From positions 84,740-148,739 of the IMG/VR virus record IMGVR_UViG_3300017769_000001: a stretch of DNA of 64,000 nt. One strand, written 5' to 3'. The notes under the pieces are model-generated. The model was not told the origin of the DNA. It saw nothing but the letters and a program-made list of their open reading frames with translations, and ran no database searches. Below are positions 1 through 64,000 of the stretch, piece by piece; the first letter of the stretch is position 1, and every line of letters begins with the position of its first letter. A program made the position numbers and the translations under genes. Source of the DNA: a virus.

Positions 1-81
1 TCTGAGTACGGTGTGGAGCATTATTGAGTTGTATGCAGTCAAGAATGCCATTTGCTGCATTTCTGTTAACTTGTTTGTCAT
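1..81 (-). CDS. partial hypothetical protein (5' end; runs off window)
   Basis: ATG at 81 preceded by GGAGAG; open frame MTNKLTEMQQMAF... to the window edge. Confidence 0.5.
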   Translation of the reverse strand, partial: MTNKLTEMQQMAFLTAYNSIMLHTVLR

Positions 82-132
82 TGCTCTCCCCAAGATTCAT
101 GACGTATCCGTGCATTATGGCACGTAAAGGAG

Positions 133-161
133 AAAAAGAAAACCCTGCCGAAGCAGGGTTT
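133..161 (-). terminator. intrinsic terminator with UUCG tetraloop
   Basis: On the minus strand AAACCCTGC-TTCG-GCAGGGTTT followed by a T-rich run, just after ORF 169-585. Confidence 0.8.
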
Positions 162-168
162 GTGTGGG

Positions 169-585
169 TCAGTCTTTTTTCTTCGGTGGTCGACCGGGGC
201 CGCGACGTTTTGGAGCGTCTTCAGAAGATTTGGCTTCAGATTTCTCCGAATCCTCAGAACTTTCAGGCCCACGAAGAATCGGATCTTCTTCCTTTTCTTT
301 CTTTTCAACCGGTTTGTTGTGAACTTGAATCAGATTCTTGTACACAACCAGTGCGTTTCGACCGTTATCCAGCTGGAAGTCCCGCATGGCGGTCAGAAGG
401 TCAACTTCACTTCGGCTGTGCAGGTCTCTCAGCCGATTGTAGTCAACACGAGCAATGCCGTTCAGAGGAATGTGAACAGTTGCAGACTCGTTGTCACTCA
501 AAACGATAACGCGCTTTTTGCGACGACCGGTTACGGTTTCTACGATGATATCCGTCAGAAACGGATTGGGGTTTTTACTAGCCAT
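169..585 (-). CDS. late hypothetical protein with acidic linker and AT-hook-like basic tail
   Basis: AAGGAG RBS, TAAATA box at 618-623, C-terminus PKRRGPGRPPKKKD. Confidence 0.7.
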   Translation of the reverse strand: MASKNPNPFLTDIIVETVTGRRKKRVIVLSDNESATVHIPLNGIARVDYNRLRDLHSRSEVDLLTAMRDFQLDNGRNALVVYKNLIQVHNKPVEKKEKEEDPILRGPESSEDSEKSEAKSSEDAPKRRGPGRPPKKKD

Positions 586-620
586 ATGTGCTCCTTTGAT
601 TTGTTGGCTTGAATCTCTAT

Positions 621-1499
621 TTAGTTCAGAAATTTAGCATTAAACAGCTTTGTGTACTTTCCGCTCATACAACCTTCAATCATCTTCATCAGATTATGGT
701 CTCTGGCGTACTTCATTACAGCTCCCTGATTGTACTTACCCGGAATGTAAGAGGAAATCGAATTTGAGATCGCATCGCGTACATACTGAGGTTGTTTCGA
801 CAGATCGATCAGTAACCGATTCTCAGCGTACCGATCCCCAACCTTGGTTCCATCCTTGTTGATGGTCTCCATCAGGTTCAGCCAAGATAGAGAATCACCA
901 TAGAATGCTTCCTCCAGCTTGGTCTTCCACACTTTCGGGTATGCGGAATAGATGTTGTCAGAAGGATCACCGCGAATGCATTTCAGGAATAACTCAAACT
1001 CTGCATCGTCACAGGTTCTTTCTACGTTCTGCTGTGGAGAGAACAAAGTAACGCCGTCGAATCTGAGAAGCTGAACAAAGTCTTTGTCTGAAGAAATGAT
1101 GACGACTTCTGTGTCAGGGTCTTTCTCTTGACAGACCATAGCAATGACGTCATCTGCTTCGGCGTGTTTTACCGACATCGCATAAATTGACGTATGGGTT
1201 TCAAGAAACTCTCGCAACATGACAATCGCTTCTTGAACATCCTCATAGTAGATGTCATCAATTTCCTTGTTCTTGTAGTCAGAGTAAACCTTCTTCCGCC
1301 AGTTTCCCTTCCCTTCGAACGCACACATAACCCCAGTACACTGATACTTCTTGAACATCGCATTCATTTCATCAATGAATCTGATGAACAGAATCTGAGG
1401 AACATATGCCTCTTTCTTCCGCTTGTTCAGTTTCAGGATATGTCGGGTTTTCCAGAGGACGTTATTGACGTCCATAACCAGATTACGCTTCGTCGTCAT
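621..1499 (-). CDS. rnh: RNase H / 5'-3' exonuclease (T4 rnh, FEN-like)
   Basis: LVMDVNN, WRKKVYSDYK, EADDVIA, IISSDKDFVQL and GDPSDNI motifs; start reassigned to the ATG at 1499. Confidence 0.9.
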   Translation of the reverse strand: MTTKRNLVMDVNNVLWKTRHILKLNKRKKEAYVPQILFIRFIDEMNAMFKKYQCTGVMCAFEGKGNWRKKVYSDYKNKEIDDIYYEDVQEAIVMLREFLETHTSIYAMSVKHAEADDVIAMVCQEKDPDTEVVIISSDKDFVQLLRFDGVTLFSPQQNVERTCDDAEFELFLKCIRGDPSDNIYSAYPKVWKTKLEEAFYGDSLSWLNLMETINKDGTKVGDRYAENRLLIDLSKQPQYVRDAISNSISSYIPGKYNQGAVMKYARDHNLMKMIEGCMSGKYTKLFNAKFLN

Positions 1500-1944
1500 C
1501 GCCAGAGCCCTCCATAGCAACACCATCACGTAATGCTTCTTCGAACGTGAATACGAGTTGCTCCATCCCTTCATTAGCAACAAGCAGTGCCGCGAGGTTG
1601 ATTGCAAACTCGTTGTCGCGCTTGTTAAATGGAAGGTAACCGTGCTCTACCAGCTTATTGACCGTCGAAGACTTCACTTTCGTAACTGGCGTGATGCTGG
1701 ACAGATCGTCGGAGATCTTCAGAGTGATAGATGTCGACTCTTGGTCTTTCAAGAGATTAGACTCCAGCTCTTCGGATTTTTTAATTGCGGAGAGCATATC
1801 AGATCTGATAGATTCAACCGCTTCCATGAGTTCTTCGATCTTCTCGTTAGCTTCTACGTTTTTCTCAAGAAGTTCGGTGCACTCTTGGTCGAGTAATTCA
1901 TATTTCCTATGAAGTTCCTCATATGTCCGTTTACGTACGAACAT
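1483..1944 (-). CDS. hypothetical coiled-coil protein
   Basis: GGAGG RBS before the ATG at 1944; heptad-rich N-terminal half; overlaps the rnh start. Confidence 0.7.
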   Translation of the reverse strand: MFVRKRTYEELHRKYELLDQECTELLEKNVEANEKIEELMEAVESIRSDMLSAIKKSEELESNLLKDQESTSITLKISDDLSSITPVTKVKSSTVNKLVEHGYLPFNKRDNEFAINLAALLVANEGMEQLVFTFEEALRDGVAMEGSGDDDEA

Positions 1945-2008
1945 AACAATGCCTCCAATGTTATGAAGGTATTTAATCACTTATCATGGCGGCTGTCAAT
2001 CAGGCAAT

Positions 2009-2035
2009 AAAAAACCCCGCCGAAGCGAGGTTTTT
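2009..2035 (-). terminator. intrinsic terminator after the major capsid gene
   Basis: GC stem with TTCG loop (minus strand) and flanking A/T runs. Confidence 0.8.
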
Positions 2036-2052
2036 CATCAGTTCCGTATCCG

Positions 2053-3282
2053 TTACGGAGTAACTGCGTTGCTGAAGCCAAGCTCCAGATTTGCGATTGT
2101 AGCACGAGCCAGATGGTCGGCAGAATCGGCAAGATCGGTAGCCGGATCTTCGAAAGCAGTCAGGGCGTAGCGAGTACGCAGACCCATACCCTTGTCCAGA
2201 GTCTCTGGGTTCACAACGATACCAGAGCTTGACAGTGGGATGTAGCTGCTGTAGATCAGCGGTGCGTCAACTTCAGAGCCTTTACGACCCATGATCACCT
2301 GATCACCTTCCATGTGCACGTCAACGTAAACGCTGATATTGCCATCGAAAGTACCTACGTACAGGGTTTCAGAAGCGCGGAACGCGTTTGCTTCAGCCGG
2401 TACGAAAGTGCTGTTAGAAGCGTTTTTCAGACCAGTCAGAACGCGAGGGGAAACAACCATCCAAGTTGCACCTGAACGCTTAGTCGCCAGAGCGATGTCA
2501 GAAGACATGTCGCTGAACGCGATAGTCATTGCAGACAGTTTCTCACCAGCGTAACGACCGTCGACGTTAGCGAAGTCCAGAGTACGGACAGAACCAGCCA
2601 GACGAGACAGTTCACCGATCAGTTCGCGATCCAGTTCACGACGGATTTCGTCGGACAGAGTTGCGATCAGTTCGTTTTCCATGCTCAGACCGTCAAGGTT
2701 TTGCAGGTCATCGTCAGATTCCAGAGACCAGCGAGCAGACAGCTTGCGGCTCTTGGTTTCGACTTGCTTCATGGTCACGTCGAGGCTCATCGGCTTACCA
2801 CGGTTGCCTTCCAGATATTGAGTCTGAGCAAACGGATCCATGGCGTCGGTTGCGTTATAATCGGCTTCGCCGTTCTGAAGCAGTGAGTACTTCTCGTACA
2901 GGTTCTGCGCAGATGCTTCGTCGCCAGCTGTTACACTTCCGTTAGTCAGTGCGTCTTCGCTGTAACGCTTACGCAGGGTACGAATTACACCGCGAGGGCC
3001 GGGGATGGTTTGAACACCAACCAGATCCATAGCCAGCAGGTTCGGCATAGTACGACGAATCAGCGGCATGAAGATTTGGTCATAGCGAGTGATGTCGCCG
3101 GTTACTGTTGATCCAGTAGCAGTAGATTCGAAAATCTTTTCCTGCTCCTGCTTACCACTTCCGCTGATGTTAACAGCGTGGGTGTTGTCCATGAACTTTT
3201 CGATCAGCTCACGACGAGATCCTTTCAGACCGTCGAGAAGGCTCTCTTTCAGTTCACTGTATTGCATGTTTTCGGTAGTCAT
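2053..3282 (-). CDS. gp23: major capsid protein (gp23-like)
   Basis: LIRRTMPNLLAMDLVGVQ, VETKSRKLSARWSLE, LSDEIRRELDRE, YIPL and GLRTRYAL motifs; follows scaffold and protease genes; TAAATA at 3310-3315. Confidence 0.92.
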   Translation of the reverse strand: MTTENMQYSELKESLLDGLKGSRRELIEKFMDNTHAVNISGSGKQEQEKIFESTATGSTVTGDITRYDQIFMPLIRRTMPNLLAMDLVGVQTIPGPRGVIRTLRKRYSEDALTNGSVTAGDEASAQNLYEKYSLLQNGEADYNATDAMDPFAQTQYLEGNRGKPMSLDVTMKQVETKSRKLSARWSLESDDDLQNLDGLSMENELIATLSDEIRRELDRELIGELSRLAGSVRTLDFANVDGRYAGEKLSAMTIAFSDMSSDIALATKRSGATWMVVSPRVLTGLKNASNSTFVPAEANAFRASETLYVGTFDGNISVYVDVHMEGDQVIMGRKGSEVDAPLIYSSYIPLSSSGIVVNPETLDKGMGLRTRYALTAFEDPATDLADSADHLARATIANLELGFSNAVTP

Positions 3283-3332
3283 TTGACAAACTCCTGATTT
3301 CTTTCCTGTTATTTATGCTTGAAAAATTTTTA

Positions 3333-4175
3333 TCAATCTTCGACGCCAGCTAGACGACGAGCATGTTTCAGCCAAGCTTTGGTATTTGGCTTTGCATCGC
3401 CATCCTGATCCTGATTTTCAATAACGACGGTTCCTTTCGGAGTTTTGTCGTCGACATTTTCATTCAGGTTGTCCTTATCTTTGCCTTCGCCGTCACCTTC
3501 GTCGTCGCCGGATCCTTCGCCTTCACTCAGAACGACACTTTTAGCCAGTTCTTCGTATCGTGATTCCAGCTTATCCAGAGCAACGCCTTCCAGAAGAGTT
3601 GCCATGATTGCACGCTTACGGCCAGTCAGACCTTCCAGCAGTTCATTGGTTTTCTTCTCGACGCGAAGTGTTTGCAGCTCATTGGTTGCTTCTTCCAGCT
3701 TGGCAGTCAGTTCTTCTGACTTGTCGTCTTCAGCTTTAACAAGACTTGCATATGAAGTCTGGAAAGCTTCAAACATTCGCTGACCAACCAGATTCTTGCG
3801 AGATTCTTCCAGAGACTCTTTCAGCTCTCCGAGTTCTTCCGCAATGATGGCATCGACAGATTCTTTGATCTCTGCGTCTTTCTTCTGAGCGTACTGCTCT
3901 TTGAATTCTTCAAGCTTGGATGCGTAGCGAACATCAAGAGTGCGTGCCTCTACGATTTCGTCTTGCAGAGCTTTGAATTCTTCGGTAACTGCTTCTTCGA
4001 TCATTTCGACCGCAGATTGAGCCAGTTCTTTCTTGCTGTTTTCGAATTTCTCAGCAAGTTCGACTTCACGAGCAGCAACCTTTTCGTTTACTTGTGATTC
4101 GAAAGCTTCTTGCAGTTTGGTTTTAACCTCATCTGTAAGAACAGAGCTTTCAAGGATCTCTTTCAGTTCGTTCAT
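3333..4175 (-). CDS. gp22: prohead core scaffold protein (gp22-like)
   Basis: Long acidic coiled coil between protease and capsid genes; N-terminal VLTDEVKTKLQEAFE; TAAATA at 4213-4218. Confidence 0.85.
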   Translation of the reverse strand: MNELKEILESSVLTDEVKTKLQEAFESQVNEKVAAREVELAEKFENSKKELAQSAVEMIEEAVTEEFKALQDEIVEARTLDVRYASKLEEFKEQYAQKKDAEIKESVDAIIAEELGELKESLEESRKNLVGQRMFEAFQTSYASLVKAEDDKSEELTAKLEEATNELQTLRVEKKTNELLEGLTGRKRAIMATLLEGVALDKLESRYEELAKSVVLSEGEGSGDDEGDGEGKDKDNLNENVDDKTPKGTVVIENQDQDGDAKPNTKAWLKHARRLAGVED

Positions 4176-4231
4176 TTCATTTCTCCTGAAATCTTTAACG
4201 ATAGTTTGAATTTATTTAGGCTCTGCATCAC

Positions 4232-4849
4232 TTAGCGCAGATTCATTGCCTTGATGAATTTGCACATTTCTTCAAGAAAGTACTTCTGGGCAGCTGCGTC
4301 GTAAATTACCGCTTCCGCCAAGTCATTCACGATCTCGCCGCGCTTATAAGCTTCAAGGGATTCCATGATGCTTTCGGGATACGCGTTCTGAGCAGAAGGC
4401 ATCGCAACGGCATCAATAGTCACCAGATGAAAGTTGGAAACGCCGCCAGACTCATTCAGTTGACCCTTACCACGTGAAGAAACCCCAACACGAACACCAG
4501 AGTCGACAAGACCTTTCAGGATTGACCCGGCTTGTGTCTTCTCAAGAATTTCGGCAGTTCCGATTACTTGGTTGCCCTGCATCTTCAGCTCGGTGATTTT
4601 GTGTGAAACGTTCTTCAGGGAAACATCGAGACGGCCACTCGGGTGGTCAAGTTCGCCAAGCATGTGATTGCCTTGGGCAAACATTGCGTTATGGCGGTCG
4701 ACTTCTTTCTGCATTTCTTCCAGAAGGTAAGTTCTGCCGTTTCGGTTTTTCTTCTCGGCTTCCATGAAGACACCTTTCAGGTAGAGTTTCTTGCCATCTT
4801 GGGCAGATTCTGTGATAATGCCTTCTAAGTTTTGTTCGGTGAGAATCAT
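4232..4849 (-). CDS. gp21: prohead protease (gp21-like)
   Basis: KNRNGRTY, LGELDHP, VSHKIT, GVSSRGKG and DAVAMPSA motifs. Confidence 0.95.
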   Translation of the reverse strand: MILTEQNLEGIITESAQDGKKLYLKGVFMEAEKKNRNGRTYLLEEMQKEVDRHNAMFAQGNHMLGELDHPSGRLDVSLKNVSHKITELKMQGNQVIGTAEILEKTQAGSILKGLVDSGVRVGVSSRGKGQLNESGGVSNFHLVTIDAVAMPSAQNAYPESIMESLEAYKRGEIVNDLAEAVIYDAAAQKYFLEEMCKFIKAMNLR

Positions 4850-5049
4850 TTGACGATCTCCTTCATCTGTCCGGACTCGGTGATCTCAAACCGAACATCA
4901 GTTCCGGGTTTTTTCGCAATCGGATTGTCGGATTCACCTTCAGTGATTTCCCAATCCATAGAAGCAAGGTCTTTAACAACTCGCTTCTGTTCTTTTGTCA
5001 TCTTTAGAGAGCGGATCTCGCTTTCTACGAGTGTGATAAATGACATCAT
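4846..5049 (-). CDS. small prohead core-region protein (gp68-like position)
   Basis: Between the acidic core gene and the protease; 4-nt overlap with gp21; TAAATA at 5074-5079; start probably 5049. Confidence 0.55.
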   Translation of the reverse strand: MMSFITLVESEIRSLKMTKEQKRVVKDLASMDWEITEGESDNPIAKKPGTDVRFEITESGQMKEIVK

Positions 5050-5084
5050 GAATTCCTTCAATATCAATGACCTTATTTAGAAAT

Positions 5085-5107
5085 AAAAAAGCCCCTACTT
5101 GAGGGGC
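5085..5107 (-). terminator. intrinsic terminator
   Basis: GCCCCT-CAAGT-AGGGGC followed by TTTTTT on the minus strand. Confidence 0.75.
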
Positions 5108-5131
5108 AAGGAGATGTACACGACTATGAAA

Positions 5132-5584
5132 TTACATCTCAACGAGGTTTCCTTGCGGATCTACCGTGTAATCAGTCTCATCGCCGTTGTTCTTCTTGAC
5201 GATCATGTATTCGTATTGACGTGACTTTGCGAGCTTCTTCAGATCAGACATCCGGTTGATCGTGAATTCATCGACGCCTCTTTTAGGCCCACCAGTTCTC
5301 GTAGCGGTAACCTTGATGGCTTCTTCGAGAGCATCGCGATTTCCTTCTTCGGACTCACTGACTTCTTCTTCATTGACATTGTCTTCGTCGTCCTTGTCTT
5401 CGTCGTCCTTGTCTTCGTCGTCCTTGTCTTCGTCGTCCTTGTCTTCGTCGTCCTCGTCAGTACCATACTTTTCTTCGATGGCAGCTTTAGCAGCTTCCTG
5501 AATCTTCTGACGGATCGCTTCCCGAAGGGCCGTAACTCCGTCTTCCTTGCTCATACCTTCATCAAAAATTTTTTCAATGCTCAT
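5132..5584 (-). CDS. acidic prohead core protein (gp67-like position)
   Basis: Directly downstream of portal; very acidic with KDDED repeats; TAAATA at 5609-5614. Confidence 0.65.
   Translation of the reverse strand: MSIEKIFDEGMSKEDGVTALREAIRQKIQEAAKAAIEEKYGTDEDDEDKDDEDKDDEDKDDEDKDDEDNVNEEEVSESEEGNRDALEEAIKVTATRTGGPKRGVDEFTINRMSDLKKLAKSRQYEYMIVKKNNGDETDYTVDPQGNLVEM
5381..5454. repeat. 15-bp perfect tandem repeat, about 5 copies
   Basis: GTCTTCGTCGTCCTT four times plus a 14-bp fifth copy; encodes (KDDED)n. Confidence 0.95.
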
Positions 5585-5611
5585 AGAATTTCTCCAAGCG
5601 TTTTGTTCTAT

Positions 5612-7156
5612 TTACCACCCGCGACCAAGACCACCTTCTTCAGCTTGTGGTAGCCCATACTCAGAACCAAGCCTACCGTCGCCATAAACGATGTTGGCAA
5701 TTGCCTCTTGTGGCATTTCTGCGATCTGTTCTTCAGTCAAACCCTTCTCCATCAGAATCATGACTTCGTTGTCAACCATTTCTTCTTTCGACAGGTTTAG
5801 ATATTTGGTCAAAGCCAGTTGTTTTGAAATAGTCTTAGCCTGCATTGTGCTCTGGAACAGGTTAAGGAGACTCTGATACGTCTCAATGTTCTTGTACAGC
5901 GCAAAATTATGTGATGGGGTGATTCGAAGTTGCATTTCTTCCGGTACTTCGATATCACGTTCCTCGCAGAACCATTTGAAATGTTTCTCAAATTCACACT
6001 CAACACGACGCTTGTCTCTGTTTACAAATCCAAGATAACGCATCTCTACTTGGTAAACCTGACCAACTCGCATATCAGAATACGTATCTCTGTCGTTCCC
6101 TTCGTTCTGAGTATCAGTCATCGAAGGCGGAACGCGCATCGCTGCTGCAAGTTTCCTTGCAAGGTACGTCATATCATTGAGGTCGCCAGAACTCGGGCTT
6201 CCCTGTACACTCTCAATTCGAGAACTTCTTCCCTGTGACGTAACCGGGAGGTAGAAATCCTCTGTCATCGAATGGGGATCGAACTCAGTGTTGACATCAC
6301 CATCTTTCTTGACGATGGCTTTTTGTTTCATCTGCAAACGGTATTTGTCAATTACTTCTTTGTGCTTCTTCGGAGGAAGACGCCCAACATCAATGTAGAA
6401 TACCCTGCGATCAATACTTCTGGTGAATCGGTGGATGACCACGGCGGTTTCGAGAAGATCGAGTTTTCTCCATATTGGGTATGCACGTTCAAGCAGAGAT
6501 TCCCCAAAAGGAGTATTACCTCGTTTCACAACAACCATATCTTCAACAGAAATGTGATCTATTGAACGTTTCTGGTTGGAGTGGTTAATCGTTTCGATTT
6601 TCCGGAACGTTTCTTTGATATTGAGAAACGGGGCATTCCAATCCACGAGATAGTGAGTTACGATGTTGTCGTCGTCCGGAGAGAGAACGTACCCGACCAA
6701 TTTCTCAGGAGAAATCTTCTTCAAAGACCCATCTGGCTTCTTGACGAAAAATATACCACCATACTTTTCAAGCTCCCGAGAATAGTCGAAAAGCTTGATC
6801 TCTAGGTTGTTCCTACCGAACCACGTATCCATCAAGTAGTTCAAAGACTTGATGTGGGTTTTTCTCAGCTTGCTGTCATCCGGGAATTCCAGAATCATGA
6901 TAGGCTCGTCGTCGGCATTGCAGCTACTGATATCTTCAGCAATAATGTCCAACGCCCGAGAAACTTCGACAGACTGTCGATCCATAATGTCAAGCTTGGT
7001 TAGAATGCTTCTGCGGTCTCCTTCGAGGGATACATAGTTGTTATACCAGCTAAGACCCTCCCCCTTTGTAGATTCCGGAGCAGTGTTGTGGGTGGCATTG
7101 GCACCTAAGCGGACAGTACTCCACTGGTGTTCATAAAGCTTTTGCTCTGTTGCCAT
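5612..7156 (-). CDS. gp20: portal vertex protein (gp20-like)
   Basis: VVIHRFTRSIDRRVFYIDVGRLP, MTEDFYLP and AAMRVPPS motifs; start moved to the ATG at 7156, downstream of TAAATA 7183-7188. Confidence 0.93.
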   Translation of the reverse strand: MATEQKLYEHQWSTVRLGANATHNTAPESTKGEGLSWYNNYVSLEGDRRSILTKLDIMDRQSVEVSRALDIIAEDISSCNADDEPIMILEFPDDSKLRKTHIKSLNYLMDTWFGRNNLEIKLFDYSRELEKYGGIFFVKKPDGSLKKISPEKLVGYVLSPDDDNIVTHYLVDWNAPFLNIKETFRKIETINHSNQKRSIDHISVEDMVVVKRGNTPFGESLLERAYPIWRKLDLLETAVVIHRFTRSIDRRVFYIDVGRLPPKKHKEVIDKYRLQMKQKAIVKKDGDVNTEFDPHSMTEDFYLPVTSQGRSSRIESVQGSPSSGDLNDMTYLARKLAAAMRVPPSMTDTQNEGNDRDTYSDMRVGQVYQVEMRYLGFVNRDKRRVECEFEKHFKWFCEERDIEVPEEMQLRITPSHNFALYKNIETYQSLLNLFQSTMQAKTISKQLALTKYLNLSKEEMVDNEVMILMEKGLTEEQIAEMPQEAIANIVYGDGRLGSEYGLPQAEEGGLGRGW

Positions 7157-7200
7157 TGTTAAACCTCTTTGATTCGTGCCATTATTTAGACCACCTACAG

Positions 7201-7707
7201 TCACATGAACTTCTTATAGTGATTTGACCACCGATTTGAAGTGGTTTTTGCTTTATCTTCCCACTCCATCAAAGGAACCAACTCGGATACCCGGATCAAT
7301 GGTAGTTTGTAAAGACGGGTGGCTCCTGATACTTTTGGAACCGCTCTTTTGAGAGCGTGCCAATCTACCATGATAGGCAAACCGTCCCTTATCCGGTTCC
7401 TGTTAGACTCAAGAACATACCGGATGACGGCAATGCGATCACGGACTGGAATGTAGTGGAGATTGCAGACGAGCACACAGTTGTAAATGGATACGTGCCT
7501 TAGAGTGATCGCCAATGGATTTGGATCATGCTCAAACCCGGCATAATACAGATCTGCCATCGCCCCAATGTACAACTCCTGTACTTTGGATGCTGCGTAT
7601 GCAGGTGACGCATACATATCCGGATCTGTCCCAGCGCCAACGTTGAGAGTGTTGAATCCTCGATATGTTTGGAAGTATTCTTCGTCTGCTGGTTTTATTA
7701 GTGCCAT
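7201..7707 (-). CDS. gp2: DNA end-protector protein (gp2-like)
   Basis: DPNPL..., CNLHYIPVRDR and RLYKL...VPLMEW resemble the gp2 family; late promoter at 7732-7737. Confidence 0.65.
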   Translation of the reverse strand: MALIKPADEEYFQTYRGFNTLNVGAGTDPDMYASPAYAASKVQELYIGAMADLYYAGFEHDPNPLAITLRHVSIYNCVLVCNLHYIPVRDRIAVIRYVLESNRNRIRDGLPIMVDWHALKRAVPKVSGATRLYKLPLIRVSELVPLMEWEDKAKTTSNRWSNHYKKFM

Positions 7708-7740
7708 ACCTTAAACTCTTCAGTATGACTCTATTTAGAA

Positions 7741-7820
7741 GGGGTGCCGCCCACGGATGGTAAGTCCCGACGGCTCTTGTGATGATTGGGGTGAGGTGCG
7801 GAGAGAGCCACCACAAGCAA
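7741..7820 (-). ncRNA. candidate late small RNA (two hairpins, C/U-rich loop)
   Basis: GC-rich ~80-nt intergenic stretch between two TAAATA boxes (7824-7829 and 7732-7737); stems CTTGTGGTGG/TCATCACAAG and GCCGTC/GGCGGC. Confidence 0.4.
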
Positions 7821-7826
7821 ACTTAT

Positions 7827-8375
7827 TTACTCTTCTGGAACTTCGTCATAACCAAGCATAATAGCATTAGTTTCCCGGTCGTCGTAAAGTCCCGATATAT
7901 CGCCAGACGTCGTCAGATATGGAGCGTATCTGTTCAGATGGTAACTCAGATTTTCCAAGTCATGATCACCTTCATAATGGTGTGCTATCACAAGATCAAA
8001 TGAAGGATCGTGATCAACGGCTTCGTAGAGGTCTGCAATCATTTCGAAGTACTTCTCCATTGTCGGAGATTCATACTCGGCGATTAGACACCGCACACCG
8101 TCGACATCCTCAGAACGAAGTTTGAATCCAGAAAGGCGAACTGGCCCTTTGAATATCTTCATCACTCCTTGTGGTTCATTTTCGTACACTTCGTCAACAA
8201 CAGCAACAGGTACAGACAAATATTTGTCTTCTACAACTTCAGTAATCCCGTAATCTTCACAGAAGTTCCTGATAATCTCCTTGTCCTTCGTCTCCAAGTC
8301 CATCCCGTACACCAAGTACACTGGGAACGGGATTGCGTTCTCTTTCTCTGTATTTTTCACGAACTGTCTCCACAT
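7827..8375 (-). CDS. hypothetical protein, possible degenerate 2H-phosphoesterase (gp57B/Acb1-like)
   Basis: Residue pattern resembles T4 gp57B by eye, but both HxT/S motifs are absent. Confidence 0.4.
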   Translation of the reverse strand: MWRQFVKNTEKENAIPFPVYLVYGMDLETKDKEIIRNFCEDYGITEVVEDKYLSVPVAVVDEVYENEPQGVMKIFKGPVRLSGFKLRSEDVDGVRCLIAEYESPTMEKYFEMIADLYEAVDHDPSFDLVIAHHYEGDHDLENLSYHLNRYAPYLTTSGDISGLYDDRETNAIMLGYDEVPEE

Positions 8376-9982
8376 GATCGTCGCCGAGCCATAACTGGCG
8401 ATACTTTTTCTGATATCCCTTTATTTACTGGGAGTGTTGTATCGGATGGTGATTGTTTTCGACTACCAAGTTTCTTCCGCCCATTGGTGGATTTACGCTT
8501 GGATTCGCTGTTAACCGCAGTAATAAGCTCTCGAATGTTTCTGATCTCTTCGCGCTTAACAACACCAGATCCGAGCCGGAACAAGGGAGTTCGCATCGCA
8601 CCTTCACCATGCATTTCTCCGGTCTTTTCCATAAGCCCAAACTTGATGGCTGCTGCTTTCATCTTGTTAACCGTTTCTGTGGACACTCCAGTCCATGCTG
8701 CTGCAAACTTCTGCGAGTAGCAGGTACAGACTTCCTCCGTAGACCAAGTGGATTTCAAGCCAACCAGATCCAAGAACCCCTGTGCGGCTTTCTTTTGCCC
8801 TTTCGTCATATGAGTTATTTCTGATTTCAGTTCTGGTCTCTCAAAGTCAATGACACCAGCTTCAGACATCAACTTCATAGTCCATACGACAAACTCGGTC
8901 GGAGAAGGCTTTCTGTAGTTCTTTCCGTACCGAACGTTCATAAAGATTCTTGTCAGGTTATAGTCGATCTTCTCGTCTGAGTTATGGTCTGAGAAATCTC
9001 TGACAATGAGACCCCAACCACCACCTTCGCGTCTGACCCAGCGGGATGACATCGAAGGATTGTTGTCAGTGTGGCCGGGGAGTAGTGACCTGAACGGGCG
9101 ACCAAACATTTCCCCGTTCTTCGGTAGCGCGACTCCAACGTAAGATGCCAGTCGCTTCTGAACGTCTTTGTTGAACAGAATACTGTTGAACATCTTTCCA
9201 GTCATTTCTCCACGACCGATGAAGATTGGATCCCCGGTGTATGTGATGTCTTCATAGCCGTGATTGGCTCCAATACCCTCGTACACACGCGAAAGAGAAG
9301 CAGAGGTCTCTGCTTCGATTACAGCAGACACATCGTCACCGGGTTCTTCCGGGATCTCTTCGTTCTTCTTTGCTGTTGATTTTGAACGTTTCGGTGTTGT
9401 CTGTTCCCTGTACTGACTAAGGCTTTCGATTTCCCGGACACCAGTCAAATGATTTTTCAGTTCCGACGGCAGTTCCGGTAATTTGTTGTCTCGTATTTGA
9501 GAAATGAAAGAGTCTAGGGAACCGCGCTGCATGTAGCGATTCCCGTCAGGAAGTATTGCGTACCCCCCAACACCCAGAGAATCTATGGCATAAATGAAAC
9601 CAACTTTTCGAACTACCTCGTTGTCTGGCTTGAAGTAGTAATGATGACCGTTGTTTAACGTTGACGCCGTCGCCTTTGTCTGGCACGTGTACTCATGAAT
9701 TTTCCCAAAAGAAGCAAATGCTTGTTGGCCTTTGCTCAAATCGACATCGATTACGCTAAATTGTCCTTCACAAGGAGCACCAATGAGCGCGTCCGGATTC
9801 TTCTTCCACCATCGCTTGACAAGACCAACATCAGAAGATGCGTTCTTGAAACCGTTCTTCGTTAATGGACTCTTGTCGCTTGGCTTGCACGGAAAAATCT
9901 TGATCCCAGCTTTGGCGTATTTTACTGCTATGTCGATGTATGATTCACTCACCCCAGATAACCATCCTTCGCATTGTTCCAA
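8357..9982 (-). CDS. Prim-Pol (bifunctional primase/polymerase N-terminal domain) protein with C-terminal HTH-like domain
   Basis: IFPC..DKSP, RWW..NPDALIG, VIDVD, GHHYYF and IDSLG.GGY motifs; central LPGHTDNNPS; C-terminal SQKFAAAWTGVSTETVNK...GLME. Confidence 0.85.
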   Translation of the reverse strand: MEQCEGWLSGVSESYIDIAVKYAKAGIKIFPCKPSDKSPLTKNGFKNASSDVGLVKRWWKKNPDALIGAPCEGQFSVIDVDLSKGQQAFASFGKIHEYTCQTKATASTLNNGHHYYFKPDNEVVRKVGFIYAIDSLGVGGYAILPDGNRYMQRGSLDSFISQIRDNKLPELPSELKNHLTGVREIESLSQYREQTTPKRSKSTAKKNEEIPEEPGDDVSAVIEAETSASLSRVYEGIGANHGYEDITYTGDPIFIGRGEMTGKMFNSILFNKDVQKRLASYVGVALPKNGEMFGRPFRSLLPGHTDNNPSMSSRWVRREGGGWGLIVRDFSDHNSDEKIDYNLTRIFMNVRYGKNYRKPSPTEFVVWTMKLMSEAGVIDFERPELKSEITHMTKGQKKAAQGFLDLVGLKSTWSTEEVCTCYSQKFAAAWTGVSTETVNKMKAAAIKFGLMEKTGEMHGEGAMRTPLFRLGSGVVKREEIRNIRELITAVNSESKRKSTNGRKKLGSRKQSPSDTTLPVNKGISEKVSPVMARRRSCGDSS

Positions 9983-10245
9983 GCCTGCTTGTCAGTAAGG
10001 TAATAAAGACAGTTCGTTGACAAAGAACTGCCCACTTTCTTACGAAGCCTGCTCACTTCTACTCTGATTATTTCCCGCGCTTCATTCTTATCTTCATCAC
10101 TCCCGAATCTATAATCGATTGAATGATAAAGATTAATGAGATCGATCATTTTAGCAGTAGCCTGACCTATGGTCAATTTGTTTGATGGCTTCTGTAATCG
10201 ATCTCTCATCCTGTCAGGACGCATCGCACAACCCTCTAAGTACAA
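9949..10245 (-). CDS. hypothetical protein
   Basis: Fills the gap between the RuvC-like and Prim-Pol genes, overlapping both; start uncertain. Confidence 0.55.
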   Translation of the reverse strand: MYLEGCAMRPDRMRDRLQKPSNKLTIGQATAKMIDLINLYHSIDYRFGSDEDKNEAREIIRVEVSRLRKKVGSSLSTNCLYYLTDKQAWNNAKDGYLG

Positions 10246-10891
10246 ATCCGTACTGACTCAACCAATATGCGTCAGTGAGGTCATACCGGCCTTTCGTCTT
10301 AGGTATCTTCGAGAACTGATCCTTTACTGTCTTGGGGAGTGCGTCGAACATTTCATCTTTCGTCGCTTTTCCGGATCCAGTTGCAAACTTCTTCACGGTT
10401 GTTGGCGTTGCGATATCAACGAACGAGTCTTCAAATTTCACAGTAAACTCATCGTTGATCGCGTTTTTGAAACCATCAATCAGAAGGAACTGAAGCCCCG
10501 CCAATGATCTTGCCGCGTCTCCGGTTGCGCCAAATCCCAATCCTTCCATACAGACGTGCAATGGTGCATTTTCCGACATAGTTAGAGCGTTGGTCTTCAA
10601 ATACAGATTCGTCATGACGTTCCTAACGGCAGCTGCCATGTAATACTGCTGCATCGGTTTGTTCTGTTTAAGCCACTCTTCCCCACCACCAACAAGAACA
10701 TCAAGAGCAGGATGGAGGACAGGTATATCTCTCTTTTTGTTATTCGGATCTGATGCTGGGCTTACTTGCACAAGGTCATATGCAATCAGGTTGCCGTCCA
10801 CATCGGTGATACACCATCCAGTACTTGCAAGTGATTGATCGACCCCGATTATTAACGGCTTTTCATGTCTTACTTGATTGCAAGAATTCAT
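10214..10891 (-). CDS. ruvC: RuvC-like Holliday junction resolvase
   Basis: IIGVDQSLASTG, VCMEG, PTTVKKFATGSGKATKDEM and DLTDAY motifs. Confidence 0.88.
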   Translation of the reverse strand: MNSCNQVRHEKPLIIGVDQSLASTGWCITDVDGNLIAYDLVQVSPASDPNNKKRDIPVLHPALDVLVGGGEEWLKQNKPMQQYYMAAAVRNVMTNLYLKTNALTMSENAPLHVCMEGLGFGATGDAARSLAGLQFLLIDGFKNAINDEFTVKFEDSFVDIATPTTVKKFATGSGKATKDEMFDALPKTVKDQFSKIPKTKGRYDLTDAYWLSQYGFVLRGLCDAS

Positions 10892-10934
10892 AATTTACTC
10901 TCTCCATAAATATAAGGGATTGGAGACTGTATTT

Positions 10935-11117
10935 ATGAGTAAAAAAGCCGTGCCAGTTAAAACCGAAGACCTGAAAGAAGAAGACCGCATTTACTTGTCA
11001 ATGGTCAAAATAAACCGGCTCGTGCAGAACGAGATTCGAAGATGCGAATACTTAGAATCCTGTCTGACGAGCCTTAGTAAGAATATTGACGAGTCTAACC
11101 AAAGGAAATCTGGCTGA
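10935..11117 (+). CDS. small late hypothetical protein, antisense to its neighbours
   Basis: TAAATA at 10907-10912, GGAG RBS, ATG at 10935; 3' end overlaps the gp46 3' end. Confidence 0.55.
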   Translation: MSKKAVPVKTEDLKEEDRIYLSMVKINRLVQNEIRRCEYLESCLTSLSKNIDESNQRKSG

Positions 11118-13362
11118 ATCCGTTACTCTTCGTAACAGTCCATACCATATCACACTTATCGTCAAACTCTCCGCTGTGGCTTACCAGCAGCACTTTATCG
11201 AAGCGATCAGAAATCAATCTGAATACGTTTCTCTTCGATTGTCCGTCCAAGGCAGAATCGAATACTTCGTCGACTATCAGGAAATCACTTCTGGTTCCCA
11301 ACATGCCCATTAGATCCCGAAGGGCAACAGCAACACTGATGTCCAGCTTCAGCTTCTCACCAGCAGACAGGTTGTGATAACTGACCGAACGGTTCATGTA
11401 CTCAATAGACACGCTCAGATCGTCTTCAATACTGCAAATATGTGGCGAGTCCAGCTGATCGGCGTACTTATTGATCATCTTATTCAGATACGGTACGTAC
11501 TTGCCGATAATGTTTCTCCGAATGAAACTCTTTGAATCAGTCAGCAGCTTCACAAGATAGTTGCAGTGTCTGATGTCGATGCCAAGATCAGAGATCTTCT
11601 TCTCAAGCTCGTCAGTATCCTTCAGGTTCATCTTTGATTCATCCGGATCATCAAACGGACATTCTTCGGCGTTCAAGCGATGAACCTCTTCCAAGGCAGT
11701 CTTTGCCTTGTTGATGAGATTCTCAAACTCAACTTCGTTTCCTGAGAGATTCATCGCTTTCAGTTCCGCAACAATCTCATTAATCTTGGACTCAGACTCT
11801 GCGACCTTTTGATTCAGAGAATCGAGATTCTTCTCTTTCTGACTGCGAGTACCTTTCAAGTCTTCCAACTTCTTCGAAATCTCAGAGACATCAAGACTCG
11901 CAATTTCGTCCAACTTGCGATTGGTTTCTTCGAGTTGCCTGTCATAGGAGTCGATCAGAGTTTCTGACTTACGGATAGACGCTTCAACGTTCTTGAATTC
12001 TTCACGGATCCGGTCTCCATCGTCAATGACTTCGTCTGGGATGTCAGTGACCTCTTTCTCAATCCGAGACATTTCTTCATTAATCTCGGAGATCTTTTCT
12101 CTAACAGATTGCTTTATTTGATTTTTTTCTTTTATTGCGTCCTCGTATTCTTTGATTTTTTCAACATATTCTTCACCAACCCACTGCTGTCGACACGTCG
12201 GACACTGGCTTTTTGAAAGATGGTCAAGTTTCTTTTGAAGTTCAGCAATCTCACGATCAGTGAGACTAATCACAGATTCTTCAGTCACCAGCTGAGAGTC
12301 CAATTCTTCAAACTCCTTGTTCAAAGAATCAAACTTATCAGCGTGCAACACCTTTGGTTGAAGTTCTTTTAGGTCTGACTTACGAGACTCTATATCCCTT
12401 ACCAGCTCCAAGCGATCCTGCTGTAGTGATTCCAGTCTGGATTCCAGTGAACGCCTGTCTCCTTCTCCGGAGTTCAAAGAAATCTCGGCAGCATGGATCT
12501 CCCGGTCGATCTTTCGGATCTCGTCAATACCGGTATTGATATCCGAGGAAACATTGGATTTGAATGCCTTGAGATCAGAAAGATTGGAGAAGAGTGACCG
12601 GATCTTTTCTTCCGACTCAAGAACAGAAGAAGAACTCTTGATGATATCATTAAGCTCAGAAATCCTCTGTTTTTGGTTTCTGAAGTACTGGTCGTACTTT
12701 TCTTTGTTGTTCTGAAAGATCTGGATCTCGCGAGCATTGATTTCCTCCGCATTCTCAAGATCCTTCCGAACTAACTTCAAATCAACCTCATACTCATCCC
12801 TCAACGCCTTTACAGACTTGGCTCTCTCAGTGAGCTTTGACATGCCAAGGAATTCTTCCATGAAGTTGCGCTGCTCCGCAGGCTTCCTTTTGAGAAGCGG
12901 AGGTACAGACGTTGTCATAAGGAAACTGAATACGAATGTGTCGTAGTTGACACCAATGTATTCTTCGATCAGCTTCGATGTGTTTTGAAGAGAATCACGA
13001 GTCAAATCTACAGAATCCACGACAAACTTCAGTGAGTTTGGCTTTCTTGTTCTGGTGATGACTGCATGTTTACCATCAACCTTCATATGGAGTTCAACGA
13101 ACATTCCCTTGCCGTTTACCATGTTTATGAAGTCGTCCTGCTTGATGTCCGGATCGACACCCTTTCCATAAAGCGCATACGTCAGAGCTTGGTTTATGGT
13201 GCTCTTACCACTGCCGTTGGATGATCCATTCTCTTTCCCGGCATCTACGTCGAGGTTCTTTCCTTTGATGTTGGCAATACCATCTTTGAATTCGATCTCA
13301 GTCTGAACGTTGCCAAACGACAGGAAATTTTTAATCAAAAGTTTTTCAAACTCAAGCTTCAT
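11095..13362 (-). CDS. gp46: recombination endonuclease ATPase subunit (gp46/SbcC/Rad50)
   Basis: KNFLSFGN, NGSGKST Walker A, CPTC zinc hook, LSAGEK signature, IVDEVFD Walker B. Confidence 0.95.
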   Translation of the reverse strand: MKLEFEKLLIKNFLSFGNVQTEIEFKDGIANIKGKNLDVDAGKENGSSNGSGKSTINQALTYALYGKGVDPDIKQDDFINMVNGKGMFVELHMKVDGKHAVITRTRKPNSLKFVVDSVDLTRDSLQNTSKLIEEYIGVNYDTFVFSFLMTTSVPPLLKRKPAEQRNFMEEFLGMSKLTERAKSVKALRDEYEVDLKLVRKDLENAEEINAREIQIFQNNKEKYDQYFRNQKQRISELNDIIKSSSSVLESEEKIRSLFSNLSDLKAFKSNVSSDINTGIDEIRKIDREIHAAEISLNSGEGDRRSLESRLESLQQDRLELVRDIESRKSDLKELQPKVLHADKFDSLNKEFEELDSQLVTEESVISLTDREIAELQKKLDHLSKSQCPTCRQQWVGEEYVEKIKEYEDAIKEKNQIKQSVREKISEINEEMSRIEKEVTDIPDEVIDDGDRIREEFKNVEASIRKSETLIDSYDRQLEETNRKLDEIASLDVSEISKKLEDLKGTRSQKEKNLDSLNQKVAESESKINEIVAELKAMNLSGNEVEFENLINKAKTALEEVHRLNAEECPFDDPDESKMNLKDTDELEKKISDLGIDIRHCNYLVKLLTDSKSFIRRNIIGKYVPYLNKMINKYADQLDSPHICSIEDDLSVSIEYMNRSVSYHNLSAGEKLKLDISVAVALRDLMGMLGTRSDFLIVDEVFDSALDGQSKRNVFRLISDRFDKVLLVSHSGEFDDKCDMVWTVTKSNGFSQISFG

Positions 13363-14395
13363 TGTGGTGCCCTTTGCATTTCTTAAAGATGTCCACCAGA
13401 CGTTCAATTTCTACATCTGCGGGTGGCTCTGTGATGGCTTCGATTGATGCGACGATACTTTCATCGATGTCGTCAACAGCTTCGACGTCTACTGTGGATT
13501 CGATAAGCTCTTTGGCTTTGTTCCCCTTGTAATTTATCTTCGAATTAGTGGTTTCCAGCTGCGCAACCACCTTCGAAGCATCGTCGATCAGTTCATCTGT
13601 CGCGTCATCTGGGAGATTGATTCTGACGCTAGTGTGTTCGTCAATCAACCCCTCGTCGTTGAATTCGATGAAATCTTCGTAAGACAAACTGAAGATTTTG
13701 ACTTTCATCCAATCAACCCACTCGATCTCGTCAGTCTCCAGATCGAGAACCAAGAACCCGCGCTCAAGGTCATTCGCATCGTTGTAATCAAATGGGAACG
13801 GACTGCCAACATAAATCACGTTATCTTTGATCTGACGCTTATGGTAGTGGCCGGTGATGACTCGCTTACAGTGACGAAGTTCCCTATGTGAAAGACCGTG
13901 CTCCATCACATAGTTCTCGTTCATCATGAAATTTTTGAACTCAAAATGTCCAAAAACGTAGTCACAATCTTCAGATTTTTCGATCAATGCATCCCACTGC
14001 TCTCCGTCACATACCCAAGGAGATACCAGAATTCTCTTACCGTTGATAATCTGAACGACATCATCTGCTATCAGATTTGCGTATTGTCCGAGACAACGGG
14101 TCGAACTTACATCCAGCCGATTCTTGTAGAACATGTCATGGTTTCCGGTGAGTACTGAGAACGGGATCCCGGACTTATGTACTCGGTGAGCGCCATCGAT
14201 TGCGTAGTTCAAAGTCTCCACTGATACCTTTGATCGGTTGTCAAAGTAGTCTCCCAGCTGGTAGATGTGAGAGATCCCATTTGACTTGGCGTAGTCTACC
14301 ATAAATTCTATGAAATCAATAAGATACTGATTATGTTTTGGGGAGTCGTTATCACGCCCGAAATGCCAGTCGCCGGTTAAGATGACTTTGCTCAT
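13352..14395 (-). CDS. gp47: recombination endonuclease nuclease subunit (gp47/SbcD/Mre11)
   Basis: GDWHFG, LGDYFD, GNHD, GHFE and GHYH metallophosphoesterase motifs. Confidence 0.95.
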   Translation of the reverse strand: MSKVILTGDWHFGRDNDSPKHNQYLIDFIEFMVDYAKSNGISHIYQLGDYFDNRSKVSVETLNYAIDGAHRVHKSGIPFSVLTGNHDMFYKNRLDVSSTRCLGQYANLIADDVVQIINGKRILVSPWVCDGEQWDALIEKSEDCDYVFGHFEFKNFMMNENYVMEHGLSHRELRHCKRVITGHYHKRQIKDNVIYVGSPFPFDYNDANDLERGFLVLDLETDEIEWVDWMKVKIFSLSYEDFIEFNDEGLIDEHTSVRINLPDDATDELIDDASKVVAQLETTNSKINYKGNKAKELIESTVDVEAVDDIDESIVASIEAITEPPADVEIERLVDIFKKCKGHHNEA

Positions 14396-15060
14396 TATTT
14401 CACTCCGAATGTTTTTCCGATGTAATCATTGAAACTGATTTCGGATTTATTTTCCTCTTCTTCGTCGCCCCAGAGAGTCATATGTTCAAGGTGGTCGTAA
14501 ACTACCCTCGATGATTTCTTCTGTGGCGTAGTGTCAGATTCAGAGCCGTCTTCCATTCCGAATTCGTCCGTATCGCGACCTTCTTCATCCTCATCATCGT
14601 CTTCGTCACGAGCGGCTATCGCTTCTTCGGCAATGGCTTCCTCGTCCTCGACTTTCTGTGCCTCTTCCTGTTCCTTGATCATTTCTTCGTATCCGTAATC
14701 GCCACGAAGACCTTGATCTACCTTCAGGGCGTTCTTGGTGTTCATGTATCCGTATTCTTTCTTCAGGTAACCGATATAAGCTCGAAACAGACAGGTAGTG
14801 AAATAACCGAAAGGATTATCCGACTCTTCTGGATTGAACTTGGGGGCTGCTTTGATGCAAGCATGGAGACCTGTTGCGATCAGATCTTCTTTGAAGGCAC
14901 GTCCGTATCGTCGTTCGTATTCACGGAACTTCCGGTCGTGGGAGTAGTTCTCTGCCAATGTCATGAACATCTGGCCTAGCTTTTCAGTGACCCGTCCTTG
15001 CTCTCTTGTCTTGATCACTTCTTCGTACATTTCTTTCTTGTCGATGTAGTGTTTGCTCAT
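14395..15060 (-). CDS. gp55: late transcription sigma factor (gp55-like)
   Basis: HYIDKKEM, LGQMFM.LAE, FNPE.S.NPFGYFT; acidic tail; adjacent to gp47. Confidence 0.9.
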   Translation of the reverse strand: MSKHYIDKKEMYEEVIKTREQGRVTEKLGQMFMTLAENYSHDRKFREYERRYGRAFKEDLIATGLHACIKAAPKFNPEESDNPFGYFTTCLFRAYIGYLKKEYGYMNTKNALKVDQGLRGDYGYEEMIKEQEEAQKVEDEEAIAEEAIAARDEDDDEDEEGRDTDEFGMEDGSESDTTPQKKSSRVVYDHLEHMTLWGDEEEENKSEISFNDYIGKTFGVK

Positions 15061-15086
15061 ACTGCCTCTGTTTCTACGATATTGAC

Positions 15087-15115
15087 ATTCTATACCATTT
15101 ACGTTATGTGGTCAA
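15087..15115 (-). promoter_or_regulatory. sigma70-type promoter for gp55-47-46
   Basis: TTGACC-17 bp-TAGAAT on the minus strand. Confidence 0.75.
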
Positions 15116-15186
15116 GTTTGTAAACACCAACCAAGCAATATTTCTCAATCCCCCTGCAACCCCCGTCATCACTGCATTCCACTTCA

Positions 15187-15250
15187 AAACAAGCCATTTC
15201 CTACACAGGAATATATATCTGTGTAGGCGAGCGTGGTTAAACTTAAAGGT
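15187..15250 (+). repeat. dispersed palindromic element, copy 1
   Basis: CCTACACAG-GAATATATAT-CTGTGTAGG then GCGTGGTTAAACTTAAAGGT. Confidence 0.95.
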
Positions 15251-15334
15251 GCATGAGAATAAATTTCATTTGAGAATTGTTTCTAAGGATAATCCGGATC
15301 CTTCTGGAGCCCAGTAATAGCAAGGAATGTGGCG

Positions 15335-15409
15335 TTTCCTACACAGGAATATATATCTGTGTAGAGAGCGTGGTTAAACTTAAAGGTTGTTGAGATAGAT
15401 TCTCAAATG
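15335..15409 (+). repeat. dispersed palindromic element, copy 2
   Basis: Same core 138 bp downstream of copy 1, extended by TGTTGAGATAGATTCTCAAATG. Confidence 0.95.
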
Positions 15410-15449
15410 ACATCAGAACATCCGTTTAGCTTCGATGGTAGGTTTTTGC

Positions 15450-15455
15450 TAAATA
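15450..15455 (+). promoter_or_regulatory. gp55-dependent late promoter box TAAATA (representative)
   Basis: Same hexamer precedes late genes at + 10907, 17240, 19224, 20267, 29002, 35261, 37581, 38918, 46479, 48229, 52247 and - 618, 1970, 3310, 4213, 5074, 5609, 7183, 7732, 7824, 10930, 35239, 53142, 63501; matches the core of T4 TATAAATA. Confidence 0.85.
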
Positions 15456-15487
15456 AGATAAAACCGTAAGTACATGGGAGTTAACGA

Positions 15488-15703
15488 ATGAAAACTTATG
15501 TTAACAAGACACGTACCATGAAGCGTCTCGTTCTCGTAACTGACAAAAAGTCAGGGAAAACTGAGACTAAGTTTCTTGGTAAAGGTCAAGAAGTAACCAC
15601 TTCAAGCGAAGCATCTTTCGTTGAAGATGGAATCAAGATTCGGGAAACAGCGTCAAAGCAGCCTGCGTCTAAAAAAGCCGAAACCAAAGAAGATAAGGAG
15701 TAA
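15488..15703 (+). CDS. small basic late protein
   Basis: GGGAG RBS, late promoter, first gene of the sheath operon. Confidence 0.7.
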   Translation: MKTYVNKTRTMKRLVLVTDKKSGKTETKFLGKGQEVTTSSEASFVEDGIKIRETASKQPASKKAETKEDKE

Positions 15704-15709
15704 TAACCA

Positions 15710-17155
15710 ATGACTTTTCCTATTTCCGCTGGGGTTTACGGTCGTGAGATTCTCGGTGATGCTGTTGCAGCACCACAGATCGGCTTCACTGGTGCTGCTG
15801 TAATCAGTGCGCTTAAAGGGCCAGTCGAACCGACCCTTATTACCTCTGAACGCCAATTCTATGAGCTGTATGGCAAGCCTACAATGGATCGTCCATCAAT
15901 GCACTGTGTTGCTCGATTCCTGCGTCAAGGTAATGCGGCAACCGTTCGTCGGGTGATTGTTGATGCTACTGCTGCTTCTGGCGAGATCGCTGGTGCAGTG
16001 GATCCGTACATCACCATCGAAGCAGCCAACCCCGGTGCTTGGGGTAATGACCTGACCGTCACTTTCAATGAAAACGAAGACAACACTTCACTTTGGGATC
16101 TGACGGTGACTTATGATGGTGAGGTTGTTGAAACCTTCACTGTTTCTATGGTCGAAGGTGCTGTTGACGGATTCGGTCAGCCTCAGTACATCGAAGACCG
16201 CGTCAATGAGCGCAGCCAGTACGTTCGCATTACTGTGGACGAAACCGAAACAGCAACCATCACTGATGGTGATGACGTTGTTCTTGGTGCTGGTACAGAC
16301 GACAGCACACCGGTTGGTGACGCTGAAATCGTTCTGGCTCTTGAAGACTTCCGCAACACCGACGAAGTTGAAGCAAACTACATGATCAACGCAGGTTGGA
16401 TCTCAGCCGCTGTTCACGCAGCTATGGTTGATGTGATGGAAGACCGTAAAGACGGTATCGTCATCCTTGATATGCCAGACTCCAAAGTTGCAGCTGATCT
16501 GGTTACTTTCCGTAAAACAGAAAGCAACATCAACTCATCTTTCGCAGCGTACTACGCTGGTTGGGTTCGCATCATTGAAACCGAAACTGGCAAGGAAGTA
16601 TCTATCCCGGCATCTGGTGATGTAGCAGCGATCTTCTCTGCTTCTCAGCAAGGAACCGTTTGGGATGCTCCTGCTGGTCTTCGTCGCGGTGTGATCAACG
16701 GCATTCTGGGAACCAACAAGATCTGGTCTGAACTTGAGCGCGATGCCCTGTACAAGGCAGGTATCAACCCAATCCAGACATTCGCAGGTCAAGGTACTGT
16801 GATCTGGGGTCAGAAGACTGCATACGCAATTGCTTCTTCATTCGACCGCATCAACGTAAGATTCCTGCTGAACTATGTTCGCACAACTGCGATTGCTTCC
16901 CTGAAGCCATTCGTATTCCAAGCGAACACTGAGTTCACTCGAAACTCGATCTTCACTCTGCTTGACAACTTCATGGCAGGTGTTCAGGCGAATGATGGTG
17001 TGTACGGATACAAGATTGAAATCGGAACTGATCTGAACACTGCTCAGGTTATTTCGAACAACCAGCTGCTGGTTAACATTCTTGTTCAACCGACTCGCAC
17101 TGCCGAGTTCATCCGTGTTGACACAATCACAGTTCCACTTTCTCAGGATCTGTGA
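15710..17155 (+). CDS. gp18: tail sheath protein (gp18-like)
   Basis: SAGVYGRE, NPGAWGN, WDAPAGLRRG, INPI, WGQKT and DRINVRFL motifs. Confidence 0.95.
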   Translation: MTFPISAGVYGREILGDAVAAPQIGFTGAAVISALKGPVEPTLITSERQFYELYGKPTMDRPSMHCVARFLRQGNAATVRRVIVDATAASGEIAGAVDPYITIEAANPGAWGNDLTVTFNENEDNTSLWDLTVTYDGEVVETFTVSMVEGAVDGFGQPQYIEDRVNERSQYVRITVDETETATITDGDDVVLGAGTDDSTPVGDAEIVLALEDFRNTDEVEANYMINAGWISAAVHAAMVDVMEDRKDGIVILDMPDSKVAADLVTFRKTESNINSSFAAYYAGWVRIIETETGKEVSIPASGDVAAIFSASQQGTVWDAPAGLRRGVINGILGTNKIWSELERDALYKAGINPIQTFAGQGTVIWGQKTAYAIASSFDRINVRFLLNYVRTTAIASLKPFVFQANTEFTRNSIFTLLDNFMAGVQANDGVYGYKIEIGTDLNTAQVISNNQLLVNILVQPTRTAEFIRVDTITVPLSQDL

Positions 17156-17196
17156 TAACCGGTTAAAACGACAAGAAATTTCGCTACCAAATATTC

Positions 17197-17219
17197 AGCC
17201 CCTTTCGAGGGGCTTTTTT
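17197..17219 (+). terminator. intrinsic terminator after sheath
   Basis: AGCCCCT-TTCG-AGGGGCT-TTTTT. Confidence 0.85.
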
Positions 17220-17283
17220 ATTCTTGGTCAATAAGTTCCTAAATAATGGAACAGAAACATCCTTTGCAATGGAGAAATAAAAC

Positions 17284-17781
17284 ATGAGTATTGAACAAAC
17301 CCGCGCAATCGACCGTCCACAGAAGTCATACGAGTGGGAAATCGAAATCGTCGGCCCATCTACCGGCGGTCTTGAAGGTCTAAAGGCGTATGCCCAGACA
17401 GCGAACATTCCTGAAGAAAGCATTGAAGAAATCGTGATCAACCACAAGTCTGAACGTTCTGTTCATGCTGGCCGTGTTGCTTCTGCCCGAACTTCAACGA
17501 TTAACTTCATGGATGACGAAGCACTTACCGTATTCCGGTATATCCGTCAGTGGCAGGAAATCATCAAGAACTCGCAAACCGGTGGTGGTGTTCCTCGTTC
17601 ACTGTACGTTGCTGATATCATCGTCCGCCAGTTCAACTCTGACAGTCAGACTGTAAGCGCAGAGCATCGCCTGCGTGGTGCCTTCCCGACTTCTCGTGGG
17701 GAGATCAGCATGTCTTATGACGCGTCAGAAGTAATGAACTTCGATGTGACATTCAGTTACGAACGCCTTGATCTGGAATAA
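17284..17781 (+). CDS. gp19: tail tube protein (gp19-like)
   Basis: Follows sheath; ANIP, INFMDD, GAFP and FDVTFSY motifs; own late promoter. Confidence 0.88.
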   Translation: MSIEQTRAIDRPQKSYEWEIEIVGPSTGGLEGLKAYAQTANIPEESIEEIVINHKSERSVHAGRVASARTSTINFMDDEALTVFRYIRQWQEIIKNSQTGGGVPRSLYVADIIVRQFNSDSQTVSAEHRLRGAFPTSRGEISMSYDASEVMNFDVTFSYERLDLE

Positions 17782-17787
17782 TAACTG

Positions 17788-18474
17788 ATGATTAACACCC
17801 GACTGAAAGACTTGGTTCCAGCTGGCGGTGAGCTGTTAGGTGACATCATCACCAATCAGCTCGATCCCCAACTCGGATACATGTGGGAGGTTCGGGTAGA
17901 AAGTGCGGATGCTCCGAGAGACTACGAACGGAGCATTCAGCTTTTCGCGAGAAACGTGACTCTCCCCCAACGATCAGTTGAACCGATTCGCCGTGAGTAC
18001 ATGGGAGAGTCTGTTGTCCATGCCGGATACTCTTCGGATCCAAAACAGATTCGAGTGACTTTCTGGGATGACAAGCGACTTATCGGCTACCGATATTTCA
18101 ACGACTGGATAAACCAGTTGTCGGATCCGATGTATGGTCGTCAAGGACGCCAGACAATGACTCGGAAGAAAGTCGTAATGAAACTCAAAGACAGGACTGA
18201 CTTCTTCGTGGGTGTTGAGATTGAGTTCACTGGGGCATTCGTTTTCAACATTGGGGATGTTACTCTGAGTTACGATGAAAGTATTCCTTTCTTGTTTAAC
18301 GTCGGTATCCAATACGATGACATGTTGATGAACGGAACTCGTTACAGCATGGAAGAAATTAAGAATGCTTCTGGTAATTCTGATTTCTTTTCTAAGATAA
18401 ACAAACAGTTAAACGACAGAATCAGCGCAGCGAAAAACAAGGCATCCGATTTCATTGGCGGGTTAGGAGACTGA
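17788..18474 (+). CDS. tail tube paralog / tube initiator
   Basis: YMWEV, VTLP, VTFWDD and FNVGIQYD parallel the tube protein. Confidence 0.7.
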   Translation: MINTRLKDLVPAGGELLGDIITNQLDPQLGYMWEVRVESADAPRDYERSIQLFARNVTLPQRSVEPIRREYMGESVVHAGYSSDPKQIRVTFWDDKRLIGYRYFNDWINQLSDPMYGRQGRQTMTRKKVVMKLKDRTDFFVGVEIEFTGAFVFNIGDVTLSYDESIPFLFNVGIQYDDMLMNGTRYSMEEIKNASGNSDFFSKINKQLNDRISAAKNKASDFIGGLGD

Positions 18475-18475
18475 A

Positions 18476-19219
18476 TTGAGCTACGAACAATTTGAAACGT
18501 ATGAGAAGAATCTACACAAGCGCAGGGTTTCAGAACCTGCTCGCGCTTATCTGTGGGCGGTCGAACTTCCTGACCTGACTGTCGATCCTTCTAACGGGTC
18601 AAAGTCTGAAAGCTTCTCTAAAGCATCCTCGGATCTAAAAAGCAGATTCCTCCCCGTTGATATGCAGTTGGTGAATACGCTTGTGACATCAATCACCACG
18701 CCGTTCTTCACATTTGATACTGACAAGGTAACGAGTGGTAGTACGTTCTGGTACAAAGCCACACATAACGACATTTCAAACATCTCCATGACTCTCGAAG
18801 AGCAGGAGAATGGTGTTGTCTGGAATTACATCAACAACTGGAAGAATCTGATGCTTGCTTCAAACGGCGGACAAAACCCTCCGGCGTTCTACAAGCGAGA
18901 TATTACTTTTCTTCGTCTCGACCTGATGAAGATGCAGTTTCAAAAATTTGTTTACAGCAACTATTTTATCAGTGAAGTATCTCAGATCACAAATGACTAT
19001 ACATCAAATGCAGCAGTGCAGTATAATCTGACGTTTACTGGTGATAGTCTACTTCCGGTATATACCCTTGAAGGTGCTGCGCTTGAGGCTAGATTGGAGA
19101 GAGCATCTCAGCTTCTTGGCGGTGTCGAGATTCCTTACGATCCATTTGCGTACTCCGGAGTTCCTGCACCGGCAATTTCCAATTTACTTGGAACCATCGC
19201 CTCAAGGGCTCTGACTTAA
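18476..19219 (+). CDS. second tail tube paralog / baseplate-tube junction
   Basis: PARAYLWAVE, YINNWKN and YNLTFTGD; tube-like pattern; TTG start. Confidence 0.6.
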   Translation: MSYEQFETYEKNLHKRRVSEPARAYLWAVELPDLTVDPSNGSKSESFSKASSDLKSRFLPVDMQLVNTLVTSITTPFFTFDTDKVTSGSTFWYKATHNDISNISMTLEEQENGVVWNYINNWKNLMLASNGGQNPPAFYKRDITFLRLDLMKMQFQKFVYSNYFISEVSQITNDYTSNAAVQYNLTFTGDSLLPVYTLEGAALEARLERASQLLGGVEIPYDPFAYSGVPAPAISNLLGTIASRALT

Positions 19220-19253
19220 CGCGTAAATAGTAATATCAAAAAGGAGCGGAACA

Positions 19254-20117
19254 ATGGGAAACCCTACCCCTGATAAGATGTTCATGGATAATCCCCCTGA
19301 ACAGCCAAAAGAAAAAGTCGACCTATCACCAAAGGTATATGAGCCAGTCGAACAACCAATTGATGCACACGTGGATTCCCCCGTTGGCAACGTTGTAGAT
19401 CTTCCTTCAAAGGGTCTGCTTGGTTACCCGGCTTCGATCACCCACCGTGAGATTATGGCTGGCGACGAAGAGATTCTGAAATCTTCGACGAACAAAAACT
19501 TCAGTCGAACCGTCAACAAAGTTCTGAAGTCCATCTGCAACAACGCAGAATTCTTCGATGACATGTATGTTGGCGACCGGGATTATGTGATGATCCATAT
19601 CTGGGCAAACACATACGACTCTGAGAAAGAGTTTGAAGTGAAGTGTCGCCACTGCCAACACAAAGACGACATGAAGATCGATATCTTCAGATTGGATTCA
19701 ATCGACCCGAAAGATAACATGCCGTCAAGACTTCCGATGCGAGTATCAAAAACCGGTGACACAATCAAACTTCGATTGGTTACTGTTCGCGATGACAACA
19801 ACGCAGAAGAGTACATGGCGAAGAACCCGAACGCCGAAGTTTCTACGGAGACCCTGCACTACGCTCTGGCGATTGAGTTTGGGCGTCCGATGAGCATTGC
19901 TGAACGGATTCAATATGTCCATGAGAACATCACGGCGAAAGAACTGGCGACGATTCGGGAATTCCATCGTCATTTCAGCTTTGGTCTGGATACAAGCTTT
20001 GAACATACGTGCTCAGAGTGTCAGGGGGTCACTCGTGGAAATATTCCCTTTCTCCCCGAGGACATTATCAATCCTCAAGTACGAACAGATCTTGAGCAGC
20101 TACTACGATCTCAGTAA
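19254..20117 (+). CDS. gp26: baseplate hub / tail assembly chaperone (gp26-like)
   Basis: LPSKG, DEEIL, GDRDY, CRHC and CSEC zinc motifs. Confidence 0.8.
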   Translation: MGNPTPDKMFMDNPPEQPKEKVDLSPKVYEPVEQPIDAHVDSPVGNVVDLPSKGLLGYPASITHREIMAGDEEILKSSTNKNFSRTVNKVLKSICNNAEFFDDMYVGDRDYVMIHIWANTYDSEKEFEVKCRHCQHKDDMKIDIFRLDSIDPKDNMPSRLPMRVSKTGDTIKLRLVTVRDDNNAEEYMAKNPNAEVSTETLHYALAIEFGRPMSIAERIQYVHENITAKELATIREFHRHFSFGLDTSFEHTCSECQGVTRGNIPFLPEDIINPQVRTDLEQLLRSQ

Positions 20118-20250
20118 GGTTCTTGGCGGGGATCCTGTGAGCTATAGACAAATGCCTATGGCTCATATGATTTACTTTAACCGAAGGTTGAGTAAAGATA
20201 TCAAAGATAAAGATCCGTTTATCTATCCACACCCTCCGATATCCCTCTGA
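20050..20250 (+). CDS. gp51-like / chaperone extension in the +1 frame
   Basis: YYDLSKVLG...YRQMPMAHMIYFNRRL resembles small hub-assembly proteins; no SD-supported start, so the 5' boundary is uncertain. Confidence 0.5.
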   Translation, partial: FSPRTLSILKYEQILSSYYDLSKVLGGDPVSYRQMPMAHMIYFNRRLSKDIKDKDPFIYPHPPISL

Positions 20251-20256
20251 CTGACA

Positions 20257-20309
20257 TGGCAAGCCCTAAATAACCTCATATCTACAAAAGGTTTATTTGG
20301 AGCTTGCCA
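20257..20309 (+). promoter_or_regulatory. RBS-sequestering hairpin containing a late promoter
   Basis: TGGCAAGC-CCTAAATAACCT pairs with AGGTTTATTTGGA-GCTTGCCA, covering GGAG just before ATG 20310. Confidence 0.75.
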
Positions 20310-22577
20310 ATGTCTAATCGCAACTACCGTCCAATCGAAAGTATCAGACTTGAAGCTGAACTGTCACTAGCAGATTTTCTTTTCGATCAAGAAATTATTT
20401 CAGAAAGTGCCTATGCAATTGAGTACATGGGAACCAAAACTTTCGACCTGATGGAGTCTGCGTCTCGAAGCAATTCTCCCGGTTACTACTACGGAAAGGG
20501 AAAGGACGCAATTTACTATGTTGATTTCAGAAACATCTGGAACAACGTAAAAGACTATCCGTCAACAGAAGACGTTTATCGAGTATTTCACCCATCTGTC
20601 CAAAACGTAGAGGCGAATACAGCCACTACATGGTCGTCAAGGGTTCTTAACAAGTTTCTGGGCGGAAATAAAGGCGATCCCGGAGTACCGGAGGCTCGAA
20701 CTGAACTCGTCGCTAAGACGACCAGAGAGCGCACAGATCTCGAAAAGAAAATCCGTGCTGGTGAAGCAGAAGAGCTTGCCGATGACTTTGGCGAATATTC
20801 AATTGACGGTGGGTATCAGCGAAAGTCGTCTCGTTCTGGAAACATTGAACGAGCATCTACCCTGTTCCCCGGTGAGCTTTACAGCGACCAGTCTCGGATT
20901 CCGAAGCGTCGTTGGGGTTCATGGTGGAAGCGGTTCCTGAGAGCAAGAACCAGCGTAGCAGACCCAGAAAGCGGATTGCTGGCTATGCGCAAATGGTCGA
21001 AGCACTTCATTATGGGGTATCAGATCACTCCGAATCTTTTATTCGAAATCTGGTACAACAACATGGACAGTACATTCAGCGTCCATGACAAATACGGGAA
21101 CGTGGTTCAGCGTGGCGACAGTATTCCTTTGATTCGCGATGCTCTTAACGTTCTGTTCCATAATGTGGCAGATGCAAGTCCCAAAGACGCAGAAATCCTC
21201 AACATGAGAACTCCGAGCCTGCGTCGTGTGAATCAGGACATTGAAGCAGCACTGTCTGGCAGCGTTGATTCCGCACGGTCATACGCGGAACGTGTTCGTG
21301 ATCGTAAAGAAAAGACAATCCAACAACAGGAAGCTGAACGCAAACGTCGTCAGGAAAAGGAAGAGCGCGGTATTGAGCTTGGTGCTGACATCCGAGGCGA
21401 AGAAACTCGCAAATCTGAAGAAGAGACAGTTCAAAGTTTCCGTGACCGCGTGAAGAACGCTGTGAAAGACAAAGCGAAAGAAGCTGCAAAACAGGCTGCT
21501 GACAACTATAAGCAATCTACTCAATCTGGTGTTGCTTCTCCTTCCTATGCGAAGAACACAAAGCAGACAGATGATGTTTCTGATGAAGCTGCTCGTCGCC
21601 GTGAGGCTCGTCAGGCAGAAGCCATGCGTCGTGAAGAAACACGTGATGCTGAACGCAAGCGTAAGATGGAGACCGAAAAACTGAAAGCCCAGAGTGAGCT
21701 TGCAGCGAAAATCGACGATCTGTCTCAAGAGCTTGAAGACATGCGTTCTGATCCTGCTTACTTCGACGATGAAGCTACTCGTCAGGAAGAGATCAGAAAG
21801 GCTGAACAGGAACTTGCTGATGTCCAGAAAGCTGTTGCTGAATATGAAGACGACGATTTCGATTCTCGTCTGAAGGCCGAGTTTGAAAAGCTGAACAAAA
21901 AGATCGAAGCAAGTAACAAGCGTCGTGAGAAAAAGAAATCAGATGATTCACCTTCACTGGATGACTATGTGAACTCCGGGAAGAACAAGAAAAAGAAATC
22001 TGTGAATGAGTCTGCGATTGATGACCTCCTTGGCGGTCAAGCCGACAATGATGCTGAGTTCGATCTTCAGGATTACGATATGAATCCTCTGTACCGTCCA
22101 GAGGTTAATCGAGAAGTCGAACAAACCAGACAGAAGGCTGAGAACAGTCCGTTCACAAAGCAGCTGATCAATAGCATGTTCTTGGAAGGGTTCGTTCAGG
22201 TATACGATCAGACTCGTGTGAAAGACAACCGTACGTTCATTCGTCGTATTTTCGACCGACTGAAGATCTTCCGTGGAAGGGTTGAACCTATCGCACTCCC
22301 GTCTCGAATCGTTTCCAGCTACATGAAAGTGAAAGGATTTTTTGCTGGGGCGCAGGCGCGTGCGGATTTCATCATCGGCTACACCATAAATGATGTTGCC
22401 AACTTTGAGATCTGGTATGTGCAGGAGATCAGCGCGGATGGAACCCAGCAGTATGCGAGTTTCTATCTGTATGATGTCACTGCAATGAAAATCATTCAGA
22501 AGAACATCCCGCATTACAGAAACGCAGTTCAACTTCTGATCCTGAAGATCGGATCTGAGGATACAAAGGGAGCTTAA
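20310..22577 (+). CDS. large late protein with duplicated globular domain and central coiled coil (putative virion/internal protein)
   Basis: FIMGY...FEIWY...IP..R.A motif occurs twice around a charged coiled coil; own late promoter. Confidence 0.65.
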   Translation: MSNRNYRPIESIRLEAELSLADFLFDQEIISESAYAIEYMGTKTFDLMESASRSNSPGYYYGKGKDAIYYVDFRNIWNNVKDYPSTEDVYRVFHPSVQNVEANTATTWSSRVLNKFLGGNKGDPGVPEARTELVAKTTRERTDLEKKIRAGEAEELADDFGEYSIDGGYQRKSSRSGNIERASTLFPGELYSDQSRIPKRRWGSWWKRFLRARTSVADPESGLLAMRKWSKHFIMGYQITPNLLFEIWYNNMDSTFSVHDKYGNVVQRGDSIPLIRDALNVLFHNVADASPKDAEILNMRTPSLRRVNQDIEAALSGSVDSARSYAERVRDRKEKTIQQQEAERKRRQEKEERGIELGADIRGEETRKSEEETVQSFRDRVKNAVKDKAKEAAKQAADNYKQSTQSGVASPSYAKNTKQTDDVSDEAARRREARQAEAMRREETRDAERKRKMETEKLKAQSELAAKIDDLSQELEDMRSDPAYFDDEATRQEEIRKAEQELADVQKAVAEYEDDDFDSRLKAEFEKLNKKIEASNKRREKKKSDDSPSLDDYVNSGKNKKKKSVNESAIDDLLGGQADNDAEFDLQDYDMNPLYRPEVNREVEQTRQKAENSPFTKQLINSMFLEGFVQVYDQTRVKDNRTFIRRIFDRLKIFRGRVEPIALPSRIVSSYMKVKGFFAGAQARADFIIGYTINDVANFEIWYVQEISADGTQQYASFYLYDVTAMKIIQKNIPHYRNAVQLLILKIGSEDTKGA

Positions 22578-22580
22578 TAG

Positions 22581-24995
22581 ATGCTCATTGAAAGAGAAGC
22601 AATTGACAATTGGGATCCATCCGAGCCACGAACCAACGGAAGACCTGCTGGTTCTGGTCTTGATATCGTTTCTCTGTCAAAAATCGGGATTGATGTAAAT
22701 GTAAAGGAAATTGAAGACTCGACTGTCAATAATCTGACGATGGCGATGACTCAGAACCAGTTCAAAGTTCGTGTCATGAACCTGAAGTCTGGAATTATCA
22801 CACCGTTGACGGATTACTTCAACTTCCGATTCCAGCAGCAGGATTCTGTGGAGACCCAACGCCATAAAGAGTCTATTCTTTATAGTGCAGACTTAAAGCG
22901 TACAATCGAGCGAGTGAACGCCCGTAGCGATTTCGCTCTCGTGAACAGTTTCCGAGAAACGTATTATGGCTTGACAAAATCAATCACGTCCGCCATTGGG
23001 ACGGTGATTACCCCTGTTCTGAAAGGGATCGGATTCGTTCTCTTCGGGACAAAGGATAAGGGGAAGACGGTCGTTCAGGCGATTGAAGAACAAACTCAGT
23101 TCCTGAGAACTGGCAAAATCTTCGAAAGCAGCAACATGTTCTCTCGCTTCATGCGACGTGGTCTTGTTGGTAGTGCTGTTGCAGGTGCTGCTGATCTTGT
23201 TGGATTGGGGAGACAAGCAGCCCAGAGAGCAGAAAGAAAGCGTGCTGCTGGAGAAGACCGCACAATTCGTGAGAATATTGTCACACAGATGGGCATCTGG
23301 TGGGGTACGTTTGGGGATATTGAGAAATTCGACACCAGACGGAACTTCGCCCCGGATTCTTCTGAGTTCCGACAGGAGTCTCTGTTGGATCGCATTCGCT
23401 TGTCATCTGAGGCGTTCTTAGAGTTCTTCCGGGACTACAGTGGTAAGATGTTTGATGAAGTTCGAATGATTAACATCAACCTTGCCAATTACTTGAAGAA
23501 ATCTCCGGATACATCTGAAGCTGCGAACGAAGAAAATTACGAAGTTGAAGAGAAGCTCTTCAGTCGGGTGACCCAAGCAATCCATCAAGCAAACGATAGC
23601 TCAATCGTTGCCATGGCTGCTGGGTACGATAACATCGTCAGAAATGACAACGAGAACATGCGGGAATCAATACGCATGTCTTCTTTTGACAACTTCAGAA
23701 ATTCTCAAATCCTCAGAAATATCAACGAGGAAATGAAGCAAACAAACAGTCCGGTTCTGACTCCGTTCGAGAACCGTATGCTCGAATCAAGCAATGCACA
23801 GTACGAGCAGCTGCTTGAAGCAAATGAGCTGGCTCGTATTCGTGAAGAAAGAAGAAAAGAATCAATCGAAGGTTCCGGTGGTCTTCTCGGTGCTATTACT
23901 GGGCTTCTGTCTGGTGCCGCTGGGCCTCTTGCTTCCCTTGGTAAGAAGTTCATTATTACACCTATTATGGGTGCTATTAAAGCAGGCGGTGCTTGGATTG
24001 CCAAGAACGGATTTAAAGTATTGCTTCGTGCTCCATTCGCCAAGGTGTTTGCCGTTGGTATGGTTTCAAAACTGTTATACGACCATATTCTTCGCCCTAC
24101 TGTATCTTGGTTCGATAACACATTCGATACTGAAATTGGAGCGAAGCTTGATTCGATTACTGGGTGGTTCTCTGAAAAATTCGGAAACATGGTCGATTGG
24201 ATTAAAGAAAAACTCCAAGGCGTTCCTGTGATCGGAAGACTGTTCAAGGAAGATAATGTCTCTGTTCCTGAAGTAGAAGAACCAGCAAAACGAAAAGAAG
24301 ATTCAGTCAGCGCAGTAGACACCGCGAAGAATTTCGGTAAATGGTATGGAAAGCAGTTTACTGAAATGGTTAGAACTGGTTCTACTGCCCTTGGTGGTAT
24401 TCTGGATCGCGGTCGTGGATTTGTTCGGGATTGGTTCAGTTCTGATGAGAGCAATGTTAATGGGGTCGTAAAAAGACCTTCATCATCAGATGTCTTTAGC
24501 TTTGCGAGGGACACTGCAAACAGAGCGTATTCCGGAATCACTACAGCCGCAAAGAATACTCTGAAGATCAGTCAGGCGTTTGTTGGAGAACTGTCAGATT
24601 CAATTCCGAAAGCGATTGAAGAAGGTATCGACAGGCTTCGTGGATATGACTACGACGCATTTGAGAAAATGCGAGCATTAGGACTATCGCCGCTGTCTAT
24701 TGCAGATAGTGCGATGAGTTCAGTAATAAATCCTCTGTCTCCAAATACGTCAGATCTGGTTTCTGAACAGATGGTACTCGCTGCGTCCGAAAGTAAGCGA
24801 ATGGCGTTCGAACAGGTTGAACTAATGAAACGCCAGAGAGAAGAAGCAGCCGCATTCAATCGCAGGTTTCTTGAAGTTATGCAGGCCGTTGCCGGGAATA
24901 CTGAAGCGACTGCTGGTGCAACCATGGCTGGCGTTCGTGCGACAACCGAAATGCAGCGAAGAAAAGACACATTAGACGTACCGAAGGATATGTAA
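22581..24995 (+). CDS. tape measure protein (gp29-like)
   Basis: 804 aa, helical, Gly/Ala-rich hydrophobic segment, periodic Trp; upstream of baseplate genes. Confidence 0.7.
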   Translation: MLIEREAIDNWDPSEPRTNGRPAGSGLDIVSLSKIGIDVNVKEIEDSTVNNLTMAMTQNQFKVRVMNLKSGIITPLTDYFNFRFQQQDSVETQRHKESILYSADLKRTIERVNARSDFALVNSFRETYYGLTKSITSAIGTVITPVLKGIGFVLFGTKDKGKTVVQAIEEQTQFLRTGKIFESSNMFSRFMRRGLVGSAVAGAADLVGLGRQAAQRAERKRAAGEDRTIRENIVTQMGIWWGTFGDIEKFDTRRNFAPDSSEFRQESLLDRIRLSSEAFLEFFRDYSGKMFDEVRMININLANYLKKSPDTSEAANEENYEVEEKLFSRVTQAIHQANDSSIVAMAAGYDNIVRNDNENMRESIRMSSFDNFRNSQILRNINEEMKQTNSPVLTPFENRMLESSNAQYEQLLEANELARIREERRKESIEGSGGLLGAITGLLSGAAGPLASLGKKFIITPIMGAIKAGGAWIAKNGFKVLLRAPFAKVFAVGMVSKLLYDHILRPTVSWFDNTFDTEIGAKLDSITGWFSEKFGNMVDWIKEKLQGVPVIGRLFKEDNVSVPEVEEPAKRKEDSVSAVDTAKNFGKWYGKQFTEMVRTGSTALGGILDRGRGFVRDWFSSDESNVNGVVKRPSSSDVFSFARDTANRAYSGITTAAKNTLKISQAFVGELSDSIPKAIEEGIDRLRGYDYDAFEKMRALGLSPLSIADSAMSSVINPLSPNTSDLVSEQMVLAASESKRMAFEQVELMKRQREEAAAFNRRFLEVMQAVAGNTEATAGATMAGVRATTEMQRRKDTLDVPKDM

Positions 24996-25714
24996 TGTCA
25001 ACAACACTCAATAAAATCGAAGAGCTTTATCTTAGCAACCCGGAGTCGGTGCTGACAATTATCCAGAAGGATGATGAGGGAAGATATCTGAGGAAAGTGA
25101 GGGCACCACTTCCAGACGGGTTTGGTATGTCTGTTGGGTCGGCTTTCACTGACCCTCAGAATATTGACCTTGCAGCACACACAGGAGCTGGCAGATTCGG
25201 CCAAATCCTTTCTGTGGCAATGCGTGGTGCTTCTGCTTTAACAGGTTTCTCTACACGAGCGGTTCAGAACAGTAACACATTCTATGCTGGGCCTGAACCT
25301 ACTGAAATTTCATTTGAGATCCGATTTGATTCTTTCTACTCTGCGTACCACGAAGTCGTGGTTCCCGCTGCTCGTCTTATGATGATGAGCGTTGGTACAG
25401 AAAGAACCCTGAAAGATCTCAATGAAGTCGTTAAGGGAGAACTGAAAACAGAAGAGCTGGCAGCAACGAATGAGGAAGTCGATTCAATCATGACTAATTT
25501 CGGTTTGATCAAGTCTGCTGGGGAATGCATCATAAAATTCGGGAAGACGATGACAATACCTCGTGCGTATGTCTCTAGTGTTGGGACTAAATTTTCGAAC
25601 GTCGTCGATAACCAAGGCTACCCGATTTCATGTGATTGTTCTGTAACCATCAAAGTGATCAGAAACCCAACCCAGACAGAGGTTGGTGCCAAGTACTTTG
25701 GAGGTATAAGATAA
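24995..25714 (+). CDS. baseplate tail-tube cap/initiator (gp48/gp54-like)
   Basis: FYAGPEPTEISFEIRF, AYVSSV and GYPISCDCSVTI; position after tape measure. Confidence 0.6.
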   Translation: MSTTLNKIEELYLSNPESVLTIIQKDDEGRYLRKVRAPLPDGFGMSVGSAFTDPQNIDLAAHTGAGRFGQILSVAMRGASALTGFSTRAVQNSNTFYAGPEPTEISFEIRFDSFYSAYHEVVVPAARLMMMSVGTERTLKDLNEVVKGELKTEELAATNEEVDSIMTNFGLIKSAGECIIKFGKTMTIPRAYVSSVGTKFSNVVDNQGYPISCDCSVTIKVIRNPTQTEVGAKYFGGIR

Positions 25715-26040
25715 TGATTTATAAGAGAAAATTCCTCTACAAACGTGAGACGGTCGGGGGAATTCGAGAGCTTGACTACCTACAGACTGAGTTATTCAAC
25801 CAGCAAATGGATACTGCTTTCGAGTTCACTATCACAGCATCAACTGCGTTTCGTCCGGATCTGATATCGAAACAAACCCTGAGCAGCTATCATTATGGAT
25901 GGTTGATTATGGATTACAACGACATTCTGGATCCGTACGAAGAGCTTTATGTTGGTCGTGTCTTGAGAATTCCTAAATTAGACGACTACTTCCAGTTTTA
26001 TAATGAAAACAGTGTCGTCAATAAGGAAGACCGTCAATGA
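25714..26040 (+). CDS. gp53: baseplate wedge LysM-like protein (gp53-like)
   Basis: RPDLIS...WLIMDYNDILDPYEELYVGRVLRIP; start at the TAATG overlap. Confidence 0.8.
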   Translation: MIYKRKFLYKRETVGGIRELDYLQTELFNQQMDTAFEFTITASTAFRPDLISKQTLSSYHYGWLIMDYNDILDPYEELYVGRVLRIPKLDDYFQFYNENSVVNKEDRQ

Positions 26041-27317
26041 GTGAACTTGTTCTGATCGATGAAATTACTCTCCAAAATGGTGAGTCGGATCCTGCGTACT
26101 CTACGTATTTTGTCCGACTGACCGCAGAGAGTTCTTCAGAAATTACACTTGGTGCATTTAAACCGATATCTCTCATAATCGAAGAGGGGTTTGGTAAGAC
26201 TGTTGTTGATTGTAAAATTGTTCTGGAGGATTTGGTTGGAACATTCGTCAATGTGAAACCAGTCGAAGGTAGTTTCATTTTCAATCTGTATATCGGTCGG
26301 TCTCCCGAATCTACCGTGAATTACAAAATGAGATTGAAAGCAGTAAGAAACGAAAACATGCAGCTGGGAGAATCTGCTGGATATCGTGTAGAGCTTCACC
26401 TGACATCCAGTCACTGGCAGTCAACCACTCATGACAGGCAATTTAAATCATGGCGTAATGTTCCTTATTCCCAAGCAGTTACCGATATGATCAATGATTC
26501 TGGTTTGGTTCCTATTTTTGTTTCTCCTACTGAGGGAAGCAAAAGACACATCATGAATCCGAACTGGACTCGCAAGCAGATGATGGACTGGATCCGGGAA
26601 CGTTGCAAAGGAACCAATGGGGATACGTTCTTTACGTACGCAGCACTTCCGAACAACATGTTCTTTTATTCGACATTCAGTGATCTGATAAAGGGAAACA
26701 TCAACAACACTATCGATTTTGAGCCACTGGATCCGAGGGAATTTGTCGTTTCTGGGGAAGGGATCAATGGTGATAATTCTCGACGTCGCTTGTATGACTT
26801 CAAAGTCGAGTCGAACTACGTTCAGGAACTCCGTAGCGGAGCTTCTGGGGTGTCTTACGGATACTACGACTATGACACCAGATCGTATGTGAAAGGCTCG
26901 CACACGTTCTCTGAGAGCCAAGAAGCACAATTATCTGACTGGGCGATGATCTCAGAGGATCAGGAAACGGTTGGAACGTTCCATTTCGGACATAGAAATA
27001 AGGAAGAAACTGAACAAATTGCAAAGGCAAAGGTTAGCTTGGAAATAAACAAGATCCACGACGTCATTACTTCAACGATGGGCTACTGTGATGTTCAGGT
27101 TGGTGAGCTTGTTGATGTACTAATCCCCATCAATCCAGAATTCCTTGATACGAAATTCAATGAATTTTTCTCTGGGGAATACGTTGTCTCATACAAGCGA
27201 ACCTATTGCAACCTCGAATCTTCAATGGCGAATACCGTATTTCGTATGACCCGTCAGGGAATTAATAGTCCCAACGTAAATACGCTGGCACAAAGCCAAA
27301 GGGGGAAAGTAGTTTGA
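26037..27317 (+). CDS. baseplate hub protein (gp27-like)
   Basis: Between gp53 and gp5; PNWT and VGELVDV...FSGEYVV motifs. Confidence 0.7.
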   Translation: MSELVLIDEITLQNGESDPAYSTYFVRLTAESSSEITLGAFKPISLIIEEGFGKTVVDCKIVLEDLVGTFVNVKPVEGSFIFNLYIGRSPESTVNYKMRLKAVRNENMQLGESAGYRVELHLTSSHWQSTTHDRQFKSWRNVPYSQAVTDMINDSGLVPIFVSPTEGSKRHIMNPNWTRKQMMDWIRERCKGTNGDTFFTYAALPNNMFFYSTFSDLIKGNINNTIDFEPLDPREFVVSGEGINGDNSRRRLYDFKVESNYVQELRSGASGVSYGYYDYDTRSYVKGSHTFSESQEAQLSDWAMISEDQETVGTFHFGHRNKEETEQIAKAKVSLEINKIHDVITSTMGYCDVQVGELVDVLIPINPEFLDTKFNEFFSGEYVVSYKRTYCNLESSMANTVFRMTRQGINSPNVNTLAQSQRGKVV

Positions 27318-28015
27318 ATCAATTTTTTGGAAATTATCGCGGCGAGGTAATTCGCACCGACGATCCTCTTAAAGCTGGCCGTGTGAAAGTCAATATTTTC
27401 GGTGTTTATGATGGTTTCAAGGAAGAAGACATTCCATGGGCAATATACGCAGATTCTTTTATGGGAGGATCGACAAAGGCTGGTGGAATTATTGTTCCGG
27501 AAGTAGGAGCGCATATCTGGTGTTTCTTTGAAGGCGGAAATCATCATTACCCTGTTTACTGGGCTGGTGCTCCCGCAATGAAAGATAAAACTCCTGATAT
27601 CCCTGCTGAAAGTAGCGCCAAGGAAAATCAATACCCGTTCAATAAGGTATTCAAGACGGGTGCCGGGTTTGTTGTTGAAGTTGATGATATGGCAGGCGAC
27701 ACGCGGTTCAGATTCTACCAACCATCCGGAAATGAATTGATTGTTGACCATGGAGGTAATGTTCAGGAAACTGTTGTCGGGACTACTGAACAAACAAAAA
27801 CCGGTGACGTAACAGAGAATTACGAAGCAAACCATACAACGAATACTGGCGGAAATAAAACAGAGGACGTTGCTGGCGATATAACTATCACTTCAGGAGG
27901 CACTATCACAATAGATTCAGGTGGTAGTACCATTACAATATCAAACGGGGGCGATATTGAGATTGTTTCGGCTGGACAGGTTAATGTCACCGGAGTGATG
28001 ATCAATCTGAACTGA
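27314..28015 (+). CDS. gp5: central spike (gp5/VgrG-like OB fold plus beta-helix, no lysozyme domain)
   Basis: YRGEV..DDPLKAGRVKV, IPWA, VPEVG, FEGG...PVYWAG, YPFNKV; Thr/Gly beta-helix tail. Confidence 0.88.
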   Translation: MNQFFGNYRGEVIRTDDPLKAGRVKVNIFGVYDGFKEEDIPWAIYADSFMGGSTKAGGIIVPEVGAHIWCFFEGGNHHYPVYWAGAPAMKDKTPDIPAESSAKENQYPFNKVFKTGAGFVVEVDDMAGDTRFRFYQPSGNELIVDHGGNVQETVVGTTEQTKTGDVTENYEANHTTNTGGNKTEDVAGDITITSGGTITIDSGGSTITISNGGDIEIVSAGQVNVTGVMINLN

Positions 28016-28017
28016 TT

Positions 28018-28683
28018 ATGAAAGTATTCGAATATCAAACATGGCGTGCGGCTGCTGTTGCATACTGGGAAGCAAAAATCGATCAAGAAGTTGATGACGC
28101 AGGTCATACTGGACTTGGGTTTAAGGATCAGCTAAAGACTGAGCTTTATGCCTTTATGGATACTCTGGATCCAGTATTCAACGCATATGCGAATGATGAC
28201 ACTCGTCGTGGGCCTTTCATCGACGTTTTGCTGGCTCTCTACAATTATGCTGTGTCTGCGTATCTGATGGTAACCCCGGAAGTTCCGGTTCCTAGCCTGT
28301 CAATACTCCCCAACGGGGTTGTGACTGACTTGTTCGCATGGTTTACGGAAGATCTACCTCCGTATGAAAACTTGTTTGAGGTCGTGTTTACGGAAGATCC
28401 AATGGCGGTTCCTCCTACAGTAACAGCAGAACTGGTTGACGTGGAGTTCTCCGGAGTGGTCGCCACCGTCGGAAATTACCTGTCGGATGATATGGCTAAT
28501 ATCGAGGGGATAACTAATCAGATCGTTGCTGCGGTTCGCGAACGAGCTGCATACATTGTATTTGCCGATGATGCAAACATTGTTCGAAATGATGGGACTG
28601 CAAAAGAAATCCTGCTGAATGATTTCCGTCTATTAGACGTCTTGAATGAGTTCGGATGGACTGTTAAAGGGATAAACGCGTAA
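28018..28683 (+). CDS. acidic hypothetical protein
   Basis: Tightly packed between the spike and PAAR genes. Confidence 0.7.
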   Translation: MKVFEYQTWRAAAVAYWEAKIDQEVDDAGHTGLGFKDQLKTELYAFMDTLDPVFNAYANDDTRRGPFIDVLLALYNYAVSAYLMVTPEVPVPSLSILPNGVVTDLFAWFTEDLPPYENLFEVVFTEDPMAVPPTVTAELVDVEFSGVVATVGNYLSDDMANIEGITNQIVAAVRERAAYIVFADDANIVRNDGTAKEILLNDFRLLDVLNEFGWTVKGINA

Positions 28684-28985
28684 TGCCACAAGTAGCAAAC
28701 CTGAATCAACTGTGTGTCGGAATTTGTTGTGCCCACCCACCAGTACCATGCATTCCAATGACCGGATTAATATCAACTGGAGCTGCGACTGTCAACGCAG
28801 AGGGGCTTCCTGTTGCTCGCATCGGTGATCTTGTCGTGTTGGCGTGTGGGCATACGTCGATTGTCATAAGCGGATCTCCTACGGTGACTGCTGAAAAGAT
28901 CCCGCTATCCCGCGTCGGAGATCTTGTCGGTGGCGTATTCACTGGTTCGATTGCAACCGGAACACCGACAGTCAATTCAAACTGA
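28683..28985 (+). CDS. PAAR spike-tip protein (gp5.4-like)
   Basis: PVARIGD, CGH, GSPTV and PLSRVGD. Confidence 0.9.
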   Translation: MPQVANLNQLCVGICCAHPPVPCIPMTGLISTGAATVNAEGLPVARIGDLVVLACGHTSIVISGSPTVTAEKIPLSRVGDLVGGVFTGSIATGTPTVNSN

Positions 28986-28992
28986 TCCCTAT

Positions 28993-29032
28993 AGACCTTC
29001 CTAAATAATCACCAAGAATTAACGGAAGGTCT
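28993..29032 (+). promoter_or_regulatory. RBS-sequestering hairpin enclosing a late promoter
   Basis: AGACCTTCC / GGAAGGTCT perfect 9-bp stem, TAAATA at 29002, ATG at 29034. Confidence 0.75.
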
Positions 29033-29033
29033 C

Positions 29034-29423
29034 ATGTCAAAATTCGTCGATTGGTCTGACATTGATTTCCGGTTTACAAAATCAAAAACCGGGAACATCA
29101 AAATCGTTGAAGGCGAAGACGCCATCAATCAGTCAATAAAACTCATTCTCTCCATTATGCGTGGTGAGAAAGTCCGTTCTGATATGGGGAGCAGCCTGTA
29201 TGCTCTTCTTTTCAACCCGATTTCCGATGAGACCGCTGAAGAAATCCAGAGCGTTATCCAGACAAACATTTCGAGATTCGATAATCGGATCTTTGTCGAA
29301 GAGGTTAGCGTTATACCGAATCTGAATCAGAAGTACTACGAAATTGTTATCTCATACAGAATCAGACCCTCTATGAGTAAGAAGAATCTGACGACATACA
29401 TGCCAGCCATGGGAGGTTTGTGA
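29034..29423 (+). CDS. gp25: baseplate wedge protein (gp25-like)
   Basis: SDIDFRF, AINQSIK.IL...RGEK...MGSSLYALLF and FDNRI. Confidence 0.9.
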   Translation: MSKFVDWSDIDFRFTKSKTGNIKIVEGEDAINQSIKLILSIMRGEKVRSDMGSSLYALLFNPISDETAEEIQSVIQTNISRFDNRIFVEEVSVIPNLNQKYYEIVISYRIRPSMSKKNLTTYMPAMGGL

Positions 29424-29424
29424 A

Positions 29425-31632
29425 GTGGCAACAAATAACGTAACAAATTATGATTATCAAGACCTGAGATCAAGAATTCAGGAAAAGCTGAAAAATAAAC
29501 AGGGCTGGGGTGATGGTTATGAGTCTACTGTTGGTCAGATCCTGATCGATACACTCGCAGATGCGGCTGATAACCTCTCATATATGCTTGAGCGTCGTTC
29601 TCAGGAGAGTTTTCAGACAACCGCACGCCTCCGTTCCTCTGTTGCTTCACGTGCCTCTGAGCTTGGCTACAGAAGCCGTAGAGCATCAGCAGCAAACGGG
29701 TATGTCACACTTCGTCTTGTTGACGAAAGCGGTGTTGCCAAGCCTGTAGCCGCTGGTGGTGAGGTTGTTATACCCGAAGGCACTCCGATGACATTCGATG
29801 ATGAAGCATTTTATACGACTGCTGAATATATCATCGAAGAAGGCATGTCAGAAATTGAGATGGCTGTTTCTCAGGGTGTTGTTGAGACATTGACATTCAA
29901 CCCGGCTACTGAAGAAACGTTCACTTCCAGTCAGTACATTCTGATTCCGGATTATGAATACATCGACGAAAACAGCATTGTGGTTATTTCCGAGGGTATT
30001 GAATACCGGGACGTAAAAGAACTCGACCAGCAGGATGGTATTGGGATTGGTGCTTTGTCGTTCGCCGGGGTTCGCACCCAAGACGGATCCAGTGCTTACT
30101 ATGACATCCGATACGCACATGACGGTATGCGTATCCAATTTGGTGATGATCTCTTCGGTAGAACACCGGAAGCCGCCATCACAGTAACCATCGTTCGTAC
30201 GAAGGGTGAGCAGGTTCGTGTTCTGTCGGTCAACAACGAATTCAGATTCGGGTTTGACACATTCAGTGATGGTATTAACGTAACACCACCGAACGAATAC
30301 GAATACCTGATGACTAACAACACACAGATTGTTGGTGGTCGTGCTCCAGAGACGCTGGAAGAGATTCGTACGAATGCTCCGCTGTTCATCACAACCAACA
30401 ACCGAGCTGTTTCACTTGATGGTTACGGTTACTGGGCACGTCGTTCGAATATCGGTGGTATTATCGACTCACGTGCGTTCGCAGAGAGTGAAATTGATAC
30501 CCTGCTGTACAATATCAACAACGTTTACATCGCATACCTAACAGAAACCGGTGTTGAACTTTCTGTCCAACAGAAACAGGATCTGATTGATTTCATCAAA
30601 GAGCGCGACGTTGCACTGGCGCATATCGTCCCTCGCCCTGCTTCTGAAATTCAGCTGGGGATGGATTTATCTGTAAAAAGAAATGCAGAGCTTCAAATTG
30701 CACCGGAAGATCTCTACCTGATTATCCGTGCATATATCATGGAGTACTACAAGCGTCGTGAAGGATCCATCGGTATCGAATACCAGAAGTCCGATTTTAT
30801 CAGGGATGCATATAATTTGCAGACTCGGGTTGCCGGTGTTGATTATAACGTCGTCGATTTTATTGACGTCGATATTTTCGCGTACCAGATTGCCGAATAC
30901 CCACTGGAAGTGAACGACTGCTTGATTCGTCTGAGAAACGACGGAGCTACTGCGCAGGTTGGTGATGAATTCACTCTGCTGATTGATAACACCCCATACA
31001 CAGTAACCGTTGAAGCAGATGACCTCAACACCGGGGAATTCTACGTAAACATGCTGTTCAAAATGCGCGATTACCTGTACACGGTAACCGAGCTGATCTC
31101 TGCGGTTAATGTGACCACTGATGGTGTGAATAACGAATTCATTCTTCAGATCAAAACTCGTGATGGTCTGGGTGGATTCAGAATTGATACAAACGCCGGG
31201 GATTTTGCAGCAGACACCATCGTAAACTTCAAGCTGCAAATCCATCCGAAGATCTTCAACAACGAGTTTGAGGATATTCTTCTCCGTAACGGTGTGTACA
31301 TCACAGATTCCAATGGCGATGTTCTGTATTACGACAACGGGGAAGGTTTCTGGGTTGATGCAGATACTGGCGACATTATCAATCTCGATCCTCAGAATAC
31401 CGGTGGTGGTTCTGGTGGTGAAGCAGAAATCCCAACTCAGATGATCGACTACATTACTGCGAACCTTACTCTGCCGACATTGCCTACTGGCACGTATTAC
31501 GTGAAATACCGTCAGGATAAGTATGAGAACTTCAAAGCAAACAGTGCGACGGCGGTTACACTGATTCCACCGAAGGAAGAATACGATGATGTTGCAGAGA
31601 CATTCACGAAAATCAATCTGATTCCGGTGTAA
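29425..31632 (+). CDS. gp6: baseplate wedge protein (gp6-like)
   Basis: YDYQDLR, TARLRSSV...A.ELGY, IQFGDD.FGR and ETLEEIR.NAP...NRAVS. Confidence 0.9.
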   Translation: MATNNVTNYDYQDLRSRIQEKLKNKQGWGDGYESTVGQILIDTLADAADNLSYMLERRSQESFQTTARLRSSVASRASELGYRSRRASAANGYVTLRLVDESGVAKPVAAGGEVVIPEGTPMTFDDEAFYTTAEYIIEEGMSEIEMAVSQGVVETLTFNPATEETFTSSQYILIPDYEYIDENSIVVISEGIEYRDVKELDQQDGIGIGALSFAGVRTQDGSSAYYDIRYAHDGMRIQFGDDLFGRTPEAAITVTIVRTKGEQVRVLSVNNEFRFGFDTFSDGINVTPPNEYEYLMTNNTQIVGGRAPETLEEIRTNAPLFITTNNRAVSLDGYGYWARRSNIGGIIDSRAFAESEIDTLLYNINNVYIAYLTETGVELSVQQKQDLIDFIKERDVALAHIVPRPASEIQLGMDLSVKRNAELQIAPEDLYLIIRAYIMEYYKRREGSIGIEYQKSDFIRDAYNLQTRVAGVDYNVVDFIDVDIFAYQIAEYPLEVNDCLIRLRNDGATAQVGDEFTLLIDNTPYTVTVEADDLNTGEFYVNMLFKMRDYLYTVTELISAVNVTTDGVNNEFILQIKTRDGLGGFRIDTNAGDFAADTIVNFKLQIHPKIFNNEFEDILLRNGVYITDSNGDVLYYDNGEGFWVDADTGDIINLDPQNTGGGSGGEAEIPTQMIDYITANLTLPTLPTGTYYVKYRQDKYENFKANSATAVTLIPPKEEYDDVAETFTKINLIPV

Positions 31633-31641
31633 GGATAGGTT

Positions 31642-33135
31642 ATGGCTGAAGAAACAAAAGACATGATTGAGGCGGTTAAGGATAACACGCCTGCTGCCTT
31701 GAAGAATAATGATCTGATCGATCAATATCTCGATGTGGTGGGTGAGGTATTCGAAGAAATCCGTCAAGATATCAGGTACAAGTCATTCGAGACTGATTAT
31801 GCGAATGCCAAGCCTGAGACACTCGTTCGGGTTGCTGCTGACCTTGGGTTCAATCTATCCCCAAAACTCCGCCCATCTGTCCTGAGACGGATTATACGGG
31901 ACGCTCAGGAAGTGTTCAGTCGAATGGGTACAAGGGAGTCTCTTGTATGGGCTTTGAAGACTGTAGGCTACCGAAGCTACGATATCGACGAAGTCTGGAT
32001 CCCTAACCCGGATCTACTTCGAATTGGTTACTTCCGTGAACTGAATTCAACTTCAGACCCCCGTCGATATGAAGTTCGGAAGGGTAGCTATAGTGATTTT
32101 GTCGTCGGTGAAGAATATGTAACTGCCCAAGGTACATTCTTCCAAGGGTATGTTTACAACGACTTCGAAAAAGGAGAACCGATCAACAATATTCCGATTT
32201 ACGGTGAGCGGTATTCCACTTACACTGGGCTATCTTTCAAGGATATGGTTAGTAAAACCCCGTATATCCTCGTTCGCTTGTATGATCCCCCAGAGTATGA
32301 CGACGTTATTGCTGACACTGATCCGGTGACTGGTGATCCTGTATTTGTTGATATTCAGGAAAAACAGAGAATCGTAATTAACACGATCAGAACTCTGATT
32401 CAGGAATTACAGAGAACGGCAACCACAAAGGTAATTCTGGTTACAGACCTACTTATTTTTGATGATCTGATTACTCGGGTTATTGATCAAATCGAATTCA
32501 CAACATCCACATTTGGATTTGAGTGGGTTGATGAAATTCCTTCTGTGTCTGACACACTGTCATTCACCTCCGTTGGCGATCCTCTGAATTTCGTTGATGT
32601 TGTTGATGAAATTCTGGATAACTTCCAGCTGACATCCCAGTACGGGGATATTAACTGGTCAGATGCCGTTGATGTGACGCTTGACAATTATCTGCAAGAC
32701 GGATCGATCATTTCGGCATACGATTCCCCGTATCTGACTGTTGGCAATAAACTGCCAATCGGATCTGGATACCCTGTACCTGCAACTGGAGAATACACCG
32801 GGTATTTCAAGGTTGGGATTGTTGATAGCTCTGTCAGAGAAATAAATGATGGTGTCCGTGGTGTTAACGAATCCCATGAAGTTGTTAAACCACCTGCCGG
32901 ATATGAACACATCGTTTATCTGGACTACAATGCAAATGTCCAATTCACAGCACCATCAGACTCGGCTGTTGTTGTGAGAAGAGTCGACAATTACCAATAC
33001 AGTACGGGTAGTACGACGATAACTACTGTTAACGCAGGTTCGTCGTTCAACCAGAATATCACCGACAGTCACGCGCTGATTCTGGAATTCCAGAGTGAGA
33101 GTGTTGAAAAGACGGCAATCACAGTTTCTTACTAA
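31642..33135 (+). CDS. baseplate wedge protein (gp7/gpI-like)
   Basis: L..VAADLG and RMGT.ESL..AL; follows gp6. Confidence 0.65.
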   Translation: MAEETKDMIEAVKDNTPAALKNNDLIDQYLDVVGEVFEEIRQDIRYKSFETDYANAKPETLVRVAADLGFNLSPKLRPSVLRRIIRDAQEVFSRMGTRESLVWALKTVGYRSYDIDEVWIPNPDLLRIGYFRELNSTSDPRRYEVRKGSYSDFVVGEEYVTAQGTFFQGYVYNDFEKGEPINNIPIYGERYSTYTGLSFKDMVSKTPYILVRLYDPPEYDDVIADTDPVTGDPVFVDIQEKQRIVINTIRTLIQELQRTATTKVILVTDLLIFDDLITRVIDQIEFTTSTFGFEWVDEIPSVSDTLSFTSVGDPLNFVDVVDEILDNFQLTSQYGDINWSDAVDVTLDNYLQDGSIISAYDSPYLTVGNKLPIGSGYPVPATGEYTGYFKVGIVDSSVREINDGVRGVNESHEVVKPPAGYEHIVYLDYNANVQFTAPSDSAVVVRRVDNYQYSTGSTTITTVNAGSSFNQNITDSHALILEFQSESVEKTAITVSY

Positions 33136-33147
33136 GAGAGTAACGCA

Positions 33148-33678
33148 ATGAGCAAATTTGACGAAACAATGAAACCGATGAAAGGCAAGCTTCAGCTTAT
33201 TTTCAGAGATCGAAACACTGGTGAAATTCTTGACGTGGAAGACGACAATAACATCTTCCTGAACCTCGGAATGTCTCAGATGCTTCGTGCAATTACCACA
33301 CCGGCTCCTTCTGGTGGCGCGGTTCAATACATTCTTCAGGAATTTTCAATCGGTGATGATATCGGTAGTGGTTCGCTTCTGAACCCTGAACCAGCACAAG
33401 CAACATACACCGCTGCGAACCAGAACGTAGTATATACTGTTCCTTATGCTGATCTGACGATCAACTACCCGAACTACTACACTACTGAGATTTCTCTGGT
33501 TCTGGATGGTAACGCTGTGATGGCACAATATCCTTCACAAGTCGATCTTCGATTCTCAAGTGCTGCACTGTACAGCGGTGGTGGCGATCCATTCGCATAT
33601 CGTCGTTTCCAAACACGTACGATAACTCGTGAGATCACCATCGACGTTAAATGGACACTGTACTTCGACGGTCAGTAA
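33148..33678 (+). CDS. baseplate/fibre attachment protein
   Basis: KGKLQL...DNNIFLN.G, IGD, AALY...FAYRRF...KWTLYF; last gene of the wedge operon. Confidence 0.6.
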   Translation: MSKFDETMKPMKGKLQLIFRDRNTGEILDVEDDNNIFLNLGMSQMLRAITTPAPSGGAVQYILQEFSIGDDIGSGSLLNPEPAQATYTAANQNVVYTVPYADLTINYPNYYTTEISLVLDGNAVMAQYPSQVDLRFSSAALYSGGGDPFAYRRFQTRTITREITIDVKWTLYFDGQ

Positions 33679-33687
33679 ACCAAACGA

Positions 33688-35214
33688 TCAGACAAAGATG
33701 CCTACCTCGTAGGCATCTTGTTCTTGATCATAGCTCACTTCACTCATCTTTTCGTACGCACTTTCTTCATAGTCGCCAATCTGTTCAAGCAACAGCATCA
33801 TCAGAACAGCAGCCATACACAAGTCATCCGTTTTACCGGATTCAGCGGCAAAGCTCCCTTTGTTCTTCACGAAGAATTTCAGCTCGTTTATCAGGTATGA
33901 ACTTTTAATTGTGTATTTCTCAAGCTCAACCATATCCTTCAGACGCTGACACCCGTGTGGTTTTGTTTTGGTATTGGTTGGCATACCGAGCTTATTCGGA
34001 TAATCAACGTGAGAAATAAACGTGGCACTGTCCAGAGCTTCTGAATCTGTGTTCTGAAGCAGGTTGATGACACCCATACCGATACTGTTATTCTCAACCG
34101 TGTAATAAACTTCAGCTGCACCCATACGGAAGCAGAGGTCGATTACGCTGATGATTGCTTTCACATAATGAGTTTGCGTCAGTGTGTTATTCCGATATTC
34201 GCCAACCTGAACGAAATTATCAACGTCGGTTATATGCATTGCGTGGTAGTCTTTACCAATACCTTCGGATACGTCGATACTGATCGCAATATTCTTCCCT
34301 TTGAGATCCTTTTCCCACATGTAAAGGGAATCGTCAGGATAGAATATCGGGTCTTCTGATTTCATATCCTCCAGTATCTGGGAATTAATCAGAGTTCCCT
34401 TGTCGGAAATAAAATGGTTGCAGAATTCCTGAAGGAATTTCGTTAAACCGAATTTGGAAATCATATCCTTTTTGAATTTTTCTGTACGTCCGGGAACTTC
34501 GTCGTATTTCACTTCAACAGGGAAGAAACCGTTTGTACCAGCCACAGCACCAAACCAGATAGACGAGAACAGGTCTCCAGAACCGTTCGGGGTTGATGTG
34601 ATGATCAGTTTTACGTCGGCATCCTCACCTTCGGCAGTCAACGATGGCAACAGACCACCCCAGAACTCTTCAGCAACAGAAGGCTTTACGAACGCAAGCT
34701 CGTCGATGTAGATGATCTTTGGTGTGTTACCACGGAAGGTATTTTCTCGGGTCACCTGAGCTTCGATAGAACTGCCGTTCGTAAATGCCACAGAATACCT
34801 GTTGTACTCGATTACAGGAGGTTTTAGCCAGAAGGGAAGGTTCTCATAGGCAAACTTAAAACGAGCCATGAGGTCTTTACAGTTAGCCAGCTTGTACGAA
34901 GTCACACCAACCTTCATATCCTGATTGAAGATCATTTCATGCAGCAGGTAACCAACCGTACTGGTCGACTTACCAGTCTGACGCCCAGAAAGCAGACAGA
35001 CGAAATCGTTGTTCTCGATCCCACGATAGAATCTCTTCTGGTATGGGCGGGGGTTAAATAAAACACGGCCACGCTGACCTTGCGTGTAAACGTAAGTCTT
35101 CAGGAAGTAATCAAGGTTATCTGCACAGCGAATCCATTCTTTCTCTTGGTCTTCTGTCAGATCTTGATCGTCCTTCGGCTTCTTCACCGATAGTTGTTCG
35201 TGATCGTAATTCAT
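33688..35214 (-). CDS. gp17: terminase large subunit (gp17-like)
   Basis: PRPYQ, GRQTGKST, YIDELAF, TSTPNG, DVSEG.GKDY and DDLCMA. Confidence 0.95.
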   Translation of the reverse strand: MNYDHEQLSVKKPKDDQDLTEDQEKEWIRCADNLDYFLKTYVYTQGQRGRVLFNPRPYQKRFYRGIENNDFVCLLSGRQTGKSTSTVGYLLHEMIFNQDMKVGVTSYKLANCKDLMARFKFAYENLPFWLKPPVIEYNRYSVAFTNGSSIEAQVTRENTFRGNTPKIIYIDELAFVKPSVAEEFWGGLLPSLTAEGEDADVKLIITSTPNGSGDLFSSIWFGAVAGTNGFFPVEVKYDEVPGRTEKFKKDMISKFGLTKFLQEFCNHFISDKGTLINSQILEDMKSEDPIFYPDDSLYMWEKDLKGKNIAISIDVSEGIGKDYHAMHITDVDNFVQVGEYRNNTLTQTHYVKAIISVIDLCFRMGAAEVYYTVENNSIGMGVINLLQNTDSEALDSATFISHVDYPNKLGMPTNTKTKPHGCQRLKDMVELEKYTIKSSYLINELKFFVKNKGSFAAESGKTDDLCMAAVLMMLLLEQIGDYEESAYEKMSEVSYDQEQDAYEVGIFV

Positions 35215-35306
35215 TTTCTTATAGCCTCCGATAAACAATATTTATCGTCAGATCAGGGGCTAAATAAAGGCACAATAATCCAGTCAAAATTTCACAGGAT
35301 AGGTAT

Positions 35307-37442
35307 ATGAGCGTTTCAGACAACATTGATTACATTCAGAACGGCGAAAACATTGATGAGGTTGTTCTGAATCGTCCTTCACAGCAACTAGCGGAGGCAC
35401 TTGACAGTCTTTCTCTGGCAGATGCCATCAAGAAAGAATCCACTATGATGTTGGACTTCGCAAACAATGAATATCGTTTGTACGAAGGTGATGATGGGCA
35501 GACGTGGCTACCGTTTGAAGAAGTCATGGAAGTTAACCGTGCTTCAGTGGCAACTTATATCGATGGTACTGGGAGACTACGGTATGCAGGCATCAATGAG
35601 AAACGCATTGCTTATGACGGTAAAGATCCGGTTGGCATTCTTGCTGAAGAGCAGCGTACGAATTATCTGAGAAACTCCGAAAACTTTCTCGCCAATTGGG
35701 GTGCTGGACGCGCATCAATTGAACCATACGCAGCTATCGCGCCAGATGGTCGAAAAACTGCTGCAAAAATTACCGCAACCGAAAATAACGCATCTGGTTA
35801 CTATATCTACCAATCTGTGTCATCTCCAAGCCCCGGATCCGACTTCTGTTTTTCTTTCTTTGTTAAGCCGCAACCGTCTTCAAATTATTGCTTGGCGATT
35901 GTTTATGATGGTGGTTCAAATGGTTGCCGTCAGTGGTTTGATCTTGAAAATGGAGTTCCAGCCACCACAAACGTTTTTGGTGCAGGGTTTTCTGTTATTT
36001 CTTCAGACGTTGAATCACTTGATGACGGGTGGTATCGATGCAGTATGGTTGTTACTACAAGCGGCAGTACAATTCGCCCCCAAATATATCCAACTTCTGG
36101 TACATCTCAAGGGCAATATAACGCAGTTGCTGGGGATTATGGTTATGTATGGGGTGCTCAGTTGGAAGCCGGATCCATCCCAACCAGCTACATCCCATCA
36201 ACTGATACATTCACCAGCAGGGCATCAGCAGCGACGTATTTTGATTCTGAAGGCATTCTTCGTACTGCTGGGTACAATGTCGCTCGTGATAATGCTTACG
36301 GATTTGATAACCGTGGTCGTATTGTTCCTATTGGACTATTGCTGGAGCCACAAAGAGCTAACTTGTTTACGTGGAGTGAAGATGCCACCACCGGCACTGG
36401 TACTGTAACCACAATCAATACAAACTCTGCAATAGCTCCAGACGGAACCATGACTGCTGACGATATCGTCGACAATTCGACTGGAGAATCTCTATACTGG
36501 CAGAAAACACGGTTCGGTGCTACGGCTACAGAATATGCTGCTGGTTCTTATTCTGGATCTCTTTTCCTCAAAAAGAAAGATGAGAGATATGTTCGGGTAA
36601 ACTTCCAGATTTATGGGACATCAACTTTCGCCGCAAACCTTGATATTGACTTCGACGAAAAAACAGTAACTCCAATCGCCGATGCCAAGATCGACTACGA
36701 ATGGCTTCCGGGTGATTGGGTTCGGGTGTCATTGTTAGTAACAACTACGACAACAAACCAATATTGTCGTTTGCTTGTATACCCGGCAATGTCATCTGGA
36801 GGATATAACGCGGCTCTGACAGGAGGGGTTTATGTCTGGGGTGCACAGTTTGAAGCTGGAGAATATGCAACTTCTTACATTCCAACCGAAGATGCCGAGA
36901 CTACTCGGTCTGCCGACATCGCGAACTCGGCACAGAGCACTCGTATTGTTGATGATGTGAAGCGTAAACTGACTTCCGAATTTTCTGATAGTTCTGATGC
37001 TACCATTATTCTGGAGTTCAAATATTACGGAGTTGATGCTGGTTCATCAGCTTATGGTATTTTCACTATCGGCGGCGAAGACCCATCTGTAGCCGATGAC
37101 AGATTCTTCGAAGTTATTGTTGCCGGTAATACGAAACTTCTGAGAATTCAAATGCCCGGTGCAACACCAGCTTCATACGACATCAGAAATATTCTGTTTG
37201 GAGAAACGGTTCGTCTTGCGGTTACTTGGAATTCTCAGGGGTCTGCTGTTTCTATAAACGGCGAACCAGTGATTACATCAACCGCAACTCCACAATCAAT
37301 TCAGAAATCGAAATACACTTACATGCGGTTTACTGATCTGATCGGAGAGGCGATTCGTCGTACAAACATCGGAATGAAGACTGTGATGTACACTCCAAAG
37401 TATACGGATCCTTCAAAACTGAGTGGACTATCGGCGGTGTAA
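35307..37442 (+). CDS. tail fibre/spike protein with two tandem spike-fibre domains
   Basis: N-terminal YIQNGE...LNRP; RAS.ATY...E.QR.N...WGAQ.EAG...TSYIP block twice; LamG-like C-terminus. Confidence 0.75.
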   Translation: MSVSDNIDYIQNGENIDEVVLNRPSQQLAEALDSLSLADAIKKESTMMLDFANNEYRLYEGDDGQTWLPFEEVMEVNRASVATYIDGTGRLRYAGINEKRIAYDGKDPVGILAEEQRTNYLRNSENFLANWGAGRASIEPYAAIAPDGRKTAAKITATENNASGYYIYQSVSSPSPGSDFCFSFFVKPQPSSNYCLAIVYDGGSNGCRQWFDLENGVPATTNVFGAGFSVISSDVESLDDGWYRCSMVVTTSGSTIRPQIYPTSGTSQGQYNAVAGDYGYVWGAQLEAGSIPTSYIPSTDTFTSRASAATYFDSEGILRTAGYNVARDNAYGFDNRGRIVPIGLLLEPQRANLFTWSEDATTGTGTVTTINTNSAIAPDGTMTADDIVDNSTGESLYWQKTRFGATATEYAAGSYSGSLFLKKKDERYVRVNFQIYGTSTFAANLDIDFDEKTVTPIADAKIDYEWLPGDWVRVSLLVTTTTTNQYCRLLVYPAMSSGGYNAALTGGVYVWGAQFEAGEYATSYIPTEDAETTRSADIANSAQSTRIVDDVKRKLTSEFSDSSDATIILEFKYYGVDAGSSAYGIFTIGGEDPSVADDRFFEVIVAGNTKLLRIQMPGATPASYDIRNILFGETVRLAVTWNSQGSAVSINGEPVITSTATPQSIQKSKYTYMRFTDLIGEAIRRTNIGMKTVMYTPKYTDPSKLSGLSAV

Positions 37443-37445
37443 TCT

Positions 37446-37583
37446 ATGAAATACGTAGCAGCAGAAATCTCAAAAAAGAGTAAGGCAACGGTTCAGGATA
37501 TCATTGATAAGGTTCCTGACAAATATGTTGATGCTAAAACGCTTTACGAATATCTCGAACTGAAGCGTACAGGGCAAATCTAA
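37446..37583 (+). CDS. 45-aa standalone fibre docking-module peptide (not in the ORF track)
   Basis: MKYVAAEISKKSKATVQDIIDKVPDKYVDAKTLYEYL aligns with the N-termini of 37619 and 38951. Confidence 0.75.
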   Translation: MKYVAAEISKKSKATVQDIIDKVPDKYVDAKTLYEYLELKRTGQI

Positions 37584-37618
37584 ATAGCTGAGAATCAAAA
37601 AAAGGCACCAGTAGCATT

Positions 37619-38914
37619 ATGGCAAAGTATATCGTTCACAAGTTATCGAAGAATATCAAGGCAACAACTCAGGACATCGAAAATGGTGTTTCTGGTAAGT
37701 TTGCTGATGCTTCTGTTATTGGTGCCTATTTTGAAAATGTTTCAACAGCTGCTCTCGAAGGCATTGGCGATATTGTCATGCTACGAACAAATCAGAATGC
37801 AACGGGTTATCTGAAATGCGATGGTTCCTTATTTCTTGACTCCGAGTACCCGGAACTTGCAGATCTCTTGAAGAGTAGAGTTGAACAAGGCGTCCACAAT
37901 CCTTTCACAAGCCAATTGGTATCTGTATCGAATGCAACTGCATCCGACGCTGGAAAGCATATTGCAATATCCCGAAACGACGAGTTTGTCGCAGTGACCA
38001 ACGCGTTTGGCGGCGACCTTCTAGTTTATCAGACATCGGATTGGACATTGTTAAGTTCTACGTTAGAGCCTGTTAATGCTGCTGTCAACGCCGTCGAGTT
38101 TTCTCCCACGCAGGATATCATGGTGTCAACCAGAAATGGACAGGACGTCACAACTTCAGGATTCGCTGTTTACGACACAAACACATGGGCGAGAACCGTC
38201 TATAACTTCCCATCGGGATACGAAACAGCTGTTCCTATATATTCGTCGTTCAGTGGCGATGGTCGCTATCTTGCAATCACCATGGCACTTAACGATACCC
38301 TGATCTATGAGACTGAAAATTGGACGTTGGTTCACACATTAACGTCTGGCATCGTATCCCAGAGAGAATGTTCATACTCTCCAAATGGAATTTATCTGGC
38401 AGTCTGCGGCACTAACCCTAACTCCGTAGAAATATACGAAACCTCAGAGTGGACTTTGGTGGCTTCCGAGACTTACGCCAACGCGGTCGATGCTATTTCA
38501 TTCTCTCCTGACGGAAGGGAGATCTTCGTATGCTATGGTAACTTACTACAACAATACAGGATGGATGAGGGGGCATTTATTCCAGCAAGAATTTACACGG
38601 GGAATTACCCAAATTCCGTATCATACGCTCCGGATTCTTCGTATGTATTCACGTCATCAACCACAGCACCTTATCTCAATGTGCTGTCGAATCAGGAATA
38701 CTCCAATTCACTGCCGCAACCGCCAGCCGCTGCTCGTTATGTGAGGGTGTCTCCGAAAGGAAAGTACGTTGCTTATATCGAGAGTAATTACGGATTGCGA
38801 GTTCGTATGATTCAAGAAGACGTTCCTGCTGGTTATACCCGACTGCCAGACTTCCCGATACAGAAGCAAGGAACAATAACATTACATCCGATGATCAAAG
38901 CCTCCCTGCAATAG
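37619..38914 (+). CDS. tail-collar protein with inserted beta-propeller, paralog 1
   Basis: IGDI...GYLKCDG...EYPELA, repeated FSPDG blades, PAGYTRLPD. Confidence 0.75.
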   Translation: MAKYIVHKLSKNIKATTQDIENGVSGKFADASVIGAYFENVSTAALEGIGDIVMLRTNQNATGYLKCDGSLFLDSEYPELADLLKSRVEQGVHNPFTSQLVSVSNATASDAGKHIAISRNDEFVAVTNAFGGDLLVYQTSDWTLLSSTLEPVNAAVNAVEFSPTQDIMVSTRNGQDVTTSGFAVYDTNTWARTVYNFPSGYETAVPIYSSFSGDGRYLAITMALNDTLIYETENWTLVHTLTSGIVSQRECSYSPNGIYLAVCGTNPNSVEIYETSEWTLVASETYANAVDAISFSPDGREIFVCYGNLLQQYRMDEGAFIPARIYTGNYPNSVSYAPDSSYVFTSSTTAPYLNVLSNQEYSNSLPQPPAAARYVRVSPKGKYVAYIESNYGLRVRMIQEDVPAGYTRLPDFPIQKQGTITLHPMIKASLQ

Positions 38915-38950
38915 GAGTAAATAGTTTCGTCACGATAAAGTAATGGTGTT

Positions 38951-40288
38951 ATGACGAAATATATTGGTTCTGATTTAACCGAAAAAATCAAAGCAACAAC
39001 AGAAGACGTTCAAAACGCCGTTGAGGATAAATACCCGGACGCTTCTGTTGTTCTTGATTATTTCAACAGCGTTCCGAAGAGTCGCCCTGAACAGGTGGGC
39101 GATATATTCCTGAATCGGCTTGATAAGTCGACTCCGGGCATGATGCCTTGCGATGGCCGACTGCTTCAGAAAAGTCAATACCCGGAACTTGCAGAAATTC
39201 TCAAGGACAAGACTCAGACATCATTCCAGTTCAATAACCTAGATGCAATCGCAGGATCATCCTCTGTGAACGCAGAGGTTCTTTCTATCTCCGAGCGCAG
39301 CAACGGTGAATTGGTTGTCTTGTACTCAGCATCTCCGTATATCCGAGTCTTTACTGGTTTTAACGGGACTGATCTGAACGTTCCTTCACTTCCGGGTATC
39401 GGCAGAGGTGGTGCATTCTCTCCAGACGAGAGTATCTTCATTGCTGTTCATAGCGGGTCTCCTTTCATGACTGTTTATGAAACAGAGAACTGGACAAAGC
39501 TAACAGGAACTCCGACACTCCCGCTAACCGGGTACAACGTTTCATTCAATCCAGACGGGAGTAAGGTCGCAATCGGACATGCCGGTTCCGCTCGAAGAAT
39601 GTCCGTTTACCTGACAGACAGCTGGACTCTTGATCCGGATGCTCCCATTGTAACCGCTGGTACGACTGGGTGGTGTGCCGAATTCTCACCAAATGGTAAG
39701 TATCTGGTGGTTGGTTTTGCTGGATCCCCATATTCAGCACTTTATGACGCAGAGACTTGGGAATTGAAGAGCGAATACACACCGCCTAACGTTGGGTTCG
39801 CCGTTTACACTGCAAAATTCAGTAATGATTCTAATGTCCTTTACCTTGGATCCAATTCCGGAACGAGAGAAGTATTGACAAGACATCTTAAAAATGGTGA
39901 CCGTCAGGTGACTGGATCTTCGGACGAAGTTTACAGTATTTCTATACACCCGAACGGAGAGGGGTTTTCATATGGTACTAACTCGGCTCCTTTTACGGCG
40001 ACCAGATTGTCGTACATGAAAGTTTACGAATTATCGTCGTTGACCCAATCATTTGATGGCCCAGCACTACCAGACTCGGCTAACATCAACTGGGTTAAGG
40101 CAGTAACTGTAAGTAAGGACGGAAATTACCTTTATTACGGACTGTCGAATACTGCTACTGGGCCTTTCTTCGGAAGGATTACGCTTTACACACCACCTCC
40201 GATTGGCACATTCGCGTTGCCGAGGCTACCGGCGGTTCGGTATGGCGACATTTTAGTACAGCCTATGATCAGAGTGGAGCCTATTTAA
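38951..40288 (+). CDS. tail-collar protein with inserted beta-propeller, paralog 2
   Basis: VGDI...GMMPCDG...QYPELA, FSPD/FNPDG blades, GTFALP. Confidence 0.75.
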   Translation: MTKYIGSDLTEKIKATTEDVQNAVEDKYPDASVVLDYFNSVPKSRPEQVGDIFLNRLDKSTPGMMPCDGRLLQKSQYPELAEILKDKTQTSFQFNNLDAIAGSSSVNAEVLSISERSNGELVVLYSASPYIRVFTGFNGTDLNVPSLPGIGRGGAFSPDESIFIAVHSGSPFMTVYETENWTKLTGTPTLPLTGYNVSFNPDGSKVAIGHAGSARRMSVYLTDSWTLDPDAPIVTAGTTGWCAEFSPNGKYLVVGFAGSPYSALYDAETWELKSEYTPPNVGFAVYTAKFSNDSNVLYLGSNSGTREVLTRHLKNGDRQVTGSSDEVYSISIHPNGEGFSYGTNSAPFTATRLSYMKVYELSSLTQSFDGPALPDSANINWVKAVTVSKDGNYLYYGLSNTATGPFFGRITLYTPPPIGTFALPRLPAVRYGDILVQPMIRVEPI

Positions 40289-41490
40289 TGATTGGCGATA
40301 TTGTATATAATAGTTTAAACACAAAGAACCGTCTGAAGTGTGATGGTTCTTTACATCGGATTTCGGACTACCCGGAACTGGCGTCTTATTTGAGCGACGT
40401 AAAGTCATCTTCAATTGATGTGAGTTTTAATGACACCCCGTCTTCTCTATCGCCGAATATCGGGGTTCCATGGTGTATTGAATTCTCTCCAGATGGAAGT
40501 CTTATGGCTGTCGGGGGTGATGCGAACTCAAACTTGAAGATTTATGACACGGCGACTTGGTCAGTTGTCTCCGGAACTCCAACGCTGGCAAGTGAAGTCC
40601 GTGATATTTCTTTCTCCCCCGATGGGAAATATATGGCCGTTGCCATGTATTACTCGCCGTTCCTTTTCGTGTGCGACACTGAAACTTGGACGGAGATTGA
40701 CGTAAAGGAGCTATCAAATCAACCAGCATACGTTAGGGGCGAAGGGGTGAACTTCTCTCCGGATGGCAAATGGTTGATTTACATAGATATAGATTACGTC
40801 TTTCAAATCAGAACAGATACATGGACGCATCATGGACTGCTTTCATTGGGGGCAGCTGGTGATACATATCGAGGCGCGTTTAGTAATGATGGAAAGAAGT
40901 TCGCCGTGTGCGGTAGAAGTACCGCATTGGATCAAGCAGTAATTCACATGTACGACTACATTGAAGATGGCGGTTATTTGGAATTCACCCATATGAAAAC
41001 AAGTTCTACTACCATTCCATTTTGGGGTGACGTCTGCTTTGCGAATGATGACCTTCGCGTCATGGCAGTTTACGACAAGTACATCGGTTTTTATGAAACC
41101 ACGAAACTCACTTACGCTGATGTTGTCGAGGCATTAGGTGCCGTTACATTTGCCAGATTGGCTCCATTGAATGAAACGATGGTTGCTGTTTCTGCTGCTG
41201 TTGATGCGACCGATGATAACTCTGCGGTCATAGCATCAACGATTTCATATTTTGGTGATTCGTTAGGTCTATCAGAATCCCAGATATCGAACTCTGGGTC
41301 TGTAAGAACAATCGCAATCGCATCACCACCGGATAGGAGTATTCTCGTTTATGGTCTGGGTAATAATTTAGCCGTACGGACGATGAAAAAAGATCCACCT
41401 GCTGGATACTTCCATACACCGACGATAGAATCAAGACAACCGGGCAACGTCTTTAACTACCCGGTACTAATACAGGCTAAGGAGGATTGA
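40288..41490 (+). CDS. tail-collar protein with inserted beta-propeller, paralog 3
   Basis: MIGDI...LKCDG...DYPELA, FSPDG blades, PAGYFHTP. Confidence 0.75.
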   Translation: MIGDIVYNSLNTKNRLKCDGSLHRISDYPELASYLSDVKSSSIDVSFNDTPSSLSPNIGVPWCIEFSPDGSLMAVGGDANSNLKIYDTATWSVVSGTPTLASEVRDISFSPDGKYMAVAMYYSPFLFVCDTETWTEIDVKELSNQPAYVRGEGVNFSPDGKWLIYIDIDYVFQIRTDTWTHHGLLSLGAAGDTYRGAFSNDGKKFAVCGRSTALDQAVIHMYDYIEDGGYLEFTHMKTSSTTIPFWGDVCFANDDLRVMAVYDKYIGFYETTKLTYADVVEALGAVTFARLAPLNETMVAVSAAVDATDDNSAVIASTISYFGDSLGLSESQISNSGSVRTIAIASPPDRSILVYGLGNNLAVRTMKKDPPAGYFHTPTIESRQPGNVFNYPVLIQAKED

Positions 41491-41491
41491 A

Positions 41492-42655
41492 ATGATCGGA
41501 GATCTGTATTTCGACAGTCTTAATACACAGGGTAAATTGCCTTGTGATGGAGCTATGTATCCGGTTAGTGACTATCCTGAGTTGGCCGAAGTTTGTAAGA
41601 AACTCCATCAGGATAGGATTGAAATCAATCAAACTCCGTTTTATTCCTATACTGCGAACATGCCAGCGGAAGAGTATTTGAAAATACATCCAAGTGGAGA
41701 GTACCTTGTCCACAACATAAATGTGTCGCCATACTTGGTGAGGGTAAATCTAACTACAGCTGCTACCAGCACCCCAGTGTCACTACCAACAGTGCCAATT
41801 TGGTTTGACTTCTCTCCTGACGGAGGATTTCTTGCTGTCGGGTATAACGGGTCGCCTTTTATGGAGATTTATAGAACATCCGACTGGAGTAAATTGGATT
41901 TTTCTCCTGTTGGGGCGAGTATGAATTTCTCGTCTCGTCAGGGTAAGTTTTCTCCCGATGGGACGCGACTTGCACTGTGTAATTATGACGATAATGCCTT
42001 TGTAGTCGTAAACATGCGAAACATGAATGCCCGTAGGGTTTCCACCACAGACCCGTTGGACTTTACAGAAGCACTGGATTTTTCTCCGGATGGTAGATAT
42101 ATAGCGGTTGCTTACGACCTGAGTCCGAACCTGAAAATATTCGATGTAGAAACTCTACAAGAAGTCACCGGGCTATCGGTGAATGCTATAACGGATGTTA
42201 AGTTTTCTCCGGATGGGCGTCATCTGGCAGTAGCACATAACGGAGGAGGAGGAGGATCCTATTTCTCCATAATCAGTACAGCTAATTGGGGCGAATTAGC
42301 CATAGGGGATGTGCTCAGTCCGACGGCTGCCGTTGAATGGACAGTTGACGGGAATCATATTGTTCTAGGAACGCAGTCAGCAACTCCATATCGATTGTTT
42401 GATGTTTATCAGTGGGAGTATAACGACATTGCGACTATAGGCGAAATGTTCCCTGCGTATGACGGGCCTGCTCAAAGTGGGTTGCAAATATCTCCAGACG
42501 GCTCTTTACTTGCGTTTAACGTATTCGGAGACGGATTTAAAGTTCATGAAATCAAGAAGAAAGCACCTGCTGGGTATTTCTACGTTCCGAATATCCCGCA
42601 CCAACAGTCTTCAAATATTTCGAAATACCCAGTACTAATACAGGCAGAAGAGTAA
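41492..42655 (+). CDS. tail-collar protein with inserted beta-propeller, paralog 4
   Basis: MIGDL...LPCDG...DYPELA, FSPDG blades, PAGYFYVP. Confidence 0.75.
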   Translation: MIGDLYFDSLNTQGKLPCDGAMYPVSDYPELAEVCKKLHQDRIEINQTPFYSYTANMPAEEYLKIHPSGEYLVHNINVSPYLVRVNLTTAATSTPVSLPTVPIWFDFSPDGGFLAVGYNGSPFMEIYRTSDWSKLDFSPVGASMNFSSRQGKFSPDGTRLALCNYDDNAFVVVNMRNMNARRVSTTDPLDFTEALDFSPDGRYIAVAYDLSPNLKIFDVETLQEVTGLSVNAITDVKFSPDGRHLAVAHNGGGGGSYFSIISTANWGELAIGDVLSPTAAVEWTVDGNHIVLGTQSATPYRLFDVYQWEYNDIATIGEMFPAYDGPAQSGLQISPDGSLLAFNVFGDGFKVHEIKKKAPAGYFYVPNIPHQQSSNISKYPVLIQAEE

Positions 42656-43116
42656 TGATTAAAGTTCACTTGTACAAAACCAAAGGAAGAATCATCCCAC
42701 AGATAATTCGTTTCATGACGTTCTCACGTTGGAACCACGTCGGCATCACAGTTGATGGTGTTTATTACGAGTCCGAATACGGTCGTGGTGTTACAGTAGA
42801 CAGGAATAAGCATGAAGCCTTCTACGAGGACGAATACGTGATTTATTTGAACGTGGGAGCCCATCAGCTGGAGGCAGTCAAAAGGTTCCTCAGAGACCAA
42901 GTAGGGAAGCCATACGATATCTTTGCGATATTCGCACTACCATTCAGATCACGTTGGCAGAGTCCGGGCAAATGGTTCTGCTCGGAACTGGTTGCTGCTG
43001 CTTTGAAAGAGGGGGATATCGCACACTTCCCATATGAAGCAAGCAGAATAACCCCGAGAGACCTTTACATCGGTCTAAATAACAACAAATTCAAGAAAGC
43101 AGAATTTCCACTATAG
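42655..43116 (+). CDS. permuted papain-like NlpC/P60 protein (YiiX/YaeF family)
   Basis: SRWNHVGI, GKPYD, WFCSELVAAAL and ITPRDL. Confidence 0.85.
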   Translation: MIKVHLYKTKGRIIPQIIRFMTFSRWNHVGITVDGVYYESEYGRGVTVDRNKHEAFYEDEYVIYLNVGAHQLEAVKRFLRDQVGKPYDIFAIFALPFRSRWQSPGKWFCSELVAAALKEGDIAHFPYEASRITPRDLYIGLNNNKFKKAEFPL

Positions 43117-43126
43117 GAGAGTGTTA

Positions 43127-43405
43127 ATGAATCACGATGTGATTGGAACAATTTATGAAACTCAGCCGGTTTATGACGAAGAAGGAAATGTAGTGACAGA
43201 GGGCGTGCTCGCCGAAGGCTTCCATGTGAACTTCCCGAGCCCTGTACCAGAGTTTGAGGAATACCGCGTGTACCCGGCAACCCCAATTCGTGTTTATGCT
43301 GGTGGTGTCACTCCGGCATGTTACACGTTTGCCGATGAAGCTGAATGGGAAGTAAAGAAGGAAGAAGTATTCGGAAATCCGAATGAAGTAGAAGGTAACG
43401 TGTAA
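43127..43405 (+). CDS. small fibre-associated protein
   Basis: DVIGTIY, GFHVN and VYPATPIRVYAG pattern typical of fibre-adjacent genes; GGAG RBS. Confidence 0.65.
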   Translation: MNHDVIGTIYETQPVYDEEGNVVTEGVLAEGFHVNFPSPVPEFEEYRVYPATPIRVYAGGVTPACYTFADEAEWEVKKEEVFGNPNEVEGNV

Positions 43406-44709
43406 TGAGAATGATTGGCGACGGTCTTTCGAAGAAAGGCAGAAGTGGTACTGTCGATGACATCCGACGGCGCAATGATGAAAAGCGTGAGGTCGTCGGC
43501 AATTCTGGTTTGGATGATGCGTTAAAGCGTATCGATCCTTCATGGGGTCTTGATGTCAAACCTACTCTGGATTTCGATTTCGTTCGTAATGAGTATGGGG
43601 TATATGACGGTGAGGATATTGTTAAAGGTCAATTTATTGATCACGCGACAGTATCACGAAACTCTGTTGCCACATATTTCGATGCGACCGGAAAAATGCG
43701 AACTGCTGGTGTGAATGAACCTCGATTTGCATATGATCCCGAAACTGGTGAGCCTATGGGCCTTTTGATTGAGGAACAAAAAACTAATCTAATTTTACAA
43801 TCTGAAAACCTTACTTCAGGAAACTGGACTCTCGCAGCAAATTTAACACTTGATGCAGATGTTCTTGTGGCACCAGATGGAACTTTAACAGGCGATAGAC
43901 TTACGTTAATAGGGTCTTCAGGGCATAACGTAGTTCAATCGTTTTCTCAAATAGACGGCACTACTTATACTGTATCTGTTTATGCAAAAAACGTTTCTAA
44001 TTTCAGCGACTTTTTTCAGATCGCTTATTATGACGGGCCTTCTTCTGTTGAATCAAAAACTGTTAAGATTACTGATAATTGGGAAAGGTATAGTTTTACT
44101 TTTACTGCGCAGGCAGGTGTTGCATCTCCGCAAATAAGATTGCTTGGTTTTGGTTTTGGTGGTGACGGAGATCAAGTTGGTATTTGGGGCGTCCAACTAG
44201 AGGTTGGATCTTTTGAATCTAGCTACATCAAAACAGAAGGATCTCAGGTTACTAGAGCTGCTGATAACTACACCAGAATGTTTTCTGAAGAATTTAATTC
44301 GGATGAATTCACCGTGGTAATCGATTTTGATCCACTTAGATCTCCATCTGACACAAATTTTAGACCTATTATGTTATCAGATGGTAACACAACAAACCGA
44401 ATTGGGACGGCAGGAAACTTTACGATAGTTTCAGTTGATGGAGTGACATCATTAGGAGGGCTGTCTCCTTCTTTAACCGCACCCGGAAGACTGGCAATAT
44501 CCGCAAAAGAAGGAAACATCCAGTACTGGTTTTTGGGTGAAAAGGCTTCAGAGTATATCGGGAATACCGATATCAAGAAACTAACCACGATGTTATTGGG
44601 ACATGCAGAAGCAAATTTGGTTGGCACTGTTCCAGAGATGCTGCTTAAACGGTGCACACTATACCCAATTTCGATAAATGAAGTTTATTTGAAATCAATC
44701 ACATCATGA
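43405..44709 (+). CDS. second spike/fibre protein
   Basis: PTLDFDF, RNSVATYFD, GLLIEEQKTN and WGVQLEVG..SSYI; paralogous to 35307. Confidence 0.75.
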   Translation: MRMIGDGLSKKGRSGTVDDIRRRNDEKREVVGNSGLDDALKRIDPSWGLDVKPTLDFDFVRNEYGVYDGEDIVKGQFIDHATVSRNSVATYFDATGKMRTAGVNEPRFAYDPETGEPMGLLIEEQKTNLILQSENLTSGNWTLAANLTLDADVLVAPDGTLTGDRLTLIGSSGHNVVQSFSQIDGTTYTVSVYAKNVSNFSDFFQIAYYDGPSSVESKTVKITDNWERYSFTFTAQAGVASPQIRLLGFGFGGDGDQVGIWGVQLEVGSFESSYIKTEGSQVTRAADNYTRMFSEEFNSDEFTVVIDFDPLRSPSDTNFRPIMLSDGNTTNRIGTAGNFTIVSVDGVTSLGGLSPSLTAPGRLAISAKEGNIQYWFLGEKASEYIGNTDIKKLTTMLLGHAEANLVGTVPEMLLKRCTLYPISINEVYLKSITS

Positions 44710-44710
44710 T

Positions 44711-44736
44711 AAACCCCCGCTTCGGCGGGGTTTTTT
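44711..44736 (+). terminator. intrinsic terminator, probably bidirectional
   Basis: CCCCGC-TTCG-GCGGGG-TTTTTT between convergent genes. Confidence 0.85.
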
Positions 44737-45010
44737 ATAAAACTTCCAACTCAAGAGCCGTCTGAAATTCAACTATTTTACGTTGGTCTCCTTTAAACGT
44801 TGTCTGGCTCATGTAATCACTCCAGTGGTAGAAACCCCCGTTCGGAATATACGATTTAATGATCTCAGACTCTCCCCCACACCCATAACAAATGTCAGGA
44901 TCCCCCATCAGACTTTTGCGAGATAAATCAATGAGCCACCCGCAATGTTTACATTCCACACAGTAGACGTATCTCACAGGCTTTGTACGATTGTAAGCCA
45001 ATTCCGCCAC
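44735..45010 (-). CDS. small Zn-ribbon protein 6
   Basis: CKHCGW...CYGC. Confidence 0.7.
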   Translation of the reverse strand: MAELAYNRTKPVRYVYCVECKHCGWLIDLSRKSLMGDPDICYGCGGESEIIKSYIPNGGFYHWSDYMSQTTFKGDQRKIVEFQTALELEVL

Positions 45011-45306
45011 AATTCAAGCTTCCTTATCAGATGGTGTGCGTAAGAGTCTTCGTTGTTGGATATTAAGACTTCGTTGTGATGAATCCAATCAGATTGATCT
45101 GTGACTCTCTCAAAATCATGAGAATTAGTTCTTTCTCTCATGATTGATGAAGCATTCCCGCACATCATACATTCGACCTTTCCATCGGTCAACTCCCCCA
45201 TCACAGGCGTCTTCCACCCACAACGACAACACGTAATATGTCTGAAATTCCAAACATACCAATCATTAATCTCCATGTGCTCAAGAAACAAAGAAGCATT
45301 ATTCAT
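44974..45306 (-). CDS. small Zn-ribbon protein 5
   Basis: CCRCGWKTP...CMMC. Confidence 0.7.
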   Translation of the reverse strand: MNNASLFLEHMEINDWYVWNFRHITCCRCGWKTPVMGELTDGKVECMMCGNASSIMRERTNSHDFERVTDQSDWIHHNEVLISNNEDSYAHHLIRKLELWRNWLTIVQSL

Positions 45307-45542
45307 AGCAACATATCCAAAACTTTTTCTTCGATGATATCCATTATCTTTTCCTCATCCATGCCGACCGATTTCATACTGACGTAGAACATCCCCTGAT
45401 ATATCAGGTCATCTTCGGTCAGCGGAGACCCGTTCTGTGATTCGGTTATTCCGTGAAATGGGGTAGCACTACAACCAAAGCACCGTGGGTGCTTTCCGGA
45501 TGGCTGAACCCAGTCACATTGAGCACATCTTAGAAGAGCCAT
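45303..45542 (-). CDS. small Zn-ribbon protein 4
   Basis: CAQCDWVQP...CFGC; GAGG RBS. Confidence 0.7.
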   Translation of the reverse strand: MALLRCAQCDWVQPSGKHPRCFGCSATPFHGITESQNGSPLTEDDLIYQGMFYVSMKSVGMDEEKIMDIIEEKVLDMLL

Positions 45543-45551
45543 AAACTATCC

Positions 45552-45818
45552 TCAAAATAGCCAGAGTGAAATTTTTTCGTCCCAGTTTATACTTTTGAGA
45601 TACTCGTCGGGATCGGAAACAGACCCCAGATCTCTCCATAAAGGCTGTCTTCTTATATGCCTTTCCATATACGAGAATGATGGAGCGATATATCCACACA
45701 ACTGACACCCCGGACACGCACCAGTGAACATAGGATCTTTAGGGATTATGAACGCACAATTAATACATTTCACACATTCGTATAGATCATCACTTATGTC
45801 TTCCACTGTCACCTCCAA
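45552..45818 (-). CDS. small Zn-ribbon protein 3
   Basis: CINCAFIIP...CPGC; ends DEYLKSINWDEKISLWLF. Confidence 0.75.
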   Translation of the reverse strand: MEVTVEDISDDLYECVKCINCAFIIPKDPMFTGACPGCQLCGYIAPSFSYMERHIRRQPLWRDLGSVSDPDEYLKSINWDEKISLWLF

Positions 45819-45840
45819 CCCCCACTTTTCTTAAAGACTA

Positions 45841-46089
45841 TCACAAATGCAACCAAAGCGAAACTTTCTCGTCCCAGTTTATACTTTTGAGGTACTCATC
45901 ATCACCCCCAAGTCTCCGTGCTCTCCAGAACAGCTGGTATCGAATGTACCTTTCAGTGCTATCAGTCCGCATAACCAATAATGGTCTATCGCAACCCGGA
46001 CAATCATCAAACATTTCATGAACAGGGACTAAAAACGCGCAGTTAAGGCATTTCATACACGCGTACTGTTTGCCACTATCCGGTTCCAT
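45841..46089 (-). CDS. small Zn-ribbon protein 2
   Basis: CLNCAFLVP...CPGC; ends DEYLKSINWDEKVSLWLHL. Confidence 0.75.
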   Translation of the reverse strand: MEPDSGKQYACMKCLNCAFLVPVHEMFDDCPGCDRPLLVMRTDSTERYIRYQLFWRARRLGGDDEYLKSINWDEKVSLWLHL

Positions 46090-46137
46090 TCCTATACCTC
46101 AAATCAATATTTTAACGAGACTATCCTACATCCCCAA

Positions 46138-46461
46138 TCATAAATCCACCAACGCCACCCAAGCCTCGAATTCCTTTATTTTGGCTTCAAGGTGTTCTCT
46201 CGTAACTCTGCCTTCAAAGTGTTTGACGGTGTTCTCAACCCAGTCTTTGCTGAAGTGATGAACCTGAAATGAGTAATGCTCAATGTCGTCGAATATGACA
46301 CTGCCAATTGACGTATCATCACAACCACAAACATCACAGTAATCCGGGTTTGGTTTTAGATCTATAGGATCCCTCCACCCACAAAGCGGACAATGGATGA
46401 AATAGAATTGATATTCGCTGCCCTCGTGATCACGGGCTTTCGATTTTTTCATCATTACCAT
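46138..46461 (-). CDS. small Zn-ribbon protein 1
   Basis: CPLCGWRDP...CDVC; GAGGT RBS. Confidence 0.7.
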   Translation of the reverse strand: MVMMKKSKARDHEGSEYQFYFIHCPLCGWRDPIDLKPNPDYCDVCGCDDTSIGSVIFDDIEHYSFQVHHFSKDWVENTVKHFEGRVTREHLEAKIKEFEAWVALVDL

Positions 46462-46517
46462 CTACCTCAAACATCCGCTAAATAAAGAAAAACCAAACTC
46501 ACTAAGGAGTCTAACAC

Positions 46518-46856
46518 ATGGCACTAACAGAAACAACTCGCGATGTTAAAGGTAAAACCCTGACTTTCATCGAAACTGACGCAGCTGGTAACGGCATCTA
46601 CAAAGAAGGACTGTCGGATTACGATTACAACATTTTCGTAACCGTTGACGCTGATGGCACTGGCGCTACCCTGAAAGACAAGATGGATGCGTACACCCTG
46701 AAGAACGGACGTACTGCTACCGAAGTTTACGGTTCTCTTATCGTTGACATCGACGCATATGCTGCTCTGGCTCTGAAGAAGTACTTCGAACAGAATGAAG
46801 CAGAATCTCTGATTGATCATGAAAACCGCATCGCAACTCTTGAAGCTGCTCCGTAA
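46518..46856 (+). CDS. small late structural protein (candidate decoration protein)
   Basis: Late promoter, TAAGGAG RBS, terminator-like hairpin over the stop codon; homologous to the C-terminus of 49569-51107. Confidence 0.7.
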   Translation: MALTETTRDVKGKTLTFIETDAAGNGIYKEGLSDYDYNIFVTVDADGTGATLKDKMDAYTLKNGRTATEVYGSLIVDIDAYAALALKKYFEQNEAESLIDHENRIATLEAAP

Positions 46857-46941
46857 GGGCAGCTTTTCTATTACTGATTGACATCAGTGAAGTTGTGCAG
46901 TCTCTCTGATGTTCCGATAAACGTATCATGAAGGAAACGAT

Positions 46942-48231
46942 ATGGCGAGTACATCAGAGAGCCCACAAAGCATAACTCAGAATTACACGATTCCTGTTAT
47001 AAAACAAGAATCACTTTCTATCACCGGAGATCGTACTCACGGCAGTCTTCTAACGGTGCAGGATCCTCAAAGCAGGTTCGGATCCCGTGAAACTCAACTA
47101 TTCCGGCACTGGCAAGTCGGTAGTGAGATATTGCTTAACGGAACGGCGTCATCTGCTGAGAACGGAGTCTCCGTTCCAGACACAGTTGAAGTCTGGAGTG
47201 GTATTTCTGACAATGTAGAAATCACCTCGGCAAACCTCAGACATGCGAGAATTGACCAACAATACCGTGCATTCGGTAAAGGCTCTCTGGTTAATTCTAA
47301 AGCATTCGATAATATTGGTGCTGGCGATAAATTCTATTTCGCAAAATGGGCAAATGCTGGTTGTAACTTCCAAAGAGCATACGTTCTCGGATTTTTAAAT
47401 CTAACTGGCACATTCAACACCAGTGCAGATCGTTCTCGCGGAGAACCTGTAACACTTTCCCTTGTTGGTGGTGGTACTAAGACTGGCTACATCACATCAA
47501 TCATCAATTCTGTTCTCACTCTGGAAATCGACGGTGGTTCTGGCGGGGCTGCGACTATCGAAGGTGCTACTGTAACAGGTGCCCAATCCGGAGCAACACT
47601 GGTTATCGACACATCGACAATTTACGGAAGTACAGCAGCAACCAAGATCGCCCGAATTTACAGTGGCGGTATTCCTAGTGGTCTTGGTATTAGTGTAGTG
47701 ACAAGTCACAACGGCGGTCTTATCGATGTTGATGAGTATGGAGATACTGGATACGTTGGATCGTCTGCAAACGACTACTCCAATCAGCTGTATTCCACAG
47801 ATCCCGGCAACTTCCACTTGTACGAACTTGAGATCGATTTCAGTGGCGCTACTGGATCTGTTCGACAAAGAATCGACAACAAGGTTGTTTATGAAGTGTC
47901 CGGATTGAGTAAGACATACCTATCCGCAGTGAAGGGGTTCTTCCTTTCGAATGTTGGGATGGATACATCGGGACTCCCTGTTGATGTTAATGATATCGGT
48001 TTGACTGAGTACTGGGGTGAAATAATCGCAGACAACTCATTGAAACGGTTGGTGATTGGCGACTCTAACACATTGGACACCTGCAATCACATCGAGATCC
48101 AAAAGCATACTTCTTGGGGTGAAGGAATCGTTCAATTCCAACTCAACCAAGGGTCGTTTTCTGATCTAACCGGGAAATATTTGTTCTTGGTTGATGCAGG
48201 TTTCAGCGAAGTATTTTCGGCAGCACTGTAA
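46942..48231 (+). CDS. beta-rich putative virion surface protein, paralog A
   Basis: N-terminus MASTSESPQSITQNYTIPV and C-terminal YWGEI block shared with the next gene. Confidence 0.65.
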   Translation: MASTSESPQSITQNYTIPVIKQESLSITGDRTHGSLLTVQDPQSRFGSRETQLFRHWQVGSEILLNGTASSAENGVSVPDTVEVWSGISDNVEITSANLRHARIDQQYRAFGKGSLVNSKAFDNIGAGDKFYFAKWANAGCNFQRAYVLGFLNLTGTFNTSADRSRGEPVTLSLVGGGTKTGYITSIINSVLTLEIDGGSGGAATIEGATVTGAQSGATLVIDTSTIYGSTAATKIARIYSGGIPSGLGISVVTSHNGGLIDVDEYGDTGYVGSSANDYSNQLYSTDPGNFHLYELEIDFSGATGSVRQRIDNKVVYEVSGLSKTYLSAVKGFFLSNVGMDTSGLPVDVNDIGLTEYWGEIIADNSLKRLVIGDSNTLDTCNHIEIQKHTSWGEGIVQFQLNQGSFSDLTGKYLFLVDAGFSEVFSAAL

Positions 48232-48255
48232 ATAGAATGAGAACTGGAAAATAAC

Positions 48256-49569
48256 ATGGCGAATACATCACAAAGTCCATTAAGCGTTACTCAGAATTAC
48301 ACCATCCCCGTTGTACTTGGCGATGGTCTCGGTATTCCGGTGATTAATAGCGCAGCAAGCAATGGCGATGGAACCATTACTCTGTCAGGAACGAATTTCG
48401 GAGTTAAGCCGCAAGCTGCACCGATTCTCTGGGCATTCGGTACTGACCGAAGAAACAATGGTGTTCCTCAACCTGCAATCGATTTCACCCCCGGTGTAGA
48501 CGTTAACGATCCGACTGTATGGTCGACTTACGTACACAACCCGGTAAAATTCTCCGATACAACCCGATATCCGGGACTTGGGGTTTCTTACTGGTCAGCT
48601 AATGGTGGTTCGTTGAGTAACCCGTTGGCGCATTTTGATGGCAATCCTTATCCGAAATACTCGGATGAAATTTACGCATCTGCTCGATTCAAGTTACTTA
48701 CAGACTGGCATAATGCTAGGGCAATTCGGGTATCAGGAATCACTGGAACGTTCGACCAAGGCCCAAGTAAGTATGAATATGGCGAAACTCTGACATTCAC
48801 TAACAATGGCGACACATGGTCAGCTCAACTTGTAGCTATAACCGGAGACGTTGCAACCATCGTTTCTGACAGTGGATTCGATTATGTGAATGCTACGGCT
48901 ACTGGCGACACGTCTGGGGCAACATTCACTTCAACAGAATATCTGGCTTCCTCTGGCGGATCCAAGTACTTCCGCATGTGGGCAGGCGGTGTTGCTGGGC
49001 CTTTCAACTCAATCACGACAAACCGTTTGATTGGTGGTTACAAGGATGAAAACGGGACGCTCATCGCATCGTACAAAAACGAAGATGGGTCTGACGATCT
49101 TGGGTATGGGACTCAGGATATGACGGCAGTTCCGGGATGGAGATTCGCGGAAGTTTATATCAACCAGAAAGGCAACCAGAGTTACCAGTACTTCGATATA
49201 GACAACCTCGGACGTCGGTACGTTCGAAATCTAACCATCCCCGAAGGACAAAAGTTTAATGATCGGGCGATGACACTGTCTCAGGTCGGTTATGACGCTG
49301 CCGGTGGAACACAGATAATCGACACTGCTTTCTACTGGGGTGAAATATATCTGGACAGTACGCCAAAACGCGTTGTTCTAAGCAACAAGCCTAACCTTGC
49401 GGATATAGGACAGGAACAGGAATTACAATTCTTGACCGCATGGACTCCCAATGGGATTACATTCGAGGAAAGAATTGGGGCACTACAGGGCATGGGGTCT
49501 GTTTATGCGTATGTGTTCACTGAAGAAGATAAAGCAAATGACGTTGGATTTTATATAGGAGACTACTAA
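48256..49569 (+). CDS. beta-rich putative virion surface protein, paralog B
   Basis: MANTSQSPLSVTQNYTIPV, IPT-like TITLSGTNFG, YWGEIYLD. Confidence 0.65.
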   Translation: MANTSQSPLSVTQNYTIPVVLGDGLGIPVINSAASNGDGTITLSGTNFGVKPQAAPILWAFGTDRRNNGVPQPAIDFTPGVDVNDPTVWSTYVHNPVKFSDTTRYPGLGVSYWSANGGSLSNPLAHFDGNPYPKYSDEIYASARFKLLTDWHNARAIRVSGITGTFDQGPSKYEYGETLTFTNNGDTWSAQLVAITGDVATIVSDSGFDYVNATATGDTSGATFTSTEYLASSGGSKYFRMWAGGVAGPFNSITTNRLIGGYKDENGTLIASYKNEDGSDDLGYGTQDMTAVPGWRFAEVYINQKGNQSYQYFDIDNLGRRYVRNLTIPEGQKFNDRAMTLSQVGYDAAGGTQIIDTAFYWGEIYLDSTPKRVVLSNKPNLADIGQEQELQFLTAWTPNGITFEERIGALQGMGSVYAYVFTEEDKANDVGFYIGDY

Positions 49570-51107
49570 TGGGCGTTAGATTTGATGGGAATGGACACAT
49601 TGCGTTTGCGTCTCCATGGACACCCACTAATCTCGGAAACTTCGAGATTGAATTTGTTGTTACTGTGGCTGAAGTCGCCGGGCAGCACTTTCTAACAGGA
49701 CGCAGTAACAAAGTAACCCACCGGTTTTTCGGAAGTAACTTGTACTTTGGATGGGAAGTTGATGGTGGTGGCACTCGCTTCAAATATGCAACAGCAGCAA
49801 ATCCAGAAGCTGGGGTACAGGCACGTATCAAATATGTGTTCACATCTACAACCACTGTTGACGTATACAAAGACGGCACACTTGTCGAGGCAATAACAAT
49901 CGATCCGGCAGATGCCATCTTGATTTATGAATTGGATGCCATCGGATCGCGTGTAACCGGCACGTTGCTTGACGGTACAGTAATGCACGAGGTTCGTCTT
50001 ACCGACTTAGAAACTCCGGCAAATTCAAGTATCTATCTGTTGGATGAAGGGTCTGGTACTGTCGCAAACGACACTGGAGCACTAGGCAACAACGGTACGC
50101 TGACCGGGTTCACAGACGCAGAAGCCTCGTGGACTACACCACCGAAGCCTACGATCATGTCTGCATCTGATATCGCAGATGAAAGTCAGACTTCAAGTTT
50201 TGTTCTGAAATTCAACAGCGCAGATCCAACCGCCGTGACCGTAAACGGTGTTGCGGCAACGAATCTGCAAATGGTTTCTGAGGATGTTGGTGCCGGGACT
50301 CAAACTTGGAGTTACACACCGCCATTGATAGCGGACGATGCAACCGCAGACTTGGTTGTTACTGTTGACGGTGCTGATACAACTGCGTTTCAGATTGCGT
50401 ACGAGAACAGCTACGACCGCTCTCAAACAGCACATGGAGAACCGGCTGCAACTTCTGTTAACTTCGGAAACACGTATGCATCTGCAAATCCGTACGAGTG
50501 GAAAGTAATTACAGACACGAATCCGACAATTGCAATCGTCGATTGGAACCTGATGGAATCTTCAGATGGGATGAACCTCGGTATTGAGAACTTCATCACC
50601 ACGGTTGCAGAAGGAATCACATCTGCTGAGATCGGTGTTTTCATCCCTGAGACTGGTCAGACTGCGACGTTCACCAGAACATTCGAAATATCTACAGACG
50701 GAAGTATCTCTAACCCAGATCCCGAACCAGAACCAGAACCAGAACCGGATCCCGAACCAGAGCCAACGCTTCCGACTACTCTTGACGAAGTTCAGGTAAA
50801 CGTTAGAGGGCGTGTTCTGACCTTCATCGATATTGGTGATGGGTTTGGTATTCTGAAAGATGCCTTGTCTGCTGTTGATCTTCGAACAATGGAAGACGTC
50901 AGCGACAATGGTGTTGGGTCTACCCTGAAGAGCAAGATCGAAAACCACCGTATGGGCAACGGTCGGAAGGTAACAGACGTTTACAAAAATGCCATAGTAA
51001 ATATCAGTGGGTACGGTGATCAGATTGAGAAGAAGGTTCTGACTTCCAAGAAAGCAGAAACAATCTCAAGCCATGCATCACGTCTGGATTCACTCGAAAA
51101 TCCGTAA
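49569..51107 (+). CDS. LamG/Ig-like protein with Pro-Glu linker and C-terminal anchor domain
   Basis: VYKDG and YLLDEGSGTVAND..GNNGTL (LamG-type); PEPEPE linker; C-terminal domain matches 46518. Confidence 0.7.
   Translation: MGVRFDGNGHIAFASPWTPTNLGNFEIEFVVTVAEVAGQHFLTGRSNKVTHRFFGSNLYFGWEVDGGGTRFKYATAANPEAGVQARIKYVFTSTTTVDVYKDGTLVEAITIDPADAILIYELDAIGSRVTGTLLDGTVMHEVRLTDLETPANSSIYLLDEGSGTVANDTGALGNNGTLTGFTDAEASWTTPPKPTIMSASDIADESQTSSFVLKFNSADPTAVTVNGVAATNLQMVSEDVGAGTQTWSYTPPLIADDATADLVVTVDGADTTAFQIAYENSYDRSQTAHGEPAATSVNFGNTYASANPYEWKVITDTNPTIAIVDWNLMESSDGMNLGIENFITTVAEGITSAEIGVFIPETGQTATFTRTFEISTDGSISNPDPEPEPEPEPDPEPEPTLPTTLDEVQVNVRGRVLTFIDIGDGFGILKDALSAVDLRTMEDVSDNGVGSTLKSKIENHRMGNGRKVTDVYKNAIVNISGYGDQIEKKVLTSKKAETISSHASRLDSLENP
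50715..50765 (+). repeat. 6-bp-period repeat encoding a (PE/PD)n linker
   Basis: CCAGAA-type units. Confidence 0.85.
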
Positions 51108-51128
51108 GGATGATCGAAAGGAGGCAGC

Positions 51129-51350
51129 ATGAAATCAGAGTTAAAATTGACACTGATAATCATCGAGAAAGTCGTCAACATTATGACGTACTTTCTCGAT
51201 AAGAAAAGGCGAAAGGAGCGGGAAAATGAAACTCAGAAAATTCAGGAAGACCCTGTTGACTGGTTTAATGATCGTTACTCTAAGCGGGTGTCAGATGATG
51301 GGACTGACGAACCAACAAGCGATCCCGACGGTGACGAAACCAAGCGTTGA
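51129..51350 (+). CDS. putative i-spanin (Rz-like)
   Basis: GGAGG RBS; weakly hydrophobic N-terminus then charged helix; overlaps a lipoprotein gene next to the endolysin. Confidence 0.55.
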   Translation: MKSELKLTLIIIEKVVNIMTYFLDKKRRKERENETQKIQEDPVDWFNDRYSKRVSDDGTDEPTSDPDGDETKR

Positions 51351-51453
51351 TGCCTTCTACCAAGAAGGCAATGTTTGCTTTACTCGCGAAGACGCAGTCG
51401 TTTACTTTGACTACGTGTATGAACTGGAGACAGTTATGGAGGATCTAAAATGA
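51226..51453 (+). CDS. putative o-spanin lipoprotein (Rz1-like)
   Basis: AAGGAG RBS; basic N-terminus, hydrophobic stretch, lipobox LSGC; starts inside the upstream gene in the +1 frame. Confidence 0.7.
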   Translation: MKLRKFRKTLLTGLMIVTLSGCQMMGLTNQQAIPTVTKPSVDAFYQEGNVCFTREDAVVYFDYVYELETVMEDLK

Positions 51454-52253
51454 ATCGACTTCTCGTTGAAGGAATGCGAGGCAACGACGTCAAACAAGTC
51501 CAACAGCTTCTCATAAAACACAACTTACTCCCAGCCGGATCTGATGATGGGATCTTCGGAGACAATACGGAACGTGCCGTTAAAGCCTTCCAGAAGTCTT
51601 CTGGAGACGTTGTTGATGGTATTGTGGGAAAACGTACGTGGGACAGCTTAAACGAGCTTATAGGTGACGTATGGAAGCTTCAGGAAAGCGACTACATCAA
51701 AGCCGCAAAAGAACTGCAATGTGAAGTAGCAGCGATCAAAGCGGTCTCTGAAGTCGAGAGTGCTGGAGACGGATTCATCCAACCCCACATGCCGAAGATT
51801 CTCTTTGAACGACACTGGATGTACAGGAAGTTGAAGGAGTATGGACTTGGAACGGCGCTTGTCCTTGCAAAAGAACATCTCCCAAACATCGTTGCTACAA
51901 CGCCGGGTGGTTACAAAGGCGGCGTGCGTGAATGGGGTCGATACAACGAAGCGTATGGGCTGAACAAAGAATGCGCAATCGAGGCTACTTCTTGGGGTCG
52001 TTTTCAGATAATGGGATTCCATTATGAGGATCTCGGATATAAGTCACAGAAAGACTTCGCGGAACAAATGTCCACATCGGAGTCAGAACATCTTGAAGCA
52101 TTTGTGAAGTTCATCAAGAAAAATCCGTCTCTGCTTGACGCTATACGTAGCAAAGATTGGGCTAAGTTTGCCTACCATTACAACGGAAGATCGTACAGAA
52201 AAAACGAGTATGATGTCAGGATGGAAAAGGCATACAAACGGATCACTAAATAA
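51450..52253 (+). CDS. modular endolysin: PG-binding domain plus DUF3380-type N-acetylmuramidase
   Basis: DGIFG..TE.AVK.FQ...DGIVG..TW; AV.EVES.G, ILFERH, SWGRFQIMGF and YNG. Confidence 0.92.
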   Translation: MNRLLVEGMRGNDVKQVQQLLIKHNLLPAGSDDGIFGDNTERAVKAFQKSSGDVVDGIVGKRTWDSLNELIGDVWKLQESDYIKAAKELQCEVAAIKAVSEVESAGDGFIQPHMPKILFERHWMYRKLKEYGLGTALVLAKEHLPNIVATTPGGYKGGVREWGRYNEAYGLNKECAIEATSWGRFQIMGFHYEDLGYKSQKDFAEQMSTSESEHLEAFVKFIKKNPSLLDAIRSKDWAKFAYHYNGRSYRKNEYDVRMEKAYKRITK

Positions 52254-52284
52254 CCACACCACAGAAATACAGGAGGCACCTAAC

Positions 52285-52572
52285 ATGTGGCAGAAAATTC
52301 TAGTTAAAATTGGTTTCTTTCTTTTCGAATTCGGAATTCAGGTTCTGATCCAAACACTATTTGGGAAAGAGAATCGTCAACGTCTGGAAGCGGTGATCGA
52401 CGCGCTGTCTAAGGACGGAGAATTGACGGCCAAGCAGAAGTACAACCGTGCGAAGAAATTCATCGATGAGCTTGGTGGAGATCTGCCGGATACCATTAAA
52501 AACCTTGCCATTGAAGCAGTCGTTGCGAAGATCAATGACAAGTATGGTGAAGTGCTGAAGAAAGTCAAATAA
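52285..52572 (+). CDS. small late protein with hydrophobic N-terminus (holin candidate)
   Basis: Late promoter, AGGAGG RBS, one hydrophobic segment, directly after the endolysin. Confidence 0.45.
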   Translation: MWQKILVKIGFFLFEFGIQVLIQTLFGKENRQRLEAVIDALSKDGELTAKQKYNRAKKFIDELGGDLPDTIKNLAIEAVVAKINDKYGEVLKKVK

Positions 52573-52582
52573 AGCTAACTAA

Positions 52583-52618
52583 GAGGTGGAAGCAAGAGTT
52601 TCCCGCCTCCTTTCCTCT
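52583..52618. terminator. hairpin between convergent genes
   Basis: GAGGTGGAAGC-AAGA-GTTTCCCGCCTC followed by a pyrimidine run. Confidence 0.5.
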
Positions 52619-52623
52619 AGCTT

Positions 52624-53043
52624 CTAAGTCCCGTTAACGCGGGACTTTTTTTTGGCTCTTTGGGCAACAAGTTCATCGCGAGAGATTCTCTTTTGACCGC
52701 TGTTGCCTTCAGAATCGTCCGACGTACTTTCAATCGCCTTCGCGCCTTTCTGACGAGAACGAATCTCAGCATTCTTGTGCTTGATTTGAAGATCAGATTC
52801 CTTGTACATAGTATCTTTTGCAAGATCGAGGTACTGCTTCGCAAGCTCAAGCTGTGGGATTCTTTGCTCCGGCTCCAGTAGCTTAGACTCATTAACGAGT
52901 TCTTTATACTGCTCAAGGGCAAACAATACCACGTCCCTCATGGTAGGATCCTCTGGAATTTTCAGATCCATTCCAAATACCTTTTTCACTTCTTCTGACG
53001 CTTCAACACCCAGTGCGTCGTCCAATGGATGGCTCCCGCTCAT
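52624..53043 (-). CDS. probable terminase small subunit (gp16-like)
   Basis: Helical hairpin ALEQYKEL...LELAKQYL..A and C-terminal SRDEL; late promoter at 53142; GGAGG RBS. Confidence 0.55.
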   Translation of the reverse strand: MSGSHPLDDALGVEASEEVKKVFGMDLKIPEDPTMRDVVLFALEQYKELVNESKLLEPEQRIPQLELAKQYLDLAKDTMYKESDLQIKHKNAEIRSRQKGAKAIESTSDDSEGNSGQKRISRDELVAQRAKKKSRVNGT

Positions 53044-53051
53044 ACTTCCTC

Positions 53052-53137
53052 CATTTGAGAATCTATATCAACAACCTTTAAGTTTAACCACGCCCTACTA
53101 CACAGATATATATTCCTGTGTAGGAAATGGCTTGTTT
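53052..53137 (-). repeat. dispersed palindromic element, copy 3 (inverted)
   Basis: Reverse complement AAACAAGCCATTTCCTACACAGGAATATATATCTGTGTAGTAGGGCGTGGTTAAACTTAAAGGTTGTTGATATAGATTCTCAAATG. Confidence 0.95.
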
Positions 53138-53177
53138 ATTGTATTTACTGGGATTTTCGGATGTCTCCAGAATCTGG

Positions 53178-53206
53178 TTGACATTTGTACTTACAAGAGG
53201 CATAAC
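53178..53206 (+). promoter_or_regulatory. probable sigma70-type promoter for phoH
   Basis: TTGACA-17 bp-CATAAC (imperfect -10). Confidence 0.5.
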
Positions 53207-53256
53207 TAATTTCTGGAGAGAGTGTACCCAATGACTTTCCAACACAGGAGCCTTTC

Positions 53257-54003
53257 ATGGCTAAGAAGAAACCGAAGTTTGACACCCGCAACGAATCAAG
53301 TGCTGTGGTTCGTGAAATTGGAAATCGTAAGAGATTCCATCCCAAAGACCTCTGTAACCTCCAACCGTATCCCGGAAATCAAGAACACTTCTTCGACCTT
53401 TACCGCGCAGGTAAGCCAATCATTTCGATGGTAGGCCCAGCAGGTACAGGTAAGAGTTTCTTGGCTCTCTACGCAGCTCTGGGCGACGTTTTCGATGACT
53501 CGACCGAGTATGACAAGGTAATCATCATTCGGTCTGCTGTTGAGACGAGAAAGCAGGGGTTCATCCCCGGTGATCAGGATGAGAAGAACGCACCGTATGA
53601 AACTCCATACATCGGTGCGGCATCCAAGATGATCCCAGCGTACAATGATGCTTACGCACATCTGAAGAGCCTCGGATACCTCGAATTCCATACAACCGGA
53701 TATCTCCGTGGAGATACATTCGACCGATCTATCATATTGGTTGATGAAATCCAGAACATGGACTACGACGAGCTGGCGACGGTGATCACCAGATGTGGAG
53801 AGCATAGTCGGATTATGCTTATGGGTGACCACAAGCAATGTGACCTTGGAAGGTTCCGACAGGAGTCTGGCTTCGACAAGCTTCAGCGTGTTTTCAGAAA
53901 CATGGATGAAAGTATGATCGGTATGGTAGTTTTTGAACTGGAGGACATCGTGCGTTCCGGACTCGTTAGGGAGTTCCTGATCGCAGATTACAAAACAGAA
54001 TGA
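53257..54003 (+). CDS. phoH: PhoH-family ATPase
   Basis: GPAGTGKSF, GFIPG, YLRGDTF, VDEIQN, TRCGE, GDHKQ and DIVRSGLV. Confidence 0.95.
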   Translation: MAKKKPKFDTRNESSAVVREIGNRKRFHPKDLCNLQPYPGNQEHFFDLYRAGKPIISMVGPAGTGKSFLALYAALGDVFDDSTEYDKVIIIRSAVETRKQGFIPGDQDEKNAPYETPYIGAASKMIPAYNDAYAHLKSLGYLEFHTTGYLRGDTFDRSIILVDEIQNMDYDELATVITRCGEHSRIMLMGDHKQCDLGRFRQESGFDKLQRVFRNMDESMIGMVVFELEDIVRSGLVREFLIADYKTE

Positions 54004-54010
54004 TATGAGA

Positions 54011-54049
54011 AAAGGGCCGGTGGATTTAATCATCGGCTCTTTACTTTTT
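54011..54049 (+). terminator. intrinsic terminator after phoH
   Basis: AAAGGGCCGGTG...CATCGGCTCTTT then a T-run. Confidence 0.6.
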
Positions 54050-54093
54050 GAACTCTCTATGCTAAATTACCACCATAGCATTAGAGTTTCTTT

Positions 54094-54327
54094 ATGAGCG
54101 ACAACAAATCAACACAGATCACGCCGGTCTGCTCCATCGAATTCTACTACGACCCCCTCACCGAAGTTCCTAAATATCGTATCCGAAGAGCTGACGGAAC
54201 CTTTATGGATCCCCTGTCGGTCTACGCTATGGCATGTGTCGAAGTTCTGGACGAACAACATCCAGATATCATCAGGCGCGTGGAACAGTTGGCTGGGGAT
54301 TCCAGAGTTTCATTAAAAGTCCATTAA
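54094..54327 (+). CDS. hypothetical protein
   Basis: 77-aa ORF filling the gap, preceded by a hairpin. Confidence 0.6.
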   Translation: MSDNKSTQITPVCSIEFYYDPLTEVPKYRIRRADGTFMDPLSVYAMACVEVLDEQHPDIIRRVEQLAGDSRVSLKVH

Positions 54328-54338
54328 GGAGGCAACCA

Positions 54339-54575
54339 ATGGAAGATTACCCAGATTACCTACAGCGTCTTATTGACGAGACAAATGATCTCAGAGAGAA
54401 GATCGACAATCTGTCCAATTTTCTCAGAGGCCCAAAGAGTCACGAAATCGGTTATGTGAGGACGCGTCTTCTTCAGGAGCAATACACGCACATGCAGAAA
54501 TACTATGATGTTCTGGTTGAGCGTGTTGATTTGGAGAAGACTATCCACAACGCCAGAAGAGAGGGGATTAAATGA
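54339..54575 (+). CDS. small helical protein (crAss001_48-like)
   Basis: YLQRLIDE..DL.EKI..L..F...LL.EQ...M..Y..VL..R pattern; AAGGAGG RBS. Confidence 0.65.
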   Translation: MEDYPDYLQRLIDETNDLREKIDNLSNFLRGPKSHEIGYVRTRLLQEQYTHMQKYYDVLVERVDLEKTIHNARREGIK

Positions 54576-56512
54576 GCAAGCTTGGAAAACTGAGAAAGTC
54601 TTTCGATAAGAAGGGCATCATCACTGAAATGAATGAGCCTACAGAATGGATCAGCACCGGGAATGCTGCCATGAATTATCGTCTGACTGGCCGTTATGAT
54701 GTCGGAATCCCAAACCGCCGAACGATGTTGCTGTGGGGTGAGAGTGGCTGTGTAGACGCAGACACTGAGTTTCTGACTCCTACTGGCTGGAAGCGTATTT
54801 CGGAATATGAGGAAGGAGACTTTGTGGCACAGTTTGATAAAGAAACGTGCCAAATGTCTTTTGTTGAGCCGAACGAGTACATTAAGAAACCGTGCGAGGA
54901 ATTTTATCATCTGAAAACGAAGTATGGGATTGATCAGATGTTAACTCCAGAGCACCGTGTATTGTACCGCAGCCCAAAAGGAAAGCTCCAGGTTAAGTCT
55001 GCTGAAGAAGTGGTTCAAGCACATAACTCCGATACTGTAAATGGATTTCGTGGTAAGATTCTGACAACATTCGAACCACCAACTACCGCCGGTATTGATA
55101 TCAGCGACGACAGCCTGCGTCTTCAAGTTGCAGTGATGGCCGATGGAAGCTTCAACCCCAAGAGAACCACATGGGACAATTTCGTTCGGATTAGTGTAAA
55201 GAAAGACCGAAAGAAAGAACGGATTGTGAAACTTTTGGACGCCGCTAATGTGGAATACACCCGAATAGATCGTGATGATGGATTTTCTCGATTTGAGTTT
55301 GGTGCTCCTATGAACACCAAGGTTTTTGGTTCTGAGTTCTACCAATGCACCAAAGAGCAATTAGAACTGATTGCTGACGAATGTCTGCAATGGGACGGGT
55401 CTGAAAACAGGGGAGAGTTTTTCACAACCAGCAAACAGTGTGCGGACTTCATCCAGTACTGTTTTTCAGCGACAGGCAGACGGGCAACAATCTCTGAGGA
55501 TGTGAGAGAAGGAAGAACAACTTCCTATGTTGTACATGCCACTACAACGAATGAAGTCTCCATGGCAGGTGCAACTCGAACTCCAATTGAGAAGGTTAAG
55601 GCTGGAGACGGATTCAAGTATTGTTTCGCTGTTGAGAAGACATTCTTGGTTCTGCGTCGTAATGGTCGGGTGTTTGTCACAGGTAACACTGGCAAGACCT
55701 TCCTGACTTCAAACGCTGCAAAGAACGCACAGGACAAAGGTTATTCGATCATCTATCTGGATTCTGAAGACAGTATCTCGGAAGACTACATGACGAAGAT
55801 TGGGATCGATCTCGACGAAGATAAGTTCGTCCCAGTCCTTATCGATACCATCGAAGAAGCGACTGCCGCCATTGCAGAAATCTTTTCAACGATGGAACCG
55901 GATGATAAGTTCATTCTGATCATCGACTCGCTGGCTGGTATGCTTTCTGAGAAAGAAGAAGGTGAGTTCGAGAAAGGTGTCTCAAAGGGTGACCAAGGTC
56001 AGATGGCGAAGAAGTTGAAGCTCTTCGTGAAGAACATCAACAAGAAAATCTCAGAATATGATGCATTCTGTATTATGGTGACGCACGCGTACCAGAACCA
56101 AGACCCGTACTCCACTGAAGGAAAGTGGATCTGTACTGGAGGTAAAGGTATGCAGTTCTTCCCATCATTCTCCGTGCGTCTGGATAAAGCCAAGCTGAAA
56201 GAAGGCATGAAGGTGGTTAACGGTGTTCGTATCCGTGGCGAAGTAACCAAGACTCGTTTCACTGCACCATTCCAGAAGTTTGAGCTGAAGGTTCCGTACA
56301 CTGAGGGTCTGGATTTTACAGACGGTCTTCTGGATATTCTCGAAGAAGAAGGCGTTGTTTCCAAGAATGGTGCATGGTACAACTACGAGTTCGAAGGTGA
56401 GATTGTTAAGTTCCAAGGTTCAAATTTCCTTGAACACTACGAAGCGATCATGAGTAATTACCAGAAAGAACTCGAAGAAAGCTTTGATAACAAAGAAATC
56501 GAACCAGCGTAA
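54572..56512 (+). CDS. uvsX: UvsX/RecA recombinase, intein-containing
   Basis: WISTG, GESG|TGKT Walker A, YLDSE, IIDSL, KTRF and GAWY. Confidence 0.93.
   Translation: MSKLGKLRKSFDKKGIITEMNEPTEWISTGNAAMNYRLTGRYDVGIPNRRTMLLWGESGCVDADTEFLTPTGWKRISEYEEGDFVAQFDKETCQMSFVEPNEYIKKPCEEFYHLKTKYGIDQMLTPEHRVLYRSPKGKLQVKSAEEVVQAHNSDTVNGFRGKILTTFEPPTTAGIDISDDSLRLQVAVMADGSFNPKRTTWDNFVRISVKKDRKKERIVKLLDAANVEYTRIDRDDGFSRFEFGAPMNTKVFGSEFYQCTKEQLELIADECLQWDGSENRGEFFTTSKQCADFIQYCFSATGRRATISEDVREGRTTSYVVHATTTNEVSMAGATRTPIEKVKAGDGFKYCFAVEKTFLVLRRNGRVFVTGNTGKTFLTSNAAKNAQDKGYSIIYLDSEDSISEDYMTKIGIDLDEDKFVPVLIDTIEEATAAIAEIFSTMEPDDKFILIIDSLAGMLSEKEEGEFEKGVSKGDQGQMAKKLKLFVKNINKKISEYDAFCIMVTHAYQNQDPYSTEGKWICTGGKGMQFFPSFSVRLDKAKLKEGMKVVNGVRIRGEVTKTRFTAPFQKFELKVPYTEGLDFTDGLLDILEEEGVVSKNGAWYNYEFEGEIVKFQGSNFLEHYEAIMSNYQKELEESFDNKEIEPA
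54749..55687 (+). mobile_element. intein with LAGLIDADG-type homing endonuclease (313 aa)
   Basis: Starts CVDADTEFLT, block B LTPEHR, VMADGS and LQWDGS endonuclease motifs, ends RRNGRVFVTGN followed by Thr. Confidence 0.92.
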
Positions 56513-56517
56513 GTATA

Positions 56518-56540
56518 TGGGGCGAAAGCCCCATTTCATT
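56518..56540 (+). terminator. hairpin/terminator after uvsX
   Basis: ATGGGGC-GAAA-GCCCCAT-TTCATT. Confidence 0.65.
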
Positions 56541-56552
56541 ACATAGGAGGTT

Positions 56553-56768
56553 GTGATGGATTCTGATGAAGTTGCTGAGATTAACGCAGAGATCGCGATT
56601 ATGTCTCGTCAGATCGAAAATTTCAATCGAAAAATGTCGAGAAGAAAGATGAATCTGACTGATGGTCAGATCGACTCTATTCAACGGCAGATCGCGTTAG
56701 CTCGAAGCAGTATTGAGCAACTAAGAGCGATCATCAACAGCAAACGACAGGTGATTCTGCATGGATGA
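56553..56768 (+). CDS. hypothetical coiled-coil protein
   Basis: AGGAGG RBS; overlaps the uvsY start. Confidence 0.65.
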   Translation: MMDSDEVAEINAEIAIMSRQIENFNRKMSRRKMNLTDGQIDSIQRQIALARSSIEQLRAIINSKRQVILHG

Positions 56769-57219
56769 CGTCGATATTCTCGACCAGATAAATTCCAGAC
56801 TGAAGGAGCTTCAACAGATCTACGATCAGCAGTTGGAGGAAGACCTGTCCCGGATTGATATTCGGGACAGAGTCCTTTCGGACTGCGTTCGGGATCAGAT
56901 CGAACTTCAGATGTCATGGGAAGAAATCAGTAAAGAGGTAGGGTTTTTGTGTGCCGAACTATCCGATGAATGTGATAAGATGTTCTCCGTTGCATTCAGG
57001 GAACTTTCATCGAATAGCCACAAAGCACTGTCTTTCAATGAAGCAAAGATCTATGCGCAATCTGATCCGGATTACATTGACACGAAGCGGGTACTCAACC
57101 GTGCAAGAACGCTGGAAGCCAAATGTGAAGCTGTGATCGACTCCATAAAATCGAGGAAGTTTCTTCTGAAGAATATCTGCGATATGCTTCGAGACGGAAA
57201 CGACTCATACATCATATAG
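56761..57219 (+). CDS. uvsY: recombination mediator UvsY-like
   Basis: LS.NEAKIY..SDPDY and I.SRKFLLKNI; between uvsX and uvsW. Confidence 0.75.
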   Translation: MDDVDILDQINSRLKELQQIYDQQLEEDLSRIDIRDRVLSDCVRDQIELQMSWEEISKEVGFLCAELSDECDKMFSVAFRELSSNSHKALSFNEAKIYAQSDPDYIDTKRVLNRARTLEAKCEAVIDSIKSRKFLLKNICDMLRDGNDSYII

Positions 57220-57226
57220 GTGAATC

Positions 57227-57454
57227 ATGAGTGAACAACTGAGAACCCATATCCCGGATGAGTATGTGGCAGCGTGGAACAAGATGTCTCTGGATGAACT
57301 GATGGCTAAGAGTGAACGTCTTCTAATCCATTTGAATAACCTACCATCCAACAGCGAGCAGTTCAAAACCATGAAGCAAATGTGGGAGTGGTTGAACGAG
57401 TACATCGAAAGCAGCATCAAGAAAACAGACATAGACCTCAATACTTTCCTTTGA
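57227..57454 (+). CDS. hypothetical protein
   Basis: AGGTG RBS; operon packing. Confidence 0.6.
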   Translation: MSEQLRTHIPDEYVAAWNKMSLDELMAKSERLLIHLNNLPSNSEQFKTMKQMWEWLNEYIESSIKKTDIDLNTFL

Positions 57455-57470
57455 GGTAAAAGGACAACGG

Positions 57471-58940
57471 ATGAAACTGAAACTCTACATCATTGACGAG
57501 GTAAATGCCAAACTTGAAGGTCTCGGTGTTGACGACGCGATTGACATCGTTGAAGCCATGAAGCTTCCTATCAAAGGAGCGTATTCAACACCGGCTGTAC
57601 AGCTTGGCATTAGTGATGGTAAGGAACCTCTTTTTACGGAGGACGGATTCTTCTACCTGAACCAGCTTGATGAAGTCATTGGCCTTCTCGAAGAGCTTGG
57701 TTACAAAGAAGACGACATCCAAATAGAGGATATTCGCGAGGCAATCCAACACCCGGTAGAAGAATCTGAACTTCCAGAAATCCATCGTGATATGTTCTCC
57801 GAATATGGTGTAGAGCTTTGGGATCATCAGATTGAATTTTTTGAGAAGTTCATTCGTGTCGATAAAGGCATTTACGACGCAAGTACTTCCTCTGGGAAGA
57901 CGCTTTGTCTTGCGGGCACAGCAAAACTTTATGAACCGTACTACCCGTCTCTGTCCATAACCATCAACGAGAAGCTTGTCAACGACGCCGCTAAGATGAT
58001 GGATAAGCTGGGAATGGACTATGTGGTGATCGATTCAAAAGTTCCTCCTAAGAAGCGTGGGGAGCTTATAAAGAAACATCGGCACGTCATAACAACGAGA
58101 AAACTCGCCATAAACATGGCAAAACATTTGGAGGGATTCTTTGGAGTTCTGATTGTCGACGAGACGCATATCCTTGGCGATTCTTTCTTTGACTTTGGAA
58201 CTAAAACATTGGCGGAATGTCCGATACGTCTCGGTCTCACCGGTTCGCTGCCAGAAAAGTCTCAAGACCCGCTGAAACGCATGAAGATCATGAACATGAT
58301 CGGCGGTGGAATCTTTGCAGAAGTACTCCCGTCATATTTGATGGAGAAGGGGTATGCAGCAACTCTCGATGTTCGTGTTGTGAAACTTCAGGACAACATA
58401 GGGTTGCATAAGCAAACAGAAGCTGGTAAACTATGGGATTGGGAAATGGAAGAAGCCCATTATAATCGATGCCCTGAGAGGATCGAGGCGATAGGCGATT
58501 TCATAATCAACAACTGCCCAAGGAACACCTTGATCATCTGCCGCCCAGAAATGGGTAAAGCTCTCGCAGAATACATAGGGTGTGATTTTGTTGATGGCGA
58601 CACTCCCGTAGAAGAACGTGAGTCGTATTATGCGATGTTCGATGAACGGGACGACTATACGTTAGCCGCGTCCTTCGGGACTTCTGGGACAGGCCTTTCC
58701 ATCGATCTGATTCACTATGGTGTCCTCATCGATGTAGGATCGAATCCAGCCAGAGCCGGACAGAGTATTGGTCGTTTCCTTCGTAAAGACAACGAAGGCG
58801 ATTTGAAAGATTCTGCTGTTGTTTGGGATATTTACTCTAATACCAAATACGGAGAGAAGCAAAAGAGAGAGCGAATGAAGTACTTCAAGAAACGCGGGTT
58901 CAGCGTTCGGGATAAGTACGAAACAATCAACGTGTGGTGA
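57471..58940 (+). CDS. uvsW: UvsW-like SF2 helicase
   Basis: LWDHQ, STSSGKT, IVDETH, GLTGS, GTGLSI and QSIGRFLR. Confidence 0.9.
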   Translation: MKLKLYIIDEVNAKLEGLGVDDAIDIVEAMKLPIKGAYSTPAVQLGISDGKEPLFTEDGFFYLNQLDEVIGLLEELGYKEDDIQIEDIREAIQHPVEESELPEIHRDMFSEYGVELWDHQIEFFEKFIRVDKGIYDASTSSGKTLCLAGTAKLYEPYYPSLSITINEKLVNDAAKMMDKLGMDYVVIDSKVPPKKRGELIKKHRHVITTRKLAINMAKHLEGFFGVLIVDETHILGDSFFDFGTKTLAECPIRLGLTGSLPEKSQDPLKRMKIMNMIGGGIFAEVLPSYLMEKGYAATLDVRVVKLQDNIGLHKQTEAGKLWDWEMEEAHYNRCPERIEAIGDFIINNCPRNTLIICRPEMGKALAEYIGCDFVDGDTPVEERESYYAMFDERDDYTLAASFGTSGTGLSIDLIHYGVLIDVGSNPARAGQSIGRFLRKDNEGDLKDSAVVWDIYSNTKYGEKQKRERMKYFKKRGFSVRDKYETINVW

Positions 58941-59428
58941 GAATGCAACTTATAGATGAAAATTATCAACCTCTTGATATCACTACCGAAGAAGGACTGA
59001 GACAGTACTTCTTCGAGTATATCGTAAAACCAGCCGACTTCCAGTTGAAACTCAGTAACATGTGGGATATGACTGAGGAAGACGTCCATTGGTATCGTCT
59101 GAAGATTGGAAAGTGGGAGATTTCTCTTCCTTCCAATGTCTACATGATGCTCGCTGATGTTCATAGTAATTCTGTGGACTGGGTTCGTGTTGACGAAATT
59201 AACGGTCGAACATTGACAACAGCTCTGTACTACTCTGACCTAAAAGCAGACAAGTACTCAATCGAGAAGATCTCGATCCTTTCTGTTGATCGCGAGAAGA
59301 AGCCGTGTATCCTCCCGAACACAAAAAACCTTTTGCCAGTTTACGTCGATGGTGGTAGAATGATTCTGTGCAGTGACAGAGATTCATTTGTCAAGACCAA
59401 GGCGCTAAACTTCACATGTTTGTATTAA
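58934..59428 (+). CDS. hypothetical beta-rich protein (possible inactive Hint-like fold)
   Basis: Overlaps uvsW and the dnaE N-part; YRLKIG..EISLP...WVRVDEI pattern. Confidence 0.6.
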   Translation: MVRMQLIDENYQPLDITTEEGLRQYFFEYIVKPADFQLKLSNMWDMTEEDVHWYRLKIGKWEISLPSNVYMMLADVHSNSVDWVRVDEINGRTLTTALYYSDLKADKYSIEKISILSVDREKKPCILPNTKNLLPVYVDGGRMILCSDRDSFVKTKALNFTCLY

Positions 59429-59922
59429 AAGACAGGATCCTTCTACCATCTGGAATCTCATTACTGACTCCAGAACAAGCAGCAAAAAAGATTGTGGCTC
59501 AGGGAAATCTTGAGCCACATTTCCGTGTTGAACAATGTTTTGCTGCGAAGGAATACGAACTGATAACCGGAAACCGTGTTCTTGAGAACACCATGGAGGA
59601 CATTCCACCTTCACCGGATCTCCAACACACCAACCAAGACTATGACCGTCTTGTTGACGTGATCGTAAATTCTGAACGATATTCCCCATCAATGGATGAT
59701 AGAATTGCCCTTGAAATGGAGTTCTTCGACAGAACCATGAACGTGAAGTTTCTTTTGAAGCTTCATGATCTCGTGACCCAATTCAAAAAAGAGGGCGTTG
59801 TCTGGGGTGTTGGGAGAGGTAGTGCGATTGCTTCTTTGGTGTTGTATCTACTTGAACTGCATGACATCAATCCATGTGAATACGGAGTTCCGTTTCACGA
59901 ATTATCAAAAGAGAGGCTTTGA
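59416..59922 (+). CDS. dnaE: family-C DNA polymerase (DnaE) N-terminal palm fragment
   Basis: RIALEM...GVGRGSAIASLVLYLLELHDINP.EY.VPF equals the DnaE GPGRGS...ITDLDP region. Confidence 0.85.
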   Translation: MFVLKDRILLPSGISLLTPEQAAKKIVAQGNLEPHFRVEQCFAAKEYELITGNRVLENTMEDIPPSPDLQHTNQDYDRLVDVIVNSERYSPSMDDRIALEMEFFDRTMNVKFLLKLHDLVTQFKKEGVVWGVGRGSAIASLVLYLLELHDINPCEYGVPFHELSKERL

Positions 59923-59923
59923 T

Positions 59924-60205
59924 ATGAGTAAGAAAATTCGACCGCTTGGGAATGACGTTCTTCTGAAGTTCCGAACCACTGAAGGTTCAAACTTTACGGA
60001 AGGTGGCATCTATGTCCCGGATAACGACAAGAACACAGACTTCGAGTATTATGATGTGGTTGAGGTCGGCCCAGACGTGACTTCAGTATCCCCCGGAGAG
60101 GTTGTTCTTATCTCTTGGGCGAAAATTACCCCACCTTTCGATCACGACGGAGCTAAGTACGGAATCACTTCAGAGTACGAGATCCTCGCCGTTCTGGAGA
60201 CTTGA
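59924..60205 (+). CDS. groES: GroES-like co-chaperonin
   Basis: IRPLGNDVL, TEGGIYVP, VVEVGP and EILAVL; ATG at 59924. Confidence 0.88.
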   Translation: MSKKIRPLGNDVLLKFRTTEGSNFTEGGIYVPDNDKNTDFEYYDVVEVGPDVTSVSPGEVVLISWAKITPPFDHDGAKYGITSEYEILAVLET

Positions 60206-60206
60206 T

Positions 60207-60515
60207 ATGTTTTTCGAACACGGAGCAAAGATCTGTATCTCGAAAGTGGTTGTCGATGGCAAGCTTTACGAAGTCCCTTTGGCTATCGCTGAGAGTGAGG
60301 GTAAACTCATACTTCGATCAAACGGCGTGCCACTACCACTTCCAGAAGTAAAGGGCGACGAAGCGGTGATAGCGTTTGGAGACGGAAACGTCTATACTGT
60401 GCCTTTGGTTGGGGAAAACCTCCACTCGGAGGATTCCGCTGTTTCTTATGTCGTTATGAAGAAGATCGACGGAATGACAGAGAAACAACTCGATTCATTC
60501 ATCAAGGAGCTTTAA
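60207..60515 (+). CDS. hypothetical protein
   Basis: GGAG RBS, ATG at 60207, operon packing. Confidence 0.6.
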   Translation: MFFEHGAKICISKVVVDGKLYEVPLAIAESEGKLILRSNGVPLPLPEVKGDEAVIAFGDGNVYTVPLVGENLHSEDSAVSYVVMKKIDGMTEKQLDSFIKEL

Positions 60516-61469
60516 ATGGCTATTGATATCAGCAACAAAGTATGGGCGGAACTGTACCGCCCAACGACATTGTCCCAGTACATATTCGCAGACCCCGGAC
60601 TGGAAATGAGAGCGAAGGACTGGGTCTCCAAGGGAGTATTCCCGAATCTGATTCTCGCTGGCATTCAAGGAACCGGGAAGAGCACACTTGCCCGAGTTCT
60701 GATCAACGATTGCAACGTGACTGCAAGTGATGTTCTCTTCATCGACGGCTCTGTCTACAATAAAGTGGACGACATTCGAGACAAAGTTGTCATGTTTGCA
60801 GAGATCTCCCCACTCGGAGATTACAAAGTAGTCGTAATTGAAGAAGCCCACCGACTGACGAAAGACGCTCAAAGTGCTCTGTTCGAAACTGTCGAGAGGA
60901 CGAGTGATTATGTCCGGTTCATCTTCACTACCAACTACCCGAAGAAGTTGCTGCCCCCACTTCTCAGTCGGTGTGAACTCTTTACCTTCGACGGCTTCAA
61001 TGAAGACGCGGTTCTCGACCTGATTGCCGACATCATTGAAATGGAGCAAATCGAACTGAGCGACGAATCTGCGGTCAATGTGGAACGCCACATCGCAGCT
61101 CACAAGCCGGACATCCGTTCGATAATCTCCAGCATCCAGTATTCGTACTTTGATGGCGCTATCCATCCGCCGAGTTCTTCAATCAAATCATCGTCTATCG
61201 ATGACTGGACTGCGATATGGTCTGCGGATAAGCTGGACTTCGAAGCTGCTCGGGAAATGGTTTATCTGGCTGATCAGACAAACTACGAGTTGTTCTATAC
61301 CGCCATCTATGAAAACGGACTCCACCATTTCGAGGATCCGGGGATGGCAGTTGTTCAGATCAGTGAGTACCTTCACAGGGCAATGAATGTCAACACCCAA
61401 GGAATCCAGTCAATCCACCTCGAAGCTCTTCTGGTGATTCTGGATTCCGAGGTTGGTATCAAGGAATGA
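60516..61469 (+). CDS. gp44: clamp loader large subunit (gp44/RFC-like)
   Basis: WAELYRP, GTGKST, IEEAH, FIFTTNY, LLSRC and PDIR. Confidence 0.93.
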   Translation: MAIDISNKVWAELYRPTTLSQYIFADPGLEMRAKDWVSKGVFPNLILAGIQGTGKSTLARVLINDCNVTASDVLFIDGSVYNKVDDIRDKVVMFAEISPLGDYKVVVIEEAHRLTKDAQSALFETVERTSDYVRFIFTTNYPKKLLPPLLSRCELFTFDGFNEDAVLDLIADIIEMEQIELSDESAVNVERHIAAHKPDIRSIISSIQYSYFDGAIHPPSSSIKSSSIDDWTAIWSADKLDFEAAREMVYLADQTNYELFYTAIYENGLHHFEDPGMAVVQISEYLHRAMNVNTQGIQSIHLEALLVILDSEVGIKE

Positions 61470-61882
61470 ACATACAACACGTTCTTTCGAGAGTAACCGC
61501 TGGAGACTGCGACTTCTTCCTCAATATGACTGAGGAAGAAGTTAAAGAGTTATCCCCGTATGTTTTGACGCTTTGGCTTCGAGGGGCGAATGAAAATCGG
61601 GATGCTCATGTTTTGCTGACTGATGCGGTTGTGAACAGTAAGTTGTTTTCCCTGTCACGCCATCCGAAGTTACTCTATCTCCTATGCTGCTACGCAAATT
61701 CTGGTATGGGGAGAACTCGGTACTCATTCATCAACGACAAGAAAGAAACAACCGGCAATAAACACAAGGTTGTCATGAGAGAGTTCCAATGCAGCGAGGC
61801 TGTTGCTAAAATGTACCTGAACTTTCTCGATGGCGACGATATCAAGCAACTTGAGAAGAAATACGAAGAGGTTGACAAATAA
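61466..61882 (+). CDS. probable clamp loader small subunit (gp62-like)
   Basis: Coupled to gp44; SPYVL..W, HPKL.Y.L and CSEAVA..YL. Confidence 0.65.
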   Translation: MNIQHVLSRVTAGDCDFFLNMTEEEVKELSPYVLTLWLRGANENRDAHVLLTDAVVNSKLFSLSRHPKLLYLLCCYANSGMGRTRYSFINDKKETTGNKHKVVMREFQCSEAVAKMYLNFLDGDDIKQLEKKYEEVDK

Positions 61883-62538
61883 TGCCAGAATACTATAACG
61901 ACGTAAGTCATATGTACCAAGAACCGGCCAAGGAACTGAAGAACGGGAAGTTTCAATGCCCTGTCTGTGGTGCTGAGTATGCCACGAGATCCGGGGTGTT
62001 CAAGCACATGCAGAAACAAGACTGCGCCCCAGCATCCTTGATGTTTGAAGGTACGATTACAGAGGATGTGGCTCACAGCCTTTTCTGTGATACGGTCGGA
62101 CATTACAGCAAACACCAGCGGAAGTCTCTCTCCAGCTTTCGGAAGAGCAAGCACTATCGCGGCGTATTGCAAGCAACTCTCCACTGCATGAACAACAAGA
62201 TTGATTCTGTATTGTTCATGGAATGGATCCGGATGTCGAAGAAACCCCGATACTACAACCACTTGATGAGTCTGGCTGTCAAGGATTCTACTCTGGTTGA
62301 TTTCAGGAATCACCTGATCAAGAACGAAGAGTTGATCGACTCCAGTTACTTCTTCGAGAGGAACGAAGAACAGATCCTGAAAAGTGACTCTTTCCTGATT
62401 CGCTCTCTGCAACGTGGTGATATTGGGCTGGACTACTGCATGAACCACAAGGATATCGATCTGATGTCTCGAATTGATGGAATGTGTGAAGCAAATCGCA
62501 TCCACCTTCTGTCTGTAGTGAAAGTGAAAGAGGGCTGA
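61882..62538 (+). CDS. hypothetical protein with N-terminal C2H2/C2HC-like zinc finger
   Basis: FQCPVCGAEY....GVFKHMQKQDC. Confidence 0.7.
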   Translation: MPEYYNDVSHMYQEPAKELKNGKFQCPVCGAEYATRSGVFKHMQKQDCAPASLMFEGTITEDVAHSLFCDTVGHYSKHQRKSLSSFRKSKHYRGVLQATLHCMNNKIDSVLFMEWIRMSKKPRYYNHLMSLAVKDSTLVDFRNHLIKNEELIDSSYFFERNEEQILKSDSFLIRSLQRGDIGLDYCMNHKDIDLMSRIDGMCEANRIHLLSVVKVKEG

Positions 62539-63155
62539 TGATGAGACGGGCGTTTGACGTTGACCTCGATGTGAAGAGCGGGACGAACAAAGACAAGTTT
62601 GGTTTGCGTTCCTTTGTTTACAACGAAGAGAAGCAAACGCTCGTCCCACACCCATCTGGATATTTCCTTCGGAGTGCCGATTTGACAGGAGAAGACGTTC
62701 CTGTTGATCCTGAAAGCGGTTTATCTGCTCTCAGTTCAGACGAAGGTGAACAGCTTGGATTCTTCAAAGTCGACTTACTGACAAACACATCTTACGACAA
62801 GTTTCGTACGAAACAGGAAGTCTTGGATGCGATGAGTACAGAAGGATTTGACTGGGGCGTCTTCCTTGATAAGGAAATCGTCGAATCACTCCCCCATATC
62901 AACAAGAGCTATTCCCTGATTCGACAACTCCAACCTCAAAGCGTTGAAGACCTTGCAGATGCGCTTGCTTTGATTAGGCCGGGGAAAATTGAGTTGTTTG
63001 ATGATTACCTGAAGAACAAAGCGAAGACTCGACTGAGATTGTATAAGCGCCCTTCAAATGGCGGCATGTACTTCAAGAAGAGTCACGCGGTCGCGTATGC
63101 GGTTATGATCATAGTAGTTATCAATGGTAGAAAAGATAATGATTTCTTTTCTTAA
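62538..63155 (+). CDS. dnaE: family-C DNA polymerase (DnaE) catalytic palm/fingers fragment
   Basis: FDVDLD, HPSG, GFFKVDLL, ALIRPG and YFKKSHAVAYA. Confidence 0.88.
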   Translation: MMRRAFDVDLDVKSGTNKDKFGLRSFVYNEEKQTLVPHPSGYFLRSADLTGEDVPVDPESGLSALSSDEGEQLGFFKVDLLTNTSYDKFRTKQEVLDAMSTEGFDWGVFLDKEIVESLPHINKSYSLIRQLQPQSVEDLADALALIRPGKIELFDDYLKNKAKTRLRLYKRPSNGGMYFKKSHAVAYAVMIIVVINGRKDNDFFS

Positions 63156-63476
63156 TCATGCAACATTGAGGCGCACTTTTTTGATTGATTGTGGTTTCTT
63201 CTTTGCCTGAGAAGAATCCACCACCCCACGCTTGTTGATAAGATTGACTTGGGGTAACTTGATCCTCGGGAAGTAAGTAGAACAGAACACAGAGAAACGG
63301 ATATCGTTATACTTAGCTTTCCAAATGATTGCTGCGAGTATTAGAGTAGGATCATCTTCTATGATGTCAAAATTAAAAAAGTGAATGAATCTGTCGGACT
63401 GATAGTCAAACACTCCGGTGAACGTGACGCCATTTGACATCTTCACCCAATCAAGTACATAATGGTCGTTACTCAA
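63156..63476 (-). CDS. late hypothetical protein
   Basis: AAGGAG RBS, TTG start, TAAATA at 63501-63506. Confidence 0.6.
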   Translation of the reverse strand: MSNDHYVLDWVKMSNGVTFTGVFDYQSDRFIHFFNFDIIEDDPTLILAAIIWKAKYNDIRFSVFCSTYFPRIKLPQVNLINKRGVVDSSQAKKKPQSIKKVRLNVA

Positions 63477-63505
63477 AACAATCTCTCCTTTGGTTAGGTG
63501 TATTT

Positions 63506-63940
63506 ATGCTTTGCAAAATCGTGTACGAAGACGGATCATCAACCGATGAAAATATGAACATTGGCGTCAATTGCGATGGGTATCTTATATACCCGGAAAG
63601 CCCCGGTATGTTTTACGAAGGTGATAAGTTTGTACCGAAGATTGCTGGATGTCTTATCCCGAATTATGGATATGGGAATCTAACTCCAGTATCTATCCCA
63701 TTTACTCAATCTGGAAAAATTATAACAGAGTCCATGCTTGCTACGGAAATCCAGAATGTCTTTTCCAAAAGAACCGGAGGCACTCTGATGTTGATCGACC
63801 ATTTCGGTGATAAGGAGCATTGGAGTGATCTGGTGGCGAACTTAATCGTCTGTGATTTGGATTTAGCTCCGAGTGTAAACTCTTTGATGAACAACCGCTC
63901 ACAGCTCAGAAGCGTCGTTCTATCCATGATGAGTTTGTGA
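63506..63940 (+). CDS. hypothetical protein
   Basis: AGGTG RBS, ATG at 63506. Confidence 0.6.
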   Translation: MLCKIVYEDGSSTDENMNIGVNCDGYLIYPESPGMFYEGDKFVPKIAGCLIPNYGYGNLTPVSIPFTQSGKIITESMLATEIQNVFSKRTGGTLMLIDHFGDKEHWSDLVANLIVCDLDLAPSVNSLMNNRSQLRSVVLSMMSL

Positions 63941-63947
63941 GGTTTTA

Positions 63948-64000
63948 TGATTTCAAAGATAACCGACTATTACATAAACGATGGAGACTTCCAAACTTAT
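63948..64000 (+). CDS. partial hypothetical protein (runs off window)
   Basis: GAGG RBS, MISKITDYY... Confidence 0.5.

Follow-up and report, generated by a model that had tools for sequence, protein, structure and literature searches.

The window, i.e., the whole analysed stretch of 64,000 nucleotides (positions 84,740 to 148,739 of the IMG/VR virus record IMGVR_UViG_3300017769_000001), contains two early/late gene junctions that bracket about 38 kb. A late sigma factor gene faces away from the tail sheath operon at the left junction, and the gene of a small helical protein faces away from phoH at the right one. The features of both junctions are as follows:

14395..15060, minus strand: gp55 late sigma factor gene (phrog_234, E 6e-26)
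15087..15115, minus strand: sigma70-type promoter of gp55, TTGACC-17-TAGAAT
15185..15250, plus strand: copy 1 of the repeated element, with left flank AAACAAGCCATTTC, core 15201-15226, linker GCGA and box 15231-15250
15310..15409, plus strand: copy 2, with core 15339-15364, linker AGA, box 15368-15387 and right flank TGTTGAGATAGATTCTCAAATG
15449..15455, plus strand: late promoter CTAAATA of the 71-aa/sheath operon, downstream of copy 2
15488..17155, plus strand: 71-aa basic ORF and tail sheath gene
52624..53043, minus strand: gene of the 139-aa helical protein, a member of an uncharacterised family
53052..53152, minus strand: copy 3, with core 53098-53123, linker TAGG, box 53074-53093 and then the right flank
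53142-53148, minus strand: late promoter GTAAATA of copy 3, which makes the element a 5' leader of the 139-aa gene
53178..53206, plus strand: weak sigma70-like promoter candidate of phoH, TTGACA-17-CATAAC, 55 nt from copy 3
53257..54003, plus strand: phoH (PF02562, E 3e-40)

The divergent geometry reported for both junctions in the preliminary description of this DNA holds in outline. Equivalents of the gp55 promoter are readable in the relatives L037, L066, and L032. The phoH promoter candidate was read from the sequence and was not flagged by the consensus scan; hence, it is listed as weak. The right flank of copy 3 is followed by the Shine–Dalgarno sequence (SD) and the ATG (53043) of the 139-aa gene; the distance from promoter to ATG is 105 nt here and 28-54 nt in most other late genes. 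The bracketed 38 kb contain tail, baseplate, fibre, large terminase, and lysis genes. They do not include the genes of the portal, prohead protease, scaffold, and major capsid proteins, which are found on the minus strand to the left of gp55; calling the segment the entire morphogenesis block was an overstatement.

Each copy of the element consists of a 26-bp palindromic core, CTACACAG-GAATATATAT-CTGTGTAG, with 8-bp symmetric arms and an AT-rich 10-bp centre, and a 20-nt box, GCGTGGTTAAACTTAAAGGT. All three copies are exact: there are no mismatches between the cores, and the boxes have the same letters. Only the linkers of 3-4 nt between core and box differ, and every sequence statement made previously about the element is confirmed. 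The core was not matched in any of 100 shuffled sequences. Pattern searches and a covariance model revealed no copies beyond the three in the whole genome of 148,739 bp. The gp55|sheath junction contains two of them as direct repeats, and the 139aa|phoH junction contains one in inverted orientation.

On alignment, the left flank of copy 3 corresponds to that of copy 1 and its right flank to that of copy 2, as was initially described. The left-flank identity of copies 1 and 3 is 61/64 nt, beginning with AAACAAGCC. The alignment of copies 2 and 3 comprises 102 columns, from CCCAGTAA(A)TA to CTCAAATG, which exceeds the extent previously given; the copy-3 cassette in its full length thus has copy 2 as its paralogue. 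Copy 2 also carries a decayed late promoter, CCCAGTAATAG (15310-15320), where the TAAATA core is short of one A. Copy 1 is an orthologue of the single element of the relatives; in L037, the sequence that follows the element can be aligned with the right flank of copy 1 (15237-15281). Given that the flanks are mosaic, the copies have exchanged sequence; T4-type recombination works on short homology (PMC2839356). The copies are identical within one genome and diverged between genomes, which is concerted evolution. Seven contigs of relatives (six Logan k-mer contigs and one JGI contig) stop at these two junctions, as a repeat located there would cause. Promoter cassettes are repeated elsewhere in this genome too.

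Four metagenomic relatives keep the palindrome at the gp55|sheath junction: L032, L037, and L066, where a single element is located 131-160 nt from the gp55 ATG, and L067, where it is weaker. The remaining intergenic sequence of this junction fails to align among these relatives. The centre is 10 nt long in most of them and 11 nt in L066 (or 9 nt with 9-bp arms). The phoH|139aa arrangement also occurs in L084, which belongs to a third lineage and shows no palindrome of this kind at that junction. The cultured Alishewanella phage Slicko01, a distant relative with a 31% identical sheath protein, has exactly two copies of the AT-centred palindrome CTATATA-CAGATATATC-TATAT(AG/TA). They are located at the gp55-like|sheath junction and at the junction of phoH and the 139aa homologue, inverted and 43.7 kb apart, and, relative to the adjacent late genes, the two copies are not oriented alike. 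Only ATATATCT can be aligned between the Slicko01 element and that of the window, and their putative homology is based on position and architecture.

In the alignment of relatives, the arms are paired in 95% of the cells, and four of the eight arm pairs are altered on both sides; one-sided changes of the G-U type were not found in it. The covariation score is 0.525 compared with 0.156 in shuffles, none of the 500 shuffles reaches the observed score, and pairing registers slid by 1-3 columns score no more than 0.10. The symmetry of the palindrome is, on this comparative evidence, under selection. The arms of the Slicko01 element are composed of A/T only, and their hairpin has a calculated free energy of -2.1 kcal/mol (z -0.4), against -6.4 to -9.2 kcal/mol in the other phages. 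Since the symmetry is kept in Slicko01 without a stable hairpin, the conserved trait is symmetry and not hairpin stability; two-fold symmetric half-sites have been kept through evolution, as is expected of an operator. Taken by themselves, the compensatory arm changes are equally compatible with a nucleic-acid hairpin. Judging from these sequence comparisons, the palindrome is a real cis-acting site at two early/late junctions. The initial proposal of a functional site is thereby supported, both by conservation with compensatory changes and by the similar palindrome of the distant cultured relative. Among the four roles considered at that time, an operator fits best, whereas inversion of the block finds no support and a replication origin has become weaker.

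The inverted orientation of the copies, in this phage as well as in Slicko01, could mean that they form a recombination site that flips the 38-kb block and gives two genome isomers. The mosaic flanks record sequence exchange between the copies, and the 64-102 nt of inverted homology would suffice for T4-type homologous recombination, according to the part of PMC2839356 that cites Singer et al. 1982. However, no resolvase/invertase or tyrosine recombinase was detected (six-frame searches of the complete genome with PF00239 and PF00589 gave nothing at E <= 1), and the assembled contigs of the relatives exhibit one arrangement only. In the window, in four junction-spanning metagenomic contigs, and in Slicko01, gp55 adjoins the sheath operon; the 139-aa gene adjoins a 120-aa gene in all three contigs that show it, in L034 together with the endolysin gene. 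A crossover inside the core would deprive the 139-aa gene of the one late promoter it has, and the two Slicko01 copies share just 22-33 nt. The Gin/gix and Cin/cix systems of Mu and P1 also have short inverted sites flanking tail-related genes; they flip 3-4 kb and encode a serine invertase beside the segment, whereas the segment here is 38-44 kb long, the invertase is absent, and no second orientation was seen in the assembled contigs. We regard inversion as very improbable. The mosaic flanks and the dead promoter copy in copy 2 may also be read as traces of a mobile or selfish cassette, whose repeats are perpetuated by recombination and serve no purpose apart from that of the promoter and leader they carry; another triple promoter cassette of the genome and a homing-endonuclease-like ORF in the same spacer of the closest relative are consistent with this. 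The known counterparts are the promoter-early stem-loop (PeSL) cassettes of T4-type phages, which combine a strong sigma70 early promoter with a GC-rich terminator hairpin and, with tens of copies, surround the ORFans of hyperplastic regions (Arbiol et al. 2010, PMC2839356; Comeau et al. 2014, PMC4122927). Like a PeSL, the element is a short repeated intergenic regulatory cassette of a T4-like genome with a stem-loop beside a promoter and leader sequence; it shares with PeSLs the recombination between copies, seen in its mosaic junctions, which are the expected footprint of such patches of homology. Unlike PeSLs, it has neither a conserved sigma70 promoter nor a terminator. The consensus scan found no strong sigma70 early promoter in the element; its only match, TTAACC-18-TATATT (9/12) on the reverse strand of copy 2, is weak, and its -35 box is, by eye, not conserved in L032, L037, and L066. 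No terminator-like site occurs at any copy, and no T-run follows the stem on either strand. There are two or three copies per genome (three here), all at core-gene junctions, and the palindrome itself is conserved across genomes with compensatory changes. The distance from gp55 is nearly constant among phages with only 50-60% gp55 identity; neither this nor compensatory arms are expected of a decaying cassette, which argues against such an origin of the element and leaves it improbable.

The hairpin of the element might act in RNA, as a 5'-leader structure governing the stability or translation of late transcripts. A consensus late promoter precedes copy 3 and the SD of the 139-aa gene follows it, the identity of copies 1 and 3 starts within one nucleotide of the predicted start site, the forward-strand folds have z values of -2.0 to -3.5, and G-U pairs extend the stem. 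However, copies 1 and 2 of this phage and the elements of Slicko01 and the four relatives all precede the late promoter, and therefore no known promoter transcribes them. A strand-specific RNA role is at odds with the unconserved orientation in Slicko01, G-U intermediates are missing among the arm changes, and Rfam 15 yielded no match at the gathering score in the window; we assign a leader element a low probability. Quite unlikely too, if slightly less so, is a role in replication, with the element as an origin or a priming hairpin at the main strand switch that the Prim-Pol protein of the phage might read. Copies 1 and 2 are located where the cumulative GC skew reaches its minimum (at about 100 kb in genome coordinates) and where the genes diverge, the centre of the element is AT-rich, and rearrangements cluster at it; T4 origins coincide with recombination hotspots. 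The skew, however, tracks the coding strand locally, being flipped by minus-strand islands at about 118-120 kb and 130-132 kb, and therefore adds no separate support. At 82.1-82.5 kb of the genome, 17 kb from the element, another region resembles a canonical origin more closely, having an AT tract, 12-nt iterons, and three DnaA-box-like sites, while the palindrome has neither iterons nor an extended unwinding element, and its Slicko01 version forms no stable hairpin. A T4-type origin such as oriF or oriG would combine an unwinding element with a MotA-dependent middle promoter; the MotA DNA-binding domain (PF09158) is absent from the genome. The last of these explanations, which is unlikely but the least so, is that the 139-aa helical protein is a gp16-like small terminase that binds or pairs the copies as pac-like sites, its rings perhaps joining them. 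Its gene adjoins the element in both lineages despite the inverted local gene order, the predicted fold is a helical hairpin with a basic C-terminal helix, no other small-terminase candidate is seen beside the large terminase gene, and the best-conserved motif of the family, LELAKQYLDLAKD, aligns with MDAAKIFLETAKN of T4 gp16 at the same position. Nevertheless, the hhalign probability against T4 gp16 is only 5.8%, none of the 68 family members has a Pfam, PHROG, or PDB match, and Foldseek gave no significant match for the 139-aa protein, whose assignment as a small terminase is unproven. Moreover, T4-type phages package by the headful mechanism and do not need a unique pac site, and two or three inverted copies are not what a pac site needs. 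For T4 gp16 and pac site DNAs, a pac-synapsis model has been proposed (review PMC3012670). The T4 pac site is comparable in being a repeated short sequence associated with a (here putative) small terminase gene, and the element likewise has copies beside the sheath and tube genes; the T4 site lies inside gene 16, whereas the copies of the element are intergenic and inverted. It is also conceivable, though improbable, that the inverted pair is a conserved pairing device in which gp16-like rings of the 139-aa protein join both ends of the tail-gene block. If true, this would be a natural counterpart of pac synapsis, and would tie a packaging or concatemer-maturity check to two fixed genome landmarks in an entire clade of T4-like phages.

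We tentatively favour the reading that the element is a binding site for a symmetric protein on double-stranded DNA, placed between back-to-back sigma70 and late promoters and kept uniform by gene conversion. This reading is preferred because symmetry and not hairpin stability is conserved, and because the element has no fixed orientation relative to its neighbours. We infer that a sequence-specific symmetric protein, dimeric or ring-shaped, would read the 26-bp unit. The site lies in two control regions, in each of which a sigma70-type promoter (of gp55 or phoH) is back to back with a gp55-type late promoter, the late partners being the sheath operon on the left and the 139-aa gene on the right. 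Its occupancy would control or insulate both early/late junctions jointly. The longer identity in this phage (64-102 nt, including the dead late-promoter copy) would be a by-product: a copy-3-type cassette may have been duplicated into the left junction, and gene conversion through the phage's own recombination system would keep the copies identical, as PeSL cassettes recombine in T4-type phages. Several observations count against such a protein site. Two loci per genome are few for a regulator; between the element and the start site of gp55, the spacing is inconstant (about -121 to -148) and out of helical phase; the centre has another length in L066; L084 shows no palindrome at its phoH|139aa junction; and copy 3 sits in a transcribed leader and not between promoters. 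A likeness can be noted with the p4 sites of phi29, a lytic phage, where inverted repeats with a long spacer lie between the divergent early (A2b/A2c) and late (A3) promoters. The element differs from them in sequence and phage family, in its variable promoter spacing, and in having one copy in a transcribed leader, and no p4-like protein was identified in this phage.

Phages with only about 30% sheath identity thus share a short palindrome at the same two early/late junctions. Concerted evolution and the duplication of cassettes between remote sites of one phage genome are clearly exemplified by the repeats, which also break k-mer assemblies of these phages exactly at these junctions. To our knowledge, T4-like phages outside the T-even group have neither MotA nor AsiA. 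Being concrete and mutable, the element gives access to the question of how such phages organise their early-to-late switch where promoters diverge, and Slicko01 with strain SMS8 is a cultured phage–host pair that carries it, which makes its role testable at the bench.

The full viral record is 148,739 bp long, the window being its final 64 kb, and its two ends overlap by 123 bp, which was read as a sign that the assembly is circular or permuted. The phage is T4-like and encodes the gp55 late sigma factor, gp46/47, sheath, tube, T4-type portal, prohead protease and phoH. The palindromic element consists of a 26-nt core, CTACACAG-GAATATATAT-CTGTGTAG, a short linker and the box GCGTGGTTAAACTTAAAGGT, identical after each core. 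Exact cores were found at three positions of the window:

15201-15226, + strand: copy 1, linker GCGA, between gp55 and the sheath gene
15339-15364, + strand: copy 2, linker AGA, in the same spacer
53098-53123, - strand: copy 3, linker TAGG, between the 139-aa ORF and phoH

None of 100 shuffled controls matched the core. The three exact copies of core and box reported in the preliminary description were borne out, and no fourth copy was found in the whole genome by pattern searches with up to three mismatches or by a covariance model. The statement that the copies bracket the entire morphogenesis block was overstated: the 38 kb between them carry the tail, baseplate, fibre, lysis and large-terminase genes, but the portal, protease, scaffold and capsid genes lie left of gp55, outside the bracket. 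Elsewhere in the window, a 15-nt unit, TTGTCTTCGTCGTCC, is repeated in five tandem copies (5379-5454) within a minus-strand ORF (5132-5584) and would encode an acidic peptide repeat. A 646-aa ORF (54572-56512) is UvsX-like in its C-terminal half, while its first ~330 residues gave mixed "PhoH", "ribonucleotide reductase" and "thymidylate synthase" PHROG matches, a pattern that suggests an intein or inserted mobile domain.

The late promoter motif of the phage, [CG]TAAATA, occurs 37 times in the genome, 28 of them no more than 120 nt ahead of an ORF that starts on the same strand, the usual distance being 28-54 nt. Copy 3 is located between such a promoter (53142-53148, minus strand) and the SD and ATG of the 139-aa ORF, whose 105-nt leader is the longest among the late-promoter leaders. 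Copy 2 is preceded by the same upstream sequence with the promoter core minus one A (TAATAG), the actual late promoter of the 71-aa/sheath operon being downstream of it (15449-15455), and copy 1 has no promoter ahead. The divergent geometry described previously was confirmed in outline: at both loci, a sigma70-type promoter on the far side is directed away from the element (TTGACC-17-TAGAAT for gp55; for phoH, a weaker candidate read by eye, TTGACA-17-CATAAC). On the forward strand, a perfect TTGACA (15083-15088) shares bases with the -10 of the gp55 promoter, which points leftward, and the region 15083-15115 may contain overlapping back-to-back promoters. A strong hairpin, AAGTCCCG-TTAA-CGCGGGACTT, followed by TTTTTT (52626-52647), lies where the late block on the plus strand meets the oppositely directed 139-aa gene and is probably the terminator of that block.

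Several known kinds of signal were ruled out for the element itself. A sigma70 promoter hidden in it was rejected in both orientations, as the relatives have no conserved -35. The palindrome loop was rejected as a late promoter because its GAATATA is two positions off a motif that mostly sits upstream of ORFs. An intrinsic terminator (sequence scan of both loci), a MotA-type middle promoter (no MotA DNA-binding domain in the genome) and LexA, CRP or ArgR boxes (half-sites in the wrong relative order) were also dismissed.

The left junction had no blastn match in the phage collection; no cultured phage is similar here at the DNA level. Five patterns (the exact box, CTACACAG-N10-CTGTGTAG, ACACAGGWATATATATCTGTGT and CWACNNAGNNNNATATATCTNNGTAG among them) searched in IMG/VR and JGI metagenomes returned nothing or chance matches (11 and 28 loci, with no protein in common with this phage). 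The related-locus search with gp55 yielded only relatives of up to 34% identity, and that with the 139-aa protein or its alignments yielded nothing, or one locus without the element. Logan and ENA assemblies contained gp55 and sheath homologues with 50-86% identity, and four contigs span the spacer between these genes, each carrying a single element at a distance of 131-160 nt from the ATG of gp55:

L032: left arm CAACACAG, centre GTATATATAT, right arm CTGTGTAG
L037: left arm CTACCAAG, centre TTAAATATAT, right arm CTTGGTAG
L066: left arm GCACACAG, centre TTAAATATATA, right arm CTGTGTGC
L067: left arm TCACCAAG, centre AAACATGTGT, right arm CTTGGTTA (weaker)

Outside the element, the spacers of these relatives do not align. 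Arm changes were counted on a hairpin-only alignment, as the covariance-model alignment had L066 in the wrong register; paired cells amount to 95%. Conservation in relatives and covariation of the arms, proposed earlier as checks, were both found in these four contigs: both partners differ in four of the eight arm pairs, and no pair has a one-sided change. Covariation was scored at 0.525, versus 0.156 in shuffles (none of 500 reached the observed value), and registers shifted by 1-3 columns gave 0.10 or less.

Seven contigs of relatives (six Logan and one JGI) terminate at these two junctions. Three stop 140-190 nt before gp55, three stop 54-57 nt before the 139-aa homologue, and the seventh starts 203 nt before the small ORF preceding the sheath gene; two contigs from one sample (L030 and L076) break off on opposite sides of the spacer. 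Breaks of precisely this kind would result from repeats that exceed the k-mer in length, and they are indirect evidence that the relatives too carry matched copies. In the closest relative (sheath 86% identical), the ORF directly upstream of the sheath gene (L068:3-392), where the window has the 71-aa ORF, looks by eye like a free-standing homing endonuclease with a NUMOD/GIY-YIG-like C-terminus. Several relatives also have, near the element, small palindromes of a second family, whose spacing varies (TTCTCA-N2-TGAGAA, TGAGAA-N3-TTCTCA, TGAGA-N5-TCTCA):

L031:85-125; L034:1-30; L037 about 375-395; window 15392-15407

The 139-aa protein (32% identity) and the sheath (31%) match the cultured Alishewanella phage vB_AspM_Slicko01 (141,431 bp), whose synteny was confirmed by tblastn; its homologue of the 139-aa protein is WGH49654.1. 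Its gp55-like/sheath and phoH/139-aa-homologue spacers have 22 identical nucleotides in common, CTATATACAGATATATCTATAT, with a 10-nt AT-rich centre and 7-bp arms. Exactly two copies of this unit occur in the genome (up to three mismatches), mutually inverted and 43.7 kb apart. Compared with the window, phoH and the 139-aa gene are on exchanged sides of the element. As a single-stranded DNA fold, the Slicko01 unit reaches -2.1 kcal/mol (z -0.4), against -7.9 for the window, -6.4 for L037 and -9.2 for L066. In a third lineage (L084, a 99-kb fragment), the phoH/139-aa arrangement is present with no such palindrome there. The large terminase match of Slicko01 (OQ508956.1, 97605-100100) is interrupted by ~1 kb within one 853-aa open frame, which looks like an intein-type insertion.

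The alignment of copy 1 with copy 3 covers 64 nt beginning at AAACAAGCC; the two agree at 61 positions, the linker alone differing, and their identity sets in no more than 1 nt from the predicted start site. That of copy 2 with copy 3 covers 102 columns and runs from CCCAGTAA(A)TA to CTCAAATG. To its right, copy 1 can be aligned to the stretch that follows the L037 element; therefore, copy 1 is the orthologue. Copy 2 is a paralogue of the copy-3 cassette. Duplication and conversion have left their footprints in this genome as the long identity, the mosaic flanks and the dead promoter that copy 2 carries. Such behaviour was described for the promoter-early stem-loop (PeSL) cassettes of T4-type phages (PMC2839356, PMC4122927), which the element resembles in this respect. 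Unlike PeSLs as defined, it lacks both a sigma70 promoter and a terminator, and its copies are few and sit at core-gene junctions. Another triple promoter cassette, at 76.5-79.8 kb of the genome, is PeSL-like:

76560-76643, 78338-78413 and 79691-79772 of the full record: three direct copies of ~80 nt, about 5-8 kb before the window start; on the minus strand, a sigma70 promoter (TTGACT-17-TACAGT), then SD and ATG, with an inverted repeat GGTGCCA-N12-TGGCACC around the -10

An inversion switch, in which the inverted copies flip the 38-kb block, is highly improbable, though rare homologous inversion may occur: a six-frame search of the whole genome found no serine or tyrosine recombinase gene, all junction contigs have one gene arrangement, and a crossover would deprive the 139-aa gene of its promoter. 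An RNA leader feature of late transcripts is quite unlikely, as it applies to copy 3 alone; both Slicko01 elements are about 100-130 nt upstream of late promoters, and therefore neither is in a leader. Somewhat less doubtful, though still unlikely, is a replication origin. The GC-skew minimum coincides with copies 1 and 2; however, the skew switches sign at every minus-strand island, and origin-like features are located elsewhere:

82100-82480 of the full record, about 2.3 kb before the window start: stretch with no ORF >60 aa; DnaA-box-like sites at 82367, 82392 and 82421 (within 65 nt), three 12-nt direct repeats (iterons) TTCACACTACAC, an inverted pair of IHF-like sites and an AT-rich tract

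The most interesting open reading, owing to the pac-synapsis idea proposed for T4 (PMC3012670), is a packaging site for a gp16-like small terminase, putatively the 139-aa protein; we consider it possible but rather unlikely. The family of this protein comprises 105 clusters in a representative library of 1.8 billion proteins, with no relative in Pfam, PHROG or PDB, and its predicted fold is a helical hairpin. The hhalign comparison with T4 gp16 gave 5.8% probability and one motif in common at the same position, which is suggestive and not evidence. UvsY was ruled out as its identity, the sole weak UvsY-like match being another ORF (56761-57219).

The element is real and conserved. Its conserved trait is the two-fold symmetry of the arms about a centre rich in A and T, seen at two control regions where early and late genes diverge. 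This symmetry does not depend on how the element is oriented towards its neighbouring genes, and one lineage keeps it without hairpin stability; the copies are the same within one genome and diverged between genomes. For these reasons, the best fit, tentatively and at somewhat less than even chance, is a double-stranded DNA site that would be read by a symmetric protein, whose specificity would drift together with its sites while gene conversion would keep the copies matched within a genome; both the binding and its outcome are inferred. The element adds a further form to cis-acting palindromes and repeat cassettes of kinds already known, and its presence in the cultured pair of Slicko01 and Alishewanella sp. 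SMS8 makes it open to experiment.

Follow-up and report, generated by a model that had tools for sequence, protein, structure and literature searches.

A likely minimal split DNA polymerase III alpha encoded by two nearby genes of a T4-like phage

The window analysed here, a stretch of 64,000 nucleotides from the IMG/VR record IMGVR_UViG_3300017769_000001, contains two small genes, ORF A (59416..59922, 168 aa) and ORF B (62538..63155, 205 aa), each resembling a different part of the family-C polymerase DnaE, or DNA polymerase III alpha. The locus raises the question of whether two such short proteins can constitute one enzyme, how they would be joined, and what the enzyme would do. In our view, A and B likely represent the N- and C-terminal halves of the phage-specific "minimal split DNA polymerase III alpha", a small family-C polymerase present beside the phage's own family-B polymerase (PolB).

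The phage is T4-like. Its record is complete (148,739 bp, with terminal repeats) and lies below the jumbo range, and its nearest cultured relatives, the Alishewanella phages, have genomes of 141 kb. A Megablast search of positions 59000-63500 against cultured phages gave no match, and the relatives are visible only at the protein level.

A palm divided between two genes of one string

Both ORFs are present where the original prediction had placed them, in a string of eight genes on the plus strand (58934-63155, 4.2 kb), each of which abuts or overlaps the next. Counting UvsW, which precedes these eight, the gene order is UvsW, U1, A, GroES, a 102-aa ORF, gp44, gp62, U2 and B. U1 (58934..59428, 164 aa), a free-standing protein of the Hint (intein) fold, matches phrog_11279, which is labelled function unknown; its true start is likely the ATG at 58943, and its end overlaps the start of ORF A by 13 nt. 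ORFs A and B are 2.6 kb apart, and exactly five ORFs lie between them, GroES and a clamp loader included, as had been predicted. These are a Cpn10/GroES-like co-chaperonin analogous to T4 gp31 (59924..60205, 93 aa; PF00166, E 7.4e-9), the 102-aa ORF (60207..60515), which has no Pfam or PHROGs match, an RFC/gp44-type clamp-loader ATPase (60516..61469, 317 aa; PF00004, E 1e-12, and PF13177, E 8.6e-12), a 138-aa ORF (61466..61882), and U2 (61882..62538, 218 aa), a C2HC zinc-finger plus helical protein (zf-C2H2, E 8e-4). The 138-aa ORF is probably the clamp-loader small subunit analogous to gp62; it matches phrog_11758 (E 2.4e-13) and, weakly, phrog_225 "clamp loader" (E 0.0036). The base at 62538 is common to the stop codon of U2 and the start codon of ORF B. 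Because both halves lie in one tightly packed gene string, they are probably produced together, and the string is probably one operon.

ORF A matches the Pfam family DNA_pol3_alpha (PF07733, E 3.4e-12), only at profile positions 16-92 of 260, and phrog_11127 in PHROGs. Its residues 89-162 align with residues 317-390 of E. coli DnaE, including the GRGS motif, and W130-S136 are invariant among 55 aligned A-type sequences. The protein ends after FHELSKERL, ahead of the DxD motif. It supplies the opening portion of the Pol-beta-like palm, including the triphosphate-binding GS motif (GVGRGS).

ORF B matches DNA_pol3_finger (PF17657, E 2.9e-6) and phrog_11778 (E 3.2e-42). Because a phmmer search of the PDB with ORF B alone gave no match, a profile of 71 homologues was required for the alignment with Thermus aquaticus Pol III alpha. 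The profile is collinear with residues 461-521, 601-705 and 809-824 of that enzyme and matches its landmarks, namely DxD at 463/465, KxD at 618, RPG and KSH. In the 71 sequences, D7, D9, K77, D79, R147, P148, K180 and H183 are invariant or nearly so. ORF B begins 6 residues ahead of the DxD motif and contributes the metal-binding aspartates D7, D9 and D79 together with shortened fingers, represented by R147-P148-G149 and K180-S182-H183. The aligned A-type (55) and B-type (71) sequences share approximately 30% identity, with the catalytic and dNTP-binding residues kept.

The Pfam matches and the alignments with the E. coli and Taq enzymes thus bear out the prediction that A ends with the GRGS region and that B starts at the next motif and carries the three catalytic aspartates. 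As judged from these alignments, neither protein has a whole active site: A carries the GS motif, whereas the Asp triad and finger motifs are in B. Each half lacks the residues that the other carries, and therefore only the pair can form the active site.

The cut point, the joining of the halves and the missing domains

The break in the chain falls within the palm, after the GS helix and before the DxD strand. The cut point, whose conservation in relatives had been proposed as a check, is conserved across the 55 A-type sequences and nearly all of the 71 B-type sequences; close relatives of A terminate just past F.E(L/F)SKE in 7/7 cases, and nearly all of the B proteins start 0-15 residues ahead of DxD. 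The conserved Phe in A is 15 residues away from the first Asp in B, compared with what we take to be 13 residues for the equivalent spacing in E. coli DnaE, which indicates that nothing is missing at the cut. No intein blocks were found where A ends or where B starts; both places are polymerase (extein-like) sequence, in agreement with the earlier statement that intein ends are not visible. Since the cut ends carry no intein halves, no splicing is expected, and A and B would associate non-covalently.

The presence of a Hint-fold gene adjoining A, and of a canonical-looking intein in the UvsX-like gene of the same phage, could suggest that protein trans-splicing, or an RNA-level event, restores a single chain from the halves. 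The AF2 model of U1 (mean pLDDT 93.7) indeed has the whole Hint fold, with Z values of 10-12 over 130-142 residues against inteins, bacterial intein-like (BIL) domains and Hedgehog Hint domains. In VIA-align it superimposes on the AceL NrdHF intein with Z 12.1 and an rmsd of 3.3 Å over 142 residues, and on the Ssp DnaE intein with Z 11.9. The top Foldseek matches all belong to these three classes, as do all of the 50 entries listed among the 62 chains with Z ≥ 8. However, U1 differs from inteins in that it is not inserted in a host protein but has its own start and stop, and the alignment of its family (28 sequences) has no N-terminal Cys/Ser, no conserved block-B (Thr-x-x-His) His and no terminal His-Asn. 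The invariant residues of the family are instead D35, D82 and D150, with an invariant Asp near the position of the terminal Asn. The U1 profile has no sequence similarity to the UvsX intein (probability 0.4%). Together with the complete junction and the distances of 11 to approximately 240 kb that separate the halves in relatives, these features bring the rejoining of the halves close to refutation.

The two proteins total 373 aa, as against more than 1100 aa for the cellular enzyme, close to the predicted size of about 370 aa. Compared with the DnaE/Pol III alpha enzymes of E. coli (2HNH) and T. aquaticus (2HPI) and with PolC, the GS motif, Asp triad, RPG and KSH are collinear, whereas the palm is cut, the PHP, thumb, clamp-binding, HhH and OB regions are missing, and the fingers are reduced to approximately 70 residues. 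The absence of PHP, HhH and OB domains had been predicted, and a Pfam search of ORFs A and B finds none of them, only PF07733 and PF17657 being matched; the PHP profile PF02811 also gave no match in the complete genome. The alignment of the B family shows no clamp-binding tail conserved at the C-terminus; aromatic pairs (DFFS, LFFD) close the sequence in a few near relatives but not in the family as a whole. The split mini Pol III is the smallest known family-C polymerase core.

The loss of the thumb, most of the fingers, and the clamp-binding, HhH and OB regions weighs against a polymerase. With the domains that hold DNA lost, the pair might be a nucleotidyltransferase that is not template-directed, that is, a terminal transferase, a de novo primer maker or a maker of signalling nucleotides; the palm of Pol III belongs to the Pol-beta-like nucleotidyltransferase fold (PMC7824862), which also builds non-polymerase enzymes. 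On the other hand, every search gives replicative Pol III alpha as the closest sequence relatives, and fused forms of the pair adjoin replicase or helicase genes. The finger motifs RPG and KSH are also nearly invariant, and in Pol III structures these motifs presumably contact the incoming dNTP, the His serving as the sugar gate. A nucleotidyltransferase other than a polymerase is therefore regarded as unlikely, and the A-B heterodimer is proposed to be a small family-C DNA polymerase that would lack proofreading.

Relatives, selection and earlier descriptions

The two halves are widespread. B homologues form 167 representative clusters at E ≤ 1e-3, and at least 593 intact B-encoding stretches are present in IMG/VR. 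A-type ORFs were collected from 80 related loci, a cultured-phage relative, a fused form and this genome; all 83 are open, and their lengths range from 92 to 375 aa, all but two being 157-255 aa. In the Alishewanella phages, the RaK2-like phage K64-1 and Atu_ph07, both halves are present and always as separate genes, which are 33 kb apart in K64-1 and 182 kb apart in Atu_ph07. Both of the complete jumbo records with B that were checked (343 kb and 425 kb) have one small A gene, far away. Natural fusions also occur, though rarely. A is followed by B in a single chain in P0041, P0178 and P0179 (375-376 aa), which come from independent samples, and in P0112 (336 aa), whereas P0137 (398 aa) is a permuted fusion with B before A. 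The P0112 gene shares 4 nt with a Rep-type replicase gene (PF03090 Replicase), as does the P0137 gene with a gene for an AAA_25 helicase. The fusions, the permuted one included, are independent evidence that the halves act together, and they would be good constructs for structure work.

As both ORFs fall far short of cellular DnaE in length and have lost most of its domains, they might be decaying relics of a captured dnaE without present function, a possibility for which a dN/dS check had been proposed. Because dS is saturated between the window and its nearest relatives, ω was estimated by the Nei-Gojobori method on closer, unsaturated pairs among the related loci. The values are 0.09-0.18 for A, a median of approximately 0.05 for B, approximately 0.045 for U1 and approximately 0.047 for U2, which places each of the four conserved genes under strong purifying selection (approximately 0.045-0.18). 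The absence of relaxed selection on A and B (0.05-0.18), the invariance of the catalytic residues over 71 and 55 sequences, and the large number of intact copies refute the decay of these genes. The predicted two-piece, non-covalent mini family-C polymerase thus draws support from the divided active site, the fused and permuted forms, purifying selection and co-occurrence in the jumbo records.

The suspicion that the genes might already be known proved correct. A "minimal split DNA polymerase III alpha" has been described computationally in group 2.2 jumbo phages and put forward as a model for what the ancestral enzyme was like (Iyer et al. 2021, Viruses 13:63, PMC7824862), and PHROGs already includes both halves under the label "DNA polymerase". 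The present pair consists of the same two proteins with the same cut, an N-terminal NTP-binding piece and a C-terminal metal-/template-binding piece; it likewise has no other Pol III domains and is accompanied by a family-B polymerase and a replication set of the T4 type. It differs in that the genome (148.7 kb) is not a jumbo genome and in that the halves, described there as "distantly located", lie in one gene string. With a sequence-based description of the split enzyme dating from 2021, this pair is a new and unusually compact example of a known oddity, and together with its uncultured relatives and the Alishewanella phages it indicates that the enzyme also occurs outside jumbo phages. The literature searched contains no report of the split enzyme being tested biochemically or genetically; the PaBG paper concerns other Pol III subunits. 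A family-C polymerase made from two genes is also known from the cyanobacterial split-intein DnaE (Ssp/Npu) and from "fractured" phage polymerase genes. In contrast to the split-intein enzyme, the phage pair has no intein halves, and the cyanobacterial split is presumably located elsewhere in the protein.

Proposed role and conserved neighbours

The genome encodes a PolB with an exonuclease domain (C1:8400-11110), which is itself split over two adjacent ORFs, and no match to PolA was found in it. It also contains a T4-type replication and recombination set with UvsX-, UvsY- and UvsW-like genes, an RFC clamp loader and a DnaB-like helicase. Because the genome has PolB, the split enzyme is taken to be accessory, as the original prediction had supposed, and it would work beside the family-B replicase. 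In Bacillus subtilis, where DnaE accompanies PolC, and in eukaryotes, where Pol alpha accompanies Pol delta/epsilon, a second polymerase without proofreading extends primers before hand-off. The phage enzyme may offer a functional analogy as a second polymerase beside the main replicase with genes near a primase and a helicase: B lies approximately 1.5 kb before a primase homologue and the DnaB-like helicase, reading across the genome end, and in K64-1 it lies 1.5 kb before the primase and helicase. The most likely jobs would be short-patch synthesis, such as primer extension followed by hand-off to PolB, or recombination and repair synthesis driven by UvsX/UvsY/UvsW. This role is proposed from gene neighbourhood, and the genes belong to an extensive replication block whose synteny is kept anyway. 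Should primer extension for PolB prove to be the function of the enzyme, the fork of T4-like phages would be a two-polymerase one.

The constancy of U1 and U2 raises the possibility of a larger dedicated complex built around the mini polymerase as catalytic core, in which U1 and/or U2 replace the lost DNA-binding and assembly functions. U2 is upstream of B on the same strand in 56/63 loci with enough flank (median gap 226 bp), and U1 is so in 38/50. The order U1, U2, B also holds in K64-1, where A, GroES, the 102-aa ORF and the clamp loader, which here lie between U1 and U2, are located elsewhere; the clade of this phage has U1 directly before A and U2 directly before B. In addition to being strongly constrained, both proteins fold with high confidence, the AF2 model of U2 having a mean pLDDT of 91.4, and C26, C29, H42 and C48 are invariant in the U2 family. 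However, a conserved neighbourhood within a syntenic replication block is no proof of binding, and U1 of K64-1 stays beside the UvsW-type helicase and so may serve that protein. No annotated U1 or U2 was present near the fused and permuted forms, as judged by annotation on three contigs of only 2.4-8 kb. A predicted complex of A, B and U1, with U1 as the scored partner, gave 0.01 (mark 0.32), which speaks neither for nor against binding. A larger complex is accordingly considered possible but doubtful.

The model of U2 has no match in the PDB at E ≤ 0.001 by Foldseek, its best alignment in a wide VIA-align search (Z 6.6 over 67 residues) is not distinctive for a helical protein, and in the Atlas it finds only "C2H2-type" phage proteins of unknown function. 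The C-domain of T4 gp59 has no match in the genome, so that U2 as a helicase loader is a guess. More speculatively, and in our estimate rather improbably, U1, U2, A and B could constitute a four-gene module kept in many hundreds of environmental phages, in which the splicing-dead U1 would be a dedicated assembly or DNA-handling subunit. The module would then extend primers and pass them on to PolB, much as Pol alpha or Bacillus DnaE does in cells. The 4.2-kb string, which contains both halves and the two conserved partners, could be cloned and expressed unaltered.

A divided family-C active site

The original prediction of a naturally split, minimal family-C DNA polymerase located both of its ORFs correctly: ORF A, the N-terminal half, lies at 59416-59922 (168 aa), and ORF B, the C-terminal half, at 62538-63155 (205 aa). 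A matches the Pfam family DNA_pol3_alpha (PF07733, E 3.4e-12) over profile positions 16-92 of 260 only, and its residues 89-162, GRGS included, align with E. coli DnaE 317-390. B matches DNA_pol3_finger (PF17657, E 2.9e-6); a PDB search with the B sequence alone gave no match. A profile of 71 B homologues is collinear with three stretches of Thermus aquaticus Pol III alpha, which are 461-521, containing the DxD at 463/465, 601-705, containing the KxD at 618 and the RPG motif, and 809-824, containing FNKSHA. This collinear alignment indicates that B runs from the DxD through to KSH and has lost the thumb and a large part of the fingers.

Across the aligned families, conservation is complete or almost complete at R96, E100 and W130-S136 (WGVGRGS) of A and at D7, D9, H38, G41, K77, D79, R147, P148, K150, K180, H183 and Y187 of B. 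The active site is shared out between the two proteins: A contributes the GRGS-containing palm motif (GS motif), and B the Asp triad together with the finger motifs that contact the dNTP. The KSH histidine, which in Pol III is the sugar gate excluding ribonucleotides, is near-invariant in the B family. The cut is clean: A ends with FHELSKERL and B begins with MMRRAFDVDLD, and the distance from the conserved Phe of A to the first catalytic Asp of B is 15 residues, compared with 13 in E. coli DnaE.

Conservation of the split point and dN/dS had both been proposed as checks on the pair. The cut position is kept in A-type and B-type relatives. All 83 A-type ORFs are open; they come from 80 related IMG/VR loci, from a cultured-phage relative, from a fused form and from the present genome. 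Their lengths are 157-255 aa with two exceptions, an ORF of 92 aa and the fused form of 375 aa. The DxD is preceded by 0-15 residues in nearly all of the 71 B proteins. Selection on both halves is strongly purifying, with dN/dS (omega, Nei-Gojobori, pairs with unsaturated dS) of 0.09-0.18 for A and a median of 0.05 for B.

Distribution and natural fusions

The A+B pair belongs to a known, computationally described family, the minimal split DNA polymerase III alpha of group 2.2 jumbo phages (Iyer et al. 2021, PMC7824862), and its halves correspond to phrog_11127 (A) and phrog_11778 (B) in PHROGs, both labelled 'DNA polymerase'. In tblastn searches, A and B were both present, each time as separate genes, in several phages, at distances of 11 kb (Alishewanella phages), 33 kb (K64-1, a RaK2-like phage) and 182 kb (Atu_ph07); matches to both halves were also found in phages of Xanthomonas, Escherichia, Erwinia and Salmonella, among others. 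An exhaustive HMMER search of 1.84 billion representatives gave 167 clusters of B relatives at E<=1e-3, almost all of 185-215 aa, and B is almost always stand-alone. At least 593 stretches in IMG/VR encode a B relative. The two complete jumbo records with B, of 425 kb and 343 kb, each have exactly one small A gene elsewhere, at distances by record coordinates of ~244 kb and ~84 kb, respectively. No bench test of a minimal split Pol III alpha was found in the searchable literature.

Fused forms of A and B occur naturally. The cluster P0041 (375 aa) is a direct A+B fusion, in which residues 7-186 match the whole of A (hhalign probability 99.8%) and residues 219-373 match B; P0178 and P0179, from independent samples, are 78-81% identical to it. 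Stand-alone B proteins of the ordinary kind are closest to P0041 (51-59% identity), which suggests a re-fusion inside the split family. P0112 (336 aa) is also an A+B fusion, and its gene has a 4-nt overlap with a PF03090 Replicase/HTH gene (L089:1516-4181). P0137 (398 aa) is a permuted fusion, with B (6-193) preceding the part of A that has the GS motif (217-317; probability 97.5%), and its gene overlaps an AAA_25 helicase gene by 4 nt (L088:871-3383). The contigs of P0112 and P0137 are short, each with a divergent ~189-aa gene upstream, and could represent small replicons of plasmid or phage type that encode a mini polymerase of their own.

The divided active site, the kept cut, the purifying selection, the fusions and the co-occurrence support the original reading of a non-covalent, two-piece mini family-C polymerase; together with the stand-alone state of B, these sequence features support the view that A and B are functional and act together. 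Of interest in the present case are the genome's small size, the compact, operon-like gene order, the natural fusions and a conserved cassette of B with two further proteins, U1 and U2.

In some of the uncultured phages that have U1, U2 and B as a cassette, an unsplit Pol III alpha of 563-575 aa is encoded ~5 kb downstream of B (L132:15034-16725 and L150:16109-17836; also in L129 and L166). Its palm is complete (PF07733 positions 19-260), fingers are present, and the search gave no PHP match; in size it is intermediate, and it occurs alongside the split form.

The gene string and the companion proteins U1 and U2

On the (+) strand, 58934-63155 holds eight genes in a row, namely U1, A, GroES-like, 102-aa ORF, gp44-like, gp62-like, U2 and B, and neighbouring genes overlap or are separated by one base at most. 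ORF positions and Pfam and PHROGs matches bear out the five ORFs predicted between A and B, which are a Cpn10/GroES-like gene, a 102-aa ORF, an RFC-type clamp loader, a probable small clamp-loader subunit (138 aa) and the zinc-finger protein U2. No convincing terminator was found on the (+) strand in 54042-63155. The layout suggests translational coupling through the whole eight-gene string.

U1 (58934-59428), directly upstream of A, was modeled as an all-beta domain with a mean pLDDT of 93.7. The top PDB matches of this model belong without exception to inteins, bacterial intein-like domains or the Hedgehog Hint domain (Foldseek probability 1.0), and VIA-align gave Z 12.1 with an rmsd of 3.3 Å over 142 residues, with 62 chains at Z>=8. 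In the alignment of the U1 family (28 sequences), D35, D82 and D150 are invariant, and the N-terminal Cys/Ser, a conserved block-B His and the terminal His-Asn are missing. The modeled Hint fold and the missing splicing residues indicate that U1 is a free-standing Hint protein that is splicing-dead. U2 (61882-62538), directly upstream of B, combines an invariant Cys-Cys-His-Cys finger with a helical body; structure comparisons of its model (mean pLDDT 91.4) found no clear structural relative. The omega values of U1 and U2 are ~0.045-0.047.

Among 80 B-centred IMG/VR loci, counting those with enough flank, U2 precedes B on the same strand in 56 of 63 (median gap 226 bp) and U1 in 38 of 50. The order in K64-1, which is UvsW-like helicase, gp152, U1, gp155, U2, gp157, B, shows the same U1, U2, B succession; there, A, the GroES-like gene and the clamp loader are 33 kb away, whereas in the window's clade the block of A, GroES, 102-aa ORF and clamp loader lies between U1 and U2. 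A Hint partner is not mentioned by Iyer et al. (PMC7824862).

B is followed by a convergent ORF at 63156-63476 (-, 106 aa) and by one at 63434-63940 (+, 168 aa), neither of which matched Pfam or PHROGs. The region's best match to a sigma-70-like promoter (11 of 12 positions) is at 63434-63463.

Other polymerases of the genome and the predicted role

The window is the final 64 kb of a complete 148,739-bp record with terminal repeats. A search for a family-B polymerase, proposed with the original prediction, found PolB with an exonuclease domain in the same genome. It consists of two adjacent ORFs with a one-base overlap outside the window, C1:8400-10145 (581 aa), comprising the exonuclease and the first part of the polymerase, and 10145-11110 (321 aa). 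In Alishewanella phage Slicko01, the nearest cultured relative, PolB is annotated in the same two-gene layout. In the present genome, the first 44 residues of the second PolB ORF had no match among other phage PolBs. Neither a PolA nor a PHP match was found in the whole genome. The presence of PolB and of T4-type recombination and replication genes indicates a T4-like phage that has more than one polymerase, the mini Pol III being the accessory one.

Genes around the A/B locus encode an intein-containing UvsX-like recombinase, a UvsY-like mediator and a UvsW-like helicase, and UvsX, UvsY and UvsW directly precede A. Across the genome end past B, there are genes for a homologue of the K64-1 primase (E 2e-13) and for a DnaB-like helicase; in both K64-1 and the present phage, the primase and helicase genes are ~1.5 kb downstream of B. 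The replicase, helicase and primase neighbours, the upstream UvsX, UvsY and UvsW genes and the near-invariant KSH histidine point to a DNA polymerase, predicted to lack proofreading. By its gene neighbourhood, and by analogy with Bacillus DnaE/PolC, the pair would perform short-patch work beside PolB, which could consist of extending primers ahead of hand-off or of synthesis linked to recombination. Iyer et al. (PMC7824862) suggested that the split enzyme cooperates with the family-B enzyme in one-strand synthesis or repair.

In the UvsX/RecA-like recombinase gene (54572-56512, +), the P-loop (GESG / TGKT) is interrupted by the intein of ~310 residues, which starts with CVDADTEF, has a block B TPEH and a weak LAGLIDADG match, and ends with VTGN followed by Thr. 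From these residues, the intein looks splicing-competent.
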